IMG/VR virus record: IMGVR_UViG_3300042455_001086
Coordinates: 186,001 to 250,000 of that record
Length of the DNA: 64,000 bases
Reading direction: 5' to 3' (one strand)
Part shown: positions 1 to 64,000 of the stretch, piece by piece
How positions within the stretch are numbered: the first letter of the stretch is position 1
Layout of the letters: each line of letters begins with the position of its first letter
The notes under the pieces: generated by a model
What the model was told of the DNA's origin: nothing
The model's database searches: none
The model's input: only the letters and a program-made list of their open reading frames with translations
Position numbers and translations under genes: made by a program

Positions 1-1524
1 TAATTCTTGATTATAAGTTCCACCTGAAATTAAACTATATTGTTTATCAAAATCATCTATACTTATTTTTTGATCCGCAACATAGATATATTCATTAAAT
101 TCAACTAAAGCTTCTGGTGCTCCAATTAACCTAAGTAAAATTTCAATGGATTTTCTTGTTCCCTTTGATTTAAAAAGATATGCCGAATTTAATATTAAGT
201 TCCTATAATATTGGTAATTTAATTCTTCTGGTGTTTGTCCAATCCCAACACCGGAAAATTGATTTGACCCGTTTGAAAATACAGAATCCAATAAATTTTG
301 TTCTGTAATTGGTGAAATATTTGTATTCCACCCCAATGTTTGAGCAAGATTTTTTAATAATTGTGATGGTATATCATTTTTTACAATATAATGGACATTA
401 TTCATATTTGGTAATGCCAATATGAATTTCATAGATTCATCAAAACTCCTACCATATATTTGTAGGACTTTTTCCATTTTTTGATCATCAGTATCAAATT
501 CTTTAAACGCCCCAGTTGTTAAAAACCTTGAAACAAGATTGGTTCTATATCTATCCAAACTTGTGGCAAATTCATTTAATTGTGTTAGATAAGCATCAAA
601 AGATGATGATGTGATGTCTAGGTTCCAAACACCGTTTTTTGGAAATGTTAAATTTTGATTTGTAAGATAATATGTTCCATCTTCATCTTCAACCGATATA
701 ACAAATTTTGCGGTATATTGTGGGACAGAACTCCTATCAAGTAAAAATTTTTCAACTTCATCAAAATCTTCATTAAAAACCTTTGAAACATAATAATCAC
801 TTGGTCTTACTACAATTTGTTGAAATGATGTTTGGTTCCCGGAAAAAGGATTCCCTTCTACCGATAATTCAAGAACTGTTGAATTTGAACTAGTTGGTGA
901 AAACCCAATTATTTTATATGGACTATCATCAACATAAACAACATAGCTCTGGAAATTTTTTGTAAAATTTCTTAATGGTGATACAACAACATCACTTACT
1001 TCAAGATTTCTTGTTGCGTTTGTGGTATAATCAATATCAAATGGATTTCTTATTACAGTTAAAGGAATTTCAAAGTTTGTAATATCTTCAACTTGGTCAT
1101 ATACGATATTCTGTGCAGTTTGATTTGTCGTAAAATCACCAGCAATTGATAATGCTTCAAGTCCTGCTGGAAAGAAGTTAATTATATTTGTAATTGACGC
1201 TGATACTCTTTTTACTAATGAACCATAAAGAGTAAAATTTGTTACTTGTGATAAATCAAAATTTGGATAAACTCTAAAATTATTTGCTTGTATTAACCTT
1301 GATTGTGTTACACTTTCAATATTTAATGTATCCAAATTTATTGGGTCAGAAAATGTCCCAATATTAAAATTCCTATTTTGTTTTTCGTTAAGATTTTCGG
1401 TAAATTCAAAATTACCTTGGGTAAAACCTCCCCCATCAACAAGTTGGAATCCTACCAAATTGTCTGAAAATGTTCCAGCGCCAGATGCTGTTTGTGGGGG
1501 ACATGTATATTTCTTTAAAGCCAT
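1..1524 (-). CDS. Baseplate wedge-type structural protein (P2 gpI / T4 gp7-like), 3' part runs off the window
   Basis: Not in the ORF track. ATG at 1524-1522 (MALKKYTC...) overlaps the TAA of the upstream gene, and the frame is still coding at base 1 (...ISGGTYNQEL). Contains QLLKNLAQTLGW and YLFKSKGTRKSIEILLRLIGAP, motifs typical of gpI-like wedge proteins. Confidence 0.6.
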   Translation of the reverse strand, partial: MALKKYTCPPQTASGAGTFSDNLVGFQLVDGGGFTQGNFEFTENLNEKQNRNFNIGTFSDPINLDTLNIESVTQSRLIQANNFRVYPNFDLSQVTNFTLYGSLVKRVSASITNIINFFPAGLEALSIAGDFTTNQTAQNIVYDQVEDITNFEIPLTVIRNPFDIDYTTNATRNLEVSDVVVSPLRNFTKNFQSYVVYVDDSPYKIIGFSPTSSNSTVLELSVEGNPFSGNQTSFQQIVVRPSDYYVSKVFNEDFDEVEKFLLDRSSVPQYTAKFVISVEDEDGTYYLTNQNLTFPKNGVWNLDITSSSFDAYLTQLNEFATSLDRYRTNLVSRFLTTGAFKEFDTDDQKMEKVLQIYGRSFDESMKFILALPNMNNVHYIVKNDIPSQLLKNLAQTLGWNTNISPITEQNLLDSVFSNGSNQFSGVGIGQTPEELNYQYYRNLILNSAYLFKSKGTRKSIEILLRLIGAPEALVEFNEYIYVADQKISIDDFDKQYSLISGGTYNQEL

Positions 1525-2429
1525 TATCCAGTTATGTTATTGAAAGCTTTGCTAAAATCAATATTATTACCTCTATCCTGTCTTACTTCATAAAGTAAAT
1601 TATTAAATTGATCTCTAATTTCGTATAAGTTGTATTGTTTGTAGATGTTGTTTCCACTATCGTAAATTGTGTAAATACCATCATCCATAGATTTAGTTTG
1701 ATTACCATAAAGAGCAATTGCAAGTGTAGAAATATCCTGATCCACAATTTCAATTTCAGTTGTGATTGGATTAAAATAGGTATTTGTTATAATAATATTT
1801 TGGTTTGGTTGTCCGATAAATGGTGTTGCGTTTGGTTTATTTGTTGGTGATGACGATGGTGATAATGTGCAAAAAAGTAAGTTTGAAGTTCCTTCAACAT
1901 AGATATATCTAATTGATTTTTGACTTGTATTTGTCAAATTTTGAACCACTGGCTCACAATAAAAAGATGATGTAATAATCCTAAAGAAGTTGGGAATTTT
2001 ACTACCATCAGAGTTTAAATATTCAACTCTAAATCCAACAAGTCCTTGATTTACAAATTTATTTCTAAATTGTTGTGGAACATTATTTAAATCAATAACA
2101 ATCCCCTTAACATTAGGAAGTGCAGATAAAATACCACAATCAGTAATTGTTGTTCTAATTTCGGCTGGTCTAATATAAAGTGTATAAATACCAAGTTTAT
2201 TAAACTGATCCGCCGGTAATTTTAAATTGTAAAGACCACCAAGAACCTCGTTGTTTGCCCCACCAGTATTGGCGTTATTGAAATATGGTCTTAATATTGT
2301 CTTAGCGTCAAGTTTTGTCAATACAAAATTATCAGTCAAATCTCTACTTGGGGTATAATTTAATATTACCTCAACATCGTCGGGACTGACATCCGCACTT
2401 CTTATTACTCCATAGGATCCGGTAGCCAC
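1524..2429 (-). CDS. Hypothetical virion structural protein (301 aa)
   Basis: Long ORF with GTG start in the baseplate cluster, preceded by the TATTTAT motif; no recognisable catalytic motif. Confidence 0.6.
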   Translation of the reverse strand: MATGSYGVIRSADVSPDDVEVILNYTPSRDLTDNFVLTKLDAKTILRPYFNNANTGGANNEVLGGLYNLKLPADQFNKLGIYTLYIRPAEIRTTITDCGILSALPNVKGIVIDLNNVPQQFRNKFVNQGLVGFRVEYLNSDGSKIPNFFRIITSSFYCEPVVQNLTNTSQKSIRYIYVEGTSNLLFCTLSPSSSPTNKPNATPFIGQPNQNIIITNTYFNPITTEIEIVDQDISTLAIALYGNQTKSMDDGIYTIYDSGNNIYKQYNLYEIRDQFNNLLYEVRQDRGNNIDFSKAFNNITG

Positions 2430-2471
2430 TTTTTATGTTTTATAAATTTATTGTTCTTTTGTTATAAATAC

Positions 2472-3647
2472 TTATGCAGTATCTTTTTTGACTTTGAAAA
2501 ATCCATATCCGTATTTTTCTAAATCACCAACATTATCAACCTCACCTATTCTCTCAATATACTCCAAAACAGCCTGTTTTCCTCGTTCAACAAATACATT
2601 TGTTTGGACTTCCGGTTGATCTATCACATTCAATAAGCCTTCATTTTTTGTAAGTGCCGACATAACAAGGTCGTCTTGTCTAAATCCAGAAGAATATGTG
2701 ACATATAAGGTATAGTCCTCAAAGTCATAATAGTCAATATTGTTTATCGTATATGATATATATGTGTTTGATGGATCCGGTCCCCAAACTGTTCCAACAC
2801 AACCGGTTGTTCCGGTTACTTGGGTGCCAATCTTGTATTTACCAGCAAACAACATATCTTTTGGACCATATTGTGCCAAATCGTTAATTGACGATTCAGT
2901 AAATCCACTGATAATAAAAGGAACTGAAGTATAATTACTACTATAAAAATCTGATAAATTTGTATTTGAATCACCACTAAAAATATAATCATAACTTATT
3001 GGTGTTCCAGACCAACTTCCCCCAGCCGGAAAAAATACAGCATTACCATTTGGGTTCGGTATTGTTATTTGTGTTACTGGAACTTTAATTGTTTTTTGGA
3101 CAACCGAAACACCCCAAGGTGAGTTAGCTGTCATTGTAATTGTATATGTTCCATTTGATGCCGGGTATGTATGTGTTATTGGTCCGGCCGATGTTAATGT
3201 GATTTCTGGTGTTCCATCACCCCAATTTAATTTATATGTTATAAGACCAAGAAATTTAATCATCTCTTGTTCTGATGTGTTATAAAAAATATAATTATAT
3301 GGGTTTAATGTGTTTGCTGTAAAAATAAAATTATTGATTACTTCTTTTTGTAGAACAGCCCCATCAAATGTTGAGTAATATCCAATATCAACAGCAGATT
3401 GTGTAAATAAAATAGGTATTGTTAATCCTGTGAGTAAAGATGTTCCATTTGTTCCACCAGATAAAAGATCTCGCATTGATAGATAAAGTCCTGTTGTTCC
3501 GGTAATTGTATTCTCGGTTGTTGCAGTAATAAAACAACAATTGTCAATATCATATATTACTTCGGTTCCTGCGGTATATGGAATATTTACCAAATCCGAA
3601 AGTATATTTTCTGGTGATATTTTAAAATAATATTTTTGTTCTTCCAT
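2472..3647 (-). CDS. Virion structural protein with PKD/Ig-like domain
   Basis: LNWGDGT...ITHTYP...GTYTITMTANSPWG is a PKD-domain signature; Thr/Gly-rich. Confidence 0.6.
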   Translation of the reverse strand: MEEQKYYFKISPENILSDLVNIPYTAGTEVIYDIDNCCFITATTENTITGTTGLYLSMRDLLSGGTNGTSLLTGLTIPILFTQSAVDIGYYSTFDGAVLQKEVINNFIFTANTLNPYNYIFYNTSEQEMIKFLGLITYKLNWGDGTPEITLTSAGPITHTYPASNGTYTITMTANSPWGVSVVQKTIKVPVTQITIPNPNGNAVFFPAGGSWSGTPISYDYIFSGDSNTNLSDFYSSNYTSVPFIISGFTESSINDLAQYGPKDMLFAGKYKIGTQVTGTTGCVGTVWGPDPSNTYISYTINNIDYYDFEDYTLYVTYSSGFRQDDLVMSALTKNEGLLNVIDQPEVQTNVFVERGKQAVLEYIERIGEVDNVGDLEKYGYGFFKVKKDTA

Positions 3648-4456
3648 TATGGATTTACATATTCATACCATTTTATCGGATTTGGAGTATCTCCAACCCT
3701 CGTGTTTGTTGAGGTTTCAAAAACCTCATATGTTTTTGTGTTATAGTTCAAATTAACTTTATAGTAAAAATAATCGCTACCCAAGAAATTAAATCTTGAT
3801 GGTAAGATTTGTGGTTGGACTTTATTTGTCATTGTCGCATAAACCCCTCGTCTTCCATTAAAGAATTTTGCTGACATATAAAACTCATTAATGTTTATAA
3901 AATCTCTTTTTCTTAACCAATAAATAAAAAACCCTTCCTTATCTCCAATATAATCCAAGGCAAATTTTGGTTTCTTAATATCAACATTTGGTAATAATGA
4001 TGAAAGTGAAACACTTTCGGTCTGGCCTTGTTGAACCGGTAATATTATTGAGAAATACAAAGTTTGCGTTTTGTCTTCCGGTGTGTCATAAAAATCCAAC
4101 TTAAAGAACGACTTTGTGAATGGTTTTGTAAAATAATAAATATCTGAAGGTGTAAATCCTTGATTTTGATATGATATATCCCAATTGGAGATTGTTAATG
4201 TGCTTGCGGTTATTGGTTGCGAATTATCAAAAAATGAAAACTCATAATTTATTTCTGTTGATTGATTTAAAAATTGATTATGTGTAAATCTTAATGTTTC
4301 AAAATCATTGGCAATCCCAATAACTTCCTTTACCATCTTTTTTTGATATTCTTCAATACTATCATCCCTACCCATAAAATCCCAATTTAATTCAACGGGA
4401 ACATTAACATACTTGTTAGTATCTGGAAGAACAATTTTTATTTTATTCACACTCAT
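3647..4456 (-). CDS. Hypothetical structural protein (269 aa)
   Basis: ORF overlapping both neighbours in the baseplate operon. Confidence 0.55.
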   Translation of the reverse strand: MSVNKIKIVLPDTNKYVNVPVELNWDFMGRDDSIEEYQKKMVKEVIGIANDFETLRFTHNQFLNQSTEINYEFSFFDNSQPITASTLTISNWDISYQNQGFTPSDIYYFTKPFTKSFFKLDFYDTPEDKTQTLYFSIILPVQQGQTESVSLSSLLPNVDIKKPKFALDYIGDKEGFFIYWLRKRDFININEFYMSAKFFNGRRGVYATMTNKVQPQILPSRFNFLGSDYFYYKVNLNYNTKTYEVFETSTNTRVGDTPNPIKWYEYVNP

Positions 4457-6179
4457 CTTCGGTAGGTGTTACAATTTCATTTATGTTTTGTAGGTTAATA
4501 CCTTCTGGATAAACTCTAAATATATAATTAGCGTATGGATAATGTTTTCCGTTCAAAAATGGATAATCCACACCAATATCTGATGTGTCAATAAAGCCAT
4601 AAGTATAAATGTCTCTCCACCTAAAACTATTTGATAAATCCGAATAGTAAGCATAATCCGGAACACCTAAAACACCGTCTCTTGGTGCTTCCTCAATATA
4701 ATCAGAAAATACTCTAATTGTTAATGCTGAATGTGGTCTATAATAATACCCAAGTGGATTTGTTGATGGTGAATCTGATGGAACTTCAAAGAAAGTACCG
4801 TTAAATGTTATTTTATGGTTAATTTCTGATATAACCCTTTCATTTTGTTCATAATCATTCCATTCACAATATGAACCATCAATAACATCACCAACATTTA
4901 AATCGCCATTATAATAAAATGGACCTTCAGGTGGTAATGTTGATGAGTTATATTGTAATTGTGGAATACCTGTTGATGATAATGGATTTGTTTGATCCCA
5001 CCAACTATTTGGTAGGTTATTAACCAATGGAGCATTAAAATCAAAACCTTGTTTTAGATTTTTGGTCCAACCAAAATACCCTTTCCAAATTGTTGTAAAG
5101 TGTAATTCTGTTATTGGTCTTTTTTGATTATCTCTCAATGAGTTAATGTCAATATCACAATTAAACGAAAGTGTATAACTTTGATTTCCTTCTTTTATTG
5201 ATGTTCTTTCAACACCATCTGGTGTAATTACGGCTTTTTCAAGTTTTGATTTTGACCTAAAATTATTAAGTTCAAACCCAGCCTTAACCAATACCGCACA
5301 ATCAGCATTTGTTAAAACTTTATGTTTTCTTACATAATATTTTGAGGTTGTTTCTTTGATATTCTCATTATTTATTATTCTCTTAAAACTACCAATTGTT
5401 CCAGTTTGGAATGTGGTTCCGGTATAACCAACATTATCAATATTAAATATGTATAAATCACTACCATATCCAACATCACCAATACTACTTACTTGAAATA
5501 TACTATTCCCATTGTAGCTAAATGGTAATTTTACATACTCACCAGATTGTAGTCCGTGTTTTACCGGACATTTAAACGATATTTCATTTTGGTTTTGATC
5601 CGTACCAACTGAAATCCTAAATGGTAGTCCGTCATTTGCTGTCCAATACCAAGATGTTTGAGTTTGGGGATCAATAGCGTATAATGGTTTATTGTAGTCA
5701 TTATCATAGACATATGTTATATAATGTGACCAGTTATATGTGCTAGCACTTTTGTTAATAAAAGTTAAATGGTTATTTGGTGGTTTGGTATAACCAACGG
5801 TGTTGTTGTCAGTTCTTATTAAATCAAATTCAAAATATTGGGGATAGCCCTGCCAAGGAATATTTGGATTTGTAATTTGGGAAACTTTATTTTTTATTGC
5901 ATTTGTATAATAAAGATTGTTTCTAAATGGTGCATAAGTTGTTTTCCCAATAAACTCATTTTGAAATATAAAAGAATATTTACAACTTGGTCTAAATACT
6001 GTTGATGATTGTCGTTCTTCGTCAAAAACAGTTTGTAAGCTTAAATCAACATTTCTGTCAAATTCAATAATTTCTTTTTGATTACCATTCAAACTGACAT
6101 CCAATGACAAATTAGTATCTTGTGATGATTTAAATCTTTCACTTCCTAATACTATTGTTGTTGTATTATCTATTCCCAT
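4443..6179 (-). CDS. Hypothetical structural protein (578 aa)
   Basis: Long ORF translationally coupled within the baseplate operon. Confidence 0.55.
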   Translation of the reverse strand: MGIDNTTTIVLGSERFKSSQDTNLSLDVSLNGNQKEIIEFDRNVDLSLQTVFDEERQSSTVFRPSCKYSFIFQNEFIGKTTYAPFRNNLYYTNAIKNKVSQITNPNIPWQGYPQYFEFDLIRTDNNTVGYTKPPNNHLTFINKSASTYNWSHYITYVYDNDYNKPLYAIDPQTQTSWYWTANDGLPFRISVGTDQNQNEISFKCPVKHGLQSGEYVKLPFSYNGNSIFQVSSIGDVGYGSDLYIFNIDNVGYTGTTFQTGTIGSFKRIINNENIKETTSKYYVRKHKVLTNADCAVLVKAGFELNNFRSKSKLEKAVITPDGVERTSIKEGNQSYTLSFNCDIDINSLRDNQKRPITELHFTTIWKGYFGWTKNLKQGFDFNAPLVNNLPNSWWDQTNPLSSTGIPQLQYNSSTLPPEGPFYYNGDLNVGDVIDGSYCEWNDYEQNERVISEINHKITFNGTFFEVPSDSPSTNPLGYYYRPHSALTIRVFSDYIEEAPRDGVLGVPDYAYYSDLSNSFRWRDIYTYGFIDTSDIGVDYPFLNGKHYPYANYIFRVYPEGINLQNINEIVTPTEDECE

Positions 6180-9100
6180 TAGTCTTCCTCTGTTTCTAAA
6201 TATGTTTTTATGAACCGATTTAGTGCTGTTTTACCATTTTTTAAACCAAAGTAGAAATGATTTGGCCCACCAACTAAAAATGGTGTTGAAGTCCCACCAT
6301 TTGGTTCTGGTGTTAAGGTTCCGGTAAAACTATAAAATGGTGTAAAATTGGTTATAAAACCTAAATTTATCGCTGGCGAAGTTGATGTTGGTGTTGTAAA
6401 ATAATCTCCAGAACTTGCATCAAATTGTTGATATTTCTTTTTATAAAATGGTGAAGTTGTGTACCAATTGTTGGTTTCATTACCAAAAATACTTGTATTT
6501 GAATTTAATTTCCACTTATAATTAGGGACTTCTTGTGTTGATTGGTATCCATAATAATCTTGTAATAGTGGTGAAATATTATATATTGAAACACCGGGAC
6601 TTACCGCTCTTCTATTTTTATATTGTTGTTCATTTAAATCATAAAAAATACCAAAAACAGGTTTTCCAGATGTATCTTCACCAAGATAAATTTGATTATC
6701 CGGATAATTCCCACTTATAAATGGATTTATTTCATATTCAGAATTTATAGAAAATGATTGTGCAAAATCACCATCAATTCTGTCCCCTTCTCTTGAAAAG
6801 AACTGATTAACTGAGGCGTCCCCAACACTAAGTAATTGTTGTGCCCAAGTAGAATTTAATAATCTAGAAACAATACCTAATTGTAACAAATCTGAATTAT
6901 CATTATATGTGCTACTTTTTATGGTGTTAATTAAATATTCACCAGAAAAAGTTGGGTTTGCACATATTTCAGCAATAAACTCATCTCTATTACCCAAATC
7001 CATAATTGTTGTTGGAAATAGTATTTGTTTTTCATTTTGTGACTTGTCTGATTGTGGTGCTGGTAATAAACCTGGTAATGCAGAAGTTGGTGCTGGTGGT
7101 AATGCACCAATAAAATTGGTTCCATCCCATGGGGAGCTTCTATAATAGAAATTATTACTTATATCGTTAAAAATAATAATATCATTACAATATTCATAAT
7201 TAGTTACTTGTCCTGTTATATTAAATATTGTTCCTTTATTAAATGTTGGCATATATAATACACCATTTATCCAATTGTTTTGGAACATATGACTAAATAC
7301 ACCACGACATGCGGCAAAATTTATTCTAAACCTTGCAGACCATTCTAAAAATAATTTTATGTCGTCGTCAATACTAGATATATATGGTTTGTTTAATAGA
7401 TAATAGCAACCACCCTTTACTTTATCATCTTTTGAACATTCTTGATTTATACCAAAATTAACACCAGAACCAGTATAACATTTTAACTCAACTAACCCAT
7501 TACAACTTAAAGATTCCACAATTGATGTTCCAATCGCACCAGAATAATCTAAATCTTGTGATACTCCGGTTGAATCTGGACTTGTGGATGTTGTTGAAAG
7601 TGGTGCCGATAATATACCCTCATTTGGTATTTTGTATATTGCAAAACTATTATTTTGGTGTAGTGCAAAACTTGTATTTGGATTACCAACAGATCCTTCA
7701 CTATTCGTTGATGTTGGTAGTCTATCACTTCTCATAATAATACCTTGTGGGTTATTAAAATTAACACCTGGTAGTGTAGAATATGTGTGATAACCAGGTG
7801 AATATAACCACCAATAAACAGGACTCCGATCGTAATCACCACCAATAAATCGATCAGATCTTAATCTTGGACTTATTAAAAATGAACCACCACCAACATA
7901 GTAAGATTCTAATGGAGATATTAAATCATTACCTGCTGTATTTTGTGGTCCTGTTGAATCTGTGAGTTGATCATCTTGACGATTATTTGGGTTTGACAGT
8001 GAATTTCTAAAAGGTAGCATTAGGTTATATACCTTGAAGTCTCCACCAAACGAAAGGTTTTGATTAAGTCTATTTGTTGTTGGTACAATAAGATTATTTA
8101 AATTTAAATTTGTTGCTAATCCTAAATCTGGTCTATAATTACCAGGTAAATTAGAATTATTCCTATCTGTTGATAAATAATAATATGGTAATTTTGAGTT
8201 TGTATTCGTATATTGAGAGAACAACATAGTGTCTGGAGTAAAGGTAAATGATGGATAATAATTTTTTCTATCCGTTGGTGAAACACTTGGTGAATTATCA
8301 TTAGTATTATGTTCAATTGGTTTTAACCCATCAGAATAACCTCTAATTGGATAATTTAATTTAAATTTACCTGAAACTTGGACTTGGTTATGATTTGAAT
8401 AACCAAATATTCGACCTAAACCATATGTTATATTTTGTTTTTCAGTGTAAGGATCCACACCTCTAACTAATACCAAAATACTTAACTGGTCCCACTGTTG
8501 GCATTGTGTAAATAAAGAAGACCAACTTTGGGTATAATCATCGTTTCCATCAAATTGTTCATAATTATATCTTATTCTATGTAAAAGATATTCACTTGGA
8601 AAAGAACCTCTTGTTAAGTTACTTTTATTTAAAAATTCCTGAGTTGTCATCCCAGTCACTACTTGGAAATATTCAATATCACTAACAAATTTATAATTTG
8701 TTTTTGTATTCCCTGTTTGTATGATTTGTATTGTTGTTGATAAACTATTATTAGGATTATTAGGATTAGCATACCAAATTGTTTTTGATATTGTTGTTCC
8801 GGTTGTTGTTGTACCAGTTATAGATGAAGTTCCAAATTCATTTGTTATTGTTCCACCAGTTGAGTCTGTTAATCCTGTTAATCTTATTAAGTCTGGTGAT
8901 AATGCTGGATTTTGAAATGTTAATAAATCTCCGGATTGGAATTCTGATGTCATTCCAACATCACAAAGTAAAATAACGATTTGGTCTTTAAAATTTGGTG
9001 ACCCATTAACACTTGTTGTAATTTGATTAATACCACCAATACTTGATGAGGCACTATCAAAATATTTATCCCTCAAATTAAATGAATTTAATTTTTGTGG

Positions 9101-11509
9101 CCAAGGTTCTGTAACAGGATAACCGAATTCATCCCTACGACGATTACAATCTTCGTTTCTTGTTATAAAAGATCTTGAACCTCTTCTCCAAGAAACTGCA
9201 GGATCGTCAACACCAGAAAAAATTTGATTATAACTATTTGTCGCTTCTAATGTTACACTAGTTGGGCACTCATCCTCATACAACTTATTTAAATATGGAT
9301 TTCTATTATAATTTGCCGTATCTCTACCACATTGGTAATTTGTTGATGTACTAATATTAGCTAATTTTGAAAAATTACCTTCGCCTGTTCCAGATGCAAA
9401 ACTTTCAACTTCATCAAAATCTGATCCCCTATCTTCACACGGACAAGCATCACAATCTGGATATGAAATCATAGGTAATGCAATTTTTGAGAACCCTTTT
9501 TTTGCTATAATTTTTGGTGCTATTTTTATTAAAAAAAAGGCTAATATTGCTGAATAAATCACAATAGCTAAAAGATTACCAATTAACTGACCTAGAGCAA
9601 AGGGTACGGCACCTGCAACATTACTCGCCGCTTGTATTATTAGATAAGTTAGTAATAATGGGATGAATATTACAATAACCCATTTAAAAATTGGCCAAAT
9701 TGCCGCAATAAAATGTGCTAAAGATATTAGAATTATTATTGGAAATTTTAAAATAAACAATAATATACTTACGACAAACTCAATAAAATCAAAATTTCTT
9801 TGTAGGTCATTTACTGGAAATTTATTATTTTCACTCTGACAAGCTCTATTTGTTATTTCTTTTATACCCAAATGTCTTGATCTTCCTTTACCATTTTTAT
9901 ATCTATCAATAAACGAACTTACAGTATATACTTTATTATAATTAAATTCATAAAAAGTATCTTCACAATCAATTGCCGATTGTTTATCCGCATAATCATC
10001 CCAATCCAAACTAAAGGCGTATGATTTTAACACTTCAAAATAATTTTGTGGTAAAAAAGTAATATTAAATGTCTGTGATTGTGTGTCATCAATTGGGTTT
10101 GAGATAAACTGAATTGTGTCGCCAGCGGTAACCGGTATTGATGTTGTATCACCAAAATATGGTTGTCCGTTTATTATAACTGTTAAATTTGATGAATTTA
10201 TTGTATCTTCAAGTAAATAACCACCAGTCCCAACTACTGGTATTGTTGATCCTGTTACAGTTCCAGCTGGTAATGTTACTGTTACTTGAGACGCTGAATT
10301 AGGATTAAATGGGTCGTTCCCAGATGATGTCCATCCGTGTTCTTTTATATTTGGGACAAGAAAATTACCTCTTAAAAAATCATTTTGAATTCCTTGTTCG
10401 TTTTGCCATTTGATTTTAAATCTATATTTTCCTTTAGTTGGTATTCCTTTTTTAGGGTCGTTTGAAATGACTTGTTGTCCAAACTCATTTGTTATAACAT
10501 AATTAATATTCATAGGAATATTAATCATCCATGTTCCATTCTCATCAATTAATTTTCCACCCTCTTCAAATTTAAATTCTTCCAATGCTGGATTTCCGTT
10601 GTTGTCAGTAAAAATTGTTTGCCTAATTGCCAATATTTGTCCAGGACCTGCAATTAAATCACACATATTACCAGTATCATTTTTTGGTTTGCAATTTCTT
10701 TTAATCGCATCTTCATTTGTTGTCGAAACAATTGAACCCATAAAAACCGCTGTTGGTTCAATTTTAATATTTGCTTCGGCCGTTAAATCAAAATCAACTC
10801 TTGTAATACCAAATTGACAAATATCAACATCACCCCAAAATGGTGAAACTTCAACAACTCTATTTAAAGTTTTAATTTGTGGTAATTCACTTAGGTTTGA
10901 AGACGATTTAAATCTATTCCCATTTACTTGTGACGGACTAGCAACACCGGCGTCGATTAAATCTTGTGGTGATAATGAAAAACAACCAATGTCCGATAAA
11001 TCAACATCCATTACCAATGTTTGAGTTCCGGTTGGAACGCCAAATATCATAAAGTCACCACTATCATTTGTCTTTACCGAAAACTTATAATACTTATCAT
11101 ACACTTCAATATATGATTGATCTAGTAAAACTTCTTGTCTTGTTGGGAATGTTCCTGTTGCGGCATGAACCGAATAAGATGGGTCTTTTGGTAATAAATT
11201 ATATCTATAACCTTCTTCATTTAAGTCTGATAAATTTTTATATGGATATAACTCAGAGATTATTGGATTTGTTTCATCCTCTTGTGTTAATGGAACGAAA
11301 ACAGATACTTTAGCGTTTGGAACCCCAAAACCACCATTTACCAATACCCTACCAACAACAACACCATAGTCAGAACAAACTCTTGTATAAATGTCAGATT
11401 CATTTATTTTTAGTGAAAGTATCTCTAACTGGTCAAAATCTTGTTCTAACTTGACATTTATGTATTTGTCTTGACCAATTTCGGTTCTTATTCTATATGA
11501 TTTGGGCAT
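6179..11509 (-). CDS. Large virion/baseplate-associated protein (1776 aa) with N-terminal carboxypeptidase-regulatory/prealbumin-like beta sandwich and internal hydrophobic segment
   Basis: GVVVGRV...GVPNAKVSVF...KTNDSGDFMIFGVPTGTQTL pattern; about 90-aa hydrophobic stretch (FVVSILLFILKFPIII...AFFLIKIAP). Confidence 0.55.
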   Translation of the reverse strand: MPKSYRIRTEIGQDKYINVKLEQDFDQLEILSLKINESDIYTRVCSDYGVVVGRVLVNGGFGVPNAKVSVFVPLTQEDETNPIISELYPYKNLSDLNEEGYRYNLLPKDPSYSVHAATGTFPTRQEVLLDQSYIEVYDKYYKFSVKTNDSGDFMIFGVPTGTQTLVMDVDLSDIGCFSLSPQDLIDAGVASPSQVNGNRFKSSSNLSELPQIKTLNRVVEVSPFWGDVDICQFGITRVDFDLTAEANIKIEPTAVFMGSIVSTTNEDAIKRNCKPKNDTGNMCDLIAGPGQILAIRQTIFTDNNGNPALEEFKFEEGGKLIDENGTWMINIPMNINYVITNEFGQQVISNDPKKGIPTKGKYRFKIKWQNEQGIQNDFLRGNFLVPNIKEHGWTSSGNDPFNPNSASQVTVTLPAGTVTGSTIPVVGTGGYLLEDTINSSNLTVIINGQPYFGDTTSIPVTAGDTIQFISNPIDDTQSQTFNITFLPQNYFEVLKSYAFSLDWDDYADKQSAIDCEDTFYEFNYNKVYTVSSFIDRYKNGKGRSRHLGIKEITNRACQSENNKFPVNDLQRNFDFIEFVVSILLFILKFPIIILISLAHFIAAIWPIFKWVIVIFIPLLLTYLIIQAASNVAGAVPFALGQLIGNLLAIVIYSAILAFFLIKIAPKIIAKKGFSKIALPMISYPDCDACPCEDRGSDFDEVESFASGTGEGNFSKLANISTSTNYQCGRDTANYNRNPYLNKLYEDECPTSVTLEATNSYNQIFSGVDDPAVSWRRGSRSFITRNEDCNRRRDEFGYPVTEPWPQKLNSFNLRDKYFDSASSSIGGINQITTSVNGSPNFKDQIVILLCDVGMTSEFQSGDLLTFQNPALSPDLIRLTGLTDSTGGTITNEFGTSSITGTTTTGTTISKTIWYANPNNPNNSLSTTIQIIQTGNTKTNYKFVSDIEYFQVVTGMTTQEFLNKSNLTRGSFPSEYLLHRIRYNYEQFDGNDDYTQSWSSLFTQCQQWDQLSILVLVRGVDPYTEKQNITYGLGRIFGYSNHNQVQVSGKFKLNYPIRGYSDGLKPIEHNTNDNSPSVSPTDRKNYYPSFTFTPDTMLFSQYTNTNSKLPYYYLSTDRNNSNLPGNYRPDLGLATNLNLNNLIVPTTNRLNQNLSFGGDFKVYNLMLPFRNSLSNPNNRQDDQLTDSTGPQNTAGNDLISPLESYYVGGGSFLISPRLRSDRFIGGDYDRSPVYWWLYSPGYHTYSTLPGVNFNNPQGIIMRSDRLPTSTNSEGSVGNPNTSFALHQNNSFAIYKIPNEGILSAPLSTTSTSPDSTGVSQDLDYSGAIGTSIVESLSCNGLVELKCYTGSGVNFGINQECSKDDKVKGGCYYLLNKPYISSIDDDIKLFLEWSARFRINFAACRGVFSHMFQNNWINGVLYMPTFNKGTIFNITGQVTNYEYCNDIIIFNDISNNFYYRSSPWDGTNFIGALPPAPTSALPGLLPAPQSDKSQNEKQILFPTTIMDLGNRDEFIAEICANPTFSGEYLINTIKSSTYNDNSDLLQLGIVSRLLNSTWAQQLLSVGDASVNQFFSREGDRIDGDFAQSFSINSEYEINPFISGNYPDNQIYLGEDTSGKPVFGIFYDLNEQQYKNRRAVSPGVSIYNISPLLQDYYGYQSTQEVPNYKWKLNSNTSIFGNETNNWYTTSPFYKKKYQQFDASSGDYFTTPTSTSPAINLGFITNFTPFYSFTGTLTPEPNGGTSTPFLVGGPNHFYFGLKNGKTALNRFIKTYLETEED

Positions 11510-11583
11510 TAAATTCTACTTTTTTGATAAATAGTTTATTTCCTATTTTAGAAAAATAAGATTAAAACCCAATAAATAAATTA

Positions 11584-13422
11584 TTATGAAAAATTCACGG
11601 TTTTTAGATTAATTACCCTAACATTAATATCTTTGTTTGGGAATCTAATTTGATAAATCTGTGTTGGTTCGGCAAAAATTGTGTCGTTAATTAACTGAAT
11701 TTGTTTTGTTGCCGCATCAGAATATCTTTGTGATGTTTGATTTGATGAATATTGACCCCCAACTTTATTGTAGAATCTAATATCTGAAATACTAACAATA
11801 CCATTTTCGTTTTGAATAATTCTTCTCAATTCTGATACATTAACATTTTGACCCAATTGTCTTGTTGTAGGGCTAAAGAATGTTGTAACCAAATTAATGA
11901 GTTTAGACACAAGCGCACCTTGGTTTTGTGTCGCATCCAAAACAACATCAACATCAATAGATAAATCAATCGGATTTGCACTTTCAATGGAAATATAATC
12001 ATTTATCATTCTATAATTTGAAAGATAATTGGCGACATTATTTTTTAATGTGTTTGATATTGTGTCAGTTAAATTACCACTAGCGTCAAATGACAACATT
12101 TTAATTTTAATCTTATTATTTTCTTCTGTGATTGATACTTTTGCTGGAGCTCCAAATTGTGATGGCATTGTTCTAATTAATGACTCATAATCGTTAATCG
12201 TTGTTGCTCTATTTTGTGCCGCAAAGTTAAACGAAACCATTTGTCTAACATCTTCTGTTGTTGGTGCGTTTGCACCCCCAATAGCTGCCGTCACATTATT
12301 ACATCTCAATGTGTTAATTACACTTCTATTTACACTTTCAGATGGACCATTAACAAAAAATGAAACAGTACCAATTTGTGTTATAACATTTGCACCAAGA
12401 TTTGATGCTTGTCCGCCACCAATTCTATATTGAATAAACAAAGTAGAGTTTGACTTTAATGCCGAACCCAATGCTAAATTATTTGAATACTTATTCAAAT
12501 CAAAAGAATTTCCGGTTCTTGCAAATTCTCTTAATTGTTCTTCAGCCGAAATGTTTCCACCACCAAATGTCATTTTTAAATAACCTTCCGGAGTATATTC
12601 CGATATGAATTTTGTATTTGTTGTAACATATTTACCAACTTTAATTCCAGGTTGGTCTGATACTTTTGTTGGGTCTTCAATAAACACCCTATCTTCAGCG
12701 AGAGCTTTTACTTCATACCATCTATTATCAAGACCTAAAAATTCTTGTGGTTCTGGAATATTAGTATATTGTGTTCCGTCTTTTAAAATAACACTTGTAA
12801 TACCCAAAACATTTTTTTCTGGTAAAAATAATTCAAAATAAGGTTTTACATCATTTGGTGTAATTACTCTTTTGAATACTTTGGTAATACCATTTACAAC
12901 AACTTCTCTTTTTGTAATTGTATAATTTAATAACTTTCCGTTTGCATCAAAATTTGGTATTTTTAATCTATTTGGTGATCCTTCAGCATTAATTGGTGAT
13001 GCAAAGTCAATATCATATACGGTCTCAAATGGTTGTCCCGCTCCGGACGCTTGTGATCCTCTTCTTAAAACACCACAGTATCTTAAATCTTCCTTATCAC
13101 CAAAAGCCGGAACTGTGATTGAAAAATCAACTAATGCAACTGATGGTCTTTGTCCTGGTATTTTTAATCCATAAGTTCTTGCTATATTGTAAATTGATGA
13201 TTTTTGTTGTGCGTATTGTAATACGGTTTCTTGAATACTCCTATCTATTTGGAAATGTAGATTGTCCGTTACTGCCGCATTTAAGTCCATAAGAACAGAA
13301 AACACCCCAGCATCATTGAAATTCTGAATAAGGTCTGGGTAATAAGTTCTTGTAAAATTAATTAACTCAGTTCTTATAGTCTGGAAGTCTCTAGCTGTGT
13401 ATGATATTTTCTTTTCCGCCAT
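11584..13422 (-). CDS. Baseplate wedge subunit (T4 gp6 / P2 gpJ-like)
   Basis: N-terminal YTARDFQTIRTELINF...YYPD...FND, plus YRIGGG, AAIGGA and FAAQNRATTINDY; adjacent to the gp25-like gene. Confidence 0.85.
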   Translation of the reverse strand: MAEKKISYTARDFQTIRTELINFTRTYYPDLIQNFNDAGVFSVLMDLNAAVTDNLHFQIDRSIQETVLQYAQQKSSIYNIARTYGLKIPGQRPSVALVDFSITVPAFGDKEDLRYCGVLRRGSQASGAGQPFETVYDIDFASPINAEGSPNRLKIPNFDANGKLLNYTITKREVVVNGITKVFKRVITPNDVKPYFELFLPEKNVLGITSVILKDGTQYTNIPEPQEFLGLDNRWYEVKALAEDRVFIEDPTKVSDQPGIKVGKYVTTNTKFISEYTPEGYLKMTFGGGNISAEEQLREFARTGNSFDLNKYSNNLALGSALKSNSTLFIQYRIGGGQASNLGANVITQIGTVSFFVNGPSESVNRSVINTLRCNNVTAAIGGANAPTTEDVRQMVSFNFAAQNRATTINDYESLIRTMPSQFGAPAKVSITEENNKIKIKMLSFDASGNLTDTISNTLKNNVANYLSNYRMINDYISIESANPIDLSIDVDVVLDATQNQGALVSKLINLVTTFFSPTTRQLGQNVNVSELRRIIQNENGIVSISDIRFYNKVGGQYSSNQTSQRYSDAATKQIQLINDTIFAEPTQIYQIRFPNKDINVRVINLKTVNFS

Positions 13423-13426
13423 ACTA

Positions 13427-13885
13427 TTAAATATTGATTATAACAAAATCAGTTGACTCAAATGCTTGATTTGTTACTCTATAATTTATTTTTATTTTCG
13501 CTGTATGCTCTTTTTCTCCAATACCTTGGACTGTGTATTCTCGTTCTCCTTGTGAATTAACAAATGTTCCTTTATTTTCTTCACCATCTGAAGCATCTTT
13601 AACTTCAATACTTAAAATTTGTAATCCAGGAATATATCTTTCAACCGAATCTCTAATCTCAGCTTCAATATCTGAAAATGTTGGTCCGTCAAGTGGTTCA
13701 AAAATATATTCATATAATCTTGTTCCAAAATCTGGAAGATAATACCTAGTTCCTTTTCTTGTTAATAACAAATGAACTAAATTGCTTCTTATTTCTTCAT
13801 CACCATTATCAGATAAATCCAAGTATCTACCATTAAAAGATTCTCTAAAAGGAAAATTTATTCCGTATGTGACTCCATTTGCCAT
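13427..13885 (-). CDS. Baseplate wedge / sheath initiator (T4 gp25-like)
   Basis: IRSNLVHLLLTRKGTRYYLPDFGTRLYEYIFEP is the GPW/gp25 signature; start adjusted to the ATG at 13885. Confidence 0.9.
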   Translation of the reverse strand: MANGVTYGINFPFRESFNGRYLDLSDNGDEEIRSNLVHLLLTRKGTRYYLPDFGTRLYEYIFEPLDGPTFSDIEAEIRDSVERYIPGLQILSIEVKDASDGEENKGTFVNSQGEREYTVQGIGEKEHTAKIKINYRVTNQAFESTDFVIINI

Positions 13886-13930
13886 ATCCAATAAATATAA
13901 GGGTTGGTTATTTTATATAAACAAAAAAAA

Positions 13931-14161
13931 TCACCGATTTCTCAGTGATTCTTTTAAATTTGTATTACCTTTTTGGTAAAGTGGCTCATATGGGCAGTGT
14001 CTGCAATTGGATCCACAACATTTCCCTCTCTTTATATGGAATGATTCGGTCATAACTATATTACCGTTTTCATCTTTATAAAAGTCAGGTTCAGGAGATT
14101 TTTTTGTCGTCTCCTGAACATATAACTGTTGTATCCAATCTTTTGATGCACTTACTGTCAT
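13931..14161 (-). CDS. Small Cys-rich protein (DUF5522-like)
   Basis: FYxDENGxIVMTExFHIKRGKCCGSNCRHCPY motif. Confidence 0.75.
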   Translation of the reverse strand: MTVSASKDWIQQLYVQETTKKSPEPDFYKDENGNIVMTESFHIKRGKCCGSNCRHCPYEPLYQKGNTNLKESLRNR

Positions 14162-14162
14162 T

Positions 14163-14243
14163 TTAATTTTTTTTTCTTAAATTATAGAACGCTAGTAATA
14201 CTTGATATGTTAGTGTTACATCATTTCCCCAAGTCACTTTCAT
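14163..14243 (-). CDS. 26-aa microprotein MKVTWGNDVTLTYQVLLAFYNLRKKN
   Basis: ATG 2 nt after the nrdJ stop and TAA 1 nt before the next ATG, so it fills the gap exactly; below the ORF-track cutoff. Confidence 0.5.
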   Translation of the reverse strand: MKVTWGNDVTLTYQVLLAFYNLRKKN

Positions 14244-14245
14244 AA

Positions 14246-16105
14246 TTAAACAATTTCGCAACCTGATGCGCCACAAGCTATTTCTCCGCTTAGGTCGGTA
14301 TTATCTTGCAACTCAATTACTTTTGTAAGATCAACATTTGTTAATGTTTTAATCAAACTTTCATATTCTTCTTGTGTGCAATCTTGAAACGGAGCCTGTG
14401 TGTAAGTGCCTCCGTTGAAGGGCAGGACTGATAGGCCATTGTAATATTTTCTATTTTTCCACATCCAATCACCAACTAAATCCCACTCATCTTCTTTAAT
14501 TGAAACTGTTGCCGATACATTGTGTGTATTTTGTCCTGTTCTGTGTCCAGATTTAACCCACTCTTGTGATACTTTTTTCACTCGTTCCAACATTTGGAAT
14601 ACTGATTCATATCTCAAAATTGACCCTTCTGGTGCTCTTTGTGGAATTGTAATTACTGCAGTGTCGTGTGGACGGAAATATTCGTCTTCAACTAATTCCG
14701 GGTGATTGATTGCAAGGTATGAATAAATTGCTTCATTTTTTCCAACTCTAATTCTTCTTAAATAGAAGTCATTATGCCAAGCGTGAATACCAGATGAAGT
14801 TCCCAATACAAGTGATGATGTTCCAGATGGTTTAACTGTTGTTGTTCTAGCAGCTTTGTTAATACCAATTAATCCGGCAACTCTTTCGTTTTCTTCTTTA
14901 ACAGCTTGAGCGGCCGCTTTCATATCATAACCCAATACAACTCCAGAACCGATTCCTGTCATTCCAACACCAATAAGTGCGTCTTTTTCAGTTGTTCTTT
15001 TCCAAACATCTCTCAAGTAATGAAAGTCTGTATATCCAGCTTGTAATGTTCCAATAAATGCAGCACCTTTAACTCTTTTTTCAAAATCTTCTTGTGATTC
15101 AATATCTGAAGCATTCACCTCACACAAGTTACAGAATTGGTATGGACGAAGTGCGATTTCGCAACATGGATTCGTCCCCCAGTCCTTATCATTTGATAAA
15201 TAAATTCCAGGTTCTCCGGCTCCAGAAAGCTCAATTCTTTTCCACAAGTCCATAAAATACTCTTGTGTTACTTTATGTCTTAATAATACAGCTGAGTTGT
15301 TTGCTCTACCTCTTTGTGGGTTTGATTCCCACCAATTTCCTGACTTACAAGAAATCATTTCATCATCATCAGCTGAGAATAATGAAATAAGTGCAGCTCT
15401 TCTAATACCACCAGCAAGCACGGCATCAGCAATATGGCATACGATGTCGTGAGTTTCAATTGGTGTTAATTTATCACCATCATTTTTGTTTTCCAATACT
15501 TTTGTAATATTATGAATACAATCTTTTAATGGTTGAGGTCCCGGTGCTTTTCCACCAGAAGTCACAAGTAATGCTCCTTTTTGACGAATATCTGAAAAAT
15601 CAAATACCGGTGTTGATGATTTTGAACCCAAATAAGATTCCATTAATACTTTAATTGCGTCAGCCCAACCTTCAATTGAGTCTCCAATCAAATATCTTCT
15701 TGTTCTTGCTGGATTTGGTTTTTTAATTTCTGGTAGTTTATCCACATGGTGTTTTTGAACTGAAAACCCAACTCCAGTTCCACCTAAAAGTAAGAACATT
15801 GTTTCGGAGAATGCGTCAGTGTGATCAATCGGTAGATAAGCACAGTTATAAACTCTATTTGGTGAGATTTCAATTGGTTTTCCGCCGAATTGTAATGATC
15901 TCATAGATGGAAGAATTTTTTTATCATATACCATTTTATATACTTCTTCAATCTCATCTTTAATATGTGGGTATTTTTTCTGGTGCATTTCTTTGTTTCT
16001 TGTCACCAGTTCTTCCCACGTCTCCCTTCTATTTAATTCAGGGACAAATTTGGCGTATTTCATATACACCGTAATATCGCTCAATATTTTTTGTGAAATA
16101 TCCAT
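14246..16105 (-). CDS. nrdJ: Class II (adenosylcobalamin-dependent) ribonucleotide reductase, monomeric RTPR type
   Basis: PSMRSL, YNCAY, GTGVGFSV, NPCCEI (NPCxE active site), FCNLCEVN, TTVKPSGT and C-terminal Cys pair ACGASGCEI. Confidence 0.92.
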   Translation of the reverse strand: MDISQKILSDITVYMKYAKFVPELNRRETWEELVTRNKEMHQKKYPHIKDEIEEVYKMVYDKKILPSMRSLQFGGKPIEISPNRVYNCAYLPIDHTDAFSETMFLLLGGTGVGFSVQKHHVDKLPEIKKPNPARTRRYLIGDSIEGWADAIKVLMESYLGSKSSTPVFDFSDIRQKGALLVTSGGKAPGPQPLKDCIHNITKVLENKNDGDKLTPIETHDIVCHIADAVLAGGIRRAALISLFSADDDEMISCKSGNWWESNPQRGRANNSAVLLRHKVTQEYFMDLWKRIELSGAGEPGIYLSNDKDWGTNPCCEIALRPYQFCNLCEVNASDIESQEDFEKRVKGAAFIGTLQAGYTDFHYLRDVWKRTTEKDALIGVGMTGIGSGVVLGYDMKAAAQAVKEENERVAGLIGINKAARTTTVKPSGTSSLVLGTSSGIHAWHNDFYLRRIRVGKNEAIYSYLAINHPELVEDEYFRPHDTAVITIPQRAPEGSILRYESVFQMLERVKKVSQEWVKSGHRTGQNTHNVSATVSIKEDEWDLVGDWMWKNRKYYNGLSVLPFNGGTYTQAPFQDCTQEEYESLIKTLTNVDLTKVIELQDNTDLSGEIACGASGCEIV

Positions 16106-16130
16106 TTTTTACAAATTTAATTATTTTTAT

Positions 16131-17510
16131 TTAAGATTTTTGTTCTTTTTGTTGTCTTTTTTCTAACAATTCTTTAACCCGTTGTCTTTGTCTTTCTTCT
16201 TTTTGTTCTTCAAGACCAAGGAATGTAGTTGTAGATTCAGTATCAATTTCAATCATAGCATTATCAAACTTGCAATTTTCAAACACCACACCATCATCCC
16301 CAATACGAGACTTGGTAATTGCAATTGTGGCCAATTTCATTTCTTTTTGTTGTAATGTCTTTGCTACCGAAATAATAACATGTCCTACTTGTGCTTTCTT
16401 AATCGAACCACCCATTTGGTCTGTTGTTACAACTTCGGATGAGATTGACGATCTATTTCCTTGGGTTGCCGTCCAGCCTACAATATTTAACTCATGACAC
16501 ATAGCTTCGAACCCTCTCATTACTGAACCCTCACTCTTCCATTCATCACCAAGGTTTTTGTCCGGAACAATACAATCAATGTAATCTAAAACAACCATAT
16601 CTATTTTATTACCATCAGCAATCATCTTTCTGATTTCATTTTTAATTTGTAACATAGTTACTGTATCTGATGGTAATTTTTTCAAATCCAAAGTGTTTTC
16701 CATTGTTTCCTCAATTTCTTTTGCTTTTTTCGTTACCTCATCTCTTTTTTCTGACAATTCGTCAGGGTGAATCTTGGTCCAGAGTGTAAAATGTTTTCTC
16801 TGAATCACTTTTGGGTTGTCTTCAAAAAAGATTTGTAAGACATTAAATCCTAGGTTAAATGCGTGGTTTGAAATCTTTGTAAGAATGGTTGATTTTCCCA
16901 CTCCGGTAGGGGCAAGGATTACACCAATTTCACCTTTTGCTAGTCCTCCCTTTAACAATCTGTCAATACCTGGTATTCCCATCGGAATTGGGTGTCGGTA
17001 ATCATCTTCTAATACTTGGTCTATGTTTGAAAAAACACTCATTGTTGATGTATCTTTTGAACCAACCAATAATGCTTCTCTAACCATTTCTTCAAGTGTG
17101 TCATAATTTTCAAACTCACCACCATCAATGATTTTTTGAGCTTTCTTCATTACTTTCTGTAATTCTTGTTGCTTACAGAATTTTAATGCTTTTTCTTGGA
17201 CGAAATCGGCCCCATCAATAGGTGCAGACTTGATTTTCTTAATTGTGTCAAGGACAACTTTAACTGCGGTTTCTTGTTGTAGTTCGGATTTTGCGACTTG
17301 TTCTAATGTATCAAAAGAAGGTGTGTGGTCATATTTTTTATAATACTCCTTAACCATTTGAATAATGATTTTAAAGTATTTGTTTTCAAAATAACTATTC
17401 TCAATTACATCCATAATTGAATGTGAAAAGTCTTTATCTAAAATAATTTGATTAAGTAATTGAATTTGAAAATTGTTTCCAAGATACTCAAAGTTTTTGT
17501 TCGTCGCCAT
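16131..17510 (-). CDS. Replicative DnaB-like helicase (T4 gp41-like)
   Basis: Walker A APTGVGKS, FFED, VVLDYID and WTATQGNR motifs. Confidence 0.9.
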   Translation of the reverse strand: MATNKNFEYLGNNFQIQLLNQIILDKDFSHSIMDVIENSYFENKYFKIIIQMVKEYYKKYDHTPSFDTLEQVAKSELQQETAVKVVLDTIKKIKSAPIDGADFVQEKALKFCKQQELQKVMKKAQKIIDGGEFENYDTLEEMVREALLVGSKDTSTMSVFSNIDQVLEDDYRHPIPMGIPGIDRLLKGGLAKGEIGVILAPTGVGKSTILTKISNHAFNLGFNVLQIFFEDNPKVIQRKHFTLWTKIHPDELSEKRDEVTKKAKEIEETMENTLDLKKLPSDTVTMLQIKNEIRKMIADGNKIDMVVLDYIDCIVPDKNLGDEWKSEGSVMRGFEAMCHELNIVGWTATQGNRSSISSEVVTTDQMGGSIKKAQVGHVIISVAKTLQQKEMKLATIAITKSRIGDDGVVFENCKFDNAMIEIDTESTTTFLGLEEQKEERQRQRVKELLEKRQQKEQKS

Positions 17511-17544
17511 AATTTTTTCCTCCTATCAGTAATGATAAATACTA

Positions 17545-17994
17545 CTAGTTTTGAATAAATTGTGGATAAAAATAATTAAAATTTTTACCTGAAAAAATGT
17601 CAGTTAGTTCACCTAATATTGTTTTTAGCTTTGGGCGTAGGTCTACGGTGTATCTGACCTTTGGTGGGTATGGTTTTGCATCAAATATCCTATGACAAAT
17701 TGTCATATTTTCTACCTTAATATAAAGGTTAAAATTTTCGTCACCCTCGGTAATTGATGTATTTAACACATCTGGGTTTTCAAAAATTTCATACTGATTA
17801 TCCAACATATAGACAATAGATCTCATCTTCAAATTATATTGAAGTTCATTACAAAACGACTTAATATAATCATAAAACTCTTCTGATTTATGTGCGGTTT
17901 TATTAAACCCTTTCACATTAAAAAATCTTTGAACTACGATGTTTTCATTACACATTAACAAAAATTCAACTTTTGTTATATCCTGATCTCTCAT
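17545..17994 (-). CDS. Hypothetical protein (149 aa)
   Basis: ORF in the replication operon; no recognisable motif. Confidence 0.6.
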   Translation of the reverse strand: MRDQDITKVEFLLMCNENIVVQRFFNVKGFNKTAHKSEEFYDYIKSFCNELQYNLKMRSIVYMLDNQYEIFENPDVLNTSITEGDENFNLYIKVENMTICHRIFDAKPYPPKVRYTVDLRPKLKTILGELTDIFSGKNFNYFYPQFIQN

Positions 17995-17998
17995 TTTT

Positions 17999-19015
17999 TT
18001 AATTTTTTGTTTTGTTTCTAAAATTTGTTTTTTCTTTTCTTGATAGTTTTAAAAATGGTTTTAAAAAATTTACCCAAGCGTCATCACCTTTTGGTAGAAA
18101 TTTAAAGAATCCGTCGTCCATCATCATTCTAATTAAGTTTCTATGTCCTCTTCCGTCTGGATCCAACGATTCCGAGTAATATAACCTAACCAATTCTTTT
18201 CCTTCCACTGAAATTAGTGGGTTAGCTAAATCCACTAATTTTTCGTTGATTGTGAAAAACTCTTTTCCAAATATTCCCTCTTTGGTTTTTCCACTAAGTA
18301 AATTTTGTAAAGCAACATTTCCTTTTTGTTCCGAAAGTAATGTTTTTGCCTTTGTTAAAATATCGGTATATTTTAACTCCGTATCAAGTATCTCCGGAAA
18401 AAATTTTAGGAATGTTTTTTCACCCAAATAAAATATACCATCAATATTATCCGAACTATCACCAGTTAATATTTTGTAAGTTTTAACATTATAGTGTGGT
18501 ATTTCGGATTCATAAATTTTAATCCCATCACCATTCTTATAATATCTTTTTTGTTGGGGTGAATATATACTTACCTTATCTGAAATAAGTTGTGTTAGAT
18601 CTCTATCAGATGAAAATATTGTTTTTTCTTCATCTTCAGAAATTTGACAATAATAAGCTATTAAATCGTCGGCCTCCGATTGTTCCACTTCCAATTGTCT
18701 AACAAACATTTCTTCAAGGTATTGTTTTACTCTGTTTTTTTGAGTAGTAAAAGATTGTTCTTTATAATCATCATCAACCTTTTGTTTTCTATTTAATTTA
18801 TACTTTGGGTATATAGTTCTTCTCTGTGATGATCCGGTTTCACTATCCCAACAAACAACAATTTTATTGTAATTGTTTTCTTCTAAAAATTTTCTTAAAG
18901 TGTTTAGAAAATGCCAAGTTCCACCAACATGTTCTCCATTGTTAAAGAAGTCTCTAACACCATGCACGCCTATCTTTAATAGGTTGTTACCATCGACCAA
19001 TAAGGTTTTAGTCAT
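17999..19015 (-). CDS. 5'-3' exonuclease / RNase H (FEN-like, T4 rnh / PolA N-terminal type)
   Basis: LLVDGNN, YPKYKLNR, EADDLIA, SSDRDLTQL, GDSSDNIDGI; start moved to ATG 19015, which overlaps the MTase stop (ATGACTAA). Confidence 0.9.
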   Translation of the reverse strand: MTKTLLVDGNNLLKIGVHGVRDFFNNGEHVGGTWHFLNTLRKFLEENNYNKIVVCWDSETGSSQRRTIYPKYKLNRKQKVDDDYKEQSFTTQKNRVKQYLEEMFVRQLEVEQSEADDLIAYYCQISEDEEKTIFSSDRDLTQLISDKVSIYSPQQKRYYKNGDGIKIYESEIPHYNVKTYKILTGDSSDNIDGIFYLGEKTFLKFFPEILDTELKYTDILTKAKTLLSEQKGNVALQNLLSGKTKEGIFGKEFFTINEKLVDLANPLISVEGKELVRLYYSESLDPDGRGHRNLIRMMMDDGFFKFLPKGDDAWVNFLKPFLKLSRKEKTNFRNKTKN

Positions 19016-21092
19016 TAATTTCTTCGTTAAGTGGGTTTGACAATATTGGTTCTTCTTTTGTAATATAGTCGGATAAAAACTCTGTAAATATAGCTTCCAT
19101 AACAGGGACACAAATTGAGTTTCCGGCTAGTGCGACATGTGCTGTATTAGACAATGAGGTTGTAAGTAATAAATCAATATCTTGTTCTTTAACACCCATA
19201 AATCTATACCCTTCTCTTGCTGTAATAGTTCTCACTCTACCATCTTCTGTTAGAATTTGTGGTGATCCACTTGTTGTTAAAGTTGGGGAACACCCATCAA
19301 CAGAATAAATTCTTCTTGCCTGATCGTAGCTAATGTCATCTCTTCTACCGATTAATTTACAGATTGTGTGTTTTTTTGGTTGATGTGGTGTAAATTGACA
19401 ATTAACAATCAGATTTGGATTAAAGTTTTCTTCAATGAACGGTCTCATAGGAATTCGTTCTTTTTTGTGATTATCCACATTCATCATTTTTTCTTTAACC
19501 TCATCAATACTACTATTAAGAACGGATACCATAAAAACTCTTTCTCTATTTTGGGGACATCCGAAATCAGCACCATTCAATACTCTCCAGAAAGAACTAT
19601 ACCCAAGTCCTCTTAAAAAATAGATATGTTTTTGAAAATTATCAATGTGATTTTTTGATATTAGGTTTTTAACATTTTCCATCAAAAGATACTTTGGTCT
19701 ATTGGTACTTAATAATCTTTCAACTTCAAATAGTAATCCACTCCTTGTACCTTCTTTAATTCCTTTTTGAATTCCAGAAATTGAAATGTCCTGACAATTA
19801 TGGGCGATACAACCATTTGCTGTGAATGAATGGTCTTCATCTACTTCAATATCATAAACAAATTCAGTATTATTTGTATTAATAATACCTTTAATTGGTG
19901 TCCAAATAAAACCATTATCAAAAAAAGATTTTTTATTTTTACTTTGGTTTAAATCAAAAGCAATTGTGTAACTATCTCTTTGATTAACATATCTACCATC
20001 AATAATGTATTTATCTTTATTTTTTGTTTTATAAATAGAATAAGGTACATTATAACATTTTGCAATACATTGTCCAATACCATAAATTAATTCACGACTT
20101 ACACTTATAATTCTTTGTCTTGTTGAATTTTGATAAAAGCTTCCATCCGCGGAAAAATAACCCTGGATAAATGATGTCAAAAGATTTCTAGGTAAATCAA
20201 AAATTGTATTAGTCAATTTCTTACCGTGAGCATACTTCCCAAATTGTTGGACAAATAAACCAATTTCTTTTTTTGGTAAATGTATCTTATATGTTGATCC
20301 ATCTCTAACAACTGTCGCATTAATTTTCAATCTTTCCAATCTTTCACTAATTTCTTGTAATTCAGAATCATTTTTATTTGTACAACAAATTATTATACCT
20401 CCTTGGTGTCTCATCCAGCCATCACCAATATATCTTCCAATTAACCACCAAAAATCATTATTATCCATATATTTTGATAATTCATTTTTGTGTCTAGTTT
20501 TTCTACCGTCACCCCATTTAAAATCAATCCCATCCCACTTTGGTATAATACTATTTTGATTTATTGCAACACCAAAATAATCATTACTTGTCAAGTCCTT
20601 ACATTCTTTCCAATAAGGCTCTGTTAAATTATTTTTATCTCCATCAATTTTACTAACAACATAAAATCTGTGGTTTTCAGTTGTTTTTAATTCGTCAAAT
20701 ATTGGTGATTTAACACTCCAAATTTCTTTTTTACCTTGATCAAATTTGTTTGTAACTTTTTTATATGTGTTAGTATGTGTCAAAACCAAATCATCAATTT
20801 CAACATCAACAATATTTTTATACCCAGTATCTGTCAATACTAATGTATCTTTTGTAAAACAAGGAAATGAATAGGTTAATAAATCACATTGTGGTAATGT
20901 GTTTTCATTAACCATTCTTATGTCACCAAGATTACCGTGAGTTGTTGTGTGTAACGCATTATAACACTCATTCGCTTGTTTGAAATTATCACAGTTAGCA
21001 ACACTTTCATAATCCACACCAATGTATTTAAGTGCCAACTCTTGGGTTCCGTATCCGGAAAATAACGATACTACTTTTAATTTACTATTCAT
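19008..21092 (-). CDS. DNA (cytosine-5) methyltransferase interrupted by an intein
   Basis: Motif I LFSGYG, motif IV SFP/CQDIS split by the intein, motif VI MENVKNL, motif VIII PQNRER, C-terminal AGNSI; about 339 aa after splicing. Confidence 0.92.
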   Translation of the reverse strand: MNSKLKVVSLFSGYGTQELALKYIGVDYESVANCDNFKQANECYNALHTTTHGNLGDIRMVNENTLPQCDLLTYSFPCFTKDTLVLTDTGYKNIVDVEIDDLVLTHTNTYKKVTNKFDQGKKEIWSVKSPIFDELKTTENHRFYVVSKIDGDKNNLTEPYWKECKDLTSNDYFGVAINQNSIIPKWDGIDFKWGDGRKTRHKNELSKYMDNNDFWWLIGRYIGDGWMRHQGGIIICCTNKNDSELQEISERLERLKINATVVRDGSTYKIHLPKKEIGLFVQQFGKYAHGKKLTNTIFDLPRNLLTSFIQGYFSADGSFYQNSTRQRIISVSRELIYGIGQCIAKCYNVPYSIYKTKNKDKYIIDGRYVNQRDSYTIAFDLNQSKNKKSFFDNGFIWTPIKGIINTNNTEFVYDIEVDEDHSFTANGCIAHNCQDISISGIQKGIKEGTRSGLLFEVERLLSTNRPKYLLMENVKNLISKNHIDNFQKHIYFLRGLGYSSFWRVLNGADFGCPQNRERVFMVSVLNSSIDEVKEKMMNVDNHKKERIPMRPFIEENFNPNLIVNCQFTPHQPKKHTICKLIGRRDDISYDQARRIYSVDGCSPTLTTSGSPQILTEDGRVRTITAREGYRFMGVKEQDIDLLLTTSLSNTAHVALAGNSICVPVMEAIFTEFLSDYITKEEPILSNPLNEEIND
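19797..20861 (-). mobile_element. Intein (355 aa) with LAGLIDADG homing endonuclease
   Basis: Begins CFTKDTLVLT; block B TTENHRF; LAGLIDADG-like helices LIGRYIGDG and FIQGYFSADG; ends VYDIEVDEDHSFTANGCIAHN, followed by Cys. Confidence 0.93.
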
Positions 21093-21121
21093 TTGTTTTT
21101 TTTTATAAAAATATAAATTTT

Positions 21122-22111
21122 TTACTCATCATCAAAATCGTCTGATACACTTTCAGTTAATGAAAAGTCATTACCACCCATTTTTACTGTCCAATAATCT
21201 GAAAACTCTTTTTTATATGTATCTAATGATTCTTTTGTGTCAGATATGTATCCGTTATGAACCGTAATAATCTTACCATCTTTAAACCCAAGACCATTTA
21301 TGTGATTTTTTAGTATTGATATTTTTGTTCGTATTGCAAATGATATTTTTCTACCATTTTTTGTTGCGTCAATATGACTAATTCCAGATTTTTTCTGATT
21401 ACCAAAAAGGAATATTAAACTACTAGCCAACCAAATTGCTTCACCACCCTTACTTTTAATTTCAGGCTGACCGAATGGGTTGTCTGGAAGGAGAACCCAA
21501 GGTTGATTAACCACGACCAATGTGTTATAATATGGGTAATCTTCTTTTTTTGATTTTGAAATTCTTGAGTGTAGTCCCATACCGACTTTATCTGCTAATA
21601 CTTTTGCTGTGTGCATTCCGCCACCCTTACCCTCGTATGTCATTTGACATGGTATGGATCCAATTGAATCGAAACAAAACACAATACTATAGGGAATGTC
21701 TCCTTTTTCTTGAGCGTCAAGAATTTCATTCATAAAATCAGTAGCTTGTTCTAAATAATCAAATGAATCATTAAATATAAACATCCCTTCCCATTCACCA
21801 TCTGCATTTTTTTCCGCCTGTAATCCTAACTCAACTGCGTGGTCCCAATTCCACTTTTTTTCCGTAATTATAAAAACTGGTAAATGTCCTTTTCTTTGGG
21901 CGTCAGCGGCCGTCAAAATCATTGCTGTTGTTTTTCCAGCGTTACTATGACCCAAAAGCATCGAAATCCCACCCATTACAGGTCCTGGTAACCCACACGC
22001 TTCCATAAATGCTTCACCACAATTATAAAACGCTTCTGGTTTATATTTTGTTTTACTTGAGAACTTCGCTTTGATGTCCTCAAACTTAAATTCTTTTTTT
22101 CTTATTGCCAT
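21122..22111 (-). CDS. uvsX: RecA/UvsX-like recombinase
   Basis: Walker A GHSNAGKTT, Walker B VFCFDSIGS, VVNQ, KGGEA, KNH; start adjusted to MAIRKK at 22111. Confidence 0.85.
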   Translation of the reverse strand: MAIRKKEFKFEDIKAKFSSKTKYKPEAFYNCGEAFMEACGLPGPVMGGISMLLGHSNAGKTTAMILTAADAQRKGHLPVFIITEKKWNWDHAVELGLQAEKNADGEWEGMFIFNDSFDYLEQATDFMNEILDAQEKGDIPYSIVFCFDSIGSIPCQMTYEGKGGGMHTAKVLADKVGMGLHSRISKSKKEDYPYYNTLVVVNQPWVLLPDNPFGQPEIKSKGGEAIWLASSLIFLFGNQKKSGISHIDATKNGRKISFAIRTKISILKNHINGLGFKDGKIITVHNGYISDTKESLDTYKKEFSDYWTVKMGGNDFSLTESVSDDFDDE

Positions 22112-22138
22112 AAAATCTTTTTTTAAAAATATAAGAAA

Positions 22139-22171
22139 ATATGGGTGCATTGTATATAAACACACCCATAT
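22139..22171 (-). terminator. Stem-loop between SSB and UvsX genes (terminator or processing site)
   Basis: Inverted repeat ATATGGGTG...CACCCATAT, followed on the minus strand by TTTCTT. Confidence 0.45.
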
Positions 22172-22184
22172 TTATTTTTAATAT

Positions 22185-23051
22185 TTAGAATGGTAATTCC
22201 TCGTCGATGTCGTCATCAGCTTGTGGGTCAAGAACTTTAACTTCTTCTTTAGTTTTTGAACCTCCAATAGTTACTTCACTTTCTTCGGTATTTGAGAAAA
22301 TATACTTTCCTGCGTCAGAATCCCATCTTGGTGTTTCACCACGAGCAATTGCTTCAAGGTATTCTGTTGGTTTTTTAGAATAAACATCTTCCCAGGTTAG
22401 TTCATCTTCAATCCAACTTGTCATTGTTTCATCATCTTCGTGAACCGGAGATGGATCATCATACATAACCGTTTGGATTACGGTGTAGAACGCACCTTTT
22501 GGTGTTTTTGCCTTTGTTAATTCAAGGATAAGGTCTCTTCCTTTTTCAGCGTCAGCAACATCACCTTTTGCTTTGTAAATTGGAATGATTTTATCAAAAA
22601 TTCCTTCTTGCTTGTAATTGTGTTTAAATCTCCAGAATTTAGGGCCATCTTGTTCGTTGTCACGATCAATTACTTTAACAATATAAAACTTACGAGGTTT
22701 GTATTGTTTTGCAAGTTCTTTGTCTGATTCTTTACCAGTTGACATAAGAACATCATAAACTTCACTCAATGGTGAACGCTCATTGTCATTTTTTGCTGGG
22801 TCATAAAACTTCTGCCATTTACCATCAACCAAGATTTCGTGAAACCATACTTCTTTGAATGGTGAAGATCCGTCTGGTGTAGGAAGGATTCGGATTCTTT
22901 TTTGTGCTTGCTTTTCGTTGTCTTTAAGTATCGCAGCAAAATACTTTTTCATTCTTTCTTCTTGAGACATCTTTGCAGTGGAAGAAGAACCACTTTGTTT
23001 TGAGCTTTCATACTGAGCCAAAACCGCATCTAAAACATTGTTTGTCGCCAT
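22185..23051 (-). CDS. Single-stranded DNA-binding protein (T4 gp32-like)
   Basis: IRILP...PFKEVWFH, YIVKVIDRD, GPKFWRF, GRDLIL and acidic tail DDDIDEELPF. Confidence 0.85.
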   Translation of the reverse strand: MATNNVLDAVLAQYESSKQSGSSSTAKMSQEERMKKYFAAILKDNEKQAQKRIRILPTPDGSSPFKEVWFHEILVDGKWQKFYDPAKNDNERSPLSEVYDVLMSTGKESDKELAKQYKPRKFYIVKVIDRDNEQDGPKFWRFKHNYKQEGIFDKIIPIYKAKGDVADAEKGRDLILELTKAKTPKGAFYTVIQTVMYDDPSPVHEDDETMTSWIEDELTWEDVYSKKPTEYLEAIARGETPRWDSDAGKYIFSNTEESEVTIGGSKTKEEVKVLDPQADDDIDEELPF

Positions 23052-23082
23052 ATATATTATTTATTAAAGTTTTATAATAGAA

Positions 23083-23111
23083 AGTATAATTAAAATTTGT
23101 GTCGCAGTCAA
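23083..23111 (-). promoter_or_regulatory. Sigma70-type promoter for the SSB/UvsX/MTase replication operon
   Basis: Minus strand TTGACT-N17-TATACT, directly after a terminator and about 30 nt before the SSB ATG. Confidence 0.65.
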
Positions 23112-23123
23112 TAAGTTAAAATT

Positions 23124-23156
23124 AAAAAAATGAGAGGGACTTAAATGTCCCTCTCA
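23124..23156 (-). terminator. Rho-independent terminator ending the tail operon
   Basis: Perfect 10-bp stem TGAGAGGGAC/GTCCCTCTCA followed by T7 on the minus strand. Confidence 0.8.
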
Positions 23157-23161
23157 AAATA

Positions 23162-23848
23162 TCACATCATATCTTTTTCGTCTTGATCGTATTCTTCAAA
23201 AGAATCTTCAATCTCATTTGAAGAATATTGTTTAACATCGTCAACTGTTAATTCGTATTCTTTTCCGGTTTTTTCAAATTCTTGTTCTTTATCTGTAAAA
23301 AAATCAGACAACTTTTGATTAAATGGTCCTGAATCTAAAGTTCTCAATTCTAACTTTTCTTTATTTGTTTTAGGTCTCATTTTTTCAATTTTAGTTTCTA
23401 AACCATCAATCTTTGTGACCAATTGATCCATTTCTGATAATTTATCTTCTAATGATTTTAGTTGGCCAAATAATTGGTCAAAATATTCATCTTGTTTATC
23501 TTTAATTGAGTTCTGTGTATCAACAAGATCTGTTATTTCTAATTCTTCTTTTTCTGATTTTCCTTCATCATCTACAACTTCAACCTCATCATCAGCTTCA
23601 ACATCAACTGGAGCCGCTGGTGCTGGTGGTATCGTAGCCGCTGGGTCTGCTGGTGCTACTGCTGGATCTACTGGAGCTGCAGTTGGGTCTGCTGGTGCTG
23701 CCATAGGATCTACTGGGGCTGCCATAGGGTCTGCTGGTGGTGCTCCCGCTGCCGCCGGATCTGCCATAGGATCTTCTTGTTCAACAATATATTGATTGAT
23801 TTTTTTAAATCTTTTAATTTCTTCTAATATTTTAGTATCAATACCCAT
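23162..23848 (-). CDS. Acidic protein with Pro/Ala repeats and coiled coil (possible scaffold or internal head protein)
   Basis: DPxAAP(A/V) repeats, acidic coiled-coil C-terminal half, N-terminal KILEEIKR...IVE. Confidence 0.55.
   Translation of the reverse strand: MGIDTKILEEIKRFKKINQYIVEQEDPMADPAAAGAPPADPMAAPVDPMAAPADPTAAPVDPAVAPADPAATIPPAPAAPVDVEADDEVEVVDDEGKSEKEELEITDLVDTQNSIKDKQDEYFDQLFGQLKSLEDKLSEMDQLVTKIDGLETKIEKMRPKTNKEKLELRTLDSGPFNQKLSDFFTDKEQEFEKTGKEYELTVDDVKQYSSNEIEDSFEEYDQDEKDMM
23610..23775 (-). repeat. Imperfect 21-nt (7-aa) tandem repeat DP(M/T/A)AAP(A/V)
   Basis: ADPMAAPVDPMAAPADPTAAPVDPAVAPADPAA in the translation; locally GC-rich DNA. Confidence 0.8.
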
Positions 23849-23850
23849 TT

Positions 23851-24078
23851 CTATCCGTTTAATAATGTTTTTATTCCTGTAGTTGTTTCAACTTGGATTT
23901 TTTTATTTGTTCTCATTGTATTATCAACTCTTTCAATAAGACCATCTTTTTCTTTAACGACATAACAATCTCCAGTATCTAAATCACATACTTGTTTCAT
24001 TCCGTTACCCAATTCTTTTTCTGACATTCTGGTATTTTTACCCAAATAATTGTCTAATATTAATTTAGTATTATTCAT
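23851..24078 (-). CDS. Small hypothetical protein (75 aa)
   Basis: ORF with upstream TATTTAT motif; VCDLDTGDC. Confidence 0.6.
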   Translation of the reverse strand: MNNTKLILDNYLGKNTRMSEKELGNGMKQVCDLDTGDCYVVKEKDGLIERVDNTMRTNKKIQVETTTGIKTLLNG

Positions 24079-24119
24079 ATTTTTTTTATTATAAATATCT
24101 TATATTTTAAAAAAAACTA

Positions 24120-27100
24120 TTAACTATTCACTGAATTAAATAAATCATTAGCTTTTTCTAACGCATTTTCCAATTTTTTCTTATCTTGTTCGGTTAATTT
24201 GTCATAGACATTACCATTTCTAATTACAGGCCAAGAAGAAACATAAATTTTAATTATGTTTTGTGGTGATTTATCGCTCAAAAAACTCTTTAATATAGCT
24301 GGTGATTTTGATATTACAAAATCAAGATATTTTGCCGTAGAAGTAAATTTTACCATTGGTATATCTTTAATTGTTCCTCTATTCACACAATAATAATTTT
24401 TATCAACAAATGAAATAAATTCAGGACCATAGGTTTGATCTAATGAAACTGAAGAAAAATTATTATCATAAGCTTTAAAATTATTTCCACTACCAGAATC
24501 CATATGAATTAAAATAAATAACAATTGTCTTAAACGAACTTCTTCTTCTGATTGTGCTTTATAACCATTAGCCCTTACTTTATCTCGCAATAAGACATTA
24601 AATTCTTTTGCTGCTATTGTTATTAAACTTGGATTTGCGACATTTGTAAATCCTTGGTAATTAGGGTTTAGTTTTGAAGAGCAATTTTGATTTGTTGTTA
24701 GTGTGTCTTTTTCAGAAACGGTGGAAATAACATTGTTTAATTGTGTAATTACATTTCCACTTGATGATGTTTGAGCAATTTCTTTTTTCTGTAACTGATC
24801 TTTCAATTTATCAATTATTTTAAAACTTAACGCCTGAATAAAATTATCTACTTTTGGTAAATCATAGAACGGTTGTCTTGTCCCTGTGATACTTGTTTTA
24901 AAATCACCCTCACTTATACTATGTGATATTTTTGTAATCATATATGGTCCACTAAACATCGGAACATTTCTTAAATTAAAATACATCATTGGTTGCATTA
25001 AAGCATTACCCATCATATCAAGTGTGCATTCATAACTTCTATTTTTATATATATTGTATAGTGATACACTTTGGGAACCAGTTCCTCTATTTCTACTAGA
25101 GTTCGCCATTTGGTTTATCATTTCGAGTGATTCCGCTGTTGGTTTTCCAACACTTTGTTGTAAATTGATTTGATAAAATATCTGTTGATTTTGATTACTA
25201 AAATCAACATTGAAACCACAAACCTTATTTGATTTATCCCAATTTGTCTTATTTAATTGATTTTCAAGTAATGGATTGTCACTAGCTCTCCTTAAATCAA
25301 ATGCGTCGTCTCTAAATTTATAATCCGCATTATCATTCATCGCAAGGTGATTACTTGGGACACTTTTATAATAACACAAATATTTTGGTGATGTATTTCG
25401 ATAATCAACATTTAAGAATGTTCCCCACATTGAGCTTGCAAATTCTGTGGTTCCTTCTGGTTGTGGAACTGGATTTTTGACAACTTCTTGTGCATTATAA
25501 AAATTACTATAAGCGGGAAGTGGGAAGAAACCAAAATTATTATCAACTAAAATTGTTTTAATCAAATTTTCCATTTTATTGTTTGGTAATGATGTTTCTA
25601 TCAAATCTTTAATTTTAAAAATATCACAAAGAACTTTCTGTCCAACATCTCTACAAGCCCTATCAAATAATAGAATGTCCTCAAACAATGTTTTTGTTTT
25701 AAGGTCAAGACCAGAAATCCAAGTATCATTTAATGATTTGAAAGAATCCCATAGTTCATCCCTACTTTGATCACCAACTAATGGCGCTTTTTGATCTGGA
25801 TTTTGTTTTACAATTGAAACATCTGGTAATTCATTTCGTATTCCAGTCATTAAATCATTTATCACATTTGTGAGATACAACTCACAAGTATCTATATATG
25901 TGTTCATAAGTGTAAAAAACTTTGACACATTCATTGTTGGATCTAATAATTTTTGTGTCGCATATAATTTAATTATTGGTGCAAAATCTTTTACATTTTT
26001 TTGTGAAAACTGAACATTCATATCAACAAAGAAATCTGTTATATATGAACCATTATCACTATATTTTAATTCTGGTATTTCAGAAAAACCAACATAATAC
26101 TCTAAATCTTTCCAAGTTTCTGGATATGCCGCTTTTGATTGTGCTAAAGTAACTGTTCCTCCGGATGTTGGTAAAAACCCTGCCATACTTTGGTTATATC
26201 CTTGATATGATATTGGTTCTTCAATAAATTTTGTTGAAAATGTATAAAATAATCTTTTATCAAACATCGTTGGGTTTCCAAATCTAAACACCGTGTCATA
26301 AGTCATTAAACTATTAAATAATGATTGAAAATTTAAATTTTGTTTTGTTATAACCTCATCAATTAACCCTTCGGTCCCAATTGAAGTTGGTTTTTCAATC
26401 TTCATTAATAACCTCATAAAATACTGAAAGTTTTTTATTGCTATTTCAGTTTCAGTTTCTTCACCTTCTTCAGCGGCAATTACTGTTTTGTAATCATATA
26501 TTGATCTACTATAATTTAAAAACTCCTCTTCAAACGCATCTAAAACTTTTGTTTCAAATGTTGTAAAAATTTCAGATATTTTAGTGTATTTTGATTTATC
26601 TCCACTTATTGAGAAATTTTCTTGTATTTTTTTATCATTAAAAATTTGTTTCAAATATGAGTCTGGGTCTGGTATTTGTAATTTACCATTATCAAAATAT
26701 CCGTAATTTGGCGCACCCCAGAACATTCTAGCGGAACCATTAAATACCGCAGTGTTTCCGGTGATTTCTAGTTTTAAACTTCCATTTTTGAAACACTCAT
26801 CCCCAACTTGATTTTTTACATTACCAAAAGATGGTAATACATAATATTTATCTTCGTTTGTGAATTTTGATAATACAGACCAAGGTGTTAGGTTTAAATT
26901 TCTATTTGGGTTATTTGGGTCAAAACCAGTTGTCTTTATAATTTTAGAATTTATGTTTGTTGTTAATACCAATTTTTTATTATCAATTAAAGTTTGGACT
27001 TCAGCTTGACCATACCCAGATGTTTGTGAGTTGGTTACAAAAAAATCGGCAGGTGTTGACACAAAAAATGTTGCACCAGAATAATTTTGTGGTGTATCTA

Positions 27101-30100
27101 TTGTATAAACCAAATTAGGGTTTGAGCTTCCGGTTATTTTAGAAACTATTTTAGTCCCTGGTATGATATTAGGGCCTGCAATTGTTGCATTAACATCTAA
27201 TGTTCCACCAGTTATAAAAGTAAGTTCAAGTGTTGTTCCAGATATATTACAAGTTCCGTTTATTTTATCTAAATTTTGAGATGGTGTGATTTGATAAATC
27301 CCAGGTCCCCCGGTTGCACCACTTAATTGTGATACAATTGTTGTATCTAAATCTATACTAGGGCCAGATAGTTTATATCCGGGGGTTAATGTATTGTCAT
27401 TTACCGTATATACAACCATTGTATTATTAAACACATCACAGGTTCCGTTTAATTGTGTAGATCCACTAAACAATTTTAAACCTTGTAAAAATACATTCAT
27501 ATCATCAATAAGTTTTGGATAAAACCCTGTATTAACATATGTTGTGTATGCTCCAGTTCCAAAATTTTGACTTAAAACAATATTTCGTTGTGTCCCATCA
27601 ATACTTAAATTGTATGTTTTTGTTGTTGCAGAATTTACCGGATCATAATTTGATAAATAATTAAAATCTTTCCAAGAATTATCCAATATGTCTTTTCCTT
27701 CTCTATTCCAAGTTTTATATCTGTGCCAAATTGACCCATATTTTAATATCCAAACATAAGGTAATTTATGAACCCCACCAAACTTTTTAAGTGTTGATAC
27801 AATATAATCCAAATCTTCGGAAGCGTCCTTTGTTTTAAATCTTTCTCTCAATGTCGCAATTGGTAAGCTATTAATAAAAAGATATGCTGCCGCCTTATAT
27901 GGACTTAAATCATTTGACTTATATCTAAAGTTAAACACACCATTTTGTATTGCATTTATAAAATATGGTGTATTCATTATTGATGTTGTTTGATTTTCAC
28001 TCAAATAACCATTATATCCTGAATAATTTATATTCCCTTCGGTTATGAACTGATTTTCAAATTTTCTATTATTATAAAATTCTTTAAGGTTTGAATTTAT
28101 CGTTTGATTAAAAATGTCTGGGGTATAATTAAAATTTGTAATAGGTCTTTTTGTATCTGTCGTATCATCACTTTTAAAGTTTGTAATTGTTTTTTGTATT
28201 GTATTATAGTGTAGTATTTTATTTGTATTAAAAATCTCATTAACACCATTTATTCCATTACCATTTGCCAAATAATTTTTACACCAATCAAGATTTGTAA
28301 TTGGATACATATCCGTAAAATCAAACTGATTACTATATGTTTTAACCTGAATATAGTCTTCAATTTTACTTTGTTGTGTTGCTGAAACATTTGGTTGTGA
28401 TGATGGACTTAACAATATGTTTTTGTTAAATAACTGAAATGGTGTGTTTGTTTTATTTTTTATGTATGGTGTAACAAATTCACCTCGTATAAATTTTTGC
28501 CAACTTTCTCCTTCACCTTGATTTGAAATGTGTCTTAAAAATGTCTGATAATTATTTCCATCAATTAGATATTGTTTTAATTTTTTAATTAAAAATGGAT
28601 TATCGCTACCCAATGCCTTCAAAGCATTTATTTTTTCATTTTCAGATTCTACCAAATAAACGCTTGATTGATAACCATCAACTCTACTTAATTTAGAAAA
28701 GAATGTATTAACCATAACCCTTTCATAAATTTCATAATAAAATTTTACTTCTTCTTTGTTTTGGAAAACTTCATTAGATACAGGGAAATCAATAGCATTT
28801 AAACTCAATCTCAAAGGTTGTTGTTCTGAATTATTTGAATCACCCAAATCTGGTTCTGGTGCTTCCCTTTCAATAAAACCTTTAATATATTCTTCAACAA
28901 ATTCAACCTCCGGCCATAATTCCGGAATATACGCTTTTGTAATTGATGATAGTTTTGGATCACCTGGATATTTTAATGCAAACTTTTCTTGTGAATCATC
29001 ACCTTGATTTTCCAAAATAATTTGTGGCCAAGGATAAATTGGTTCTGTTGCTTGTTGTGCGTTTTTAACATCAACACTTTGTGCTGTTGTTGTTCCAAAT
29101 ACGGAAGCTCTCCTATATGGATCATCTCTTACTTCCCATGCGGCATTATGAACATCATCCATTAATCTTAAAAATGCTTCACCTTGAGCAAAGAAAACGG
29201 CAAGTATGTTTCTAACGGTTGGTTTAAAACCAATACCACTATCTTTTCTAGCTAATTGTTCAGCTAAATTATCTGTAATTTGTTTTTCAATTTCAGTTCT
29301 TAAAGTTGTAACTTCTTTAGCCGCTTGGTTACAAATATCGTTAAATGTTCCTTTTCCATCAAAAACAAAATATTGACTTGTTGGTATTTCAAGTGATTTG
29401 GCAAGTGCAAATTCTTGAACTAAAGTTCCACCAGTTGTCGTTTTACCATAAGCCTCATTAAACGATTTAGTAAAATCAACATCATTAACGGTTATTGTTT
29501 TGTAAAATTTATCTATTGTAACATTCACCGGAACCTGACTTTTTGTTTGTTTTCCCCCAACAGTATAACTTCCGTTTTTACCAGCAACACTATTTGATTC
29601 TAGTCTTTTTGTAAAATCTTTTATTATACCATCCAATTCTGTTATTGCATCAGTTTTTTTCTGAGCTGTATCATAATCTTTTTTGAATGTGAAAACTTTT
29701 GTATTATCGGTTAATACTAATGGAAATTTGAAATCCATATATGTTCTATACCAAGAACTACCATCAAAGAATACTTTCTTTTGGAATTCTGTAAGTAATG
29801 TTTGAAAATTTTCAAGTTCGGTTAATGATCCTAGATTTTCTTTTGTAAATTTTTCTAAAATATCTTTTATAAAAGTATCTAACTTACTTTTAAGTTGAAA
29901 CAAACTGTATTCTGGAAAATCATCATCAATTAAACCTTTTGATTTATATTCCGAATATAATTCTTTCATTTTTTGATACCCTCTTGATACAGCAACTGGT
30001 TTTACATTATCAGAAGCTTGTTTTGATACACCATTTGTTGGTGTTGGACTACCTTGTGATACTTGTCCGGTGTTTACAAATGAATTATACATATGAGGAA

Positions 30101-30845
30101 CTGCCAACATATGTCCCCAATTTATATAGGACATTACACCATATTTATATCCATATAATTTCAAAGTTATTTTAAAATTTCCAGATGTACCGTCAAATGT
30201 TGAGTTGAATGTTTGCAACATTAAGGGCATTCTTACCGCTTTCCCATAATAACCCTTTAATGTTAAATAAAATATTGGGTATGGTAATTGGAAAAAAGCA
30301 GCATATGGTGAATTATTACCACCCTCAAATAAACCTCTACCTTTAACATCTTCTAATTGAATTGTTACTTGTGGATAAAAATTAGTATCAATTGCAACTT
30401 CAATACCCTTAATACCCAATAGTCCATTATCAACAGCACCAGGTGTTCCGTTTGAGTATAGTGATTGTGTTATATAATAATCATCGGATTTTTTTGGGTT
30501 TTTAACCGCATTTAGTTTAGGTTGATTTACACCCTCACCCTTAATCGCACCCTTACCTGTAATCTCATCAGTCCAGTTATTATTTAAAAATGTTTTAAAA
30601 CCCGGATTTAAAAAGTTTATTTTTCCAACAGAAATTGTTCTTACATTATCATTCAATGGAGCACCAATAGCAAGTTTTGTTCTAGGCACAACACTACATT
30701 CAAGGTTAGCATACATAACCAAGTTTTCTTGCTTAACTAACCTATCTCTTACTTTACCATCTTGATCTATTACTTTATTTGGGTCTATAAGGGATATGTT
30801 GTCGTAATCAAATTCTACTAAAATATTTTCTCCATTATCTACCAT
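24120..30845 (-). CDS. Large baseplate hub-like protein (2241 aa; gp27/gpD-like termini)
   Basis: N-terminal LLGIKGIEV...PQVTIQLEDVKG...PYPIFYLTLKGYYG and C-terminal CTLDMMGNALMQP...FSGPYMITKISHSISEGDFKTSITGTRQ resemble hub proteins; follows the gp53-like gene. Confidence 0.6.
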   Translation of the reverse strand: MVDNGENILVEFDYDNISLIDPNKVIDQDGKVRDRLVKQENLVMYANLECSVVPRTKLAIGAPLNDNVRTISVGKINFLNPGFKTFLNNNWTDEITGKGAIKGEGVNQPKLNAVKNPKKSDDYYITQSLYSNGTPGAVDNGLLGIKGIEVAIDTNFYPQVTIQLEDVKGRGLFEGGNNSPYAAFFQLPYPIFYLTLKGYYGKAVRMPLMLQTFNSTFDGTSGNFKITLKLYGYKYGVMSYINWGHMLAVPHMYNSFVNTGQVSQGSPTPTNGVSKQASDNVKPVAVSRGYQKMKELYSEYKSKGLIDDDFPEYSLFQLKSKLDTFIKDILEKFTKENLGSLTELENFQTLLTEFQKKVFFDGSSWYRTYMDFKFPLVLTDNTKVFTFKKDYDTAQKKTDAITELDGIIKDFTKRLESNSVAGKNGSYTVGGKQTKSQVPVNVTIDKFYKTITVNDVDFTKSFNEAYGKTTTGGTLVQEFALAKSLEIPTSQYFVFDGKGTFNDICNQAAKEVTTLRTEIEKQITDNLAEQLARKDSGIGFKPTVRNILAVFFAQGEAFLRLMDDVHNAAWEVRDDPYRRASVFGTTTAQSVDVKNAQQATEPIYPWPQIILENQGDDSQEKFALKYPGDPKLSSITKAYIPELWPEVEFVEEYIKGFIEREAPEPDLGDSNNSEQQPLRLSLNAIDFPVSNEVFQNKEEVKFYYEIYERVMVNTFFSKLSRVDGYQSSVYLVESENEKINALKALGSDNPFLIKKLKQYLIDGNNYQTFLRHISNQGEGESWQKFIRGEFVTPYIKNKTNTPFQLFNKNILLSPSSQPNVSATQQSKIEDYIQVKTYSNQFDFTDMYPITNLDWCKNYLANGNGINGVNEIFNTNKILHYNTIQKTITNFKSDDTTDTKRPITNFNYTPDIFNQTINSNLKEFYNNRKFENQFITEGNINYSGYNGYLSENQTTSIMNTPYFINAIQNGVFNFRYKSNDLSPYKAAAYLFINSLPIATLRERFKTKDASEDLDYIVSTLKKFGGVHKLPYVWILKYGSIWHRYKTWNREGKDILDNSWKDFNYLSNYDPVNSATTKTYNLSIDGTQRNIVLSQNFGTGAYTTYVNTGFYPKLIDDMNVFLQGLKLFSGSTQLNGTCDVFNNTMVVYTVNDNTLTPGYKLSGPSIDLDTTIVSQLSGATGGPGIYQITPSQNLDKINGTCNISGTTLELTFITGGTLDVNATIAGPNIIPGTKIVSKITGSSNPNLVYTIDTPQNYSGATFFVSTPADFFVTNSQTSGYGQAEVQTLIDNKKLVLTTNINSKIIKTTGFDPNNPNRNLNLTPWSVLSKFTNEDKYYVLPSFGNVKNQVGDECFKNGSLKLEITGNTAVFNGSARMFWGAPNYGYFDNGKLQIPDPDSYLKQIFNDKKIQENFSISGDKSKYTKISEIFTTFETKVLDAFEEEFLNYSRSIYDYKTVIAAEEGEETETEIAIKNFQYFMRLLMKIEKPTSIGTEGLIDEVITKQNLNFQSLFNSLMTYDTVFRFGNPTMFDKRLFYTFSTKFIEEPISYQGYNQSMAGFLPTSGGTVTLAQSKAAYPETWKDLEYYVGFSEIPELKYSDNGSYITDFFVDMNVQFSQKNVKDFAPIIKLYATQKLLDPTMNVSKFFTLMNTYIDTCELYLTNVINDLMTGIRNELPDVSIVKQNPDQKAPLVGDQSRDELWDSFKSLNDTWISGLDLKTKTLFEDILLFDRACRDVGQKVLCDIFKIKDLIETSLPNNKMENLIKTILVDNNFGFFPLPAYSNFYNAQEVVKNPVPQPEGTTEFASSMWGTFLNVDYRNTSPKYLCYYKSVPSNHLAMNDNADYKFRDDAFDLRRASDNPLLENQLNKTNWDKSNKVCGFNVDFSNQNQQIFYQINLQQSVGKPTAESLEMINQMANSSRNRGTGSQSVSLYNIYKNRSYECTLDMMGNALMQPMMYFNLRNVPMFSGPYMITKISHSISEGDFKTSITGTRQPFYDLPKVDNFIQALSFKIIDKLKDQLQKKEIAQTSSSGNVITQLNNVISTVSEKDTLTTNQNCSSKLNPNYQGFTNVANPSLITIAAKEFNVLLRDKVRANGYKAQSEEEVRLRQLLFILIHMDSGSGNNFKAYDNNFSSVSLDQTYGPEFISFVDKNYYCVNRGTIKDIPMVKFTSTAKYLDFVISKSPAILKSFLSDKSPQNIIKIYVSSWPVIRNGNVYDKLTEQDKKKLENALEKANDLFNSVNS

Positions 30846-31158
30846 AATAAAAGAAATGGTTGTTTAATTCGTTATTATAATCTTGTAATGATGTTAGTAA
30901 AGGAAATGGAATTGTCAATATTGCACCATCTGGGATACTCCACTCGGATCCTGAATATTGGGGGTTTGCTTGTTGTATTAACCAACCAAAAAAAGGTGTT
31001 CCATAAAATTGGAAAGATATTTTATCAAGTCTTGATTGCCCAACAATATAAATGTAATTTTTATCTGTTGCTTTTGTTGGTAGGCTAATATATGGGACAA
31101 CTTGTTGTTCTCCATTTACCAAAAATTGACTATATCTGTTGTAATATTGTAGATTCAT
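30835..31158 (-). CDS. Baseplate wedge LysM-like protein (T4 gp53 / P2 gpX-like)
   Basis: SRLDKISFQFYGTPFFGWLIQQANP...IPDGAILTIP. Confidence 0.8.
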   Translation of the reverse strand: MNLQYYNRYSQFLVNGEQQVVPYISLPTKATDKNYIYIVGQSRLDKISFQFYGTPFFGWLIQQANPQYSGSEWSIPDGAILTIPFPLLTSLQDYNNELNNHFFYYGR

Positions 31159-31159
31159 C

Positions 31160-34100
31160 TTAATTAAATTTTACTTTTCCATCAAATGTTTTAAAATCAT
31201 TATTTAGATTTTGTGTCGAATATAAATCGACAATTCTATTATTTTGTTGGCTTGAACCACTTGTCGTTGAGGTATAGTTAAAAATATATTTGTCGGTTTC
31301 GTTTAATGGTGATTCTATTAATGATTTATATTTTTCATCGTCTTTTATTTTAGTATAGGAATCAATAATTTTTTGTGTATAACCATTAAATAATGTAACA
31401 CAAATAGTTATTGCTTTATCTAATTCTTTACTAATTATATCTTTATTTGTGAAAACCTGACTATTCAAAATAAATTCTTTAAGTGAATTTCTTTTAGATT
31501 CACTAAAGAAGGTTTGTGCCATAATCTGATAAAATCTATTTGTTGCATAGTCTTCATCTGTTGTTCCAACACCATTTGTCCAAGTAGCACCAGGAGTCCT
31601 AAAGGTATTATCTCTAAATAGAGCGTCAGATGGATTATAATGATCTTTAGCTAAAAATAAAAATTTATCTTGTTGTATAATATTTGTTGGTTCTTCAAAA
31701 AATGTTTTGTGTTTATCTTCAATTTTTTTATAGTTGTTTTTCAACAATGTAAATATATCAATTGGTGTTGTTTCGGCGGATAAATTATACGCAACCGGTT
31801 TATTTTCCGAATTTAATGAACCATCGGTTTTTGTTAAAATTAGGTTAAGTTTTCTAATATTCTGAATATAGTCTTGCTGGACATTTATAAGATTTGAAAT
31901 ATCGTTATTAAGATTTATTGAAAAATCTGACTGCATTGCTTCAATACTTTGAATTAGTCTTCTTTCAATTTCCTTTTTTTCTGAGTTTTTCAAATTAATA
32001 CTTTTGTCAATCTCTTCCATAAATGGATCTCTTCTTTTTTTAACATCTGAAATTGTTTCACTAAATAATTTATCAACCTTATTTTCTATTTTACTTGGTT
32101 TTCCATATATAGGTAAAGTTGATGAGGTTCCATATTCATCAAATTTACCTTCACTAAAATTTCTTTCATAGAATAATAAATAAACAATCCCAACATTAAA
32201 ATTTTTAGATAGGGTTATATGAGTATCAATTACAGTATCAAAATATTCTTTTGTTTTATTCCAAGTTTCATTTAATTGTTTTGTATAATCAATTTGTGTT
32301 TCGGATAAAATTGTTCCAATTGTATTTCCACCTTTTTTCGGTTGTATGTTTTCAACCTCGGCTGTTGTCACCGGTGGTTGTTGTGATAATATTTTCTCAA
32401 CAACATATTTGTCTCTAGCACTAACATCTTCAGTTGCTGTTGCTCTTTCATCATAAATTTCAGTATTTGCATAAAAATTAAATGAAAGTGCATTTTGTAA
32501 TTCCTCAACAGGTTGTTTTAATCCGTGACCACCAATAAAGTCAAAACCTAATGTAACTTTAACTATCATAGGTTGAACACCAATTCCTTCTGGATTTAAA
32601 TCATATTTAGCTTCTTCATATGCAAATGATAAGTTGCTAGGAACTATTTTACTATGGTAAAAATCCCCAACTCTTAATACTAAAATTGGTGGAGCACCAA
32701 ATGCTGTATTTAAAGCATCATTATATTTTGGTCTTCCATCGGCACCAATAATTGGTATTGTTTGTCCAGGTCTAACACATTGATTTAAAAATGTTAATCT
32801 ACCATTTAAACCTTCAGGTGTCATTGAATGGAAGGCCGGATTAAAATATTTAATCTTGTCTTTTAATGATTGAAAAATCATTGGGTCGGATTGTTTTAAC
32901 ACCTCAAAATAATCACATTCTGAAAATAAAGTTCTTAAAACTTTTTTAGATATACCATCTTTTATTTTTTGTTCTACCGTTATGTTTGGTGATGGTTTGA
33001 CTGTTTGTGCCGGATTAGTTTGAACATTTTCAACAACTTTCTTTTTTTCATCATTTTGTGGATCTGGCTCTTTATTTCCACCACCACCTTCTTTTTTTAC
33101 AGGTTCTTTTGCTTTAATGTTTTTAATCGTAACTCTTCTACAAGCCATAGCGGGTATTGAATATATCTCAGCAGCAGATGTAGTCTTATATGTGTTTCCA
33201 ACTTTTATATTCAAATTTGCATTACAATTTACACTATCTGATAATACACCTTGTTCACCAGACCCAACAACTGTAGGTCCACTTACCGCTTCGGCACTTG
33301 ATTTTGGTATCACAATTTCCTCACCTCTTGGATCTCCCTTTATAATAAGTTTTTTATTTGTGACATAGTCTTCAAAAGACTTACCATTTTTATCTTGTTG
33401 TTTTTTAAACCATTGAATTACTGAATCAATTCTTCTTTCTGATAATGTTTTATTATATGCTGGTGTTTGTACGGCTGATGCTGAACCAACCAAATCTATT
33501 GATACTTCACCACCATTTAATAAAATTTCACCAATTTTAGTTAAAAGATCACCTTTAATTTTATTGAAATTACCTTCAACAACTTGTGTAAAAAAGTTTG
33601 GAATACCAGCTTTACTCCATTCTTTATATGTTGTCCCTTCTTTGGTGTATGTAATTGCTGGTGCCGATGTATCATATTTACCTTTATTTCCGATATACCC
33701 ATCATACCAACTATCATATGGTTGGCTGGCGGTTTTACTCCAACTACCTTTACATTCAGGACAATCATTATCAAAATAAAATCCGTAGTTAATAAATTCA
33801 TCTAATGGAATATCTTTTATTGTGTCTGTTGTATTTTCTTTAGTTTTTGAACCACCACCGGTAGTAGCATTATCAGCACCAGTTGCATTGTTTTTTGCTT
33901 TATCTTCTTCTTCTGGTTTTTTTGGGATTTCAAAAGCAACTTGTCCTAATTCTTCTGATGTTAATCTTGGATTATTTAGGATTTGTTGATAGGTAAATAA
34001 ATCTCTTGTTGGAATTGTATTAAATTTAATACCTAATTCGTATAAATCATATTTTACACATCCAGCAAAAAAAGAATTAAGTATTGAGTCGACCAATTCT

Positions 34101-36211
34101 GGGTCAGCCTTTTTTAATTGTTTTTGGACAATTGTATTCATTACGGCTGGGTGATCCACAATTATTTTCCAGCTTAAACTTCCTTTTCTTGTTGTGTTTT
34201 TATATGTGTATATTGGTTCTGGTCTCCCTAAAAAAGATGTCTTATTAAATTCTGGCGAACTATCATCAGAAAATGTTAAATCGTAAGGTGGGAACCACAT
34301 AATTCTACCACCATTCGGTCCTCTTTCACAAACTGGTAAATCATCATATGTGAATCCAGGTCTATCTGATGTTCTCCAAGCAAGATTCTCAATTGAGAAC
34401 ATATATTTTTTTACTTTATTATCAACAATATTCGTTGATCCAGGATTTTTAAGTGGTGCAATATTCAAGTTGTATGTATTATCAAATATTGAATAAGAAA
34501 ACCCTCTACCTGTTTTTGTTATACCATCTGATTTTTGTAAATCGGCATAAGTGTAATATGGCGTATCTTTTGTAAAAACTCTACAATATTCAATCCCAAC
34601 TGAAGTATTGTCAGCATTGTCTTTGTAGGATAATACTTGTGAGCCTTTTGTTAGTTCTTTGTATCCATCATTAAATACTTTTGATACTTGGTTGATTGCG
34701 TTTCCAACATGTTTTAGTCTTGATAAACCGGTAACTTTGTCGGCAGATTCAACTAGTCTTTGTGTGTCGTCCAATATTGATCCTTCTTTGAAGGGAATCG
34801 TTGTTGATTGGTAACCTTGGTAATCTGCTCGTATTGTCTCAAATTGTTGATCTAAAGATGTTACTTTACCATTACGACCTTGTTTAAAACCTGCGTTGTC
34901 TTTATATTTCGGTGATGTCCAAACAAATTGTCCGGATATACCACCCCCATCACTAAGTGATTTACCCTTTAAACCATTTAATAATTTACTTTCATTTCCT
35001 TCATATAAAATACCCAATTCTTGTGGTCCATAAACAATTGTGTTAATTTGTTTTCCACCTGGTCCTACTGGTATTTGATTTGCTGGTGAGTCAATCTGTG
35101 ATGGTTCGGCTTCAGGGCTTCCAACATAATAACCACCAGTATTTGGTTTGTTTGGGTCTAAAATTCTATCAAGACCAGTTGTAATACTTTGTAATGGTCC
35201 TCTTACATATTTTGGTCTATATTTATTATAATCAAGAGATGAAAATAAAATTGATCTTTGTCCATTTCCGGTATTGGCAACAAATGTTTCTGAAGGATTT
35301 CTAAAAACATCAAGTATTGGTCCTAATAAACCACCAGTAACACCATTTACAACATTTAATGCTTTTTCAAGTTTTGGTGCTTGGAAATTAATGTCGTTAA
35401 AATAATCACCTGGGATTGTTGATGTTGGAAAATAAGTTCCTGATAATCTTAAACCAAATTCAACGGCAGCTTCAACTGGACTTTCAGATTGTGTTATTGT
35501 CCAGTTTTTATCAATAAAGGGTTCTTTACCTGCAGCAACCAAACTAGCACTAAAAGGATCTTCTAAAGAATCTAAATTTAATCTACCAATTGTTTTCTTT
35601 TTAAGTTGATCGGCAATTCTCTCCTCAAACGCACTCTTTAATTGTTGTGCTCCCAATCTAGCAAGGTATGTATCTTGAGATAATGAACCATTAGATCCAG
35701 ATGGATTTTGATTAAAAATTAAATCATATGTCTTATAAGTTGAAGCAACAAAGGATGATGGATCCCAATATGGTTGATAAAGTTTTGGATTTCCAACAAC
35801 ATCAGTAATTACCACTAAATCGGAATAACCACCTTGAGGTCCATAAATATTTTGAACATATGCCGCATCAATAAAAAATTCATTAATTAAGTCAAGAGTG
35901 GTGTCGTTTGGATCATAAGGTCCCGAATTTGAATCAACAGGATATGGTGACCCTGGTATTGAGTATTTTCCATTAAAACCACCTTCTGGTCCATATTCGT
36001 TTAATGGATATAATGTATTTGCAAATTGATTTGTGGATATTAAAGTATCTGATGAATCAATTACACTTGTTACTGTTAAATTTGTTTCATAATTTACATT
36101 AGTTGATGGGCTTGAGAATACACCTGGAACCGTATATGGTTTTAAGTTTCTAGCAATCAATTGATTTCTAAAACTTGATGAATTTGCAAACGACAATAAA
36201 CTTTCAGCCAT
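31160..36211 (-). CDS. Large tail-tube-initiator-like protein (1683 aa) with inserted OmpA-like domain
   Basis: Tube-initiator-like FLGRPEPIYTYKNTTRKGSLSWKIIVD and APPILVLRVGDFYHSK...QPMIVKVTLGF flank GSAS...YNKTLSERRIDSV...RGEE...CRRVTI; lies between tape measure and gp53-like genes. Confidence 0.6.
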   Translation of the reverse strand: MAESLLSFANSSSFRNQLIARNLKPYTVPGVFSSPSTNVNYETNLTVTSVIDSSDTLISTNQFANTLYPLNEYGPEGGFNGKYSIPGSPYPVDSNSGPYDPNDTTLDLINEFFIDAAYVQNIYGPQGGYSDLVVITDVVGNPKLYQPYWDPSSFVASTYKTYDLIFNQNPSGSNGSLSQDTYLARLGAQQLKSAFEERIADQLKKKTIGRLNLDSLEDPFSASLVAAGKEPFIDKNWTITQSESPVEAAVEFGLRLSGTYFPTSTIPGDYFNDINFQAPKLEKALNVVNGVTGGLLGPILDVFRNPSETFVANTGNGQRSILFSSLDYNKYRPKYVRGPLQSITTGLDRILDPNKPNTGGYYVGSPEAEPSQIDSPANQIPVGPGGKQINTIVYGPQELGILYEGNESKLLNGLKGKSLSDGGGISGQFVWTSPKYKDNAGFKQGRNGKVTSLDQQFETIRADYQGYQSTTIPFKEGSILDDTQRLVESADKVTGLSRLKHVGNAINQVSKVFNDGYKELTKGSQVLSYKDNADNTSVGIEYCRVFTKDTPYYTYADLQKSDGITKTGRGFSYSIFDNTYNLNIAPLKNPGSTNIVDNKVKKYMFSIENLAWRTSDRPGFTYDDLPVCERGPNGGRIMWFPPYDLTFSDDSSPEFNKTSFLGRPEPIYTYKNTTRKGSLSWKIIVDHPAVMNTIVQKQLKKADPELVDSILNSFFAGCVKYDLYELGIKFNTIPTRDLFTYQQILNNPRLTSEELGQVAFEIPKKPEEEDKAKNNATGADNATTGGGSKTKENTTDTIKDIPLDEFINYGFYFDNDCPECKGSWSKTASQPYDSWYDGYIGNKGKYDTSAPAITYTKEGTTYKEWSKAGIPNFFTQVVEGNFNKIKGDLLTKIGEILLNGGEVSIDLVGSASAVQTPAYNKTLSERRIDSVIQWFKKQQDKNGKSFEDYVTNKKLIIKGDPRGEEIVIPKSSAEAVSGPTVVGSGEQGVLSDSVNCNANLNIKVGNTYKTTSAAEIYSIPAMACRRVTIKNIKAKEPVKKEGGGGNKEPDPQNDEKKKVVENVQTNPAQTVKPSPNITVEQKIKDGISKKVLRTLFSECDYFEVLKQSDPMIFQSLKDKIKYFNPAFHSMTPEGLNGRLTFLNQCVRPGQTIPIIGADGRPKYNDALNTAFGAPPILVLRVGDFYHSKIVPSNLSFAYEEAKYDLNPEGIGVQPMIVKVTLGFDFIGGHGLKQPVEELQNALSFNFYANTEIYDERATATEDVSARDKYVVEKILSQQPPVTTAEVENIQPKKGGNTIGTILSETQIDYTKQLNETWNKTKEYFDTVIDTHITLSKNFNVGIVYLLFYERNFSEGKFDEYGTSSTLPIYGKPSKIENKVDKLFSETISDVKKRRDPFMEEIDKSINLKNSEKKEIERRLIQSIEAMQSDFSINLNNDISNLINVQQDYIQNIRKLNLILTKTDGSLNSENKPVAYNLSAETTPIDIFTLLKNNYKKIEDKHKTFFEEPTNIIQQDKFLFLAKDHYNPSDALFRDNTFRTPGATWTNGVGTTDEDYATNRFYQIMAQTFFSESKRNSLKEFILNSQVFTNKDIISKELDKAITICVTLFNGYTQKIIDSYTKIKDDEKYKSLIESPLNETDKYIFNYTSTTSGSSQQNNRIVDLYSTQNLNNDFKTFDGKVKFN

Positions 36212-36261
36212 ATCCTATTTTAAAATAAATACAAAAAAAATTGATTTTATAACTCAAAATA

Positions 36262-38256
36262 TTAAATACCGCTAGTTACTTTTTTAATACCTGCATCAAG
36301 TTCTAATAAATTTTTTGGGTCGTTTTTTAATTTATCTATTATCACATTATATAATTCTGGTGGAGCATTTTTTAAAGAACCATCTGAATTTGTAATATCA
36401 ATTTTTTGTTGAACATTAAAATTTTGATCTGTTTTGGTTTCCAGAAGTGTTGTAGCTTTACTGACAAATTCTTTAATTTGTGTTATATAACTTGTGCTAA
36501 CTTCAGACTCGGTAATTGGTTGAAGTCCACCAATACCACCATATATTCCAGATACTCTTGCAGCACCTTGTTTAATACCACTTTCAGCTCCTTCTAATGC
36601 ACCCATAGTCAAACCAAAAACTCTACTCATTAAATTTTTTGGTATATCATTTAGTGTGTCCGATATTCTTGTAATATTTTCAGAAGAAAGACCACCTTCT
36701 GTGAATAAAGAAACTATAGAACTTTCAACTGGTGATGTAATATCAGTGACAGCACCTCTCACATCTTTAGTTTTTACTTTACCATATAGGTTTTCCATTG
36801 CAGATTCTCTAATAGCCAAGTTAGCTTCAGCTGCTCTTTGTAATGTTCCAGAACTTGCAACACCCATTCTTGCGGATAATTCAGTACCTTTCAAAATACC
36901 TTCAATTCTTTCTTGGACGGAAAGCTGATCTCTTGCAATTTCTTCAGCTGATTTATTTTGATTCGCTTGTTCTTTTTTTAGTTCTTCTAACTGATTAGCC
37001 GTTAAATCCTCAACCGCAACTTCTTTTTTCTCACCTGTCTCATCTGTAATCTGAACAACAGCTCTACCGTCTTTCATTTGAGACATATTAGCAATTAACA
37101 TTCTATCTTCTTCACTAGCCGCAAAACTTGGAAATCTAATTTGTTTTAATTTCATATCCAAATCAGAACTTTTGATTGCCATACCTGCCAACTCGTCGGC
37201 ACTCATACCAAGTTCTTTTGCAACTTCTCTTAATTGTAATTTAGCACCTGGTAAAATTTCAAATCCGGTTCCATCCGCTTTCAACCTTGTAAATTGTTGT
37301 GCAACCTTGGTCATTTCATCTTGGAGTTTTGCTGGGTCGTTAAGAGCCATATCCATAGCTGATAGTGGATCTAATAATTCTGTTGATGTTACACCTAATC
37401 TTTGTAATGCTGAAGTAAATTCAATTGCTGATTCTGGATTTAATAATGAATCCGCTTTTGCGAAAACTTTTTCCATATTAACACCAAGCATTGCTGATTG
37501 TGCTTGCATTTTTGCCAACCCTTGGACTCCGTTTTCAAAATTAAACAAATTAAGTTGTTTTAAATTTCCAACAACTCCGGCTGTAACTTCTTTAACATTA
37601 ACACCAACACTTTTAGCATAATTTGCAACATCGGCCATTTCATCACCAACACTTGATAGTTGTGTTCCTACACTTGAAAACTCTTTGACTAAACTTCCAA
37701 CATCAACACCGGCAAATTTGGATGTCGCGGCCAATTCTACTATGGTTTCATTAGCGATTGATGCGTTTGTTTTAAGTGCGTTTGGAATTTGTATTAATTT
37801 GTCTATTCCCTCACTTGTTGTAAAACCTAATTTTACCATTTCTGGTAAAGTATCGGCTATTGTGGATTTCAACTCACCGGCTCTTGCTCGACCAAGACCC
37901 ATTGTGTTGGCAAGTTTTTGTGACTCAATAATTAACGCATTAACATCATTTTTTACTGTTTCTAAACTAGTAAATGGTGCTGTCGCTCTACCAAGACCTT
38001 CACCTAAATCACTAACAATCCCTGAAAAATCTAAAGCACCTGCCGCTTTATCTGATGGCGTATCACTAACGGTAATTGTTGATGGAGAACTTTTTAATTC
38101 TGTTTTTTCTTTCTTGTTTTCAGCATCCGCCATACCTTGTTTATATGCGGCCTCAACGGCTTTTTTCTGGTCGGAAGATAAATCATTAACAGATTTAATT
38201 GTTGATCCAAAAATACCTTGTGCAAGTTTTAATAATAAACTATCAGTAAGACCCAT
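36262..38256 (-). CDS. Tape measure protein (664 aa)
   Basis: Ala/Leu/Ser-rich helical protein directly downstream of the chaperone and tube genes. Confidence 0.7.
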   Translation of the reverse strand: MGLTDSLLLKLAQGIFGSTIKSVNDLSSDQKKAVEAAYKQGMADAENKKEKTELKSSPSTITVSDTPSDKAAGALDFSGIVSDLGEGLGRATAPFTSLETVKNDVNALIIESQKLANTMGLGRARAGELKSTIADTLPEMVKLGFTTSEGIDKLIQIPNALKTNASIANETIVELAATSKFAGVDVGSLVKEFSSVGTQLSSVGDEMADVANYAKSVGVNVKEVTAGVVGNLKQLNLFNFENGVQGLAKMQAQSAMLGVNMEKVFAKADSLLNPESAIEFTSALQRLGVTSTELLDPLSAMDMALNDPAKLQDEMTKVAQQFTRLKADGTGFEILPGAKLQLREVAKELGMSADELAGMAIKSSDLDMKLKQIRFPSFAASEEDRMLIANMSQMKDGRAVVQITDETGEKKEVAVEDLTANQLEELKKEQANQNKSAEEIARDQLSVQERIEGILKGTELSARMGVASSGTLQRAAEANLAIRESAMENLYGKVKTKDVRGAVTDITSPVESSIVSLFTEGGLSSENITRISDTLNDIPKNLMSRVFGLTMGALEGAESGIKQGAARVSGIYGGIGGLQPITESEVSTSYITQIKEFVSKATTLLETKTDQNFNVQQKIDITNSDGSLKNAPPELYNVIIDKLKNDPKNLLELDAGIKKVTSGI

Positions 38257-38282
38257 ATTAACTTTTTACAATAAATACTTTT

Positions 38283-38447
38283 TTATTGATTTTTTGGTGG
38301 TTGCAAATCTTCCAACAGCTTTTCTACAAGATATTTTCTAACATATGTTGGGATTGACAAAAATTCATTATATTGCATATGTATGTATTTTGCAAGATAA
38401 AAATATTCGTCCAATAAGAATTTTGAGTATTTAGAAGAAAGGCCGAA
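38283..38447 (-). CDS. Alternative-frame extension of the tail assembly chaperone (gpGT-like)
   Basis: Open frame FGLSSKYSKFLLDEYFYLAKYIHMQYNEFLSIPTYVRKYLVEKLLEDLQPPKNQ* starts at the T6C run inside the end of the upstream gene and stops just before the tape measure gene. Confidence 0.6.
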   Translation of the reverse strand, partial: FGLSSKYSKFLLDEYFYLAKYIHMQYNEFLSIPTYVRKYLVEKLLEDLQPPKNQ

Positions 38448-39195
38448 AAAATTCCACCCCAAAGGCGATATTTACATCTACCTTTTCTCCTGACGGGGCT
38501 ATAACAGTTCTTTTAAGATCCAATCTTGGTTCATTTTCTTTCATAAAGGATCTAATAAATTTAGAATCTCTAATCGGCATATTTTGGATGAAGGTAGAAA
38601 TCTTATTTTGGTCTTTATCCCCATTTAATTCAACAATCATTTTTGACAACCTTGTGGTGACAATTGGTGCATTATATCCAACTGGATATAGATCAACAAT
38701 TTTATCAATTTCCATTGTGTCAATTAAACTTAGTAATTTTAATTTGACATGAGCACCAGAAGTTGGTAATACAACTTCAAATAAACCTTCGCTATTTGGT
38801 TGAACTTTTGGTTGAATGATGTTCAACTCATCAAGCATAATTGAGGCTTCAAACGATTTTCCTGTTTTTGGGTCATTTACAACAATGTTATATTCCGGAC
38901 CAAATGATGTGTTTCTCAAAAATAAAAGAACGGCCTCAACATCACCCTCTAATAATTCTTCTGGTCTTATATCTCTTTCGTATAATTTATTTCTTAACAA
39001 AGGAATAATAATTGTTTCCTTTATTGTTTTTGTTCCGTCAATATTTACCAAGATATTTTCATCACTAGCAGTTAAATAACCAACTTTAACTGATTTCTTT
39101 TTTGATGTATAGAAAATACCATTTGATGGTAGTTGGACAATATCGTGTGGTAAATTAAAATCCATTTGTCCGTATGTTACTAAATCTTGATCCAT
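38431..39195 (-). CDS. Tail/baseplate assembly chaperone (T4 gp26-like)
   Basis: VQLPSNGIFY, YLTASDENIL, LLEGDVEAVLLFLRNTSFGPEY, C-terminal FGVEFFRP; upstream of the tape measure gene. Confidence 0.75.
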   Translation of the reverse strand: MDQDLVTYGQMDFNLPHDIVQLPSNGIFYTSKKKSVKVGYLTASDENILVNIDGTKTIKETIIIPLLRNKLYERDIRPEELLEGDVEAVLLFLRNTSFGPEYNIVVNDPKTGKSFEASIMLDELNIIQPKVQPNSEGLFEVVLPTSGAHVKLKLLSLIDTMEIDKIVDLYPVGYNAPIVTTRLSKMIVELNGDKDQNKISTFIQNMPIRDSKFIRSFMKENEPRLDLKRTVIAPSGEKVDVNIAFGVEFFRPFF

Positions 39196-39230
39196 AGTTT
39201 TTTTTATTAAAAAATAAACGAATACTTGAT

Positions 39231-40814
39231 TTAATCAATAGTTAATTCCCAACGAATATTTCCACAATCATATATCCTATAAATTTTTCTATCAAACATA
39301 ATTTGTTTTTCTGTTTTATCTTTATCATAACCCTCTTTCACCAGATTTGATTTATTAAAATTAAATCTATAATGTCTTTTATCACCAATTACATACCAAT
39401 AATTTGGTTTTGATTGTGAAATCATTTTAAAATTTAATTTCTCATACATTTTACCGTCAAAAATTCTAACATCAGAATATGATATTAACTTTTCTGGTTT
39501 ATATGTTGAAACAAAAGACTTTAATAATTTCGATGCCGATCCAATAACATTTGTGTTTATCTTATTACAAAATCTATTTAATTCCCATTCATCTTTTTTT
39601 CCTCCCATAATAATTCTACCTCTTGAAAATGTCATAAGTGATATTAATTCATCATTATGATATAGTCCTAGTTTTACACTTGAATTAACATTTCCCTGGA
39701 TGTGGTTTTCATCTAAAAACTTTTTAGATTCTGGTGTTGATACTTCTTTTATAATACACTTTCTAGCATATATCTTATTTTCACTAATGTTAAGTTTATT
39801 TTTTATAATTGATTTTACAATCTCTTTTTTATATATCCATTCGTCTTCAAAAATATGAACTAAACCAATTCCAAGATTATTACATTTAATCGTCTTTTCC
39901 AAATGATAATTTGGTGATTTAAATAATTCATTATGCCAATATAGACCATTGAACTCAAACCCCATTTTATACTCCGGAATAAATAAATCGACTTCAGCTT
40001 TTGAATTAGGTAATTTATAATTTGTTATGTGTGTGATATTAATCTCGGTTAAAAACTTGGAAATTTCTTCTTCATAACCACTCCTCTGACTAAAACCAAG
40101 CGGGTTACAATTTAAACAACATTCATAATTTCTTTTATGTCGTTCATACAGTAATTGTTTGGGAAGTTCGGATTCATTTTTACAAGTCGGACAAAAAATA
40201 ATAACCGAACCTTTTTTAACTTCCTTAAAACTAATATCTGGATATAAATTTTTAAAATCATTAATTAGTTTGTTTTTGTAATTATTTGATTTTGCATAAT
40301 TATCAACCCCATATTTTAACTCACAAGTTCTTTTTTGTTTATCAACATTATTGTAACTACTATTACCATAATTTATTTCTTTGGTTTTTTTACCCTTTTC
40401 AATATTATTGTAATTTTCATTACCGTATTTTTTTAATTTGGTTTCTTTTTGTTTTTTTATGAAATCATTATGTTGAGTGTAGAAATCAACACCATACTTT
40501 TTATTGAAAGTTTTCTTTTGTCTATTAATTAATTCGTCCTTTGAATTATTTGCACAAGTTAAGGAACAGAAATCACCGTATGGTTTATCAAATCTATTTC
40601 TAAATTTTATTTCATTGCCGCAAGATACGCATTTTGGTCTTTGTGTTAAATTATGAAAATAAAAATATATTTTTTCTTTAAAGGTTATATTGTCTTGGAT
40701 ATTTTTTGAATATTCAACTATTTTTGAATATAATTCTGGTTCATTATTATTTAACCATTTTTCATTGGTTTTATAACCAGATTTATTATTAGTTGTAAAA
40801 AAAGAAAAATCCAT
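39231..40814 (-). CDS. Hef-like free-standing endonuclease: Zn-finger, KYG repeats, Vsr/PD-(D/E)XK nuclease, Mom-like GNAT domain (copy 1)
   Basis: CxxC pairs, KKYGVD, EVDLFIPEYKMGFEFNGLYWH...HIFEDEW, then IYARKC...FLDENHIQG...ELNRFC...SASKLL...SYSD...IYDCG. Confidence 0.75.
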   Translation of the reverse strand: MDFSFFTTNNKSGYKTNEKWLNNNEPELYSKIVEYSKNIQDNITFKEKIYFYFHNLTQRPKCVSCGNEIKFRNRFDKPYGDFCSLTCANNSKDELINRQKKTFNKKYGVDFYTQHNDFIKKQKETKLKKYGNENYNNIEKGKKTKEINYGNSSYNNVDKQKRTCELKYGVDNYAKSNNYKNKLINDFKNLYPDISFKEVKKGSVIIFCPTCKNESELPKQLLYERHKRNYECCLNCNPLGFSQRSGYEEEISKFLTEINITHITNYKLPNSKAEVDLFIPEYKMGFEFNGLYWHNELFKSPNYHLEKTIKCNNLGIGLVHIFEDEWIYKKEIVKSIIKNKLNISENKIYARKCIIKEVSTPESKKFLDENHIQGNVNSSVKLGLYHNDELISLMTFSRGRIIMGGKKDEWELNRFCNKINTNVIGSASKLLKSFVSTYKPEKLISYSDVRIFDGKMYEKLNFKMISQSKPNYWYVIGDKRHYRFNFNKSNLVKEGYDKDKTEKQIMFDRKIYRIYDCGNIRWELTID

Positions 40815-40846
40815 ACATTTACTATTTCTAATAAATATATGGATTT
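40807..40846 (-). promoter_or_regulatory. Translational-repression hairpin covering the endonuclease start codon, with embedded TATTTAT motif
   Basis: RNA AAAUCCAUAUAUUUAUUA-GAAA-UAGUAAAUGUAUGGAUUU: 18 bp (2 G-U) with a GAAA tetraloop; the AUG at 40814 lies in the 3' arm. Confidence 0.7.
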
Positions 40847-40876
40847 ATATTTTGGTTGTAAAGGGTGTGTAAAAAA

Positions 40877-41365
40877 CTAATAAACTAAGATACAACGATC
40901 CATAACAATCGTGGAAGATATTGTTGAAACCTCATCTCCACCATATTTTAAAGATCCCCCATCGTATCCGGTAAGCCAAGCACCTTCAAGAATCCATTTT
41001 TCAACAACAACTCCTGTTGGATCTAACATTTCAAGATCAACATTTTTCTTATATCCAGCGGCATAACCCATACGACCAGTTACAGATTCAGCACAAGTTC
41101 TAATCCATTCCATAATAGCTTGTGTTGCAGACGGTCCGATTGGATCTCTAAATACAACAGGAAGTGATTCCCAATTAAATTTACCAGCAACATAAACCTC
41201 AGTATTTAAGAATGGGATTGGAACTGAATTTATTTTTAATTTTGGTCGTGATGTGCTTTCAACATACCATTCATTTATCCCCAAAGAAGAAGGGAATCTC
41301 AAGATCCACCTATTATTACGTTTAGGTTCGTAAGGGATAGGCATTTTCATTAATAAATCAGCCAT
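40877..41365 (-). CDS. Tail tube protein (T4 gp19-like)
   Basis: YEPKRNNRWIL, SRPK, YVAGKFNWE, YKKNVDLEMLDPTGVVVEKWILEGAW. Confidence 0.9.
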   Translation of the reverse strand: MADLLMKMPIPYEPKRNNRWILRFPSSLGINEWYVESTSRPKLKINSVPIPFLNTEVYVAGKFNWESLPVVFRDPIGPSATQAIMEWIRTCAESVTGRMGYAAGYKKNVDLEMLDPTGVVVEKWILEGAWLTGYDGGSLKYGGDEVSTISSTIVMDRCILVY

Positions 41366-41368
41366 TTT

Positions 41369-41400
41369 TTTGTTTTTTTTAATATTTATGTTTATATTTG
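41369..41400 (+). promoter_or_regulatory. Possible Bacteroidota-type housekeeping promoter
   Basis: TTTG (41369-72)-N20-TATATTTG (41393-400) matches TTTG-N19-21-TAnnTTTG, upstream of the + strand endonuclease; the low-complexity context lowers confidence. Confidence 0.35.
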
Positions 41401-41449
41401 TAAATTATATTATTTACATTACTCATAAATATCTTATAAAGTAAAAAAA

Positions 41450-43066
41450 ATGGATTTACTTAAATTTTTTATAGAAAATAATAATAGTGGTGCAAAAACT
41501 AAAGAATCTTTTTTAAAAAAAAATTATCCAGAGTTATATTTTGAAATAATTAACTACAATAACAACGATTTAATTGATTTACCCTTTAAACAAAAAATAT
41601 GGCACTACATCAATAAAATCCAAAATATACCAAAATGTCAGAATTGTGGTAATAATTTGAAATTTAAAAAATCATTAACTGAAGGTTATGGTTTATATTG
41701 TTCCGTTTTATGTGCCAACAAATGTGGAATAAGAAAAACAAAAATCAAAGAAACAAATATTGTTAAATACGGTGGAAACGCACCAATTTGTTCTGATGAT
41801 GTTAAAAATAAAATAAAAGAAAGTTTTATTAGATCATTTGGTGTTGATAATGTTTTTAAAGATAAAGAATATATAAAATCAAAAACAATAGAAAAACACA
41901 ATGTTGATCATATATCAAAACTTGATTCAACCAAAGAAAAAATAAAAAACACAAACCAAACTAAATACGGTGTTTCAACTCCTTTAGTTTTACCAGAAAT
42001 TAGACAAGTTGGGTTTGATAAAAAAACTGAATGGTTTTATTCTAAATATGAAAATTTAAATGTTATTGGTTATACCGGAAAAACAATTGAAATAAAATGT
42101 GATAAATGTAATCAACCTTATTTAATTGAGAGGTCTTTGCTGTCTTATAGATTTGAAAATGACATAAACCCTTGTATTTTGTGTAATCCAATAAATGATT
42201 TAAAATCATTTAAAGAAAAACAAATCTGTGAATTTTTAGATGAACATAATATTAAATATGTTGAAAATGACCGCAATATTCTTAAAGGTCAAGAATTAGA
42301 TATTTTTATACCAGAACATAATATTGCCATTGAATTTGACGGTTTGTTTTGGCATTCAGATAAATTTAAAGACAAACAATATCATAGTTTAAAAACAAAT
42401 GAATGTAAAAAACTAGGTATTAGAGTGGTTCATATTTTTGAAGATGAATGGGATAATAAAAAAGAAATTGTAAAAAGTAGAATTAAAACATTATTAGGTC
42501 TTACTAGTGTTCGTGTTTTTGCTAGAAATTGTGAAGTAAAATATGTCGACACACAAACAAAAACAAAATTCTTGGAAGAAAACCATATCCAGGGCTCAGT
42601 TGGTAGTAAATTTAATTTAGGTTTATATTACAATTCAAATTTAATATCTATAATGACATTTGGTAAAAAAAGATTAAATCTTGGATATAAAAAAACAGAA
42701 AACAATGAATATGAATTACTTCGTTTTTGTAATAAACTAAACCACATTGTTGTTGGGGGTGCGTCTAAGCTACTTAAAAGGTTTATCGTTGATCAATCAC
42801 CAAAAGAAATTATAAGTTATGCTGATAAGAGGTGGAGTAATGGTAATTTATATGAGAAGTTGAACTTTTCTTTTGTAAAAGAAACAACACCGAATTATTA
42901 CTATGTCGTTAATAAAAAAAGAGAATCAAGATTCAAATACAGAAAAGATGTTTTGGTTGATTTGGGATATGATTCAAATAAAAGTGAATTTGAGATAATG
43001 GAAGAAAGAGGTATTCCAAAAATTTATGATTGTGGAAATCTATTATACAAAAAATCCCTAAAGTAA
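41450..43066 (+). CDS. Hef-like endonuclease with Mom-like GNAT domain (copy 2)
   Basis: Same architecture as copy 1: ELDIFIPEHNIAIEFDGLFWHS...HIFEDEW; VFARNC...FLEENHIQG...ELLRFC...GGASKLL...ISYAD...IYDCG. Confidence 0.75.
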   Translation: MDLLKFFIENNNSGAKTKESFLKKNYPELYFEIINYNNNDLIDLPFKQKIWHYINKIQNIPKCQNCGNNLKFKKSLTEGYGLYCSVLCANKCGIRKTKIKETNIVKYGGNAPICSDDVKNKIKESFIRSFGVDNVFKDKEYIKSKTIEKHNVDHISKLDSTKEKIKNTNQTKYGVSTPLVLPEIRQVGFDKKTEWFYSKYENLNVIGYTGKTIEIKCDKCNQPYLIERSLLSYRFENDINPCILCNPINDLKSFKEKQICEFLDEHNIKYVENDRNILKGQELDIFIPEHNIAIEFDGLFWHSDKFKDKQYHSLKTNECKKLGIRVVHIFEDEWDNKKEIVKSRIKTLLGLTSVRVFARNCEVKYVDTQTKTKFLEENHIQGSVGSKFNLGLYYNSNLISIMTFGKKRLNLGYKKTENNEYELLRFCNKLNHIVVGGASKLLKRFIVDQSPKEIISYADKRWSNGNLYEKLNFSFVKETTPNYYYVVNKKRESRFKYRKDVLVDLGYDSNKSEFEIMEERGIPKIYDCGNLLYKKSLK

Positions 43067-43080
43067 AATTTAGGGATTTT
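43051..43080. terminator. Bidirectional terminator between convergent genes
   Basis: 12-bp inverted repeat AAAATCCCTAAA/TTTAGGGATTTT. Confidence 0.65.
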
Positions 43081-43146
43081 AAAAATTTTTCTATTTACTT
43101 TGGATTATTTTTGAGTATTCATATATTATATATAACTTAATATATT

Positions 43147-43980
43147 TTAATATTTAGTTTTCTTTCCTCCTGCTGTTAAATAAGTTTGTAATATATTATC
43201 TTTCTTTTTATCAAAATGACTTTTCATCTTTTCTACATTTCTTACATCATCATCTGAAAAACCAATAAATGGTGTAAAATAATTTGAAATTTTATTTTTC
43301 ATAAATGCTTTTTTCTGTAATCTATGTGATAATAGTTTTACATATCTAACGAACTCTTCCATAGCATCAATTTTTCCTTGCTCCGGATTCGTTGCCGAAC
43401 CTTCACCAAATGATACCGGGTGGAATCTACACATATCTAAATATATATCTACAAGTTCATCATCCGTTAAATCTTCTTCATCTGCAAGGTCTCTATATTT
43501 TTTAAGATTTTTAACTAATTCAGATTTACTTAAACCGTGTTTATTTGAATTAATTAATCTATGAACCGCTTCCTTTAAAATTGAAGGTGTATGCCCTCTA
43601 GCTGTGACGATTGCAAAGATTGAACCATTATTTATTGCTTCCACAAAATCAGACCACGCTGGTCCTGTTGGAGCTTTCATTGCATCAGTTAAGAACTTAT
43701 TATCTCCAGTCACTCTAAAGTCTCTAAATGGATCTTCATCAAAACCAACAATTGTATTTCCTTTATAGTTAAAGGGTTCTTTTCCGATTTCAGTTCTATA
43801 CTCAGCAAAATCTTCTGTCGACATACCAACTGGTTTTCCATTATCATCCTTCAGATAAATTTTTGTCGGCATAAACATCAAATTATCATCCCAATCAAAA
43901 GCATAATATTTCATTGTTGGTGATGAGGTTTCATCAATTATTTCATTGATTAATTTTTTTATGTATTTTTTCTGATTCAT
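43147..43980 (-). CDS. HAD-superfamily phosphatase-like protein
   Basis: Motif I AFDWDDN, motif II IVTARGH, Lys in GKIDA, motif IV GFSDDD. Confidence 0.7.
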   Translation of the reverse strand: MNQKKYIKKLINEIIDETSSPTMKYYAFDWDDNLMFMPTKIYLKDDNGKPVGMSTEDFAEYRTEIGKEPFNYKGNTIVGFDEDPFRDFRVTGDNKFLTDAMKAPTGPAWSDFVEAINNGSIFAIVTARGHTPSILKEAVHRLINSNKHGLSKSELVKNLKKYRDLADEEDLTDDELVDIYLDMCRFHPVSFGEGSATNPEQGKIDAMEEFVRYVKLLSHRLQKKAFMKNKISNYFTPFIGFSDDDVRNVEKMKSHFDKKKDNILQTYLTAGGKKTKY

Positions 43981-44005
43981 AACAATAAATATTGATTATA
44001 ATAAA

Positions 44006-44030
44006 AAAAGGGAGAACTTGTCTCCCTTTT
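44006..44030 (-). terminator. Rho-independent terminator
   Basis: AAAAGGGAGA-ACTTG-TCTCCCTTTT just after the endonuclease copy 3 stop. Confidence 0.7.
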
Positions 44031-44033
44031 CCT

Positions 44034-45557
44034 TTAATTTATTTTCAATTCAAATTTTAACGAACCACAATCCCATATCCTATCATATTTTTTTAATTTC
44101 ATAATTTCCCATTCTGTTAATTCTTTATTGTAACCTTCTTTGACTAAAACATCTTTCCTAAACGAAAATCTATGTGATCTATTTAAATATCTTTCTGTGT
44201 TTATATACCAATAATTTGGTGGTGTTTGTTTTACGAAATTAAAACCATTTTTAAAATACACAGTTTTTGTTTGATCTAAACCAGACCATCGAATATCAGC
44301 AAATGTTTCTATTTTAGATGGATTATATTTTTTAATGAAGTTCTTTAATAGTTTAGAAAATCCACCAATAATTGTTAAATTAATTTTATTACAAAATCTA
44401 ACTAACTCATATTCTGAATTATCCCTATTATCATTACCTAATGATTTTCTTTTTTTTCCAAATGTCATAACAGAAACTAATTCATCATTATAAAATAGAC
44501 CAAATCTAACCTTATCTATCGAATTTCCTTGTAAATGGTTATTTGTTAAAAACAATGAGGATTCTTTTTTTGGAATTTCTTTTATTTCACATTTTCTGGC
44601 GAAAATTTTATTACTCAATTCTAATTTATTTTTTAATTTTGACAACACAATATCTTTCTTTAATAAGATTTCATCTTCATAAAATTGAATGAGGGTGATT
44701 CCTTTATCATAACAAAGTTTTGTTTTATCAATATGATAATTTTTTGTTTTTTCACCACTTATTTCAGAATGGTAATAATTACCATTAACCTCAATTCCAA
44801 TATTATAATCCGGTAAATAAATATCTATTTCTCTACCATTTAGTATTTTTCTATCACCATCAATATGTTTAACACCTATACTATTTAGATAATCTTTAAT
44901 TATTTGTTCCAGTTTTGAATTTTTAATAATTGGGTAACACTTACGACATATCGGAATTTTACCAGAACCTAAAATTGTGCTACTAAAGATATTGTCACAT
45001 TTACAACATTTAAACATATAAGGTTGTGATGTTTTACCACTTTTATTAGCCACATATGTATCTAATATCTCAAGATTATTTTCATTTAATTTTGGTAGTA
45101 AATTTAATAAATGTTTATCTCTCAATGTTGATTTTAATTTGTCGACAAATTCCGGAACTAACATTGGGGATTTAACTCCGTATTTTTTCATAAAAATACT
45201 CTCATACGACTCTTTGAATTCTTTTGTTTTAAACAAACTATCAACCCCATATTTTTGACGGAGTGTGTTCTTCGATTTGCCTAACCGATATTCAATATGT
45301 TTAGGATTTGAGTTCCATAATATTCTACATTCTTCCGAACATATTTTTTTCTGATGTTTCTTCCTTTCTTCAAATTCTTTACCACATTGAACGCAAGTTC
45401 TTATTTCTCTAACATTAGAGTCTTTCGTCTTACCAAGTAATTTATTCTTTCTAGCGTAGTTAAAATAACAACTTCTATCACAAAATTTCTTATCTCTGTG
45501 TTTAAAATCAGTAATAAATGATTTATTACAAGATAAACATTCTAATTCAACTTTCAT
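44034..45557 (-). CDS. Hef-like endonuclease with Mom-like GNAT domain (copy 3)
   Basis: Two CxxC...FC/ICxxxC Zn modules, KYGV repeats, EIDIYLPDYNIGIEVNGNYYHS...QFYEDE, IFARKC...NHLQG...ELVRFC...IWDCG; likely start MKVELEC at 45557. Confidence 0.75.
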   Translation of the reverse strand: MKVELECLSCNKSFITDFKHRDKKFCDRSCYFNYARKNKLLGKTKDSNVREIRTCVQCGKEFEERKKHQKKICSEECRILWNSNPKHIEYRLGKSKNTLRQKYGVDSLFKTKEFKESYESIFMKKYGVKSPMLVPEFVDKLKSTLRDKHLLNLLPKLNENNLEILDTYVANKSGKTSQPYMFKCCKCDNIFSSTILGSGKIPICRKCYPIIKNSKLEQIIKDYLNSIGVKHIDGDRKILNGREIDIYLPDYNIGIEVNGNYYHSEISGEKTKNYHIDKTKLCYDKGITLIQFYEDEILLKKDIVLSKLKNKLELSNKIFARKCEIKEIPKKESSLFLTNNHLQGNSIDKVRFGLFYNDELVSVMTFGKKRKSLGNDNRDNSEYELVRFCNKINLTIIGGFSKLLKNFIKKYNPSKIETFADIRWSGLDQTKTVYFKNGFNFVKQTPPNYWYINTERYLNRSHRFSFRKDVLVKEGYNKELTEWEIMKLKKYDRIWDCGSLKFELKIN

Positions 45558-45626
45558 CGGTAAAATATATTTAATAGTTATGAGTATGTCTCTACAAATA
45601 AATATACGAAGATAATATAAAAAAAC

Positions 45627-45657
45627 AAAATCCCCCAAAAAAAATTTGAGGGATTTT
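45627..45657 (-). terminator. Terminator downstream of the sheath gene
   Basis: AAAATCCCTCAAA...TTTGGGGGATTTT stem on the minus strand followed by a T-rich run. Confidence 0.6.
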
Positions 45658-45680
45658 ACTTTTAATCTATTTTGTTTTCA

Positions 45681-48600
45681 CTAAATATTATCAAAAGATG
45701 CACCAGTTGGTGTAATATAGAAGGTAATATCTATAAATTCTAACGAACGAGTTGGTTTAATATAGATTTTACCAGTCAATTGATTTCTATCTAAATCAGC
45801 AGTATCACTTGACACCTCAACTCGGAAATCATATAGACCTCTATCTCTTCTAATAGCATCCAAGATTGGATTAACCGCATTCAAGAAATCTTGTCTTACT
45901 TGTTCATCATTTTGGTCAAACAACAATCTTACAGAAACCGCTGAAATTAACTTACGAGCTTGTAATAACAATCTTCTCACATTAATTCTATCAAGTGCGG
46001 ATTCTCTAACTTGAAGGGTTTTGTTACCCCAGATTACAGTTCCAACATCAGCAAATGTTGCAATTGGGTTGATTCTACCAACATAAAGAACATCTCTATC
46101 TTCTTGAGTTAATTTCTTACGAGCTTTAACCGCATTTACAATACCACGAGTATAACCAGCTGCCGCAAACCAAGGGAATGCAATATTATCTGTAAGTGCC
46201 AAGTTTCTTGTAACCTCAGCCGTTGCTGGGATGTAAATTTGTGTATTATTTACAGTATCTCTTGTTAATACCCAAGGATAATATGTTGCAGTATAGTTAG
46301 AATCAATTCCAGTTTCTTCCAAATTATCAACAGCTTCTTGTGGATAAATTAAATTATCACCTTCAGTTGTTGATGCTACAAACATATTATAGTCTGGTGT
46401 TGTTGTAATGTATAATGAATCCGCTCTATCATTCTCAATCATATCAATAGTAGCTTCAACTAAATCACTATTATTTACATAATCAATCCCTGGTGATACA
46501 AATACATTAATATTAACAGCTTCAGGATTAGCAAATGTTCTAATACCAAGTAAATACGCGTAGTAATCGGTGTTTGCATAATCCATAGTCTGGTCACCAA
46601 CGGCAATTTGTTTAAATGCACCCCATCCTTTAGCAGTTGGGTATCTGTCTGACACACAAGCACCATTTAAGAATCCTTGACGACCTAATACAAATCTATC
46701 ACCATTTGTTCTATATTCTCTATAAATATCCCAACCATCAAATCCACCATTAACAAATAAAGTGAATTTTCTTGAGAATAATCTGTAATATGGACTATCT
46801 GGACTTGTAGGTTCAGAAGAGAATGCGGCCGCACCTACATAATATTTAGGAGTTCCACTTGTTGCAAATGCACTTGAAATTGTAATTCCACTTGCAAATT
46901 GATCCATATGGAAACCTTTCGTTTTGTATGACCATTCACCACCTTCCAAATCACAAGTTGAGATAGGTGCTCTTTTTCCTTTATATTCAAAGAAACTTGT
47001 GTCAAAACCAATATTACTTGACATACCAAGGTAAGTTTTTCTAATATTGTCACCAGAAGTTCTAATTGCATCATCAGCACCTGAAGCCAAACCAAATGGT
47101 GGGTTATATATTACTTCACCTGGGAAATCATATTTGGTCTTATAAACTGGGAATGGAGATTTAACACCAACATATTCTCTAAATACATAACCGTCAAATC
47201 CACAAGGAAGTGCATCAACTGGCGCATCTTCGTTCATTTCAACCATAATGTATTTAGAATTCATTTCAAATTCACCGTCTAATGTTCCGATTTTTTTAGC
47301 AATAAAGTTATTTTGTGATGGATCCATAGAACAGTTTGTAAATTTCTCAATAACAACCGGATTTGAATCAACATCAAAATAATCCCTAACTAATACATCA
47401 AATGTTCTATTAGCAAATGAGATATTGATAATTGAGATTTTAACCTCACTATTTGCGGAATTACCATCAGAAATAGTGTAGAACTTGAATAAGTTAAATG
47501 TTTTCGTACCTCTCAATTCTGATACAACCCAAGGAGATGATGGCGATTGGAATTTTTCTAAATACCAACCGATTGTATTTGGATCTTCACTTTGAGCCGA
47601 ATCAAGGGCTGTAAGTTCAGCACTTAAACCTCTGATATAACCTTTTCTCCAACCATAATTTAATAACGCTTGGAATCTTTCTTCCAAGAATAATGGAGTT
47701 GATGTTCTTGGTTTCCCAAAGTTAGTTCCACCAAATACTTTTGCGATATATTGTGAATCTGATTGACTAAACGATGTTTCAAAAATAAAGTTAGTTCCAG
47801 AATCGTTTGTTACATTTACAGCAAATGGTAAATATGGGTTTTTAAGAACTCCAGAATATTGACCTGACATATTAAGAGTAACATTTGAAATATCAGAAAC
47901 TTCAAATACTGGATTATTTTCATCTGAATATGTTGCAATACCTCTTGATCTTAATGTTGCAACAACCAAATCGTCATAATCTGTATATGTCACACCAGAA
48001 TAATAATATAGTGTTCCTACTAACATACCTTCAAAACATCTAACATTTACTGGTATTGGAGTTGGTGCCGGTGTAGTAGTTGGAGTTGGTGTAATACAAG
48101 GATTTGTAGGTGTTGGTGTAGGTGTTGCACTCGGAGTAGGTGTAGGTGTCGGTACAATTGGGAAAACTTCAGTTAAACCAGACACAAATGTGTAGAATGA
48201 AAACCCTGAATATAATCCATTATTTGTATTATTAAATAAAGCATAATACCAAGCATCATTAAATGGTGATGTATAATCCGTTAAATCACTTGATGGTGAT
48301 GGAACATTAAATACATTTGTTTCAGCTGAATAACCAAGACTAACTAAACTATCATAGTCATCACCCCAAATTGAACCATAGTAGTTAATATTTCTAGTTT
48401 GAGCTGTAAGTGGATCTCCATTATCTGTAATAATATTAAAGATTTGATCTCTAATGTTAGTATCAAGTGTTGAAATTGAACCATCAAAGTTTTCGTATTG
48501 TTGTAATAAGAATTCATTGGTTAATGGACTAGGTAATGAGTCATATATGATACTATCTTCAGAATTAGTGCAAGCTGTAAATGGAACCATAAATGTAATT

Positions 48601-49034
48601 GCACTTGGTATAACACAAATAGTATCACACACATTATTCGGATCTGTTATTGCACTAAGACATAAGAAATCAACTGTTTTAGGATCAACATTTGCTTTGG
48701 TTACGATAGACCAAGATGGACCAGCGTCATAACCGGATAAACCCAATATTCTTGTAACAAATAATTGGTTTGATTGTTGTAAATATGCTTTTGCGATATA
48801 AGACGCTTCATATTTAGGAATTTGTGTATTCACAAATTTTTCTGGTGAAGTTCCACCAAAGTAGGTTTGGAATTCATCATAGTTTCTAATAAAAATTGGT
48901 TCAAAAGCAGGACCCTTTAAAGTCTCTCCTGCAATACCCAAAGTTGTAACACCAACACTTTGTGCAACAAAGCTTAGATCAACTTCTGAAGTATAAACCC
49001 CTGGTGAAACAAATATTTTACTGTTAGTTGCCAT
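45681..49034 (-). CDS. Contractile tail sheath protein (T4 gp18-like, 1117 aa)
   Basis: FVSPGVYTSEVDLS, GETLKGPAFEP, YYPWV, PWFAAAGYTRG, INPI, WGNKTL, RINVRRL, IKPTRSLEFIDITF. Confidence 0.95.
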   Translation of the reverse strand: MATNSKIFVSPGVYTSEVDLSFVAQSVGVTTLGIAGETLKGPAFEPIFIRNYDEFQTYFGGTSPEKFVNTQIPKYEASYIAKAYLQQSNQLFVTRILGLSGYDAGPSWSIVTKANVDPKTVDFLCLSAITDPNNVCDTICVIPSAITFMVPFTACTNSEDSIIYDSLPSPLTNEFLLQQYENFDGSISTLDTNIRDQIFNIITDNGDPLTAQTRNINYYGSIWGDDYDSLVSLGYSAETNVFNVPSPSSDLTDYTSPFNDAWYYALFNNTNNGLYSGFSFYTFVSGLTEVFPIVPTPTPTPSATPTPTPTNPCITPTPTTTPAPTPIPVNVRCFEGMLVGTLYYYSGVTYTDYDDLVVATLRSRGIATYSDENNPVFEVSDISNVTLNMSGQYSGVLKNPYLPFAVNVTNDSGTNFIFETSFSQSDSQYIAKVFGGTNFGKPRTSTPLFLEERFQALLNYGWRKGYIRGLSAELTALDSAQSEDPNTIGWYLEKFQSPSSPWVVSELRGTKTFNLFKFYTISDGNSANSEVKISIINISFANRTFDVLVRDYFDVDSNPVVIEKFTNCSMDPSQNNFIAKKIGTLDGEFEMNSKYIMVEMNEDAPVDALPCGFDGYVFREYVGVKSPFPVYKTKYDFPGEVIYNPPFGLASGADDAIRTSGDNIRKTYLGMSSNIGFDTSFFEYKGKRAPISTCDLEGGEWSYKTKGFHMDQFASGITISSAFATSGTPKYYVGAAAFSSEPTSPDSPYYRLFSRKFTLFVNGGFDGWDIYREYRTNGDRFVLGRQGFLNGACVSDRYPTAKGWGAFKQIAVGDQTMDYANTDYYAYLLGIRTFANPEAVNINVFVSPGIDYVNNSDLVEATIDMIENDRADSLYITTTPDYNMFVASTTEGDNLIYPQEAVDNLEETGIDSNYTATYYPWVLTRDTVNNTQIYIPATAEVTRNLALTDNIAFPWFAAAGYTRGIVNAVKARKKLTQEDRDVLYVGRINPIATFADVGTVIWGNKTLQVRESALDRINVRRLLLQARKLISAVSVRLLFDQNDEQVRQDFLNAVNPILDAIRRDRGLYDFRVEVSSDTADLDRNQLTGKIYIKPTRSLEFIDITFYITPTGASFDNI
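48050..48163 (-). repeat. Pro-Thr repeat insertion in the sheath
   Basis: PIVPTPTPTPSATPTPTPTNPCITPTPTTTPAPTPIPV. Confidence 0.85.
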
Positions 49035-49154
49035 AGATTTTAAATTTTATGTTTTAATTTATTTTACTATAAATATTGTGTTTTTTAGCAAAAACTTTAC
49101 TTACATAAAACTATTTATATTTTGGTGAGAATTTTTTCTACCTTTTTTCTACCT

Positions 49155-49319
49155 ATGGAACAAAACAATAAAAAAATTAAAAATTTAAAGATTGATAAGG
49201 ATGTTCATAACATCTTAAAAAAGTATTGTGATAAAAGAGGTTTAAAAATGTATAAATTTCTTGAGGGACTCATCATTGAAAAGTGTAAAGAAAAAAGAGA
49301 TATATATGGTGAAGATTAA
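49155..49319 (+). CDS. Small ribbon-helix-helix-type DNA-binding protein
   Basis: IKNLKIDKDVHNILKKYCDKRGLKMYKFLEGLI fits a beta-alpha-alpha pattern; ATG at 49155. Confidence 0.6.
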   Translation: MEQNNKKIKNLKIDKDVHNILKKYCDKRGLKMYKFLEGLIIEKCKEKRDIYGED

Positions 49320-50356
49320 ATTAATTCTTGTGTAAAAACAATTTCAGCATCTTTTGAGTTGTCATACTTTGTTATAACAATTCTTAATGTATCTCCGGTG
49401 TTAATTTGTATTTCACTCAGGCTATTACCATAATAATCATCATTTATAAAAGCTTGATATTCATCAACATTATTGTTTGCTGATAATTTAAGATTTACGG
49501 TATATTCAAAGGTATTAACTGACACCAAATTTCCTATTTTATATTTTGGATTATAGGTTGAAACAATTTGAGGTTGTTCTTTTTTTTGTTTTTTTCTTTT
49601 TACTCCGGTTTCAGTCTCATACATTTGAAAAGTTCTTGTAATTGCCGGTCTAATTTCAAATTCATCTTCATCCATTAAAAATCCTTGTAATGTGAATTCA
49701 TATTTTTGAAGATACACTTTTCTTTTTTCCAAATCCATAACCGATTCATCTTGGATATTACCCATAATAATTGGAATATAATGCCCTTTGATTACCTGGT
49801 ATGCTTGTTTTGAGGCAAACTTTGTAAGAACAATTTGGTTAAATTTATTTAACTCTCTCATTCTATTACACACAATAATTACAGTATATTTAATATCAAC
49901 TGGTATTGGTTGTGGTATTTTATAAATGTCAAAACCATTTCTTTGTCCATCCCAGGTTGGAACCTTGGCATAATAATATTGTCTTCTTTCCGGAATATTG
50001 AGTGTCATTAAAGAGGGGTTGTTTCCGTATGTTACTTCTGGCGACCTAACAACGGCAATAAATGGGGGTTCAACATTTTTATCAATGTTTTGGAAGTCCC
50101 AAGTTTCAGTAAATTGAGCCCAGTTTTGTGTTGTAATTAAAATATCAATCATAGGAACGGTATTACCCTCGACAACACATTTCAGTTCATCACGAACAAA
50201 ATCCAAAAACCCTCTATCCAAATCTGGATGTAATAACGATTTTGGTAGATATGTCCCATCTTGAGAAATCATATCAGCAATCTCGTGTCTTCTTGGGAGA
50301 AGAGTTTTCTTATCTATAAGGTCAATATTTTTTTTAATTTTTTTTGGTAGTCCCAT
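49316..50356 (-). CDS. Tail terminator / tail completion-like protein (gp15-like)
   Basis: LDRGFLDFV, PPFIAVVRS, PQPIPVDIKYTVII, YEFTLQG; lies between the neck and sheath genes; start MGLPKK at 50356. Confidence 0.55.
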   Translation of the reverse strand: MGLPKKIKKNIDLIDKKTLLPRRHEIADMISQDGTYLPKSLLHPDLDRGFLDFVRDELKCVVEGNTVPMIDILITTQNWAQFTETWDFQNIDKNVEPPFIAVVRSPEVTYGNNPSLMTLNIPERRQYYYAKVPTWDGQRNGFDIYKIPQPIPVDIKYTVIIVCNRMRELNKFNQIVLTKFASKQAYQVIKGHYIPIIMGNIQDESVMDLEKRKVYLQKYEFTLQGFLMDEDEFEIRPAITRTFQMYETETGVKRKKQKKEQPQIVSTYNPKYKIGNLVSVNTFEYTVNLKLSANNNVDEYQAFINDDYYGNSLSEIQINTGDTLRIVITKYDNSKDAEIVFTQELI

Positions 50357-50357
50357 A

Positions 50358-50875
50358 TTATAATCCTCTAAATTCGTTAGGTCCAACTGGTGCGGCAATA
50401 ATAGTTCTATAAAATGGACGGTAACCTTTATATGTGTGTTTTATATCAGATGTAACACGACCATCATTCACAACCGTGTAGTATCGAACAAAACTTTCTG
50501 TATCATAATACCCAATATAATCTCCAAAATCGATATCAACATCTAAATCTTCGAGAGTTTTTAAATAAACAGACATTGTAATATTTCCAGGTTCAAGTTG
50601 GTCCATTTTGGTTGATCCCATAAATTTATTTTCAGGTGTCGCAATTCCAACATAAGCGTTAAATTCAACTGGAGGTAAAAATTTAATACCATCTGAAACT
50701 GTTTCACCATAAACATCATCGGTTTTGGTTTTGTTTTTATCGACACGATATAAAACACAGGTATAGTTCATATCACCGATTAACCATTCCATCCCAAGGC
50801 CCACCTCTAAAAAAAAAAATCTTCTTCTCCGAAGAACTTACCAAGCCTTGTTATGGGCACTCTATTATTTGACAT
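50358..50875 (-). CDS. Head closure/neck protein (gp14-like), frame broken by a T11 run
   Basis: ATG 50875 gives MSNNRVPITRLGKFFGEEDFFF*. The downstream frame LEVGLGMEWL...VLYRVD...DDVYGE...FLPPVE joins it only with T9 or T12. Confidence 0.6.
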
Positions 50876-51564
50876 ATAAGTTATGTTTTTTTACAAATTT
50901 AAATATAATTTTATTACTACATCCATAAATATTACCTATCTGAACATAGTTTAGTCCATTTATTAAATGGTTTTTTATTTCATCAACCACTAAATTATAA
51001 ATATTAGATTTTGGTTTATATATTTCATATTGTCTTAAATTTTTATTAATTGTGTTTATAGCACAATTAAATAAATTACTAATTTCTTTTATAGTTTTAT
51101 TTTTTATAATATGTGAACTACCCAACCACTAAAGATGGTTGGGCTTCAGGACTCGTAGACTCACCTAATGGTAACGCCTCCTCCTGTTTTTGTTTAATGT
51201 CCGATTCTATTCTATAACCAGACAATATGTTTATTCCTTGTTTCAGGATGTTTTTACCTAATATTGGATTTATATTACCACCATCAGCAAGGTTAAATAA
51301 ATCAAAATTTAATTGTCTATATTTTGAAATTTCGTCTATTTCAGCTTGTAATAAATCATCATATGATTTACATTCTTTTATTTGTCTAATTATTGGTCTT
51401 TTATTTTCATTTTTTAAATCATTAAACCAAGATGCGATAAATTGATTTGTTGGTGATTTTAAATGACCGTTTAATCTTCTTTGTAGTCCATTTTTTGTTA
51501 TACCAATATACTTTAATTCGTTAGTGTCTGGACAAAATAAACCATATAATTCAAACCTATTCAT
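50865..51564 (-). pseudogene. GIY-YIG homing endonuclease disrupted by an IS200/IS605 remnant
   Basis: N-terminal LYGL...KYIGIT...RRLNGH...AEIDEI...FNLADGG (GIY-YIG). The C-terminal tandem HTH-like part (KTIKEISNLFNC..., LNYVQIGNIYGCS...) is a separate ORF after the insertion. Confidence 0.75.
51113..51255 (-). mobile_element. tnpB: IS200/IS605 (IS1341-like) remnant: tnpB 3' end, omega-RNA-like scaffold and right end
   Basis: KNILKQGINILSG...EAQPSLVVG* resembles the TnpB tail after the NAAxNI motif. Subterminal hairpin CCCAACCA-TCTTTAG-TGGTTGGG is followed by TAGTTCAC. GC content is higher than the flanks. Confidence 0.75.
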
Positions 51565-51612
51565 TATTGATAAATATCATTTTATGATTATTTTTATTTA
51601 TATCTTGGAATT

Positions 51613-53373
51613 TTGGAAATACAAAAAAAACTGATAGAACATAAAGCCCTTGATTTATTGGACTCATATAGTGGGGCCAATAACCATATTCTATATATGA
51701 AGACCAAAAAAGAAACTAATAAAAAGTTTTATCCAACAAGAACTCAAGCCGAATATGTTGTAACTTATTTTGATACAAAACCAAAGGTTGCAAGAAAGTG
51801 GGTTGAACTGGATCCATACTTTGCAAAGAAGTTTGCACAAGAAAGATATTTGTTTGAAACGCCAGAAAAAGTCTATATTGAAAAGCTACTTGTTGAAAAA
51901 GATAAATCATATCATATCTGGGGTAAATTTTTTGAAAAAGACAGTTTGTCCGAATTTTGGGTGCCCAAGTCGTCCCTTATTAAATCACAAACGGTAGATG
52001 ATATTGTTATTGATTATTCTAAATACGAACATAGACCTCCACTATCACACCAGAAAGAAGCAATAGAAAAACTTACAAAATCTAGAAGATTTATTTTAGC
52101 TGATGACATGGGCGTCGGAAAGACATGTTCCACAATTATCGCAGCACTTGAGACCAACACAAAAAAAATTTTGGTAGTTTGTCCTGCGTCACTTAAAATA
52201 AATTGGCAACGAGAATTTAACATATATACCAATCGTAGTATTTTTATTGCTGAAGGAAAAAAATTCTCAACGGAACACGATATTGTAATTGTTAATTATG
52301 ATATTTTAAAGAACTTTTATGATATTAAAAACCCAAGTGATTCGCCAATTGGTCAAACTAACTTTGATTTAATCATATTGGATGAAGCTCATATGGTAAG
52401 TAATAGTCAAGCTGCTAGAACAAAAATAATTAATAGTTTTACAAAAAAAGCCAAATATTTGTGGTTATTAACGGGAACACCAATGACAAACAGACCAATC
52501 AACTATTATAATTTATTAAATTTGATTGAAAGTCCGGTTGCACAAAACTGGATGGCGTATGCTATTCGTTATTGTCAAGGATTTCAGTTTAGAGCTGGCA
52601 ATCGAAAAATATGGAATGTAACCGGAGCATCAAATCTGGAAGAATTAAGAGAAAGAACATCAAAACAAATTTTAAGAAGATTAAAAGAAGATGTTTTGGA
52701 TTTACCGGATAAGATTATTACACCCGTATATTTAAGAACATCATCAAAAGAATATAAAGATTTAATGGGTGAATATTATGAATGGTTAGAAAATAAAAAA
52801 GAAGAATCCTCTTCTCTTACCGTTCAGTTCTCAAAACTTATGAAAGTAAGAAAAGTAATTGCAAATGAAAAAGTAAAAGAAACAATTGAATTTGCTCAAA
52901 ATATTATAGACCAAGGAAAAAAAGTAATAATATTTACAAACTTCACAGATACACTTCAACTTATCCATAATCATTTTGGTAAAGAATCGGTATATCTTGA
53001 TGGTAGTTGTAATAAAGTCCAAAGACAATACGCTGTAGATCAATTCCAAGAAAATGAAAAAATTAAAGTGTTTGTTGGAAACTTAAAAGCCGCCGGTGTT
53101 GGACTTACATTAACTTCAGCCGAAGTTGTAATAATGAACGATTTATCATTTGTTCCCGCAGAACACGCACAAGCTGAAGATAGGGCATATCGTTACGGTC
53201 AAAAAAATAATGTATTAGTTTATTACCCAGTGTTTATTAATACAATTGAAGGTACGATATATGATATTCTAAATAAAAAGAAAAAAATTATCGGAACCGT
53301 AATGGGTGATGAGGTCCAAGATACTGGTGATGTTGTGGAAGAAATTTTGAATCTTATAAATAAAAGACCTTAA
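51613..53373 (+). CDS. SNF2-family (HARP/SMARCAL1-like) helicase
   Basis: LADDMGVGKT, VVCPASLKINW, ILDEAH, LTGTP, AAGVGLTLT, QAEDRAYRYGQ. Confidence 0.92.
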   Translation: MEIQKKLIEHKALDLLDSYSGANNHILYMKTKKETNKKFYPTRTQAEYVVTYFDTKPKVARKWVELDPYFAKKFAQERYLFETPEKVYIEKLLVEKDKSYHIWGKFFEKDSLSEFWVPKSSLIKSQTVDDIVIDYSKYEHRPPLSHQKEAIEKLTKSRRFILADDMGVGKTCSTIIAALETNTKKILVVCPASLKINWQREFNIYTNRSIFIAEGKKFSTEHDIVIVNYDILKNFYDIKNPSDSPIGQTNFDLIILDEAHMVSNSQAARTKIINSFTKKAKYLWLLTGTPMTNRPINYYNLLNLIESPVAQNWMAYAIRYCQGFQFRAGNRKIWNVTGASNLEELRERTSKQILRRLKEDVLDLPDKIITPVYLRTSSKEYKDLMGEYYEWLENKKEESSSLTVQFSKLMKVRKVIANEKVKETIEFAQNIIDQGKKVIIFTNFTDTLQLIHNHFGKESVYLDGSCNKVQRQYAVDQFQENEKIKVFVGNLKAAGVGLTLTSAEVVIMNDLSFVPAEHAQAEDRAYRYGQKNNVLVYYPVFINTIEGTIYDILNKKKKIIGTVMGDEVQDTGDVVEEILNLINKRP

Positions 53374-53404
53374 TTTCTTTTAAACTTATTGGTATTTATA
53401 AATA

Positions 53405-55504
53405 ATGAAACTTACTGTAAAACATATTGATTCTGGTCTTGACCCACAAGACAAGAAAATGTATAACGATTTTATTAAATTTATAAATTCAAAATATCCA
53501 GTCAATAAAGAACTCGAAATTTTATTTCTTGGTGAGAAAAATGGACATATGTCCACTGGGTCTCAAAATATGAACGGAGTTATTAAAGTCTTATCCAAAA
53601 ATAGATTGAACCGTGATATAATGAGAACTCTAGCACACGAATGGGTTCATGCGCATCAAAGATTTGTTTTAGGTAGAGAAAGAGGTCCGGACATTGGTGG
53701 TCAAAATGAAGATGAAGCAAATGCTTTCGCTGGACAATTAATTAAAATGTTTGAAAAAGAATATCCAGACTATAATGAACTTGTTTTTGAACATTCAAAA
53801 CCATTAATAAAAAAACTTGATCTTTTAAAAGAAGAAATTCTTAAAACAGAAAAACAAAATTTACATAAAGAATTTATTACTGAAATGAAAAAAATTGGTA
53901 TTGAAAAATTACCATATTCATATTCGGCTATGAAACAATTTGTTGATCCTAAAACAATGGACATTCATTACAACAAACATTATAAAGGTTATGTTAAAAA
54001 ATTAAACGCCGCATTATCAAACAAAAAAGGTGAAATGGAACTTGAGGATATTGTTAAGTCCATATCAAAATTTGACACAAAAGTAAGAAACAATGCTGGT
54101 GGGGCTTTTAACCATGCTTTATTTTGGAAAATGTTGTCACCAAAAAAACAAAAACCAAGCAAATCAATTTTAGAAAAAATTAAAAAAGATTTTGGAAATT
54201 TAAAAAAATTAAAAGATGAATTTAATTTAATTGCCAAAGATGGTTTTGGTTCTGGTTGGGCTTGGTTAATTCTTACAAAAAATAATAAATTAAAAATAAC
54301 TTTTACACCAAACCAAGATAATCCATTGATGGATGTTGTCAAAGGTGGTGGTTTTCCGTTACTAGGACTTGATCTTTGGGAACATGCTTATTATTTAAAA
54401 TATCAAAACAAAAGAGACGAATATATAAATAATTTTTGGAACTATATAAATTGGGATTTTGTTAATGATTTATATGAAACGAAATCAAAAAAGAAATTAA
54501 ACGAATCATTAAGAAAAATTATTGTTGAAAATGATACTATGGATTATGATTTAAAAAAGGCAATGAGTCGTGAATTACAAAAAATCAGACTTATACCCTT
54601 GGATGCCGAATCCGCATCAGAAGCAATTAAAAACATCATAACTGCCGAAACTTCAAGAGGTAATATTGATTTTAATAGAACACTTGAAGGTCTTATGTCG
54701 CTTAATTTGAGTAATGTATCAGAAAGATCAAAATATAGATTTAATAATTATTTTCAAAGATTTGTAAAAAGTAAGTCAAGAGGTCTTGATTTTGAAGGTA
54801 TGGTGGCCGGATTTTTAAATGGTGATCTAGCAACAAGTAATGTTTCACCATTCGATGTCTCAACACCAGCTGGTGATAAAATTTCTTGTAAAATCGTTAG
54901 AAGTCAAAAAGAACGAATAACACTTAAAAGTATTAAAGAAACATTGGGTCAATATTTAGCCAACTATTCTGGTTCTGAAGAAAACAAACAAGAATTGTTA
55001 AAGATGAGCCAACAACCAAATTTTCTTAGATTATTGGTAAATCACGAAAATCAAGATTTGAAAAATCAAGCCGAAGATATATTGGAATTTTTACTTACAG
55101 ACATCACCGGGTTGTTGGTTGGTATCCCAAATGAAACAAAAGTTGGAATTGATTTATATTATTATGATAAAAATAAAATTATTGATCTTGTTAAAACACC
55201 TGGGTTATTAAATGCCGGAAGATCACCAGAAGCACAAACAATATCATTATCAACAAAAATACTTAGTGGTGATAAAACTATGTCTGGATTTATTCAGTTT
55301 CCAGTTTTAACAATGGATGATTATCAATCTTTTTTAATTGGTGATGAAAAAACAAAAGAAGTTTTAAATTTATTTAATCAACTTGGAAACAAATACGGTG
55401 TTCCAAGACTTGGAGACAATTTACCACAAGACATTATTATAGGTTTATCTAAAAATGAAAGATTCAAGTTAGATCTTAAAAAATTGGTAAATCCAATAAG
55501 GTAA
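53405..55504 (+). CDS. Fusion protein: zincin HExxH domain + Fe/Mn superoxide dismutase + putative PD-(D/E)XK nuclease
   Basis: RTLAHEWVH...EDEANA; LPYSY...IHYNKH...NHALFW...FGSGWAWL...NQDNP...GLDLWEHAYY; RGLDFEGMVAGFLNG...PFDV...KISCK. Confidence 0.8.
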   Translation: MKLTVKHIDSGLDPQDKKMYNDFIKFINSKYPVNKELEILFLGEKNGHMSTGSQNMNGVIKVLSKNRLNRDIMRTLAHEWVHAHQRFVLGRERGPDIGGQNEDEANAFAGQLIKMFEKEYPDYNELVFEHSKPLIKKLDLLKEEILKTEKQNLHKEFITEMKKIGIEKLPYSYSAMKQFVDPKTMDIHYNKHYKGYVKKLNAALSNKKGEMELEDIVKSISKFDTKVRNNAGGAFNHALFWKMLSPKKQKPSKSILEKIKKDFGNLKKLKDEFNLIAKDGFGSGWAWLILTKNNKLKITFTPNQDNPLMDVVKGGGFPLLGLDLWEHAYYLKYQNKRDEYINNFWNYINWDFVNDLYETKSKKKLNESLRKIIVENDTMDYDLKKAMSRELQKIRLIPLDAESASEAIKNIITAETSRGNIDFNRTLEGLMSLNLSNVSERSKYRFNNYFQRFVKSKSRGLDFEGMVAGFLNGDLATSNVSPFDVSTPAGDKISCKIVRSQKERITLKSIKETLGQYLANYSGSEENKQELLKMSQQPNFLRLLVNHENQDLKNQAEDILEFLLTDITGLLVGIPNETKVGIDLYYYDKNKIIDLVKTPGLLNAGRSPEAQTISLSTKILSGDKTMSGFIQFPVLTMDDYQSFLIGDEKTKEVLNLFNQLGNKYGVPRLGDNLPQDIIIGLSKNERFKLDLKKLVNPIR

Positions 55505-55524
55505 TATTTATATAAAAAAGAACT

Positions 55525-56649
55525 ATGGCAATTATATCTGAACCAGGAAGGAGCGACCTTTATAAAAAAGTAAGACATTTACTTGGTGCCCCTTTAAGAA
55601 GTGTTGAATTGGAAGACGAACAAATGGATACTCTTCTTGAATTTTCAATTGACGAATATTCACAATATGTTCAAGATTGGTTAATTGAATCTCAATGGTC
55701 AGCATTAAATAATTTAAACCTTGATACACAATCTTTATCCAGAGCTTTCACAACAAGAAGTTTGGATTATGAAACAAGATATACTTACGCATACTCAAAA
55801 ATTGTTGGTCTTCAAGCCGGCGGTGATTGGGTATTGAAAAAAGATTATATTCAGTTGGTTAAAGGACAACAAATTTATGAAATTCCGGCAAATAGAGAAT
55901 TAAATGAGATGTTGTGGTTCACGCCACCAGAAATGAATAACTTACTTTTTGATCCTTGGGCATTTGGTGGTATTGCTGGTGGTGGTATTTCAGGACCAGC
56001 AGGTTATGCTCAAGTTGGTAATTTATCTGGTAGTTACTTTTTAATGCCAGCATTTGATATGTTATTGAGAATGCAAGAAATAAATATTCAAAAAAGAATT
56101 ATCGCTGGTGAATTAACATATAGAGTAACAGCATTACCAGATGGTAAGAAAGCGGTTCATTTGATGAACACACCAGGTGGTAAATTTGACTTCGGTAATT
56201 CAACATTAATGAAAGGAAAAGTTTGGTATTGGTATTATGATGTTGGTCCGGAAGATAGAGATAAATGTTTAAAGGATAATCCAGATATTATCAAATTACC
56301 ATCTGATGTTCCATTTGACAAAATGAGTTGGCACGACTTAAACAATCCGGCACAAATCTGGGTTAGAAGGTGGTTTATAGCATATTGCAAAGAAACACTT
56401 TCAAAGGTTCGTGGTAAATTTAGTGGTAATTTAAAAACACCAGATGGTGATTTACAACTGGAATGGCAAACACTAGCGACAGAAGCTAAAGATGAAAAGA
56501 CAAAATTGATAGATGAATTAATTGGTGCTGAAGGTCGATTAACTAGGTTAAAACCAGAAAAAGTAATAGAAAGAGACGCATTAATTGCCGAAAACTTAAA
56601 TAAATCCCTAAAATTTAGGGCGATGCCAAGACAAATATATGTGATATGA
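55525..56649 (+). CDS. Neck / head-tail adaptor protein (T4 gp13-like)
   Basis: LLGAPLRSVELEDEQM N-terminus and WVRRWFIAYCKETLSKVRGKFSG...PDG C-terminus. Confidence 0.8.
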   Translation: MAIISEPGRSDLYKKVRHLLGAPLRSVELEDEQMDTLLEFSIDEYSQYVQDWLIESQWSALNNLNLDTQSLSRAFTTRSLDYETRYTYAYSKIVGLQAGGDWVLKKDYIQLVKGQQIYEIPANRELNEMLWFTPPEMNNLLFDPWAFGGIAGGGISGPAGYAQVGNLSGSYFLMPAFDMLLRMQEINIQKRIIAGELTYRVTALPDGKKAVHLMNTPGGKFDFGNSTLMKGKVWYWYYDVGPEDRDKCLKDNPDIIKLPSDVPFDKMSWHDLNNPAQIWVRRWFIAYCKETLSKVRGKFSGNLKTPDGDLQLEWQTLATEAKDEKTKLIDELIGAEGRLTRLKPEKVIERDALIAENLNKSLKFRAMPRQIYVI

Positions 56650-57017
56650 TAAAGGTTGAAAATTTAACACCCAGAAAAAATGTTGTTAGATACCAAACAC
56701 AAACAGTTGTTGAACCGAAAGTGGTCATTGAAACCCCAAAGGAGGTTTGTAAAGTAATTTCTGAAACACAATATGTAACAAATGATGAAACTTTTTTAAT
56801 TGTAAAAGAAGTTGATTATTCTGAAGTTACTTTAAATTCTAATATATCTACAAAAATTACAATAAAATCATTAACAAGTGTTTTAGTTAAATCAGATGTT
56901 GGTTCTATTGACGAAGAATGGGATGAACTCCTTTTAGAAAAAGGAGCTTGTGTTCAATTCCAATTTGTTGAGGGTAACTGGTATGTTAAAGCAAGTGATG
57001 GTCTAAAGATGGGTTAG
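56646..57017 (+). CDS. Hypothetical protein (123 aa), probably structural
   Basis: ATGA overlap with the neck gene; beta-rich, ends GNWYV. Confidence 0.6.
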
Positions 57018-57175
57018 ATTATCTTTGATCCTTTACTCAAATTTTCTTTAGCCCATAGTGGTTGTAGATTTGTGTAATGACAAAGCTTGTAAATTTCTTC
57101 TTCGTTTTTTGCCGATGATAGTGGTATTATGTGGTCAATATGCCAACCATAAAATCCATAATTATCCCAAAACAT
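57014..57175 (-). pseudogene. C-terminal fragment of an HNH endonuclease (53 aa)
   Basis: [53 protein letters not shown]; not in the ORF track. Confidence 0.8.
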
Positions 57176-57308
57176 ACTCTCTAACTAATCTTTCAATTAA
57201 TGTTGAGACCTTGTGACCGTCATCTTTTATTTTTTGATAAAGTTTAGGATCTAAACTTATACCAAATTTTATTTTTTTATCTTCTTGGTTAATTTTTGGT
57301 CTCCCCAT
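57162..57308 (-). CDS. 48-aa ribbon-helix-helix-like protein
   Basis: [48 protein letters not shown]; TATTTAT motif 3 nt upstream. Confidence 0.6.
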
Positions 57309-57355
57309 AATATAAATATCTGTCAGTTTATTAAAGTTTCACTTTTATTAAAAAA

Positions 57356-60148
57356 TTATGAAATAAATTTTTGCATATATGGATCAACATTATCATACAT
57401 ATGATATGGTGAAATGCCAACTTTTTCCCAGAATACAACCTCATCATCCGACATTTCCATAACATCCTCTAATTTATCCTGATCTTTTTCATCAAAAGGA
57501 ACACCATTTATTAACTCACATTGGTCTTTAGTAAAAAATGGTCTATCTTCCGGATTTTTAACCAATAAACCATTTCTAACTTCCTCTTTAAAACAAACAA
57601 GTAATGGTTCCACTCTTTTATTAAATGTCGCAATTGCTCTTTGGATATTATAATCACCAGTAAGTCCTGGGTTACTTTCTAATTCTTTGGGGTCAATTCT
57701 ATAACAATTAAGTTGTATAACTGATCCCACTATATCTGGATTAACTTTTGAATTTGAGAAAAAAGTTTTTAGTTGTTCTTCATTCCACCCTTTCTTTGGT
57801 TGATTTACTTTCTGAACATCTCCGTGTGATGCTTTTGTTCCGTTATTCACATAATAAATTACATCACCAAGACTAACATTAAGGCCTTCTTTAATTACAA
57901 GTTCCATATGTGCTTGTCTTGACATTTCAGCCCCAGCTTTTGTTTTGGTTTTACTTCTTTTGATGTAATCATCAATGGTTTGTTTAATCTTTGCCTTGTT
58001 TGCAATATCCATCAAAGGAATCTTTTGGTCAAATATTTTTTGTAGATATTCGTAATACCATTCAACAAACCCTTGTCCATCACCATTAAGTAAAAGTTTA
58101 ATTCCTTTGTCCAAAAACAATTCAATATATTTTGGCATCTTTTTAGATTTAATCGAATTTCCCGTAAGTTTAACCTTACCTTTATCCGTTAATAAAGCAT
58201 AGTTCTTACGAGCAAGGTTTATACACGCTGGCCAACAGCCGTCTATATCTAAGCCCATCTTTCCACGCATACACATATCATTAAATTCCGCAACATCAGC
58301 GTCAGCACCAAGATATTCTTTACCTTCCTTTACCAACCAGTTAAGACCTTTACCAATATATTTTTTGTTTTCCATTCCTTCTGGTGTTATAAAATTAATA
58401 CCATCAGTATCTAAAATTGTTATTTGATACCCCCTTTCAGTAAAAAAATGAATCATCATTCTTAAATATTGTCTTCCAGTGGTAGTAATCATTTCACCCT
58501 TGTCCATATCACCCCAAGGAAATACTTGTGGTGCTGACAAAGCACCAAAAAGTGAATTGATAAATATTTTTACGGGTAATTGGAAATTATCATATTTTTG
58601 TGAAATTTTCTTATCTTTTGTTTTCCACTCGGCGGATAGATTCTTATACATAATACGAGTATCCCTAAAATAAGATAATAAACCTTTCATTACACCAGTT
58701 ATATCCGATTCTGGGAATACATCGTGTGTTAATTGTATTGATGGATATAGTGATGAGTAGTCAAGTTTTAATACATCCTTTGAGTATCCAGTTTTAAGTA
58801 ATCTTGACAATCCACCAACAAAGTTTCTTTTTTCTTTTTTTGCTGGAATTGCAAGACCATTCTTATACGACCAGGCAAGCATTACAAGTTTCCAGATTGT
58901 GGCGGTTCCCATCGTTGAAACCCTCTCATATGTTGTTGGAAGAAGTGATGCAAGAAGAAAAGATCCTTGGTTGAACTCTTCATCAACAAGTAAAGTTTCT
59001 TCCAAGTCATCGTCCAAGTAACGCTCCACAATATCATCACCGGTTGTTTGAATATAAATGTCAGTTCTTCTTGAACATACCTCATCTATTTTTTCATCAA
59101 TACCAACTTTCTTATATTTTCCGTTTTCAATGTTTAACCAGTATAGGTTTTTTTCCTTGTATAAAGAACCAATCTTGTCGTGGTCAATATACACACGATC
59201 ACTAGCTTCAGCATCAATAAATTTTGTGATGTATTTAAGTCCGGCTTCTTTGATTGAGGAATTAATTGCTTGAGCTCTACGAACTGAATGTATGATGTCA
59301 ATAATGTTATAACCCCACATTTGAGTTTGGGTAAAACTCTCAACTTCGTTTCCTAATTTTAATATTGATTCTTTTTGTGTGATTGATCTTTCACCGTGAA
59401 GTGACTTTGCAACTTTCTTTATATCAAGATTTAAAATCTTACATCTTTCATAAATCCAGTACCAGTCAAAGTTTGCTGAGTTATACCCAGAAATAATTGA
59501 TGGTTTTATTTCATCTATAATTTTAAAGAACTCAACAATACCTTTTCTTTCTTCGTCATCAGTTGAACACTCAATTACTTTACTATAACCCTTATTTGTT
59601 TTAATCCCAATCATAAAGATTCTCCCATCTCTAGGTTCTAGAGATGTGGTCTCAAGGTCAAATACAAGTCGCGTGATGTCGTTGTAGTCTTCAAATCCTT
59701 TGAATAATCTCTTTTCTTTTGAGACTAAGAATTGTTCTGTTGGTGTAAGCATTAAGAATTTATCTCTTACCTTTTCACCCCATGGATCAATTCCACCATC
59801 TCTAAAAAATTGTGTAAGTGCTCTATATCCTTTTAAAGATTTAACAAGGAATGTTAAACCGTTTTCTAATTGTTCATTTCCGTCTGTTCTTAATTTTTCT
59901 ATAATAATACCATACTTGGTCATCGCTTCTTTTTGTAAAGCCTTTGATCCTTGGTAAAAGTTTAACCCTCTTAAATCACCAACCCAAGCAAATGCAATTA
60001 AGCTATCTCTTACAATTGATTTTCCTTTTCCCGGTATTTCTTTGATTTTATAAATGTGGTCTTTTTGATAATCAAACTCTATTGCCACAATGTGTTCTTC
60101 TGGGTCGTTTCCTTCTAGAAACGATTTAATTTCTTCTGCTGTAATCAT
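57356..60148 (-). CDS. Family B DNA polymerase with 3'-5' exonuclease
   Basis: Exo FDLETT, GYNSANFDW, YLDDD; pol LDYSSLYPS, KIFINSLFG, LDTDG, RKNYA. Confidence 0.95.
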   Translation of the reverse strand: MITAEEIKSFLEGNDPEEHIVAIEFDYQKDHIYKIKEIPGKGKSIVRDSLIAFAWVGDLRGLNFYQGSKALQKEAMTKYGIIIEKLRTDGNEQLENGLTFLVKSLKGYRALTQFFRDGGIDPWGEKVRDKFLMLTPTEQFLVSKEKRLFKGFEDYNDITRLVFDLETTSLEPRDGRIFMIGIKTNKGYSKVIECSTDDEERKGIVEFFKIIDEIKPSIISGYNSANFDWYWIYERCKILNLDIKKVAKSLHGERSITQKESILKLGNEVESFTQTQMWGYNIIDIIHSVRRAQAINSSIKEAGLKYITKFIDAEASDRVYIDHDKIGSLYKEKNLYWLNIENGKYKKVGIDEKIDEVCSRRTDIYIQTTGDDIVERYLDDDLEETLLVDEEFNQGSFLLASLLPTTYERVSTMGTATIWKLVMLAWSYKNGLAIPAKKEKRNFVGGLSRLLKTGYSKDVLKLDYSSLYPSIQLTHDVFPESDITGVMKGLLSYFRDTRIMYKNLSAEWKTKDKKISQKYDNFQLPVKIFINSLFGALSAPQVFPWGDMDKGEMITTTGRQYLRMMIHFFTERGYQITILDTDGINFITPEGMENKKYIGKGLNWLVKEGKEYLGADADVAEFNDMCMRGKMGLDIDGCWPACINLARKNYALLTDKGKVKLTGNSIKSKKMPKYIELFLDKGIKLLLNGDGQGFVEWYYEYLQKIFDQKIPLMDIANKAKIKQTIDDYIKRSKTKTKAGAEMSRQAHMELVIKEGLNVSLGDVIYYVNNGTKASHGDVQKVNQPKKGWNEEQLKTFFSNSKVNPDIVGSVIQLNCYRIDPKELESNPGLTGDYNIQRAIATFNKRVEPLLVCFKEEVRNGLLVKNPEDRPFFTKDQCELINGVPFDEKDQDKLEDVMEMSDDEVVFWEKVGISPYHMYDNVDPYMQKFIS

Positions 60149-60208
60149 AATATATTTTTGAGTGGTTCATTTGCTGTCGTGTCAAACGACATTTACCTTA
60201 CCCCAATA

Positions 60209-60237
60209 AATATATTGGATTGGTTGTGTATTGTCAA
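60209..60237 (-). promoter_or_regulatory. Sigma70-type promoter of the DNA polymerase gene
   Basis: Minus strand TTGACA-N17-TATATT, overlapping a TATTTAT motif. Confidence 0.65.
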
Positions 60238-60257
60238 ATAAAAAATTTAATATATAT

Positions 60258-61838
60258 TTATGAATGTGTTATAATCCAGTTATATGGGGATCCGGTTAAA
60301 AAATTTCTTGCGGCAATTCCATCGTAACCACCTGAACTAGCATCTGGTGCGCCGTTTGTTCCCCCTATTTTTAAATTAATATTTGACCATCCGGTCGGAT
60401 TGTAAGTAGCGTTTCCACTAAAATCGACCAAAATGTGGTTTACATCAGAAGATGACATATTATTATCATATAATCCAATAATAGGTCTCCCTTGTGTTGC
60501 CCCTGATATTAATGTGGCTCCTGATAATGGTTTAAAATCAACATAATCTAAATTACAGTCAAACATTCTAAAAGCCGAGAACGAATCGTTATTACTAGTA
60601 TTTCTAAAAAAAGTATTGACGTTAGGAAAAATAACATTAGTTAAATTATCATTACCGCTAACTTGGATATACCCTGTCGAAGCGGAGCTTGACCCACCTA
60701 ATTTTGTTAAATTTGTTAAATTCAAATTTCCGGTTAGGTTACAATTATTAGCCAAATAAGACGTAAAATTTTGTGATGATTGTGTATGCGTTATATTTGT
60801 TAAACCGGTATTATTATATATCGAAAAATTACCACCCAAACCTGATAATGGTGTTAAATCTAAATTTCCTGTTAAATTACAAGAATGCACAGAATAATTA
60901 CTAAAATTTTGTGATGATTGTGTATGTGTAATACCAGTTAAATTGGAATTAGAATGAGCTTGAAAATTACCACCCAATCCTGATAATGGTGTTAAATCTA
61001 AATTTCCTGTTAAATTACAAGAATACACAGAATAAGACGTAAAATTTCGTGATGATTGTGTATGTGTAATACCAGTTAAATTGGGATTACTATAAGATCT
61101 AAAATCACCACCCAAACCTGATAATGGCGTTAAATCTAAATTTCCTGTTAGGTTACAATTATTAGCCCAATATCTTGTAAAATTTTGTGATGATGGTGAA
61201 TGTGTAATACCAGTTAAGTTTAAGTTATTATTAACATAAAATTCACCTCCCAAACCAGATAATGGTGTTAAATCTAAATTTCCTGTTAAATTACAAGAAT
61301 ACACAGAATAAGACGTAAAATTTCGTGATGATTGTGTATGTGTAATACCAGTTAAATTGGAATTATTCTGAGTTTGAAAATCGCCACCCAAACCTGATAA
61401 TGGTGTTAAATCTAAATTTCCTGTTAAATTACAAGAATACACAGAATAAGTACTAAAATTTTGTGATGATGATGAATGTGTTATTCCTGTCAATCTTGGG
61501 TTATTTGAAACAATAAAAACCCCACCCAAACCTAATAATGGTGTTAAATCTAATTTACCATATATGTTATCATTAAATAAATTAAATCCATTAATGTTAC
61601 TAAAACTATTACCTCTCATTTGAATGGTTCTAATTTCTGTGTCAGCAGAAAACCCACTATATGTGATTGAATTTCCGGCTGTTTGTGTAATATTTGTCCC
61701 ATTATTAAGTTTCCAAGAAACCCTTCTTGAACCACTACTAAATGTAACATCCGGATCAAATGATGTTGTTGACCCACTTTTTTGAAATGTCAGTACTTGA
61801 CCTATATTATTTCTTGATGTAAATTGTTGCCTACTCAT
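60258..61838 (-). CDS. LRR-like tandem repeat protein (526 aa), putative receptor-binding/surface protein
   Basis: 46-aa repeats CNLTGNLDLTPLSGLGGxFxxxxNxNLTGITH; C-terminal cap VNHILVD...W; follows a fibre-like gene. Confidence 0.7.
   Translation of the reverse strand: MSRQQFTSRNNIGQVLTFQKSGSTTSFDPDVTFSSGSRRVSWKLNNGTNITQTAGNSITYSGFSADTEIRTIQMRGNSFSNINGFNLFNDNIYGKLDLTPLLGLGGVFIVSNNPRLTGITHSSSSQNFSTYSVYSCNLTGNLDLTPLSGLGGDFQTQNNSNLTGITHTQSSRNFTSYSVYSCNLTGNLDLTPLSGLGGEFYVNNNLNLTGITHSPSSQNFTRYWANNCNLTGNLDLTPLSGLGGDFRSYSNPNLTGITHTQSSRNFTSYSVYSCNLTGNLDLTPLSGLGGNFQAHSNSNLTGITHTQSSQNFSNYSVHSCNLTGNLDLTPLSGLGGNFSIYNNTGLTNITHTQSSQNFTSYLANNCNLTGNLNLTNLTKLGGSSSASTGYIQVSGNDNLTNVIFPNVNTFFRNTSNNDSFSAFRMFDCNLDYVDFKPLSGATLISGATQGRPIIGLYDNNMSSSDVNHILVDFSGNATYNPTGWSNINLKIGGTNGAPDASSGGYDGIAARNFLTGSPYNWIITHS
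60700..61565 (-). repeat. 138-nt tandem repeat, about 6 copies
   Basis: CCTGATAATGGTGTTAAATCTAAATTTCC-like anchor at 60841, 60979, 61117, 61255, 61393 and 61531 (period 138). Confidence 0.92.
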
Positions 61839-61847
61839 AATTAAATT

Positions 61848-62747
61848 TTAGGCATAGTCATTACCAACTGTCCAATACATTGTTGTTCCGTTGTATGTAA
61901 ATGTTATTATATCGGTAGCATTTGCATTTGATGTCAATATTATACCACCACCTCCGTTTGCAACACTATGTGTTACCACACCACCATTAACATTACCTAA
62001 ACTTAATGTTCTTCCACCAACAGCGTCTTGTGTGACAATTAAAGTCCCGTATTCGCCATTTCTTACATTTGTTAATGTTAATGTTGTGTTTGCTGTCAAT
62101 GTTACTTGATAATTTGTGCTAACACCAGAAACATTCCAGTTGAATGAAGTTCCGGTTGAACCGATGTTGGTATATGAACTAATTGGTGTCCCAGTAACCG
62201 ATATTGTGAAGTTTCCATTAGTTCCACTTATTGCAATATTATTACCAGGAGTTAAACCACTAATTGGTAAATTTTGATATGTTGTAGCACTTATTGTTGT
62301 AGCTGTTAAACCTTGTAAAGAAGTATTACCAGTTACAGTTAAGTTTCCATTAACATTTAATGTATTTGCACTTAGTCCACCAGTAAAATTCGTTTCACCA
62401 CTTACAGTTCCACCAGTAAATGATGTTCCGGTTGATCCTGTGAAATTAACACCAAAGTTAGGATATGTTCCAGTAATACTTAAATTGGTTCCTCCACTAA
62501 TACTTACAACCTGATCTGGACTTGTATTTGTTATTGTAAAGTTAGGATATGTTCCTCCAGTTAATATTCCAGTTCCTCCAGATATTGATACTGTATTTCC
62601 GGAATTTATATATGTTTTTAAGTTTGTAATTGTTGTTTGACTTGTTGTTCCACTCAAAACCGTGTAATTTACAATTGGTAATATATCTGTTGGTGTATAT
62701 TGTACACTACTAACAGAAGGTAATTGTGATATTTTTTTATTTGCCAT
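61848..62747 (-). CDS. Tail fibre/adhesin-like protein (Gly/Thr/Ser-rich)
   Basis: MANKKISQLP start, repeated VSISGGT...GTYPNF, C-terminal LIVTQDAVGGRTL...NATDIITFTYNG domain. Confidence 0.6.
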   Translation of the reverse strand: MANKKISQLPSVSSVQYTPTDILPIVNYTVLSGTTSQTTITNLKTYINSGNTVSISGGTGILTGGTYPNFTITNTSPDQVVSISGGTNLSITGTYPNFGVNFTGSTGTSFTGGTVSGETNFTGGLSANTLNVNGNLTVTGNTSLQGLTATTISATTYQNLPISGLTPGNNIAISGTNGNFTISVTGTPISSYTNIGSTGTSFNWNVSGVSTNYQVTLTANTTLTLTNVRNGEYGTLIVTQDAVGGRTLSLGNVNGGVVTHSVANGGGGIILTSNANATDIITFTYNGTTMYWTVGNDYA

Positions 62748-62772
62748 AATTTTTTTTTATAAATACTTGTTT

Positions 62773-63900
62773 TTATGAAGATATTTCTGTCGCAAAGCAA
62801 ATTTCTCCTTTTTCTCTAATTAATCTTTCCATATCATTGAAGGAAATATAAGCTGTGCCATTTATACCCCAACTTCTACCCCAACTATTTTTCATTCTAA
62901 ATATTCTTTTTCTTGTGTCAACACCATTTATCACATAGGCATGACCTCCAAGTAAAGGACCACCAATTCTTATATTTCCATTTCTATCTGGAAAGAACAT
63001 ATTTCTATACCAATTTGTCCCAACCACTACCGGTCCAATATTTAAAACAGAATCAATTAATGTTTGAAGTGTATAACCCCAATAATAATTTCTTACCTTA
63101 CCTACTTGTTGTAGATATTTTACACCACCCCTTACCGAAGTTCCATTATAGTTTTCACCTGGCCATTCATCAAGTTTTTGAGCGTTTTCATAAATTATTT
63201 TAGGTTGAATGATTGGCGCAACACCTGGTTGTCCAATTGGACCGTCTTCCAACCAATGAGCCCAAGAAAAACCAACACAATGCGGTGTATTTCCTTGATT
63301 TCCCCACCATCCATTATCATCCCAATATCTTGATGTTATTGTCACCCTTGATCTTGATGAGGTTAAAAGGTGGTTTTCAATTAAATAATTATTATCCCGT
63401 TCATCTGGCTTATGTGTTCTACCAAGTGGAAATTCTGTTTCGACAACTGTTGTTGTTGCTGTTACTGGAATAACTGGTGTTGAAACACAACAAGGAAATT
63501 CTGAAACATAACAACTTTCATATGGTAAATCATCACCTATAAAACTTTCTTGGATATTAATATATAATTTTTCTCTTATCGGTAAAATTAAAACACCCTC
63601 GTTCTCGGTTCTAAATAAAAACTGACCTTCAAATCTCCCAACCTTATTTGTGTCTTTTGACTGGAATTGGTAATAAACATAATACTCAACCGGAGCATTT
63701 GGATCCGTAAATTCTTTTTTTGTGAAACCAGCCGGCCTTGTCACTATTTTTGGAATTCCGGTTTCAACATCTGACATTGAAAAGAATATTGCTGATTCCT
63801 CAATGAAATTCATAAAACTATTGTAGTCACTTCTACCGTCTTTTACCACTTGAATTTTTAACAATGGTAATGTTGCGTTCTTTTTAATATAAAATTCCAT
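62773..63900 (-). CDS. BppU-like Ig domain fused to a papain-like (C1) cysteine peptidase
   Basis: N-terminal FYIKKNATLPLLK...YQFQSKDTNKVGRFEGQF; catalytic motifs QGNTPHCVGFSW, GGHAYVING, KNSWG. Confidence 0.8.
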   Translation of the reverse strand: MEFYIKKNATLPLLKIQVVKDGRSDYNSFMNFIEESAIFFSMSDVETGIPKIVTRPAGFTKKEFTDPNAPVEYYVYYQFQSKDTNKVGRFEGQFLFRTENEGVLILPIREKLYINIQESFIGDDLPYESCYVSEFPCCVSTPVIPVTATTTVVETEFPLGRTHKPDERDNNYLIENHLLTSSRSRVTITSRYWDDNGWWGNQGNTPHCVGFSWAHWLEDGPIGQPGVAPIIQPKIIYENAQKLDEWPGENYNGTSVRGGVKYLQQVGKVRNYYWGYTLQTLIDSVLNIGPVVVGTNWYRNMFFPDRNGNIRIGGPLLGGHAYVINGVDTRKRIFRMKNSWGRSWGINGTAYISFNDMERLIREKGEICFATEISS

Positions 63901-63930
63901 TTATTGTTTTTACAATAAATATTAGTTTTC

Positions 63931-64000
63931 CTATAATATAATTTCTTCTTTACATTTTTTTAATGCACATTCTATTACTTGGTGCATATCATAGTATTTA
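63931..64000 (-). CDS. glf: C-terminus of a probable UDP-galactopyranose mutase (partial)
   Basis: KYYDMHQVIECALKKCKEEIIL* matches the conserved Glf end (Y)KYYDMHQVI; only 22 codons are visible. Confidence 0.6.
   Translation of the reverse strand, partial: KYYDMHQVIECALKKCKEEIIL

What the first reader, a model, noticed from the sequence alone, without database searches (positions are those of the whole stretch)
2464..63921. Recurring upstream motif TATTTAT, the reverse complement of the T4 late promoter
Seen: sense-strand TATTTAT lies 3-60 nt before about 20 starts. For minus genes it reads ATAAATA on the plus strand at 2464, 11527, 13891, 17535, 24091, 36225, 38271, 40831, 41425, 43985, 45598, 49069, 51570, 57312, 60206, 62759 and 63915. 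For plus genes it reads TATTTAT at 41383, 49112, 53393 and 55505. It flips with gene orientation, and some copies are only 3-5 nt from the ATG. Known: the T4 late promoter is TATAAATA on the sense strand. Inference: a phage-specific late promoter recognised by a different sigma factor or activator, sometimes giving near-leaderless mRNAs.
Basis: partly seen in the sequence, partly recalled or inferred. Interest (0 to 1): 0.6.

Follow-up and report, generated by a model that had tools for sequence, protein, structure and literature searches.

The report
Phage-specific TATTTAT promoter, often leaderless

Summary
All 21 listed copies exist. The whole-window count is at chance (53 vs 53.6), but the copies are concentrated in sense orientation upstream of genes. 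The window has 20 such copies in 1,752 upstream nt, against 2.1 in shuffles. The 257-kb contig has 99 against 17-19, making TATTTAT its commonest upstream 7-mer.

The motif flips with gene strand, is absent from convergent gaps and operon-internal junctions, and is mildly avoided inside genes. One-mismatch variants are not enriched. Orthologous upstream regions of two relatives conserve it (85-100% vs 50-75% in flanks). An A follows 4-6 nt downstream. In about a quarter of sites that A begins the ATG, implying leaderless mRNAs.

A cluster of small early-like genes and the tRNA genes use host-type Bacteroidota promoters (TTG-N19-20-TAnnTTTG) instead.

The contig's RpoD-like sigma has host-sigmaA DNA-reading regions, so it probably reads those host-type promoters. 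TATTTAT is also enriched in two phages that lack that sigma but share a divergent gp55-like sigma. Complete relatives encode this sigma in a ~40-kb segment missing from this contig, and it is the likeliest reader.

Read in the gene's direction, the motif matches T4's TATAAATA at 6 of 8 positions, so the reverse-complement relation reflects near-palindromy. No RNA data were available. "Late" timing is not shown.

The parts
2464..2470 (-). TATTTAT promoter core, 34 nt before the GTG start of gene 1524-2429
11527..11533 (-). TATTTAT core, 17 nt before the 1776-aa gene 6179-11509. A T-run lies upstream. A second copy at 11572-11578 is 62 nt upstream.
13891..13897 (-). TATTTAT core, 5 nt before the ATG at 13885 (refined start of gene 13427-13885). 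Predicted leaderless.
17535..17541 (-). TATTTAT core, 24 nt before the DnaB-like helicase gene 16131-17510
24091..24097 (-). TATTTAT core, 12 nt before gene 23851-24078. A T-run lies upstream.
36225..36231 (-). TATTTAT core, 13 nt before the 1683-aa gene 31160-36211. It probably heads the operon that includes the 2241-aa gene 24120-30845.
38271..38277 (-). TATTTAT core, 14 nt before gene 36262-38256
40831..40837 (-). TATTTAT core, 16 nt before the homing-endonuclease-like gene 39231-40814
41383..41431 (.). Divergent gap holding one TATTTAT on each strand: 41383-41389 (+), 60 nt before gene 41450-43066, and 41425-41431 (-), 59 nt before gene 40877-41365. A host-type box TATATTTG lies at 41393-41400 (+), inside a TTG-N20-TAnnTTTG match at 41370-41400. 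Which of these elements is used is uncertain.
43985..43991 (-). TATTTAT core, 4 nt before the ATG of gene 43147-43980. Predicted leaderless. The terminator hairpin and T-run of the upstream gene end 11 nt before the core.
45598..45604 (-). TATTTAT core, 40 nt before the ATG at 45557 (refined start of the homing-endonuclease-like gene 44034-45557). A T-run lies upstream.
49069..49075 (-). TATTTAT core, 34 nt before the tail sheath gene 45681-49034. On the opposite strand, 49112-49118 (+) precedes only a doubtful small ORF.
51570..51576 (-). TATTTAT core, 5 nt before the ATG of gene 51118-51564 (homing-endonuclease-like). Predicted leaderless.
51595..51601 (+). TATTTAT core, 11 nt before the TTG start of the SNF2 helicase gene 51613-53373.
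53393..53404 (+). TATTTAT core (53393-53399), 5 nt before the ATG of the SOD-fusion gene 53405-55504. Predicted leaderless. It is part of the 12-nt palindrome TATTTATAAATA, which explains the minus-strand match at 53398.
55505..55511 (+). TATTTAT core, 13 nt before gene 55525-56649
57312..57318 (-). TATTTAT core, 3 nt before the ATG of a 48-aa ORF at 57162-57308
60206..60212 (-). TATTTAT, 57 nt before the family-B DNA polymerase gene 57356-60148. A less certain site.
62759..62765 (-). TATTTAT core, 11 nt before gene 61848-62747
63915..63921 (-). TATTTAT core, 14 nt before the peptidase-like gene 62773-63900
16112..16119 (-). Host-type Bacteroidota -7 box (TAAATTTG), 6 nt before the ribonucleotide reductase gene 14246-16105. 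An example of the other promoter class.

Best explanation
TATTTAT is the -10-like core of a phage-specific promoter class that drives most non-early transcription units of this roughly 260-300-kb myovirus of Bacteroidota.

Full anatomy:
- an optional run of 5-8 T ending 11-12 nt upstream of the core;
- usually an A immediately before the core;
- the invariant heptamer, followed by A or T;
- an A-rich start point 4-6 nt after the heptamer.

[quoted passage not shown] The likeliest one is a divergent, gp55-like two-domain sigma. Complete relatives encode it in a ~40-kb segment that this contig lacks.

The contig's own RpoD-like sigma (genome 162232-163032, outside the window) is a copy of Bacteroidota sigmaA. 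It more probably serves the second, host-type promoter class (TTG-N19-20-TAnnTTTG), found before the early small-gene cluster and the tRNA genes.

Where the heptamer lies 4-6 nt from the ATG (about a quarter of sites), transcription should begin at the A of the start codon, giving leaderless mRNAs. Elsewhere the leaders would be only about 5-15 nt.

Shown: placement, strand specificity, sharpness and conservation of the motif; the two motif classes; the sigma genes and their distribution among phages.
Inferred: that it is a promoter, where the start site lies, which sigma reads it, and when.

The confidence of 0.6 is for the whole statement. The promoter role alone is about 0.85, and the gp55-like sigma as reader about 0.55.
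For: Placement and strand:
- 99 sense-upstream copies against 17-19 expected; the top upstream 7-mer.
- Tandem gaps 67 sense vs 13 antisense; divergent gaps 20 + 19; convergent gaps 0 + 1.
- 0 of 108 genes with a gap under 10 nt carry it in -30..-1, against 18/50, 29/85 and 16/67 for larger gaps. It therefore marks transcription units, not single genes.

Sharpness:
- One-mismatch variants are not enriched.
- Sense copies inside genes are depleted: 61 against 83.8 +/- 6.1 in synonymous-codon shuffles.

Start-site signature:
- A is enriched at positions 11-13 counted from the first base of the heptamer (4-6 nt after its last base) in about 75% of sites, even when the ATG is 10 or more nt away. 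This holds in three genomes.
- Distance to the start codon is bimodal, 4-6 and 11-20 nt, in all three.
- T-runs end at a fixed -13..-11 from the core. Some of them are the tail of the upstream gene's terminator.

Conservation:
- Relatives G001 and G004 (sheath 82% and 71% identical) show 99 vs 20.7 and 69 vs 16.4.
- 71% of orthologues of motif genes keep the exact heptamer, against 11% of controls.
- Motif columns are 85-100% identical against 50-75% in the flanks.

Two promoter classes:
- The small-gene cluster at genome 106-141 kb almost lacks TATTTAT.
- That cluster and the 24 tRNA genes carry TTG-N17-21-TAnnTTTG.
- No third motif was found.

Not a host signal:
- In 1,055 upstream regions of mostly Bacteroidota chromosomes, TAnnTTTG is enriched (179 vs 50) and TATTTAT is not (36 vs 25; antisense 42).

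Which sigma:
- The RpoD-like sigma is 45-51% identical to Bacteroidota sigmaA. Its regions 2.3-2.4 and 4.2 are nearly the host's.
- TATTTAT is also enriched in Flavobacterium phage immuto (32 vs 5.3) and in phage Mel-JY01 (25 vs 5.7). Both lack any Sigma70_r2 match.
- Both share with relatives G001 and G002 a 240-250-aa protein (phmmer 1e-13 to 1e-16).
- That protein's best solved-structure sequence hit is T4 gp55 (E 0.018).
- Its model matches only sigma factors: gp55 at Z 10.2, rmsd 4.8 A over 119 of 137 residues; sigmaE region 2 at Z 9.3, rmsd 2.6 A.

Precedent: T4 late promoters are one short, highly conserved element at -13..-6 read by gp55. Phage Aeh1 has a changed motif together with a diverged gp55 (PMC1524935).

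No RNA polymerase subunit or T7-type polymerase family was found in the contig.
Against: - No transcript 5' ends: no RNA run was listed for this sequence. The promoter role and the leaderless starts are inferred.
- The gp55-like gene is not in this contig. Its presence in this phage rests on synteny with relatives and on the contig being incomplete.
- Its sequence similarity to gp55 is weak (E 0.018-0.08; phrog_234 E 1e-4 to 8e-3). Foldseek E-values were all above 0.01.
- One phage with a homologue of this sigma (LR756508.1) shows no TATTTAT enrichment.
- In relative G001 the gp55-like gene sits in an operon whose only visible promoter is itself a TATTTAT. What first expresses it is unclear.
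- The motif precedes replication genes as well as structural ones, unlike strictly late T4 promoters.
- The host is unknown. A host alternative sigma cannot be excluded.
Confidence: 0.6

Rival explanations
1. The RpoD-like sigma encoded in this contig (266 aa, genome 162232-163032) is what reads TATTTAT.
For: - It is the only clear sigma-70-family gene in the contig.
- It is conserved in at least 372 related contigs.
- It carries a 20-residue deletion in sigma3 and a 6-residue insertion relative to host sigmaA, which could change promoter geometry.
- The gene just upstream of it has a host-type -7 box (TATCTTTG), fitting early expression.
Against: - Its DNA-reading helices (regions 2.3-2.4 and 4.2) are almost identical to those of Bacteroidota sigmaA. 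Bacterial upstream regions show enrichment of TAnnTTTG, not TATTTAT.
- Immuto and Mel-JY01 use TATTTAT without any Sigma70_r2-bearing gene.
- TATTTAT promoters show no TTG element at the host spacing.
Confidence: 0.12
2. Host RNA polymerase with a host sigma reads TATTTAT. This could be sigmaA helped by a phage activator that is not a sigma, or a host alternative sigma.
For: - The motif occupies the same position as the host -7 box and shares its TA and T positions.
- It recurs in three phage lineages, at least one of which infects Flavobacterium.
- No RNA polymerase genes were found.
- T4 middle promoters are a precedent for activator-driven reuse of host sigma (established knowledge).
Against: - TATTTAT is not enriched upstream of genes in about 70 mostly Bacteroidota chromosomal loci.
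- The phage keeps two sharply separate classes, with no enrichment of intermediates.
- The early cluster and the tRNA genes avoid TATTTAT.
- All TATTTAT-using lineages share a divergent sigma.
Confidence: 0.15
3. TATTTAT acts not in transcription initiation but at RNA level (a translation enhancer in place of Shine-Dalgarno), or as a binding site for some other DNA-binding protein.
For: - Many copies lie 4-20 nt before the start codon, the zone where ribosome-binding signals sit.
- Bacteroidota lack Shine-Dalgarno use (PMC6847099; abstract seen).
Against: - None of the 108 operon-internal genes has it.
- Distances range up to 60 nt, with a fixed upstream T-run and a fixed downstream A.
- It is present on both strands of divergent gaps and absent from convergent ones.
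- At 4-6 nt spacing it would leave no room for a ribosome-bound leader.
Confidence: 0.04
4. Chance: an AT-rich word in AT-rich intergenic DNA.
For: The whole-window count equals the shuffle expectation. The genome is 30% G+C.
Against: - Composition-matched tests on upstream DNA give a 5- to 10-fold excess (z about 18; no shuffle reaches it).
- Neighbouring one-mismatch words are not enriched.
- The excess is strand-specific and conserved in orthologous positions.
Confidence: 0.01

Closest known systems
Phage T4 late promoters (TATAAATA at -13..-6), read by gp55 with gp33 and the gp45 sliding clamp
   Same: - A single short, nearly invariant AT-rich element at the -10 position, with no -35 consensus.
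- 6 of 8 bases identical in the same orientation.
- Predicted start site within 0-2 nt of the T4 geometry.
- About a hundred copies per genome, each heading a short transcription unit.
- Homing-endonuclease genes carry their own copy.
- A distant gp55-like protein exists in the phage family.
- The tail sheath is T4-like (28% identity).
   Different: - The two central bases are TT, not AA.
- An optional T-run lies at a fixed distance upstream.
- The candidate sigma has an extra C-terminal sigma4-like domain that gp55 lacks.
- The motif also precedes replication genes.
- Many sites abut the start codon.
- The host phylum is Bacteroidota.
- Dependence on a clamp or a gp33-like factor was not examined.
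Phage Aeh1 late promoters (CTAAATA) with a diverged gp55 (PMC1524935)
   Same: A precedent for a T4-type late motif changing together with its sigma.
   Different: Aeh1 changes the first base only. Here the centre of the motif differs and the sigma is far more diverged.
Bacteroidota primary-sigma promoters (TTTG at -33, TAnnTTTG at -7)
   Same: Same position relative to the predicted start. Begins with TA and has T at the fifth and seventh positions. The phage uses this class too, for early genes and tRNA genes.
   Different: TATTTAT has A where the host box has T and lacks the final G. It has no TTG 19-20 nt upstream. It is not enriched in bacterial upstream regions.
Phage-encoded sigma-70-family factors with their own promoters (Bacillus phage SPO1 gp28 and gp33/34; own sigma-70 genes in huge phages, PMC7162821)
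   Same: The phage replaces or supplements host sigma to time its own genes. This phage family carries two sigma genes.
   Different: The SPO1 promoters are bipartite (own knowledge). Cognate promoters of huge-phage sigmas have not, as far as my searches show, been described.

Membership tests
T4-type late promoter / gp55 system | A single short conserved AT-rich element centred near -10, without a -35 element | tested here: met
   The logo shows an invariant heptamer and no TTG element. There is only an optional T-run, present in about 40% of sites. Position relative to the start is inferred from the conserved A and the ATG spacing, not measured.
T4-type late promoter / gp55 system | Sequence TATAAATA | tested here: not met
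   The consensus is (A)TATTTAT(A/T), 6 of 8 identical. TATAAAT itself is not enriched in Mel-JY01 or LR756508.1. In this genome TATAAATA occurs mainly as the complement of sense TATTTATA.
T4-type late promoter / gp55 system | A gp55 homologue encoded by the phage | tested here: inconclusive
   None in this contig, which appears to lack about 40 kb. Relatives G001 and G002, immuto and Mel-JY01 encode a distant candidate: phrog_234 E 1e-4 to 8e-3; PDB gp55 E 0.018; Z 10.2.
T4-type late promoter / gp55 system | Dependence on a gp33 co-activator and the gp45 sliding clamp | not tested
   No search for gp33 or gp45 homologues was made. Function is not testable with these tools.
T4-type late promoter / gp55 system | Confined to late (structural) genes | tested here: not met
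   Also found before DnaB-like and SNF2 helicase genes, probably the DNA polymerase, and homing-endonuclease genes. Timing itself was not measured.
Bacteroidota sigmaA promoter | -7 box TAnnTTTG | tested here: not met
   TATTTAT has A at the sixth position and no G. The two words form separate classes.
Bacteroidota sigmaA promoter | -33 TTG/TTTG 19-20 nt upstream of the -7 box | tested here: not met
   G is not enriched upstream of TATTTAT. The T-run ends 11-12 nt upstream, and the base after it is mostly A.
Bacteroidota sigmaA promoter | Used by chromosomal genes of Bacteroidota | tested here: not met
   36 observed vs 25 expected, antisense 42, in 1,055 bacterial upstream regions. TAnnTTTG gives 179 vs 50.
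Leaderless mRNA | Transcript 5' end at the A of the start codon | not testable with these tools
   Only geometry is available. There are 27 sites in the contig with 4-6 nt between heptamer and ATG, and the same peak appears in two relatives. No RNA run was listed.

The most novel reading that the evidence does not exclude
This abundant freshwater clade of Bacteroidota jumbo phages runs a two-sigma programme.

- One sigma is a captured copy of host sigmaA, kept for host-type promoters.
- The other is a gp55-like sigma that still carries a sigma4-like domain, making it a structural intermediate between ordinary sigma-70-family factors and T4 gp55. It reads a one-element TATTTAT promoter without needing a sliding clamp.

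A quarter or more of its transcripts would be leaderless. That would be a large-scale use of leaderless translation in a phylum where, in Bacteroides thetaiotaomicron, only about 3.7% of 5' UTRs are shorter than 10 nt (PMC7366714).
Probability: 0.3. Interest if true: 0.7.

Novelty: new variant of a known kind. Interest (0 to 1): 0.55.

Why it matters
- It gives a testable transcription map for a widespread, uncultured clade of large phages: at least 372 related contigs in IMG/VR. The map separates early and tRNA genes on host-type promoters from the rest on TATTTAT.
- It links that clade to a cultured model, Flavobacterium phage immuto, where the prediction can be tested directly.
- It extends the T4 late-promoter principle (one short element plus a minimal phage sigma) to Bacteroidota with a changed motif.
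- It predicts unusually frequent leaderless mRNAs in hosts that lack Shine-Dalgarno-led initiation.
- A seven-base, host-orthogonal promoter and its sigma would be useful parts for genetic tools in Bacteroidota.
- The heptamer corrects gene starts (13885 and 45557 here) and reveals small genes (57162-57308).

Tried and rejected
Searches that found nothing:
- Megablast of 20 kb of the window against deposited phages: no match.
- Literature searches for TATTTAT as a phage promoter, and for phage sigma factors with Bacteroidota promoters: nothing relevant.
- Public RNA runs: none was listed for window 49000-57400.
- RNA polymerase beta', beta and T7-type families: no match in the contig. The T7-family search had no positive control.
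- T4 gp55 as a single sequence, and phrog_234 and phrog_12791, against the contig: no match. This is weakened by the contig being incomplete.

Ideas considered and dropped:
- A -35-like TTG upstream of TATTTAT: rejected.
- A third promoter class among the remaining upstream regions: none found.
- My early reading that the RpoD-like sigma has altered -10-reading residues (I428, I440, Q441 in E. coli numbering). The same residues occur in host Bacteroidota sigmaA, so the idea was withdrawn.
- The phrog_234 hit in relative G004. It is an ordinary ECF-like sigma with no counterpart in this contig, and was not pursued.

Weak or negative results:
- Foldseek alone gave only weak E-values for the gp55-like model. 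The VIA-align second look was needed.
- LR756508.1, which has a homologue of the divergent sigma, shows no TATTTAT enrichment.


Full report
**Setting.** The window is bases 186001-250000 of a single 257,166-bp IMG/VR virus contig with 30% G+C. It carries a T4-like tail sheath, a family-B DNA polymerase, an SNF2 helicase, a DnaB-like helicase, ribonucleotide reductase, baseplate proteins, three giant ORFs without family matches, and several homing-endonuclease-like genes. It has no close relative among deposited phages. At least 372 IMG/VR contigs are related to it. Start codons are preceded by A-rich sequence rather than Shine-Dalgarno motifs. The phage's SOD domain is closest to Bacteroidota proteins. 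The genome also holds textbook Bacteroidota promoters. The host is therefore very probably a member of Bacteroidota. This is an inference.

**The observation.** The total count in the window is at chance, 53 against 53.6, so a plain count would dismiss the finding. Placement tells a different story.
- In sense-oriented upstream DNA the window has 20 copies in 1,752 nt. Dinucleotide shuffles give 2.1 +/- 1.4, with a maximum of 8 in 1,000.
- The whole contig has 99 copies in 12,955 nt, against 17-19 expected. TATTTAT is the commonest upstream 7-mer, ahead of poly-A.
- It follows gene orientation. Same-strand gaps hold 67 sense and 13 antisense copies. Divergent gaps hold 20 and 19. Convergent gaps hold 0 and 1.
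- It marks transcription units, not genes. None of the 108 genes that abut or overlap their upstream neighbour has it in the 30 nt before the start. About a third of genes with larger gaps do.
- Words one mismatch away are not enriched.
- Sense copies inside genes are fewer than synonymous-codon shuffles predict: 61 against 83.8 +/- 6.1.

**Anatomy.** An alignment of the 99 sites shows the following.
- A run of T ends 11-13 nt before the heptamer in roughly 40% of sites. In about nine sites this run is the tail of the upstream gene's terminator hairpin.
- An A immediately precedes the heptamer in 65 of 99 sites.
- The heptamer itself is invariant and is followed by A or T.
- A is enriched 4-6 nt after the last base of the heptamer, in about 75% of sites, even where the start codon is 10 or more nt away.
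The distance from heptamer to start codon is bimodal, with peaks at 4-6 nt (27 sites) and 11-20 nt. With 4-6 nt, the A of the ATG falls exactly on the A-rich position. This is what a -10-type element with a start site a few bases downstream would give, and it implies leaderless mRNAs. The longer class would have leaders of only about 5-15 nt.

**Conservation.** I fetched two relatives whole: G001 (296 kb, sheath 82% identical) and G004 (224 kb, 71%).
- Both show the same result: 99 against 20.7 and 69 against 16.4, again the top upstream word, with the same two distance peaks.
- Of the orthologues of motif-bearing genes, 71% keep the exact heptamer, against 11% for other genes.
- In unconditioned pairwise alignments of orthologous upstream regions, the seven motif columns are 85-100% identical and the flanks 50-75%.

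**A second promoter class.** A block of small, tightly packed genes at genome 106-141 kb looks like an early region and almost lacks TATTTAT. That block, and the 24 tRNA genes at 45-61 kb, are preceded instead by TTG-N17-21-TAnnTTTG, the known promoter of the Bacteroidota primary sigma (consensus as quoted in PMC7366714). Several of these also lie 4 nt from an ATG. No third motif emerged from the remaining upstream regions. As a control I took 1,055 upstream regions from about 70 mostly Bacteroidota chromosomal loci. TAnnTTTG is enriched in sense orientation there (179 against 50 expected; antisense 66). TATTTAT is not (36 against 25; antisense 42). TATTTAT is therefore a phage signal, not a host one.

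**Who reads it.** The contig has no RNA polymerase subunit or T7-type polymerase match.

It does encode one clear sigma-70-family protein of 266 aa, at genome 162232-163032. Two results argue against that.
- It is 45-51% identical to sigmaA of Chryseobacterium, Flavobacterium, Flagellimonas and Pedobacter. Its regions 2.3-2.4 and 4.2, which contact the -10 and -35 elements in sigma-70 factors, are almost the host's. The main differences are a 20-residue deletion in sigma3 and a short insertion. It looks like a surrogate sigmaA for the host-type class. Huge phages carrying their own sigma-70 have been noted before (PMC7162821).
- The cultured Flavobacterium phage immuto has no Sigma70_r2 match, yet shows TATTTAT enrichment (32 against 5.3), including before its sheath, tube and other large structural genes. 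Phage Mel-JY01 gives the same result (25 against 5.7).

What these phages share with complete relatives G001 and G002 is a 240-250-aa protein.
- The T4 gp55 family profile picked it up weakly.
- The copies are mutually homologous (1e-13 to 1e-16).
- Its best hit among solved structures is T4 gp55, colinear over residues 2-145 (E 0.018 and 0.079).
- Its AlphaFold model (pLDDT 78) matches only sigma factors in the top 50. These include gp55 at Z 10.2 (rmsd 4.8 A, 119 of 137 residues) and sigmaE region 2 at Z 9.3 (rmsd 2.6 A).
- It has a C-terminal sigma4-like domain that gp55 lacks.

**Why it is not in this contig.** No copy of the gp55-like gene is found here. However, in G001 the gene lies in a ~40-kb stretch that sits exactly between the orthologues of this contig's two ends. 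In about 20 related contigs it lies 6.5-9 kb beyond the homologue of position 2.5 kb. The contig's 'inverted terminal repeat' is a 127-bp exact inverted repeat inside coding-like sequence. The contig is therefore probably incomplete, and the CheckV figure of 100% should not be trusted.

**Relation to T4.** T4 late promoters are TATAAATA at -13..-6. They are read by gp55, and phage Aeh1 has a changed motif together with a diverged gp55 (PMC1524935). That is true, but the T4 motif is nearly palindromic. In the direction of transcription the present motif matches it at 6 of 8 positions, differing only in the two central bases, and it sits at nearly the same distance from the predicted start. The architecture is also that of T4 late promoters: one short invariant element, no -35, and many copies. 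The likeness is functional and probably evolutionary. Membership in the strict T4 system is not established, because the sequence differs, the sigma is only distantly related, clamp dependence was not examined, and the motif is not confined to structural genes.

**Weak points.**
- No transcript data were available.
- The candidate reader is absent from the contig in hand.
- Its homology to gp55 is remote.
- One homologue-bearing phage, LR756508.1, lacks the motif.
- In G001 the candidate's own operon seems to start with a TATTTAT, so how it is first expressed is open.
- My gene calls come from a simple ORF and codon-bias procedure. Start-codon errors would blur the distance statistics, not create them.

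**Verdict.** The interpretation as a phage-specific promoter with frequent leaderless starts is well supported by sequence evidence (about 0.85). 'Late' should read 'post-early'. The finding is a new variant of a known kind.

Noticed in passing
whole contig; ends at genome 1-127 and 257040-257166 (outside the window): The contig's 'inverted terminal repeat' is a 127-bp exact inverted repeat in coding-like sequence. Complete relatives have about 40 kb of genes between the orthologues of the two ends. The record is probably an incomplete assembly despite a CheckV estimate of 100%.
   Followed up: partly
genome 162232-163032 (-), outside the window (L001:1081-1881:-): A phage-borne copy of Bacteroidota sigmaA: 266 aa, 45-51% identical to host sigmaA, host-like DNA-reading regions, and a 20-residue deletion in sigma3. 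The gene just upstream (177 aa, unknown function) is preceded by a host-type box TATCTTTG.
   Followed up: partly
genome 45454-61069 (-), outside the window: 24 tRNA genes in arrays. Several arrays are preceded by near-identical copies of a host-type promoter (TTG-N20-TATCTTTG).
   Followed up: partly
window 57162-57308 (-): An unlisted 48-aa ORF, 3 nt after a TATTTAT. By eye its sequence resembles a ribbon-helix-helix DNA-binding protein. This was not tested.
   Followed up: no
window 39231-40814 (-), 41450-43066 (+), 44034-45557 (-), 51118-51564 (-): A cluster of homing-endonuclease / HNH / Mom-like genes, two of them paralogous (both match phrog_3339). Each has its own TATTTAT.
   Followed up: no
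window 53405-55504 (+): A 699-aa protein with a complete Fe/Mn superoxide dismutase in the middle (residues about 166-355) and unknown flanking regions. Its nearest cellular relatives are Bacteroidota (46-55% identity).
   Followed up: partly
genome 65-96 kb and 137 kb (e.g. 78919-79293, 79312-79623, 88973-89467, 94481-95479, 137374-138603), outside the window: A family of genes whose products all begin MKIIITES..., most with TATTTAT 4-6 nt before the ATG. An ECF-like sigma in relative G004 has the same N-terminus.
   Followed up: no
Flavobacterium phage immuto, NC_055915.1, about 60-76 kb (L116): About 16 copies of a long conserved early-type promoter: AGTTGC, 18 nt, then TATATTTAGGTATCAATAATTAAAAC. 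They lie before small genes. Its -10-like part, TATTTAG, differs from TATTTAT by one base.
   Followed up: no
window 24120-30845, 31160-36211, 6179-11509 (all -): Three giant ORFs (2241, 1683 and 1776 aa) with no Pfam match and no DxDGD-type polymerase motif. Function unknown.
   Followed up: partly
window 22185-23051 (-) upstream, about 23052-23130: The SSB-like gene lacks both promoter classes. It has a sigma-70-looking TTGACT-N17-TATACT upstream, preceded by a terminator-like hairpin.
   Followed up: no

What the first reader, a model, noticed from the sequence alone, without database searches (positions are those of the whole stretch)
38283..38460. Candidate +1 (or -2) programmed frameshift in the tail assembly chaperone
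Seen: the chaperone ends GAA TTT TTT CGG CCT TTC TTC TAA. Slipping from TTT to TTC (both Phe) just before a CGG codon, uncommon in this AT-rich genome, opens a 54-codon frame that fills the gap to the tape measure gene and has no early ATG. Known: long-tailed phages make G/GT chaperones by frameshifting upstream of the tape measure gene, usually -1 (-2 in Mu). Inference: a hungry-codon +1 or a -2 variant in a gp26-like gene of a T4-like phage.
Basis: partly seen in the sequence, partly recalled or inferred. Interest (0 to 1): 0.6.

Follow-up and report, generated by a model that had tools for sequence, protein, structure and literature searches.

The report
Conserved +1 frameshift in gp26-like tail chaperone
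A freshwater jumbo phage, and about 150 relatives including cultured phages, appear to make a second, longer form of their T4 gp26-like tail chaperone when the ribosome slips one base forward on a U-run, a signal that current phage annotations miss.

Summary
On the minus strand, a gp26-family gene (38431..39195) ends GAA TTT TTT CGG CCT TTC TTC TAA. The +1 frame stays open for 53 more codons and stops 26 nt before the tape-measure-like gene.

- All 144 unique junctions from about 180 viral contigs, and six cultured phages, keep a homologous +1-frame peptide.
- It aligns without gaps from the FF codons onward and is under purifying selection only in that frame (pN/pS 0.45, against 1.05 and 1.15).
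- No start codon is conserved. In 31 junction types there is none at all between the last +1-frame stop and the U-run.
- The shift site is U6C in the window's clade and U7 in a sister clade. Four or five lineages have only UUU followed by C or U. That fits a +1 slip of tRNA-Phe and argues against −2 or RNA-polymerase slippage as the general route.
- One jumbo phage (a second only weakly) reaches the same module through a canonical −1 heptamer, U UUU UUC, at the same site.

CGG is very rare in this genome, but relatives use other codons there, so a hungry codon is not the conserved cause. T4 itself has no extension. No expression data exist. This is a new variant of the G/GT theme.

The parts
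38431..39195 (-). gp26-family gene, zero frame (254 aa, P0001); a T4 'baseplate hub assembly chaperone' homologue sitting in the tail-assembly-chaperone position
   Evidence: PF12322 T4_baseplate 39.1 bits (cut-off 24.5), phrog_150 E 4e-16. T4 gp26 itself scores 215.6 bits on the same model. AF2 model pLDDT 84.5. Best fold matches are tail assembly chaperones, but they are weak.
38443..38451 (-). Proposed shift site TTT TTT CGG. The P-site tRNA-Phe slips from UUU (38448-38446) to UUC (38447-38445) while the very rare CGG waits in the A site.
   Evidence: TTTTTTCG is invariant in 71 unique junctions of the window's clade. The sister clade has TTTTTTT(G/A) in 70 of 73. UUU followed by Y is the only shared feature in lineages without a U-run. 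CGG is 0.31 per 1000 codons.
38286..38444 (-). +1-frame extension, 53 codons (GLSSKYSKFLLDEY...PPKNQ); a small three-helix module added to gp26 residues 1-250 to give a 303-aa product (P0005)
   Evidence: Gapless alignment over 50 codons in 69 unique sequences. pN/pS 0.445 in this frame against 1.05 and 1.15 in the other two. AF2 pLDDT 89.8 with helices 6-23, 27-32 and 35-49. Homologous peptides in distant phages.
38283..38285 (-). TAA stop of the extension frame
38460..38462 (-). TTG in the +1 frame; the rival independent start, judged incidental
   Evidence: Present in 61 of 71 unique junctions (86%). That is what the invariant Phe-Gly pair (TTT GGG) gives with TTT at 83% of Phe codons. It is cut off from the extension by a TAG in L072, L074 and L079.
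38376..38378 (-). Internal ATG (MQYNEF), extension codon 25; the rival independent start, not conserved
   Evidence: ATG at this column in 9 of 69 unique sequences and TTG in 3. No start codon at all in extension codons 3-16 in 59 of 69.
36262..38256 (-). 664-aa tape-measure-like protein (P0003)
   Evidence: No Pfam or PHROG match. Atlas feature search finds tape-measure clusters (PF10145, PF20155) at score 0.91. The gene in the same position is annotated as tape measure in phages immuto, SP-15, HSE3 and LIS04.
40877..41365 (-). Tail tube protein (gp19 family)
   Evidence: PF06841 29.1 bits, phrog_4542 E 2e-23. It lies directly upstream of gp26 in nearly all related loci.
39231..40814 (-). Hef-like homing endonuclease inserted between the tube gene and gp26
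   Evidence: phrog_3339 E 2e-116; blastn matches to Hef-like endonucleases of Campylobacter and Bacillus phages.

Best explanation
The gp26-like gene makes two proteins. Most ribosomes stop at TAA and give the 254-aa chaperone. A fraction shift one base forward on GAA UUU UUU CGG. Peptidyl-tRNA-Phe (anticodon GAA) re-pairs from UUU to UUC, and the E-site tRNA-Phe can re-pair as well, while the A site waits on a poorly decoded codon, which here is the very rare CGG. Those ribosomes read GGC next and add a 53-residue three-helix module, giving a 303-aa fusion with the junction ...VEFFGLSSK.... By position (tube, gp26, tape measure) and by logic this is the counterpart of lambda G/GT. The short form would coat the tape-measure protein. 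The long form would carry an extra domain that, by analogy only, recruits another tail part. Status of each step: the conserved second frame, its purifying selection, the absence of a conserved start and the conserved U-run are shown by sequence comparison. The ribosomal (rather than transcriptional) nature of the shift, its efficiency and the role of the module are inferred.
For: (1) All 71 and 73 unique junctions from two scans of viral contigs keep a +1 extension of 43-96 aa with homologous sequence. The two scans found gp26 proteins 54-100% and about 30% identical to the window's.
(2) The extension aligns without a gap from the FF codons for 50 codons.
(3) pN/pS is 0.445 in the +1 frame against 1.05 and 1.15 in the other frames. 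It is 0.46 for codons 8-24, which lie upstream of the window's internal ATG.
(4) No start codon is conserved. 2 + 29 junction types have no ATG, GTG or TTG between the last +1-frame stop and the U-run, often because that stop lies one codon before the run. 59 of 69 have none in extension codons 3-16. Bacillus phage HSE3 likewise has none.
(5) The site itself is conserved: TTTTTTCG invariant in 71 of 71, and T7 in 70 of 73. The first Phe codon is never TTC in the window's clade although TTC is 17% of Phe codons.
(6) Lineages without a homopolymer (GXN1 and HSE3 TTC TTT CGT, LR756508 TTT CTA, immuto and L117/L118 TTT CTT TGG, L109 TTC TTT TAC) still have UUU followed by Y.
(7) LR756511 reaches a homologous module (hhalign probability 96.5%, E 9e-10) in the -1 frame from a canonical U UUU UUC heptamer at the same FF site. 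Atu_ph07 has the same layout, but its homology is weak.
(8) Synteny of tube, gp26 and tape measure holds in cultured phages.
(9) The best fold matches of the gp26 model are tail assembly chaperones: HK97 2ob9 with Foldseek probability 0.91, and 3fgx, 3klu and 2ob9 with Z 5.2-5.4.
(10) CGG is 0.31 per 1000 codons, and the phage's 24 tRNA genes include Phe(GAA) but no Arg(CCG).
(11) UUU is reported among the most shift-prone P-site codons in prfB-type +1 shifting (PMC10274946).
Against: There is no protein or RNA evidence. The one metatranscriptome that holds this phage has contigs over the extension and over gp26 but not over the shift site. The A-site codon is not conserved across the family, so the 'hungry codon' part is local at best. 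No RNA structure is predicted around the site (z = -0.02). An SD-like stimulator is unlikely because only 2 of 33 genes here have an SD-like leader. A TTG sits 4 codons upstream in 86% of the window's clade. In LR756511 the module has its own ATG overlapping the gp26 stop (TAATG), so it can perhaps work unfused. The strong preference for a long U-run also fits RNA-polymerase slippage or a -2 shift. The fold matches to chaperones are below the level at which the tool says chance matches are common.
Confidence: 0.68

Rival explanations
1. RNA-polymerase slippage on the T6 run (T7 in the sister clade). A minority of transcripts lose one U or gain two, which puts the extension in frame without any ribosomal event. 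A one-U deletion gives the same protein as a +1 shift. A two-U insertion gives the same protein as a -2 shift.
For: The homopolymer is kept far more strictly than a UUU-Y slip alone would need: T6 in 71 of 71 and T7 in 70 of 73 unique junctions, and the first Phe codon is never TTC in the window's clade. No RNA structure or SD-like stimulator is evident.
Against: Several lineages keep the extension with runs of only 3-4 T (TTC TTT C, TTT CTA, TTT CTT T, TTC TTT T). From general knowledge, runs of 6-7 are short for efficient bacterial polymerase slippage. The -1 lineages have the run in exactly the phase of a ribosomal X XXY YYZ heptamer.
Confidence: 0.12
2. A -2 ribosomal shift on the U-run. 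The P-site tRNA-Phe slides back two bases, one more Phe is inserted, and the junction is VEFFFGLSSK.
For: It reaches the same frame. Perfect re-pairing is possible on U6 and U7. PMC10274946 reports -2 shifts that present as +1 on GUU_UUU.
Against: In lineages with TTC TTT C or AAC TTT CTA, a -2 slip would put tRNA-Phe on UCU or ACU, while +1 gives UUC.
Confidence: 0.08
3. The downstream frame is a separate small gene. It would start at the TTG (38462), at the internal ATG (38378), or by re-initiation after the gp26 stop, giving a free 31-59-aa protein.
For: A TTG is present in 86% of the window's clade. In LR756511 the homologous module has an ATG overlapping the gp26 stop, and in Atu_ph07 an ATG follows the FF codons by two codons. 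Annotators of Mel-JY01 called a TTG-started overlapping gene.
Against: The TTG frequency equals what codon usage predicts for the invariant Phe-Gly pair. A stop separates it from the extension in L072, L074 and L079. 31 junction types and phage HSE3 have no possible start. The internal ATG is present in only 9 of 69. Purifying selection and gapless register begin at the FF codons, upstream of any candidate internal start. Upstream of the U-run the +1 frame shows no conservation: W, L, S or stop at one codon and N, S or T at the next.
Confidence: 0.07
4. An artefact or a decaying gene: a homopolymer sequencing error, or a real frameshift mutation in a once continuous gene.
For: Homopolymers are error-prone, and the two frames differ by a single base.
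Against: The same two-frame layout is found in about 180 independent assemblies and six cultured phage genomes, with varied site sequences and with the zero-frame stop always kept 2-6 codons downstream. Independent DNA assemblies show no indel at the run.
Confidence: 0.01

Closest known systems
Lambda gpG/gpGT and the conserved tail-assembly-chaperone frameshift of long-tailed phages (P2 E/E+E' in myophages)
   Same: The gene lies between the tube (major tail) gene and the tape-measure gene. Two products share an N-terminus. The shift lies a few codons before the stop of the short form. The longer form adds a small extra domain. The layout is conserved while the sequences diverge. The best, though weak, fold matches of gp26 are chaperones of this class.
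   Different: The direction is +1 on UUU UUU C (or U7) rather than -1 on an X XXY YYZ heptamer. The protein belongs to Pfam PF12322 (T4 gp26), not to a named chaperone family. At 254 aa it is about twice the size of G-type chaperones. Within one homologous family both directions occur: +1 in most lineages, and -1 in LR756511 and perhaps Atu_ph07. Binding partners are untested.
T4 gp26 (baseplate hub assembly chaperone)
   Same: Same Pfam family (39.1 bits here, 215.6 for T4). It shares the C-terminal E-F-F motif: T4 ends KEFFELL and the window ends VEFFRPFF. T4 gp26 is listed as a chaperone absent from the virion in PMC3004832. T4 also makes two products from gene 26, by an annotated internal start 26'.
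   Different: T4 has no extension frame; gene 25 starts at the gene 26 stop. T4 gene 26 is not next to the tube and tape-measure genes. The extension profile finds nothing in T4 gp28 or gp51.
prfB (RF2) and other P-site +1 shifts (Ty1 CUU AGG C; Listeria phage PSA capsid and tail genes)
   Same: A P-site tRNA can re-pair one base forward, and the A-site codon is slowly decoded (here CGG at 0.31 per 1000 codons). UUU is reported as one of the most shift-prone P-site codons in prfB randomisation (PMC10274946).
   Different: There is no stop codon in the A site. No usable SD-like stimulator is likely, because these genomes hardly use SD. The slow codon is not conserved among relatives. A second Phe codon upstream is conserved, which hints that the E-site tRNA takes part.

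Membership tests
Pfam PF12322 / PHROG 150 (T4 gp26, baseplate hub assembly protein) | Profile match above the curated threshold over most of the model | tested here: met
   39.1 bits against a cut-off of 24.5, profile positions 11-209 of 219. phrog_150 E 4e-16. T4 gp26 scores 215.6 bits on the same model.
Pfam PF12322 / PHROG 150 (T4 gp26, baseplate hub assembly protein) | Needed for hub assembly but absent from the finished virion | not testable with these tools
   Known for T4 only (PMC3004832).
Tail assembly chaperone pair with programmed frameshift (G/GT type) | Gene located between the tube (major tail) gene and the tape-measure gene | tested here: met
   The order is tube 40877..41365, a homing endonuclease insert, gp26, then the 664-aa tape-measure-like ORF. 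The same order holds with annotated tape-measure genes in immuto, SP-15, HSE3 and LIS04 and in nearly all contigs.
Tail assembly chaperone pair with programmed frameshift (G/GT type) | A second frame that overlaps the 3' end, has no start of its own, and is conserved and under selection | tested here: met
   144 of 144 unique junctions; pN/pS 0.445 against about 1.1; no start codon in 31 junction types.
Tail assembly chaperone pair with programmed frameshift (G/GT type) | Canonical -1 slippery heptamer X XXY YYZ | tested here: not met
   In the window the run is phased TTT TTT C and the open frame is +1. The -1 heptamer U UUU UUC occurs only in LR756511 and Atu_ph07.
Tail assembly chaperone pair with programmed frameshift (G/GT type) | Chaperone fold shared with solved examples (HK97 2ob9, YqbN 3klu) | tested here: inconclusive
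   These are the top-ranked matches, but they are weak: Foldseek E 0.29 with probability 0.91, and Z 5.2-5.4 over residues ~130-230. The tool states that Z under 8 may be chance.
Tail assembly chaperone pair with programmed frameshift (G/GT type) | Both products are made in a fixed ratio, bind the tape measure, and the long form binds the tube | not testable with these tools
   No expression data exist. The one complex prediction gave no verdict (listed under Tried and rejected).
P-site +1 ribosomal frameshift (prfB / Ty1 type) | The P-site codon allows re-pairing of its tRNA in the +1 frame | tested here: met
   UUU to UUC for tRNA-Phe(GAA). UUU followed by Y is present in every lineage with a +1 extension.
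P-site +1 ribosomal frameshift (prfB / Ty1 type) | A slowly decoded A-site codon (stop or rare sense codon) | tested here: inconclusive
   Met in the window (CGG is 6 of 19,334 codons; there is no phage tRNA-Arg(CCG)). The codon varies among relatives: CGU, CGC, CAC, UGG, UAC, AGU, CUA.
P-site +1 ribosomal frameshift (prfB / Ty1 type) | An upstream SD-like stimulator at short spacing | tested here: not met
   GGGGUGG lies upstream but varies among relatives. Only 2 of 33 genes in the window have SD-like leaders.

The most novel reading that the evidence does not exclude
The PF12322 (T4 gp26) family is the tail assembly chaperone of a very large group of T4-type and jumbo myophages. It carries an ancient two-product recoding signal at one fixed Phe-Phe site, which different lineages read +1 (U6C or U7, most lineages) or -1 (U UUU UUC), and which T4 has lost. 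That would give T4 gp26 a defined role as tape-measure chaperone. It would also provide a natural series of homologous +1 and -1 shift sites, in cultivable phages, for studying what sets the direction of frameshifting.
Probability: 0.45. Interest if true: 0.72.

Novelty: new variant of a known kind. Interest (0 to 1): 0.62.

Why it matters
Three reasons.

First, annotation. In every cultured relative I looked at (Flavobacterium phage immuto, Bacillus phages SP-15 and HSE3, Listeria phage LIS04, Microcystis phage Mel-JY01, Streptococcus phage GXN1), the long form is missing. It is replaced by an unexplained gap or by a short 'hypothetical protein' started at a chance ATG or TTG.

Second, tail assembly. 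The finding ties T4 gp26, a protein whose role in hub assembly has stayed vague, to the G/GT chaperone logic, and it predicts a small three-helix module as a new assembly part.

Third, recoding. It offers a conserved sense-codon +1 site with no stop codon, no SD-like signal and no predicted RNA structure. Homologues use a -1 heptamer at the same residue pair. Several hosts are easy to grow, so the mechanism is directly testable.

Tried and rejected
(1) Folding the fused 303-aa product. I did not send the fusion to any other remote tool, and folded the two frames separately instead (and 95/98).

(2) Complex prediction of the extension with the tube protein. The result was 'no answer' (score 0.00). 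It is not evidence either way.

(3) Family searches for the extension in Pfam and PHROGs, Foldseek against the PDB, and hhalign against T4 gp28 and gp51 found nothing. The module has no known family.

(4) Folding 121 nt of RNA around the site gave z = -0.02, so no stimulatory structure.

(5) An SD-like stimulator (GGGGUGG upstream) was rejected because these genes lack SD leaders.

(6) The hungry codon as the general cause was rejected because the A-site codon varies among relatives.

(7) Reads: the only RNA runs hold a tenth of the stretch as contigs and do not cover the shift site, so transcript slippage could not be tested.

(8) Literature: six searches found no paper that describes a frameshift in gp26-family genes. 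Subscription journals are not covered, so prior description cannot be excluded.

(9) A scan seeded with T4 and other distant gp26 proteins failed because the alignment had no conserved block. A single-protein scan with SP-15 found only SP-15 itself. The spread of the extension among T4-proper relatives and cyanophages therefore remains unsurveyed.

(10) tblastn of the 59-aa frame against cultured phages gave one weak hit, LR756511. hhalign later confirmed it.

Full report
**What is in the window**

All genes around the finding lie on the minus strand. The order is:
- tail tube protein, 40877..41365 (gp19 family);
- a Hef-like homing endonuclease, 39231..40814;
- a 254-aa protein, 38431..39195;
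- a 59-codon open frame, 38283..38462;
- a 664-aa protein, 36262..38256;
- a 1683-aa protein, then a gp25-like baseplate wedge protein.

The 254-aa protein matches Pfam PF12322 (T4_baseplate, the family of T4 gp26) at 39.1 bits against a cut-off of 24.5. It also matches PHROG 150, 'baseplate hub'.

Shifting +1 after the second TTT gives 53 further sense codons that end 26 nt before the ATG of the 664-aa gene. That gene has no family match. A feature search places it next to tape-measure clusters, and the gene in the same position is annotated as tape measure in cultured relatives.

The window is part of a 257-kb virus record with inverted terminal repeats. The phage occurs in lake-water and freshwater metagenomes from many studies.

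**Is the second frame real?**

A first scan of viral contigs gave 19 loci with gp26 proteins 83-100% identical to the window's. A 33-nt block from TTTGGGG to the TAA stop is invariant in them, while both flanks vary at synonymous sites. Downstream changes are synonymous in the +1 frame, even upstream of the window's internal ATG.

A profile scan added 80 loci at 54-84% identity. A second scan, ranked on a distant member, added 80 more at about 30% identity to the window. Every one of the 71 + 73 unique junctions keeps a +1-frame extension of 43-96 aa with recognisably the same sequence.

In the window's clade:
- the extension aligns without a single gap for 50 codons, counted from the two Phe codons;
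- pN/pS is 0.445 in the +1 frame against 1.05 and 1.15 in the other two frames;
- pN/pS is 0.46 for codons 8-24 alone, which lie before the internal ATG.

From the base composition, I calculate that 53 codons stay open by chance about 1.3% of the time in a 30.7% GC genome. That this recurs in about 180 assemblies is not chance.

**Does the frame start by itself?**

The TTG at 38462 is present in 61 of 71 unique junctions (86%). It arises automatically from the invariant Phe-Gly pair (TTT GGG), and TTT is 83% of Phe codons here, so no selection is needed to explain it. In L072, L074 and L079 the Val codon is GTA. That puts a TAG in the +1 frame between the TTG and the U-run and leaves no possible start.

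The codons of the +1 frame upstream of the run are not conserved. One is W, L, S or a stop, and the next is N, S or T. Constraint in that frame therefore begins at the run.

The ATG at MQYNEF is present in only 9 of 69 unique sequences. 59 of 69 have no ATG, GTG or TTG anywhere in extension codons 3-16.

In the sister clade, 29 of 73 junction types have no start codon between the last +1-frame stop and the run. Often that stop lies one codon before the run. Bacillus phage HSE3 is the same. Independent initiation cannot explain the family.

**The shift site**

- The window's clade has GAR TTT TTT CGN, with TTTTTTCG invariant.
- The sister clade has TTT TTT TGG or TTT TTT TAC, that is T7, in 70 of 73 junctions.
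- Phage SP-15 has TTT TTT CAC, and phage LIS04 has TTT TTT AGT.
- Four or five lineages have no long run: GXN1 and HSE3 (TTC TTT CGT), LR756508 (AAC TTT CTA), Flavobacterium phage immuto with L117/L118 (TTT CTT TGG), and L109 (TTC TTT TAC).

The one shared feature is a UUU codon followed by U or C. tRNA-Phe (anticodon GAA) can re-pair one base forward on that sequence. A -2 slip would mispair in the lineages that lack a run, and RNA-polymerase slippage needs a homopolymer. That is why I rank a +1 ribosomal shift first.

The long run is nevertheless kept more strictly than UUU-Y alone requires. This may mean that the E-site tRNA-Phe also re-pairs. It also keeps the polymerase and -2 rivals alive for the run-bearing clades.

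CGG is indeed very rare here: 6 of 19,334 codons. The phage's 24 tRNA genes include Phe(GAA) and Arg(ACG, UCU) but not Arg(CCG). Relatives, however, use CGU, CGC, CAC, UGG, UAC, AGU or CUA at that position. A hungry codon may raise efficiency in this phage but is not the conserved cause.

No RNA structure is predicted around the site (z = -0.02). An SD-like stimulator is implausible, because only 2 of 33 genes in the window have an SD-like leader.

**The same site read in the other direction**

In the huge uncultured phage LR756511, the gp26 homologue (PF12322, 57.5 bits) has GGT TTT TTC at the homologous Phe-Phe position. That is a canonical -1 heptamer, U UUU UUC. The -1 frame is open from there through a peptide that matches the extension profile (hhalign probability 96.5%, E 9e-10). 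That peptide also has an ATG overlapping the gp26 stop (TAATG), so either a -1 shift or translational coupling is possible.

Agrobacterium phage Atu_ph07 has CAT TTT TTC and a -1-frame peptide of similar pattern, but its homology is weak (E 0.0085). It too has an ATG two codons after the Phe-Phe codons.

The run is thus phased TTT TTT C where the module lies in the +1 frame, and T TTT TTC where it lies in the -1 frame. This argues that the run is the recoding signal. The ATGs in these two phages are also the best argument that the module can work unfused.

**Relation to known systems**

The position (tube, gp26, tape measure) holds in nearly all loci and in six cultured phages. Their records annotate the gp26 homologue as 'baseplate hub' or 'hypothetical protein'. 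After it they show either a gap or a short hypothetical gene, never a joined feature.

An AF2 model of the 254-aa form (pLDDT 84.5) has the HK97 tail assembly chaperone as its best Foldseek match (2ob9, probability 0.91, E 0.29). An exhaustive structural search ranks 3fgx, 3klu (YqbN) and 2ob9 first, at Z 5.2-5.4 over residues ~130-230. From memory, YqbN belongs to the XkdN-like chaperone family. These scores are below the level that the tool calls safe, so the fold link is suggestive only.

The extension folds as three helices (pLDDT 89.8). It has no match in Pfam, PHROGs or the PDB.

T4 gp26 is a hub assembly chaperone that is absent from the virion (PMC3004832). It shares the C-terminal E-F-F motif, but gene 25 starts at its stop codon and there is no extension. 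The extension profile does not match T4 gp28 or gp51.

This locus therefore works like lambda G/GT or P2 E/E+E'. It is a member of the gp26 family, not of a named chaperone family, and it shifts forward rather than backward.

**Limits**

Nothing here shows that the long protein is made. The complex test of the extension with the tube protein returned no verdict. RNA contigs do not cover the site. DNA assemblies from independent lake samples show no indel at the run, which rules out an assembly error. Six literature searches found no description of a frameshift in gp26-family genes, but subscription journals are not searched.

**Verdict**

The hungry-codon detail is local to this phage and is not the conserved cause. 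This is a new variant of a known kind. It is widespread, unannotated and testable in cultured phages.

Noticed in passing
outside the window: G000:C1:48647-48726 (minus strand): ARAGORN reports one of the phage's 24 tRNA genes as 'tRNA-??? (actt)'. It has an 8-nt anticodon loop with a four-base anticodon ACUU, which would read AAGU. It is not complementary to UUUC, so it is not an obvious helper at the gp26 site.
   Followed up: no
window 39231-40814 (-): A Hef-like homing endonuclease (phrog_3339 E 2e-116) sits between the tube gene and gp26. In nearly all related contigs the tube gene stops about 100 nt before gp26, so this is a recent insertion.
   Followed up: partly
window 38257-38282 (-), and upstream of the starts at 63900, 62747, 13422 and 43980: A recurrent A/T-rich motif (GTATTTAT[T/A]GTAAAAA, or TATAATCAATATTTA) lies 10-25 nt before several start codons. 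In the copy between the extension stop and the tape-measure ATG, TATTTAT is invariant among close relatives. It is a candidate late promoter.
   Followed up: no
whole window: Only 2 of 33 long ORFs have an SD-like sequence within 25 nt of the start, and leaders are runs of A. This points to SD-independent initiation, as in Bacteroidota hosts. The nearest cultured phage with the same gp26 layout infects Flavobacterium.
   Followed up: partly
window 2472-3647 (-) codon 204, and 17999-19111 (-) codon 236: Two more in-frame TTT TTT C sites occur, both followed by CCG. They lie in mid-gene and their +1 frames are only 10 and 7 codons long. If the motif is slippery by itself, these would be abortive shift sites.
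   Followed up: partly
L024 (phage T4) 10349-10404: T4 gene 28 overlaps the end of gene 27 by 56 nt and ends at the start of the tape-measure gene 29. The extension profile found no similarity to gp28.
   Followed up: partly
L021 (Microcystis phage Mel-JY01) 4740-4976; L185 (phage immuto) 2218-2329; L187 (SP-15) 2185-2263; L189 (LIS04) 2209-2438: Public records of cultured phages annotate the extension as a TTG-started overlapping gene, as a truncated short ORF, or not at all. None carries a joined frameshift feature.
   Followed up: yes

What the first reader, a model, noticed from the sequence alone, without database searches (positions are those of the whole stretch)
39231..45557. Three nuclease + Mom-like acyltransferase paralogs bracketing the tube and sheath genes
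Seen: three diverged ~510-540-aa genes within 6.4 kb share a Vsr-like PD-(D/E)XK domain and a conserved C-terminal domain (NH(I/L)QG, MTF, ELxRFC, SKLL, (S/T)(Y/F)xD, DCG). Their Zn-finger and KYG-repeat N-termini differ. Known: free-standing homing endonucleases cut neighbouring conserved genes, and Mu Mom is a GNAT-fold DNA-modifying enzyme with a similar motif order. Inference: a one-polypeptide cut-and-modify selfish element that may mark and protect its own genome, with swappable DNA-binding modules retargeting it to different tail genes.
Basis: partly seen in the sequence, partly recalled or inferred. Interest (0 to 1): 0.7.

Follow-up and report, generated by a model that had tools for sequence, protein, structure and literature searches.

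The report
Three Hef-type homing endonucleases with Mom domains
Three selfish 'homing endonuclease' genes of the known phage Hef family have inserted between the tail genes of an uncultured 257-kb phage, and each still carries an apparently intact copy of the DNA-modifying Mom enzyme domain, whose role in such genes has never been tested.

Summary
Three ORFs (39231-40814 -, 41450-43066 +, 44034-45557 -) are paralogs with three parts:
- a divergent N-terminus of Zn-ribbons and KYG repeats (DUF7487), 21-30% identical among the three;
- a Vsr-like nuclease, 40-49% identical;
- a C-terminal Mom-family GNAT domain, 47-49% identical.

They belong to the known Hef-type (EDxHD/Vsr-like) free-standing homing endonucleases (PHROG 3339, E 1e-112 to 1e-126). 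The nuclease matches I-Bth0305I (3r3p). The best Foldseek match to a solved structure is Mu Mom (8bv8).

All four residues essential in Mu Mom (R111, S124, D149, R151), plus H58 and Y159, are present in all three copies. dN/dS of the Mom domain is 0.08-0.15.

Among 80 related phage contigs, about 70 have sheath-orf277-tube-hub with short spacers and no such gene. Only the closest relatives carry one or two of the three, at the same intergenic spots. Sequence flanking the third gene's site looks co-converted. So the genes are mobile, not fixed.

The 'cut-and-modify' idea is plausible but unproven, and it is not new. Iyer et al. 2021 already described jumbo-phage Mom domains fused to restriction-fold nucleases. 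Taylor et al. 2011 already placed Hef in the EDxHD family. Verdict: new members of a known kind; the function of the Mom domain remains open.

The parts
39231..40814 (-). HefA: 527-aa Hef-type homing endonuclease. N-terminal helices, Zn-ribbon and KYG repeats (DUF7487); second Zn-ribbon; Vsr-like nuclease at about 243-342; Mom-family domain at about 343-527. Inserted in the tube-hub spacer.
   Evidence: Present only in L007, L012 and L013 among the relatives. Replaces the tube terminator hairpin seen at empty sites.
41450..43066 (+). HefB: 538-aa Hef-type homing endonuclease, on the strand opposite to all the tail genes. Inserted in the orf277-tube spacer.
   Evidence: AF2 model pLDDT 89.6. 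Foldseek hits 8bv8 and 3r3p. Present only in L007, L012 and L013. Own terminator-like hairpin at 43051-43080.
44034..45557 (-). HefC: 507-aa Hef-type homing endonuclease with a different N-terminus (two Zn-fingers, fewer repeats).
   Evidence: Present only in L006 and L008. Absent from L007 (96% sheath identity) and from all other relatives.
44046..45679 (-). The approximately 1634-bp block, carrying HefC and an upstream hairpin, that is inserted immediately after the sheath stop codon and before the original sheath terminator.
   Evidence: Alignment with the empty sites of L010 and L013. Hairpins at 45663-45621 and 44006-44030.
45681..49034 (-). Tail sheath gene (1117 aa), a conserved neighbour. 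Its last approximately 150 nt are part of the divergent tract flanking the HefC site.
   Evidence: phrog_23. Identity profile against L007.
43147..43980 (-). orf277, a conserved tail-module gene of unknown function lying between HefC and HefB. Its first approximately 600 nt are only 83-85% identical to L007, against 93-100% beyond.
40877..41365 (-). Tail tube gene (gp19-like), flanked by HefB and HefA.
   Evidence: phrog_4542 and PF06841.
38431..39195 (-). Baseplate hub-like gene (T4_baseplate), downstream neighbour of HefA.
   Evidence: phrog_150 and PF12322.

Best explanation
The three genes are free-standing, mobile homing-endonuclease genes of the Hef type. This family has an EDxHD / Vsr-like nuclease and was first described in phage U5, where Hef cleaves nrdB. 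Each gene has inserted independently into an intergenic spacer of the conserved tail module: sheath|orf277, orf277|tube and tube|hub.

Proposed mechanism:
- Inferred from family knowledge: in a mixed infection, the variable N-terminal Zn-ribbon and KYG-repeat array binds a long site in or beside the neighbouring tail gene of a phage that lacks the element.
- Inferred: the Vsr-like domain then cuts that DNA.
- Indirectly shown here: recombinational repair copies the gene, together with flanking donor sequence, into the recipient.
- Shown here: the C-terminal domain belongs to the Mom family and is kept under purifying selection with the Mom catalytic constellation intact.
- Inferred, not shown: the likeliest role of this domain is a catalytic or base-flipping engagement of DNA next to the cut. 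Plausibly it acylates adenine N6 and so marks or immunises the carrier genome's own sites.
For: Family assignment:
- PHROG 3339 'homing endonuclease' matches full length, E 1e-112 to 1e-126.
- A T4-like member (phage FL44) sits between nrdA and nrdB, directly upstream of nrdB. That is the mobE slot, where the title of the Hef paper places hef (reference 33) and beside the nrdB gene that Hef cleaves (PMC2988022).
- Taylor 2011 places Hef in the EDxHD family.

Nuclease domain:
- The family profile hits 3r3p at E 1.4e-5. Foldseek gives TM 0.79 and 26% identity.
- D284, E295, H302 and K315 are invariant in 148 of 148 diverse representatives.

Mom domain:
- Foldseek rank 1 is 8bv8, E 3.3e-8.
- VIA gives Z 12.9 over 160 residues, against about 130 for generic GNATs.
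- hhalign gives 94% probability, E 1.2e-7. It aligns H58, R111, S124, D149, R151 and Y159 with H379, R425, S439, D459, R461 and Y468.
- These residues are present in all three copies.
- R111 is specific to Mom and is not a general GNAT residue (PMC7261163).

Selection: dN/dS is 0.05-0.19 in every domain.

Mobility:
- About 70 of 80 relatives have empty sites.
- HefC occurs only in L006 and L008. HefA and HefB occur only in L007, L012 and L013. L009 and L010 have none, although their sheath identity equals that of L012 and L013.
- The insertion boundaries are clean.
- Identity to L007 falls to 80-85% just around the HefC site but is 95-100% elsewhere.
Against: - No cleavage, homing or modification was measured, and no target site could be identified. 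Differences between alleles with and without the genes are scattered across the tube gene.
- Family-wide, the R151 equivalent is kept in only 64% of representatives and the S124 equivalent in 82%. Mom-type catalysis may therefore not be universal in the family.
- Mom Y59 and the dimer residue W48 are not conserved.
- Flank mosaicism can also arise from ordinary recombination.
Confidence: 0.85

Rival explanations
1. One-polypeptide restriction-modification-like weapon, as in the model of Iyer et al. 2021. The Mom domain broadly modifies the phage's own adenines. The nuclease degrades unmodified host DNA or the DNA of superinfecting phages. The genes would then serve defence or competition rather than homing.
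For: The model was published for the jumbo-phage Mom-REase fusions (PMC7824862). Both the nuclease and the Mom catalytic residues are intact. The genome has several copies and no stand-alone Mom gene.
Against: The genes show presence/absence at exact intergenic sites among near-identical relatives, and the flanks are divergent. That is the signature of site-specific homing, not of a fixed defence gene. A family member, Hef of U5, is reported to cleave a specific gene, nrdB. The long, variable DNA-binding N-termini argue for long specific sites.
Confidence: 0.15
2. The Mom-like domain is not a transferase here. It would be a structural module that engages DNA, flips a base or mediates oligomerisation so that the nuclease can make a double-strand break. 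Immunity of the carrier genome would come only from disruption or divergence of the target site.
For: The R151 and S124 equivalents are replaced in 36% and 18% of family representatives. Mom is a tight dimer (PMC13219725), and the EDxHD enzyme I-Bth0305I relies on dimerisation. Insertion sites are intergenic, so insertion itself could destroy a target.
Against: H379, Q381, R425 and Y468 are invariant in 148 of 148 representatives, and the full Mom essential set is present in all three copies. dN/dS is 0.08-0.15. That degree of conservation is typical of an active site. The dimer residue W48 is not conserved. The homodimer prediction gave no answer.
Confidence: 0.3
3. The three genes are fixed, domesticated accessory genes of the tail module, for example regulators, and are no longer mobile.
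For: All three reading frames are intact and under purifying selection.
Against: About 70 of 80 relatives lack all three. Close relatives differ in which of the three they carry.
Confidence: 0.03

Closest known systems
Hef of T-even phage U5 and 'Hef-like' free-standing homing endonucleases (PHROG 3339; phages Acj9, LIMEstone1, Campylobacter phages CP220 and CP30A)
   Same: Full-length homology. The genes are free-standing and sit beside conserved genes, including tail tube genes in LIMEstone1 and CP30A. Genomes often carry several copies.
   Different: These are new, diverged members, at most about 41% identical to any deposited phage record. They come from an uncultured 257-kb phage. Three copies cluster within 6.4 kb of the tail module.
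I-Bth0305I, prototype of the EDxHD (Vsr-like) homing endonucleases (PDB 3r3p)
   Same: The same nuclease fold, with equivalents of E170, D196 and H213 (E256, D284, H302). In both, an N-terminal modular DNA-binding region precedes the nuclease.
   Different: I-Bth0305I is intron-encoded, uses NUMOD motifs and has no Mom domain. The position aligned with its D222 is an invariant His (H312) here, though the alignment there is uncertain.
Mom of phage Mu (PF25680; PDB 8bv8), a Gly-tRNA-dependent adenine-N6 modifying GNAT
   Same: GNAT fold with a helical insertion between the last strands. Equivalents of H58, R111, S124, D149, R151 and Y159 are conserved.
   Different: Only about 15-20% identical. 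Y59 and the dimer residue W48 are not conserved. The loop before helix 3 reads GGAS, closer to the canonical GNAT pyrophosphate loop, so the acyl donor may differ. The domain is fused to a nuclease and has no com-type regulator.
Jumbo-phage Mom-REase fusions described by Iyer, Anantharaman, Krishnan, Burroughs and Aravind 2021
   Same: The same architecture and a modify-self/cut-other model. The PA5oct-like phage Callisto has five matching places.
   Different: That paper treats them as restriction-modification-like conflict systems. The evidence here (sporadic intergenic insertion, flank mosaicism) shows behaviour typical of homing elements.

Membership tests
Hef-type / EDxHD homing endonucleases | Vsr-like nuclease fold with the conserved acidic and His catalytic residues | tested here: met
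   Profile against 3r3p gives E 1.4e-5. Foldseek gives TM 0.79. E256, D284, E295 and H302 are present in all three copies. D284, E295 and H302 are invariant in 148 of 148 representatives.
Hef-type / EDxHD homing endonucleases | Full-length sequence membership in the Hef family | tested here: met
   PHROG 3339 matches at E 1e-112 to 1e-126 over the whole length. A homolog lies in the nrdA-nrdB slot of a T4-like phage.
Hef-type / EDxHD homing endonucleases | Free-standing gene with sporadic distribution at a fixed intergenic site among close relatives | tested here: met
   80 relatives were compared. About 70 sites are empty, and the closest relatives carry different subsets of the three genes. 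Boundaries were mapped.
Hef-type / EDxHD homing endonucleases | Co-conversion of flanking markers | tested here: inconclusive
   Identity to L007 drops to 80-85% only around the HefC site. This fits co-conversion but does not prove it.
Hef-type / EDxHD homing endonucleases | Site-specific double-strand cleavage of the allele that lacks the gene, and super-Mendelian inheritance | not testable with these tools
   Needs in vitro cleavage assays and mixed-infection crosses.
Mom family (PF25680) | GNAT fold closest to Mu Mom | tested here: met
   Foldseek rank 1 is 8bv8_A, E 3.3e-8. VIA gives Z 12.9 with the longest alignment, 160 residues.
Mom family (PF25680) | Score over Pfam's curated cut-off (27.1 bits) | tested here: inconclusive
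   Protein scan: HefB 29.3 (over), HefA 24.8 and HefC 21.2 (under). Six-frame scan: 30.8, 28.2 and 23.4 bits. hhalign against a Mom-family profile gives 94% probability, E 1.2e-7.
Mom family (PF25680) | Essential residues R111, S124, D149 and R151 (PMC13219725) | tested here: met
   They align with R425, S439, D459 and R461 and are present in HefA, HefB and HefC. Family-wide conservation is R 100%, S 82%, D 91% and R 64%.
Mom family (PF25680) | HTH-like insertion between strands beta-6 and beta-7, essential in Mu Mom | tested here: inconclusive
   The model has helices at 494-519 between strands 490-493 and 524-536. The VIA alignment runs to Mom residue 222. The sequence profiles do not align across this region.
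Mom family (PF25680) | Dimerisation through W48 | tested here: not met
   W48 aligns with a non-conserved polar residue. The homodimer prediction gave no answer.
Mom family (PF25680) | Transfer of glycine from Gly-tRNA to adenine N6 in double-stranded DNA | not testable with these tools
   Needs expression followed by LC-MS or SMRT analysis.

The most novel reading that the evidence does not exclude
The Mom domain of Hef-type homing endonucleases is an active DNA adenine acyl- or aminoacyl-transferase. It marks the element's own recognition sites, or the carrier genome at large. Immunity to self-cleavage would then come from modification rather than from target-sequence divergence. That would make these genes single-polypeptide hybrids of a homing endonuclease and a restriction-modification system. 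It would also make homing endonucleases, not Mu-like prophages, the main natural home of Mom chemistry: more than 22,000 protein clusters at 50% identity match the module.
Probability: 0.3. Interest if true: 0.75.

Novelty: new member of a known kind. Interest (0 to 1): 0.4.

Why it matters
These genes are ordinary in kind. Hef-like homing endonucleases are common in large phages, and their Vsr-like nuclease and fused Mom domain have both been described.

The open question is what a conserved, apparently catalytic Mom domain does inside a homing endonuclease. Mom's chemistry and assays are now established: Gly-tRNA is the donor and a crystal structure exists (8bv8). That makes the question directly testable.

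This locus is a convenient natural system for the test:
- it offers three paralogs with different DNA-binding heads;
- natural empty-site alleles are available as candidate substrates;
- a Mom-less nuclease-only relative sits at the same hotspot in a sister phage.

The nuclease-Mom module hits about 22,800 cluster representatives at 50% identity. Whatever the Mom domain does is therefore widespread in phage genome dynamics.

Tried and rejected
- megablast of the region against deposited phages found no match.
- Single-sequence phmmer of each half of HefB against PDB sequences found nothing meaningful. A family profile was needed to reach 3r3p, and a structure search was needed to reach 8bv8.
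- hhalign of the family profile against the single Mu Mom sequence was weak (29% probability). It became convincing only with a Mom-family profile.
- I looked for target sites as fixed differences between alleles with and without the genes in the tube gene. The differences are scattered with no cluster, so no target is proposed.
- An apparent degenerate direct repeat of the post-stop spacer at both ends of the HefC block is not significant. 27 of 500 shuffles reach its score, so it was dropped.
- Complex prediction on a homodimer of residues 250-538 of HefB returned 'no answer'. This is not evidence either way.
- The window holds no tRNA genes, so there is no phage-encoded tRNA-Gly link here.
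- The original Hef paper (PMC1275590) and Iyer et al. 2009 (PMC2995806) are not held in the library. Statements about them rest on citing papers.
- The idea that the genes are fixed in the lineage is rejected.
Full report
**What is there**

The window is bases 186001-250000 of a 257,166-bp IMG/VR virus record of about 30% G+C. The flagged interval holds three ORFs:
- HefA, 39231-40814 (-), 527 aa
- HefB, 41450-43066 (+), 538 aa
- HefC, 44034-45557 (-), 507 aa

The names are mine.

The neighbouring genes are as follows:
- tail sheath, 45681-49034, 1117 aa
- a conserved 277-aa gene of unknown function, 43147-43980
- gp19-like tail tube, 40877-41365
- T4-baseplate-like hub protein, 38431-39195

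All tail genes are on the minus strand. HefB alone is on the plus strand.

The three proteins align over their whole length. Pairwise identity among them is 21-30% in the N-terminal approximately 250 residues, 40-49% in the next approximately 100, and 47-49% in the last approximately 190.

Pfam finds DUF7487 in the N-terminus and Mom (PF25680) in the C-terminus of all three. In the middle, HefA and HefB hit MTES_1575 weakly (HefB also Vsr), and HefC hits only PvuRts1I-like_N. Only HefB exceeds the Mom curated cut-off in the protein scan. HefA and HefB both exceed it in a six-frame scan.

A fourth paralog (578 aa) lies outside the window, directly downstream of the major head protein gene. The genome has no stand-alone Mom gene.

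**What family it is**

All three match PHROG 3339 'homing endonuclease' end to end, E 1e-112 to 1e-126. tblastn finds relatives in 418 deposited phage genomes. These include Campylobacter phages with up to 12 places per genome, Acinetobacter T4-like phages annotated 'Hef-like homing endonuclease', Lak megaphages and PA5oct-like Pseudomonas jumbo phages.

In the T4-like phage FL44 the homolog lies between nrdA and nrdB. That is the mobE slot, where the title of the Hef paper places hef (reference 33). Hef of phage U5 is reported to cleave nrdB (PMC2988022).

Hef-like genes next to tail tube genes are already on record in LIMEstone1 (PMC3296691) and are seen in CP30A.

**The nuclease domain**

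A profile of 40 family members hits the catalytic domain of the intron homing endonuclease I-Bth0305I (3r3p) at E 1.4e-5. An AlphaFold2 model of HefB (pLDDT 89.6) superposes on 3r3p with TM 0.79 at 26% identity.

Taylor et al. 2011 defined the 'EDxHD' Vsr-like family on this enzyme and explicitly included phage Hef proteins (PMC3239194).

The equivalents of E170, D196 and H213 are E256, D284 and H302. D284, E295, H302 and K315 are invariant in 148 of 148 diverse cluster representatives.

**The Mom domain**

- The top Foldseek PDB match of the whole model is the crystal structure of Mu Mom (8bv8_A, E 3.3e-8), ahead of generic GNATs.
- VIA-align gives Z 12.9 over 160 aligned residues, reaching Mom residue 222. 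Ordinary GNATs align over about 130 residues.
- A profile-profile comparison of the family's C-terminal domain with a Mom-family alignment gives 94% probability, E 1.2e-7.

That alignment pairs the Mu Mom residues with HefB residues as follows:

| Mu Mom | HefB |
|---|---|
| H58 | H379 |
| R111 | R425 |
| S124 | S439 |
| D149 | D459 |
| R151 | R461 |
| Y159 | Y468 |

R111, S124, D149 and R151 are the residues whose mutation abolishes or greatly reduces Mom activity (PMC13219725). R111 is specific to Mom rather than general to GNATs (PMC7261163). All six residues are present in HefA, HefB and HefC.

Not conserved are Y59 (Ile or Leu here) and the dimer residue W48.

The model has a helical insertion between the last strands, where Mom has its essential HTH-like insertion. 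The sequences do not align there, so that point stays open.

The loop before helix 3 reads G-G-A-S, closer to the classical GNAT pyrophosphate loop than Mom's own. By my inference, the acyl donor therefore need not be Gly-tRNA.

**Is the domain maintained?**

dN/dS between orthologs in the window and in relatives L012, L013 and L007 is 0.05-0.19 in all three domains. For the Mom domain it is 0.08-0.15.

An exhaustive search with the nuclease-Mom module finds 22,784 cluster representatives at 50% identity with E up to 1e-3, and 10,948 with E up to 1e-30. In the best 150 the module is always C-terminal and complete, behind N-terminal extensions of about 0 to 750 residues.

In 148 of these, H379, Q381, R425 and Y468 are invariant. 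The S124 equivalent is kept in 82%, the D149 equivalent in 91%, and the R151 equivalent in only 64%, being Ser in 26%. A conserved pocket is therefore certain, but strict Mom-type catalysis across the whole family is not.

**Mobility**

Using the sheath protein I fetched 80 related viral contigs with 72-100% sheath identity and mapped the window's genes on them. The pattern was:

| Relatives | Sheath identity | Hef genes carried |
|---|---|---|
| About 70 contigs | 72-89% | none; order is sheath-orf277-tube-hub-p664-p1683 with spacers of about 70-130 bp |
| L006, L008 | 96-100% | HefC |
| L007 | 96% | HefB (99% identical) and HefA (93%), but no HefC |
| L012, L013 | 88% | HefB and HefA, but no HefC |
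| L009, L010 | 88% | none |

The insertion points are as follows:
- The HefC block is a clean insertion of about 1634 bp (window 44046-45679), immediately after the sheath stop codon and before the original terminator.
- HefB sits in the orf277-tube spacer.
- HefA replaces the tube terminator hairpin.

Against L007, nucleotide identity is 95-100% over most of the module. It falls to 80-92% in the last 300 nt of the sheath gene and to 83-85% in the first 600 nt of orf277, the two flanks of the HefC site. That is what co-conversion of donor flanks during homing would leave, although ordinary recombination could do the same.

L007 also carries an extra 311-aa gene between tube and HefA. It has a C2H2 zinc finger, NUMOD3-like repeats and a Vsr-like nuclease, but no Mom domain. 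The tail module is thus a hotspot for homing endonuclease genes, and a Mom-less relative exists beside the Mom-bearing ones.

Within HefA, dS against L007 is 0.45 over the N-terminus and nuclease but 0.03 over the Mom domain. A recombination breakpoint therefore lies inside the gene. This fits modular exchange of the DNA-binding part.

**How it most likely works**

- Shown: the architecture, the family membership, the intact catalytic residues in both enzymatic domains, purifying selection, and sporadic intergenic presence among close relatives.
- Inferred from the family: the N-terminal array binds a long DNA site; the nuclease cuts alleles lacking the gene during co-infection; repair copies the gene.
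- Inferred without direct support: the Mom domain modifies an adenine, or at least flips one into its pocket, at or near the site, and so may immunise the carrier genome.

I give 0.85 to 'mobile Hef-type homing endonuclease genes'. I give roughly 0.4-0.5 to 'the Mom domain is a working transferase on DNA' and 0.3 to the full self-immunity-by-modification model.

**Comparison with what is known, and novelty**

Iyer et al. [quoted passage not shown]

This analysis adds that, in this lineage, the genes behave as homing elements rather than as fixed defence genes. It also shows that the residues essential in Mu Mom's crystal structure are kept.

I found no paper that tests the Mom domain of any Hef protein.

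These are therefore new members of a known kind. The unresolved role of the Mom domain gives the locus moderate interest.

Noticed in passing
L004:1480-3216 (-), = G000:C1 about 6186-7922, outside the window: A fourth Hef paralog (578 aa) lies directly downstream of the major head protein gene. It is the only one of 40 aligned family members with Asn instead of the nuclease catalytic His (H302 equivalent), while its Mom residues are intact.
   Followed up: partly
L007:16566-17501 (+): A close relative carries an additional 311-aa gene between tube and HefA. It has a C2H2 zinc finger, NUMOD3-like repeats and a Vsr-like nuclease, but no Mom domain. It is a second kind of homing endonuclease gene at the same hotspot.
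   Followed up: partly
L023, L026, L028, L030-L032, L039 (between orf277 and hub254): In these relatives no tail tube gene was detected between orf277 and the hub gene. Only about 200 bp lie there, and no tube match appears elsewhere in the fetched flanks.
   Followed up: no
window 39231-40814 compared with L007:17562-19142: A recombination breakpoint lies inside HefA. Synonymous divergence is 0.45 over the N-terminus and nuclease but 0.03 over the Mom domain, and the hub gene beyond it is 99% identical.
   Followed up: partly
L004:85-1386 (-), outside the window: A 433-aa phage protein has a signal peptide and a C-terminal stretch that, from memory and untested with tools, resembles a type IX secretion sorting domain. 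This hints at a Bacteroidota host.
   Followed up: no
window 45681-49034, 24120-30845, 6179-11509, 31160-36211: The sheath protein is very long (1117 aa), and only its last approximately 300 residues match sheath families. The same strand carries several giant ORFs (2241, 1776 and 1683 aa); the 1683-aa one had no PHROG match, and the other two were not searched.
   Followed up: no

What the first reader, a model, noticed from the sequence alone, without database searches (positions are those of the whole stretch)
51090..51564. Orphan TnpB omega-RNA-like scaffold fused in frame to a GIY-YIG nuclease domain
Seen: after about 100 aa of GIY-YIG (...DGGNINPILGK) the ORF continues into a TnpB-like tail (NILKQG...EAQPSLVVG*). 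The 143-nt insert has nested hairpins (CAGGA...TCCTG around AGGCGTTACC-ATTA-GGTGAGTCT; CCCAACCA/TGGTTGGG) and ends TTCAC, after which the endonuclease HTH region resumes (ATATTATAAAAAATAAAAC). No left end or RuvC-coding part is visible. Known: TnpB omega-RNA derives from the last ~150-200 nt of the element and uses the flanking DNA as guide. Inference: an IS inserted into the homing endonuclease gene, and a deletion then left nearly just the RNA scaffold plus guide behind a phage promoter. It could load or titrate TnpB in trans, or simply be a decaying scar.
Basis: partly seen in the sequence, partly recalled or inferred. Interest (0 to 1): 0.75.

Follow-up and report, generated by a model that had tools for sequence, protein, structure and literature searches.

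The report
Leftover transposon guide-RNA scar in phage gene
A lake-water jumbo phage carries a homing-endonuclease gene that was hit by an IS605-family transposon and then lost most of that transposon plus 414 bases of its own coding sequence, leaving only the ~140-base guide-RNA (omega-RNA) end. This is an ordinary kind of decay product, though neatly documented.

Summary

- **What the segment is.** Window 51113-51251 (minus strand, up to 51257) is the last ~140-145 nt of an IS200/IS605-family tnpB element. It is ~96% identical to the 3' ends of full-length 398-aa TnpB genes in related freshwater phage contigs. It ends at the conserved TTCAC, after which all copies diverge.
- **How it arose.** Uninterrupted alleles of the host gene exist: a ~324-aa I-TevI-like GIY-YIG endonuclease, 96-97% identical in L042. 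They read ...GATTTAT|ATATTTT... at the right junction, so the IS inserted 3' of a TTTAT target motif. That is the TAM/TEM pair published for ISGst2. The left junction is a GTAAAA microhomology shared by the endonuclease gene and tnpB. A deletion there removed 414 nt of the endonuclease gene, the left end and about 1.2 kb or more of the IS.
- **What survives.** The remnant keeps all four covariation-supported helices and its native guide flank. That flank matches the intact sibling allele with one mismatch.
- **What is missing.** The 257-kb phage genome has no TnpB or TnpA, and no RNA data exist.
- **Context.** Similar remnants of 116-711 nt are common in this phage clade.

Verdict: a decaying IS scar that could in principle act in trans. 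New member of a known kind, modest interest.

The parts
51118..51564 (-). Chimeric ORF (148 aa): GIY-YIG catalytic domain (aa 1-104) fused in frame to the last 44 aa of TnpB. Its stop codon TAG (51120-51118) is the tnpB stop.
51252..51564 (-). 5' fragment of the I-TevI-like GIY-YIG homing-endonuclease gene (codons 1-104), 304/313 nt identical to the intact allele L042
51252..51257 (-). Left junction: GTAAAA microhomology shared by the endonuclease gene (GGT AAA ACA CAT ACT GAA) and tnpB (AGT AAA AAC ATC CTG AAA). This is the deletion crossover.
   Evidence: alignment A1
51113..51251 (-). Remnant of the IS200/IS605-family element: tnpB 3' end plus right end, i.e. the omega-RNA scaffold. About 96% identical to full-length A-type copies.
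51198..51224 (-). Helix 1 of the conserved scaffold (9 bp, 9-nt loop)
51147..51186 (-). Helices 2 and 3 (CAGGA...TCCTG enclosing the nested hairpin). They carry most of the compensatory changes.
51120..51144 (-). Terminal (subterminal right-end) hairpin GCCCAACCAT/GTGGTTGGGT. Its 23-mer core recurs exactly in 37 IMG/VR stretches and 5 genome contigs.
51113..51117 (-). Transposon-encoded motif TTCAC, the last bases of the element. All copies diverge immediately after it.
51093..51112 (-). Guide-equivalent flank (first 20 nt after the right end). It is identical to the target in the intact allele L042 except for position 6, and there it is preceded by TTTAT.
50865..51112 (-). 3' fragment of the endonuclease gene (HTH DNA-binding end, codons ~243-324). 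It is out of frame with the 5' ORF and 238/248 nt identical to L042.

Best explanation
The segment is the decayed right end of an ISGst2-like IS200/IS605-family (tnpB-bearing) insertion sequence.

Shown:
- The IS transposed into the coding strand of a phage I-TevI-like GIY-YIG homing-endonuclease gene, immediately 3' of a TTTAT target motif lying in the conserved D-L-Y codons.
- A deletion between a short direct repeat then occurred (GTAAAA, within a ~16/18-nt similar stretch present in both the endonuclease gene and tnpB).
- That deletion removed 414 nt of the endonuclease gene, the IS left end (and tnpA, if one was present) and all of tnpB up to just past its last RuvC motif.
- What remains is exactly the structured omega-RNA scaffold plus its native guide flank, fused in frame to the GIY-YIG domain.

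Inferred:
- The endonuclease gene is dead. Its catalytic domain is cut off from its NUMOD3, Zn-finger and HTH DNA-binding parts.
- The remnant cannot move, because it has no left end.
- In this genome it is most likely an inert scar, because no TnpB is encoded.
- If a matching TnpB were supplied by a co-infecting relative or the host, the fusion transcript could be processed into a guide RNA. That RNA would direct cleavage of intact alleles (TTTAT + target).
For: - Homology: the exact 23-mer terminal hairpin occurs in 37 IMG/VR stretches. Upstream of it, several carry full 398-404-aa ORFs. These have Pfam HTH_OrfB_IS605 + OrfB_IS605 + TNB domains, NCBIfam IS200_TnpB at 449.6 bits, and match ISDra2 TnpB in PDB at E = 2e-77.
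- Remnant identity: the window remnant is 95.8-97.5% identical to the corresponding stretch of the full-length and truncated A-type copies. The tail peptide is 89% identical to TnpB aa 353-398.
- Right boundary: all copies diverge right after TTCAC (TTCAA or TTCAT in other copies).
- Empty site: intact alleles in 10 or more contigs read GATTTAT|AT... at the junction.
- Target motif: TTTAT also sits 6-7 nt before the left-end hairpin foot in six independent copies of sister subfamilies. It matches the published TAM TTTAT and TEM TTCAC of ISGst2.
- Left junction: microhomology, with 414 nt of the host gene lost.
- Same mechanism elsewhere: L017/L020/L075 and L082 are deletions at other microhomologies in the L015/L022/L028 context.
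- Structure: 99.2% of cells are paired, and 7 pairs show compensatory change against 1.3 +/- 0.9 in shuffles.
- No partner proteins: no TnpB or TnpA elsewhere in the 257-kb genome.
- Persistence: the allele recurs unchanged in a second IMG/VR contig and in independent lake metagenomes of 2021 and 2024.
Against: - No progenitor allele with the full IS in this gene was found. The order of events is therefore inferred from the two junctions.
- The left end of the A-type subfamily itself was not defined. TTTAT as its target rests on sister subfamilies, the empty site and the literature.
- 'Inert scar' is an absence argument. The scaffold is structurally intact. Its 4 private substitutions break no base pair (one converts G-U to G-C) while causing 3 amino-acid changes in the former TnpB frame. 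This is what continued RNA-level constraint would also look like, but n = 4 is not significant.
- Other A-type copies co-occur in the same lake samples.
Confidence: 0.82

Rival explanations
1. Functional orphan guide. The remnant is retained because its RNA, cut out of the fusion transcript, loads a TnpB supplied in trans by a co-infecting relative or the host. It then directs cleavage of intact endonuclease alleles (TTTAT + target) in sibling phages. The cut is repaired from the remnant-bearing allele, which is immune because TTCAC replaces the TAM. This would be a gene drive for a dead gene, or a weapon in inter-phage competition.
For: - The scaffold is complete and all four helices are intact.
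- The guide flank matches the L042 allele at 23 of 24 positions, with TTTAT in place.
- A relative whose flanking DNA is ~92% identical carries a full A-type tnpB plus Y1 tnpA.
- Other A-type copies are present in the same lake samples.
- The private substitutions spare base pairs.
- The allele persists across samples from 2020 to 2024.
- The literature accepts that PATE-borne omega-RNAs must use TnpB in trans.
Against: - There is no TnpB in the genome.
- There is no RNA evidence; the runs labelled RNA are probably DNA.
- No promoter support was found.
- The single mismatch to L042 lies at guide position 6, in the TAM-proximal part. More distant alleles have 3-5 mismatches.
- RE-anchored remnants form a length continuum (116-1213 nt) rather than a sharp class, and most are 95-100% identical to full copies. 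This points to young, transient decay products.
Confidence: 0.12
2. The segment is a non-autonomous mini-element (PATE/MITE-like, left end + omega-RNA) that transposed into the gene as such, not a deletion remnant.
For: Such mini-elements exist in this phage clade. A ~245-nt left-end + scaffold unit lies at three different sites (L003, L011, L031). A ~110-nt left-end + right-end unit is seen in L005 and its identical copies.
Against: - There is no left-end hairpin or foot at the left junction.
- The junction falls inside tnpB coding sequence at a microhomology with the host gene.
- 414 nt of host gene are missing.
- It is single-copy in the genome.
Confidence: 0.03
3. The segment is a recoding or splicing device (gene-60-like translational bypass, a small intron or an IStron) that still allows a full-length endonuclease to be made.
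For: It is a structured GC-rich block between two halves of one gene that lie in different frames.
Against: - 138 codons of the protein (NUMOD3 repeats, Zn finger) are absent from the DNA.
- No Rfam family, intron or tRNA match was found.
- The block is demonstrably tnpB sequence.
Confidence: 0.01

Closest known systems
ISGst2 of Geobacillus stearothermophilus (IS200/IS605 family; TnpB2 with omega-RNA), Meers et al. 2023, bioRxiv 10.1101/2023.03.14.532601
   Same: - It has the same transposon-adjacent motif TTTAT and the same transposon-encoded motif TTCAC.
- The guide is the DNA flanking the right end.
- TnpB is a canonical IS200_TnpB.
- Protein-less derivatives carrying omega-RNAs are described there too.
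   Different: - Here the elements live in AT-rich freshwater jumbo-phage genomes.
- The window copy lacks TnpB, TnpA and the left end.
PATEs (palindrome-associated transposable elements) / non-autonomous IS200/IS605 derivatives
   Same: It is a protein-less derivative retaining the right-end hairpin and the omega-RNA region. It would need TnpB, and TnpA, in trans.
   Different: PATEs keep both ends and remain mobilisable. The window copy has only the right end, so it is a solo-end remnant. True PATE-like units occur in relatives (L003, L011, L031 and the L005 type).
ISDra2 TnpB-omega-RNA (PDB 8BF8/8EXA/8H1J)
   Same: The full-length relatives' TnpB matches it at E = 2e-77 over aa 4-361. The organisation is the same, with the omega-RNA scaffold overlapping the tnpB 3' end.
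   Different: The TAM differs (TTGAT in ISDra2, from my own knowledge). Scaffold sequences are not alignable. No Rfam model exists to test RNA-family membership.
I-TevI / Seg-type free-standing GIY-YIG homing endonucleases of phages
   Same: Intact alleles have GIY-YIG + 2 NUMOD3 + I-TevI-type Zn finger (weak) + C-terminal HTH. The gene is present in some related phages and absent in others.
   Different: In the window, the linker and Zn-finger part is deleted and the HTH is out of frame, so the gene is a pseudogene.

Membership tests
IS200/IS605 tnpB right end / omega-RNA region | Sequence homology to the 3' end of a bona fide tnpB gene and its right end | tested here: met
   144-145 nt at ~96% identity to full-length copies. 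The peptide tail is 89% identical to TnpB aa 353-398. TnpB identity is confirmed by Pfam, NCBIfam and PDB.
IS200/IS605 tnpB right end / omega-RNA region | Element ends at a conserved transposon-encoded motif, with unrelated flanks beyond it | tested here: met
   TTCAC at 51117-51113. More than 20 different flanks follow it in other copies. This is the same TEM as ISGst2.
IS200/IS605 tnpB right end / omega-RNA region | Insertion immediately 3' of the family's target motif (TAM) in the empty site | tested here: met
   Intact alleles read GATTTAT|ATATTTT.... TTTAT precedes the left ends of sister subfamilies.
IS200/IS605 tnpB right end / omega-RNA region | Conserved RNA/DNA secondary structure with covariation | tested here: met
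   34 pairs, 99.2% paired, 7 pairs with compensatory change against 1.3 +/- 0.9 in shuffles and 0-3 in slid controls.
Functional TnpB-omega-RNA system | Cognate TnpB encoded in the same genome | tested here: not met
   Only the 46-aa tail matches. There is no PF07282 or TnpB hit elsewhere in the 257-kb genome.
Functional TnpB-omega-RNA system | Omega-RNA is transcribed and processed | tested here: inconclusive
   No genuine RNA run holds the locus. The runs labelled RNA are probably DNA. The promoter scan is uninformative.
Functional TnpB-omega-RNA system | RNA-guided cleavage of TAM-flanked target | not testable with these tools
   Needs an interference or cleavage assay. The complex prediction was not folded and is not evidence.
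PATE / MITE-like non-autonomous IS200/IS605 element | Both left and right subterminal hairpins present | tested here: not met
   The left junction lies in tnpB coding sequence at a microhomology. There is no left-end foot or hairpin.
GIY-YIG homing endonuclease (I-TevI-like) | Catalytic GIY-YIG domain joined to the NUMOD3/Zn-finger linker and the HTH DNA-binding domain in one frame | tested here: not met
   The GIY-YIG domain is present. Codons ~105-242 are deleted and the HTH is in another frame. Intact alleles have all parts.
Group I intron / IStron / described RNA families | Match to a curated covariance model | tested here: not met
   Rfam at gathering scores gives 0 hits in the window. 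The permissive scan gives only chance snoRNA hits. No tRNA or tmRNA was found.

The most novel reading that the evidence does not exclude
The orphan omega-RNA is a working trans-guide. In co-infections with relatives that carry the A-type TnpB (or in a host that does), it directs cleavage of intact copies of the homing-endonuclease gene at TTTAT + target. It thereby drives its own broken allele through the phage population. This would be a guide-only 'hitch-hiking' gene drive aimed at another selfish element.
Probability: 0.1. Interest if true: 0.7.

Novelty: new member of a known kind. Interest (0 to 1): 0.3.

Why it matters
This is a clean natural example of the whole life cycle of an IS605/TnpB element inside a virus. 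All stages are documented by sibling alleles: insertion at a TTTAT site in another selfish gene, then microhomology deletion down to the guide-RNA module.

It also shows that an ISGst2-like IS family populates a clade of AT-rich freshwater jumbo phages and decays there repeatedly. That family includes copies with a Y1 TnpA, TnpB-only copies, left-end + omega-RNA mini-elements and solo right ends.

If the leftover guide were active with TnpB in trans, it would be a guide-only drive against intact homing-endonuclease alleles. As it stands, the finding is best read as an annotated pseudogene plus an IS scar.

Tried and rejected
Alternatives considered and rejected:
- tRNA, tmRNA or a described RNA family: none found.
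- Gene-60-like bypass, or an intron or IStron restoring the endonuclease: rejected, because 414 nt of coding sequence are absent.
- Mobile mini-element: rejected, because there is no left end and the unit is single-copy.
- My first impression that orphan remnants cluster sharply at the omega-RNA boundary (113-145 nt) did not hold. With metagenome copies, the RE-anchored remnant lengths form a continuum: 116, 120, 123, 131, 144, 145, 181, 211, 218, 222, 280, ~281, 292, 303, 711 and 1213 nt. The lower bound is partly set by where my probe lies. The skew to short remnants is real, but it does not prove selection.

Searches that led nowhere:
- GenBank phages: no DNA match, and only a weak GIY-YIG protein hit in a Flavobacterium phage.
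- Exact right-junction search of metagenome contigs for a full-length progenitor: 0 hits.
- TnpB-RNA complex prediction: not folded, so it is no evidence either way.
- Sigma-70 promoter and terminator scan: below shuffle expectation.

Full report
**Setting.** The window is bases 186,001-250,000 of a 257,166-bp IMG/VR virus record with inverted terminal repeats. It is AT-rich and occurs in lake-water and freshwater metagenomes from 2020 to 2024. On the minus strand lies an ORF at 51564..51118 (148 aa), followed in a different frame by an 86-aa ORF at 51125..50865. The first ORF has a Pfam GIY-YIG domain over aa 7-84. The second gives weak HTH hits.

- Between the two ORF halves is a GC island, 45-47% GC against about 15-25% in the flanking endonuclease gene.
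- It folds much better than shuffles (-44.5 kcal/mol, z = -4.4, 0 of 200 shuffles as good).
- It is single-copy in the genome.
- Rfam and ARAGORN find nothing.

**Identity.**
- The 23-nt terminal hairpin core occurs exactly in 37 IMG/VR stretches and 5 prokaryotic contigs: Helicobacter, a Bacteroidetes MAG and a Saccharibacteria MAG.
- When these copies are lined up, all share sequence up to ...GGGTAGTTCA(C/A/T) and are unrelated beyond it. That point is therefore an element boundary.
- Upstream, several copies carry complete 398-404-aa ORFs. The one in L004 has HTH_OrfB_IS605 + OrfB_IS605 + Cas12f1-like TNB domains. It passes NCBIfam IS200_TnpB (449.6 bits, cut-off 425) and matches ISDra2 TnpB structures at E = 2e-77.
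- The window segment aligns to the last 144-145 nt of these 'A-type' elements at about 96% identity. The tail peptide NILKQG...QPSLVVG* is 89% identical to TnpB aa 353-398.
- The remnant begins just after the last RuvC motif (HHDRDLNAS|K), so no catalytic part survives.

**How it got there.** Intact alleles of the host gene exist in at least ten related contigs. They encode ~324-aa proteins with GIY-YIG, two NUMOD3 motifs, a weak I-TevI-type Zn finger and a C-terminal HTH. L042 is 97.1% and 96.0% identical to the window's two gene fragments. A three-way alignment of the window, L042 and the tnpB 3' end defines both junctions.
- *Right junction.* The intact allele reads ...GATTTAT|ATATTTTAAAAAAT... 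where the window reads ...GTTCAC|ATATTATAAAAAAT.... The IS therefore sits immediately 3' of TTTAT.
- *The TTTAT motif.* It is conserved in nearly all intact alleles because it lies in D-L-Y codons. The same pentamer precedes the left-end hairpin foot by 6-7 nt in six independent copies of sister subfamilies. TTTAT (TAM) and TTCAC (TEM) are exactly the pair reported for ISGst2.
- *Left junction.* The window follows the endonuclease gene up to GGTAAAA and tnpB from GTAAAAACATCC. The 6-nt GTAAAA overlap sits in a ~16/18-nt similar stretch (GKTHTE codons against SKNILK codons).
- *What was lost.* 414 nt of the endonuclease gene (codons ~105-242) are gone, together with the left end and the rest of the IS.
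- *Same mechanism elsewhere.* L017/L020/L075/L099 and L082 are deletions at other short repeats in the tnpA-tnpB context of L015/L022/L028.
- *No progenitor.* No allele with the full IS in this gene was found.

**The scaffold.**
- A-type copies plus a divergent relative give a consensus of four helices with 34 pairs.
- 99.2% of cells are paired. Seven pairs show compensatory changes, against 1.3 +/- 0.9 in shuffles and 0-3 when partners are slid.
- The window copy keeps every helix. Its four private substitutions fall in a loop, a bulge, an unpaired base and one G-U to G-C change. They would have caused three amino-acid changes in TnpB. This is suggestive of RNA-level constraint but not significant.

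**Could it work?**
- The 20-24 nt after TTCAC, the would-be guide, match the L042 allele with one mismatch at position 6. More distant alleles have 3-5 mismatches.
- The window's own junction lacks the TAM and would be immune.
- The genome encodes no TnpB and no Y1 TnpA.
- A contig whose flanks are 92% identical to G000 46.9-48.8 kb carries a full A-type tnpB next to a divergent Y1 tnpA.
- Other A-type copies are present in the same lake samples.
- There is no RNA evidence. The candidate RNA runs are probably DNA. The promoter scan is uninformative.
- The published view is that protein-less derivatives carrying omega-RNAs must rely on TnpB in trans, so the idea is not new in kind.

**Population context.**
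- The remnant allele is identical in a second IMG/VR contig (L007/L041/L056).
- One contig from an independent 2021 freshwater study spans both junctions without a difference. Both flanks are covered exactly in a 2024 sample.
- Relatives lacking the whole endonuclease gene also seem to exist (joint 50861 to 51779). This is low-stringency evidence.
- Across IMG/VR and metagenome contigs the A-type family shows about ten full-length copies and many RE-anchored remnants of 116-1213 nt. This is a continuum skewed to short remnants, consistent with ongoing decay.
- The same genome holds two more decayed ends of a sister subfamily outside the window.

**Verdict.** This is a confirmed orphan TnpB omega-RNA scaffold, produced by IS insertion at a TTTAT site in a homing-endonuclease gene followed by a microhomology deletion. 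It is most likely an inert scar in a pseudogene (about 0.8). There is a small chance (about 0.1) that it serves as a trans-acting guide. It is a new member of a known kind.

Noticed in passing
G000 254,208-254,262 (+), outside the window: A ~55-nt minimal IS relic. It reads TTTAT, then a left-end foot (CCACCGAAAAAACC), a degenerate hairpin with the TCTTTAG loop, and TGGTTCAA. It resembles the left end of the C-type element in L002.
   Followed up: partly
G000 ~150,147-150,190 (-), outside the window: A second degenerate end of the same sister subfamily (..CATAAATCTTTAGTTCGTGAGTAGTTCAA), with no TnpB nearby.
   Followed up: partly
L003:2600-2847, L011:2850-3091, L031:3070-3312: A ~245-nt protein-less mini-element lies at three different sites. 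It consists of TTTAT, a left-end hairpin and a complete B-type omega-RNA scaffold ending in TTCAA. It is a mobilised PATE/MITE-like derivative.
   Followed up: partly
L005, L006, L012-L014, L016, L023, L032 (same locus in many samples): A ~110-nt unit of a left-end hairpin plus the last ~70 nt of a C-type right end, ending in TTCAC directly before an ATG. It is identical in at least 8 contigs.
   Followed up: no
L102:172-1869 (G001:12963-14651): In a close relative of this phage, the A-type tnpB sits next to a divergently oriented Y1 (IS200-type) tnpA (149 aa, 113-115 bits). This gives an IS605-like layout. Other A-type copies (L034, L004) lack tnpA.
   Followed up: partly
L025:4992-6136 (-): The contig that holds a 123-nt A-type orphan also carries a full-length tnpB only ~64% identical at DNA level, ending ...SEAQPIGSAVGG*. 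It is a possible trans partner of a different subfamily.
   Followed up: no
G000 53,532-53,614; 117,021-117,087; 117,419-117,500; 40,127-40,207; 80,735-80,899 (outside the window): A repeated ~80-nt element of the phage genome. It also occurs in several related contigs, in the wider neighbourhood of (not adjacent to) their IS copies.
   Followed up: no
window 50809-50837 (-): A terminator-like hairpin (TTCTTC-GGA-GAAGAA) followed by a run of 11 T, just downstream of the broken endonuclease gene. The consensus scan missed it because the stem has few G-C pairs.
   Followed up: no
window 50861/51779: Contigs from two lake samples join 50861 to 51779. This suggests related phages that lack the whole endonuclease gene and differ at the start of the SNF2 helicase gene. 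The likeness threshold was low and the anchors short.
   Followed up: no
L043:637-1600: Another allele of the same endonuclease gene is broken by frameshifts and stops, with no IS involved. This is an independent decay of the homing-endonuclease gene.
   Followed up: no
window 53405-55504 (+): A 699-aa ORF whose middle part reads like an Fe/Mn superoxide dismutase (..HYNKHYKGYVKKLN.., ..DLWEHAYYL..), embedded in a larger protein. I judged this by eye and ran no domain search on it.
   Followed up: no
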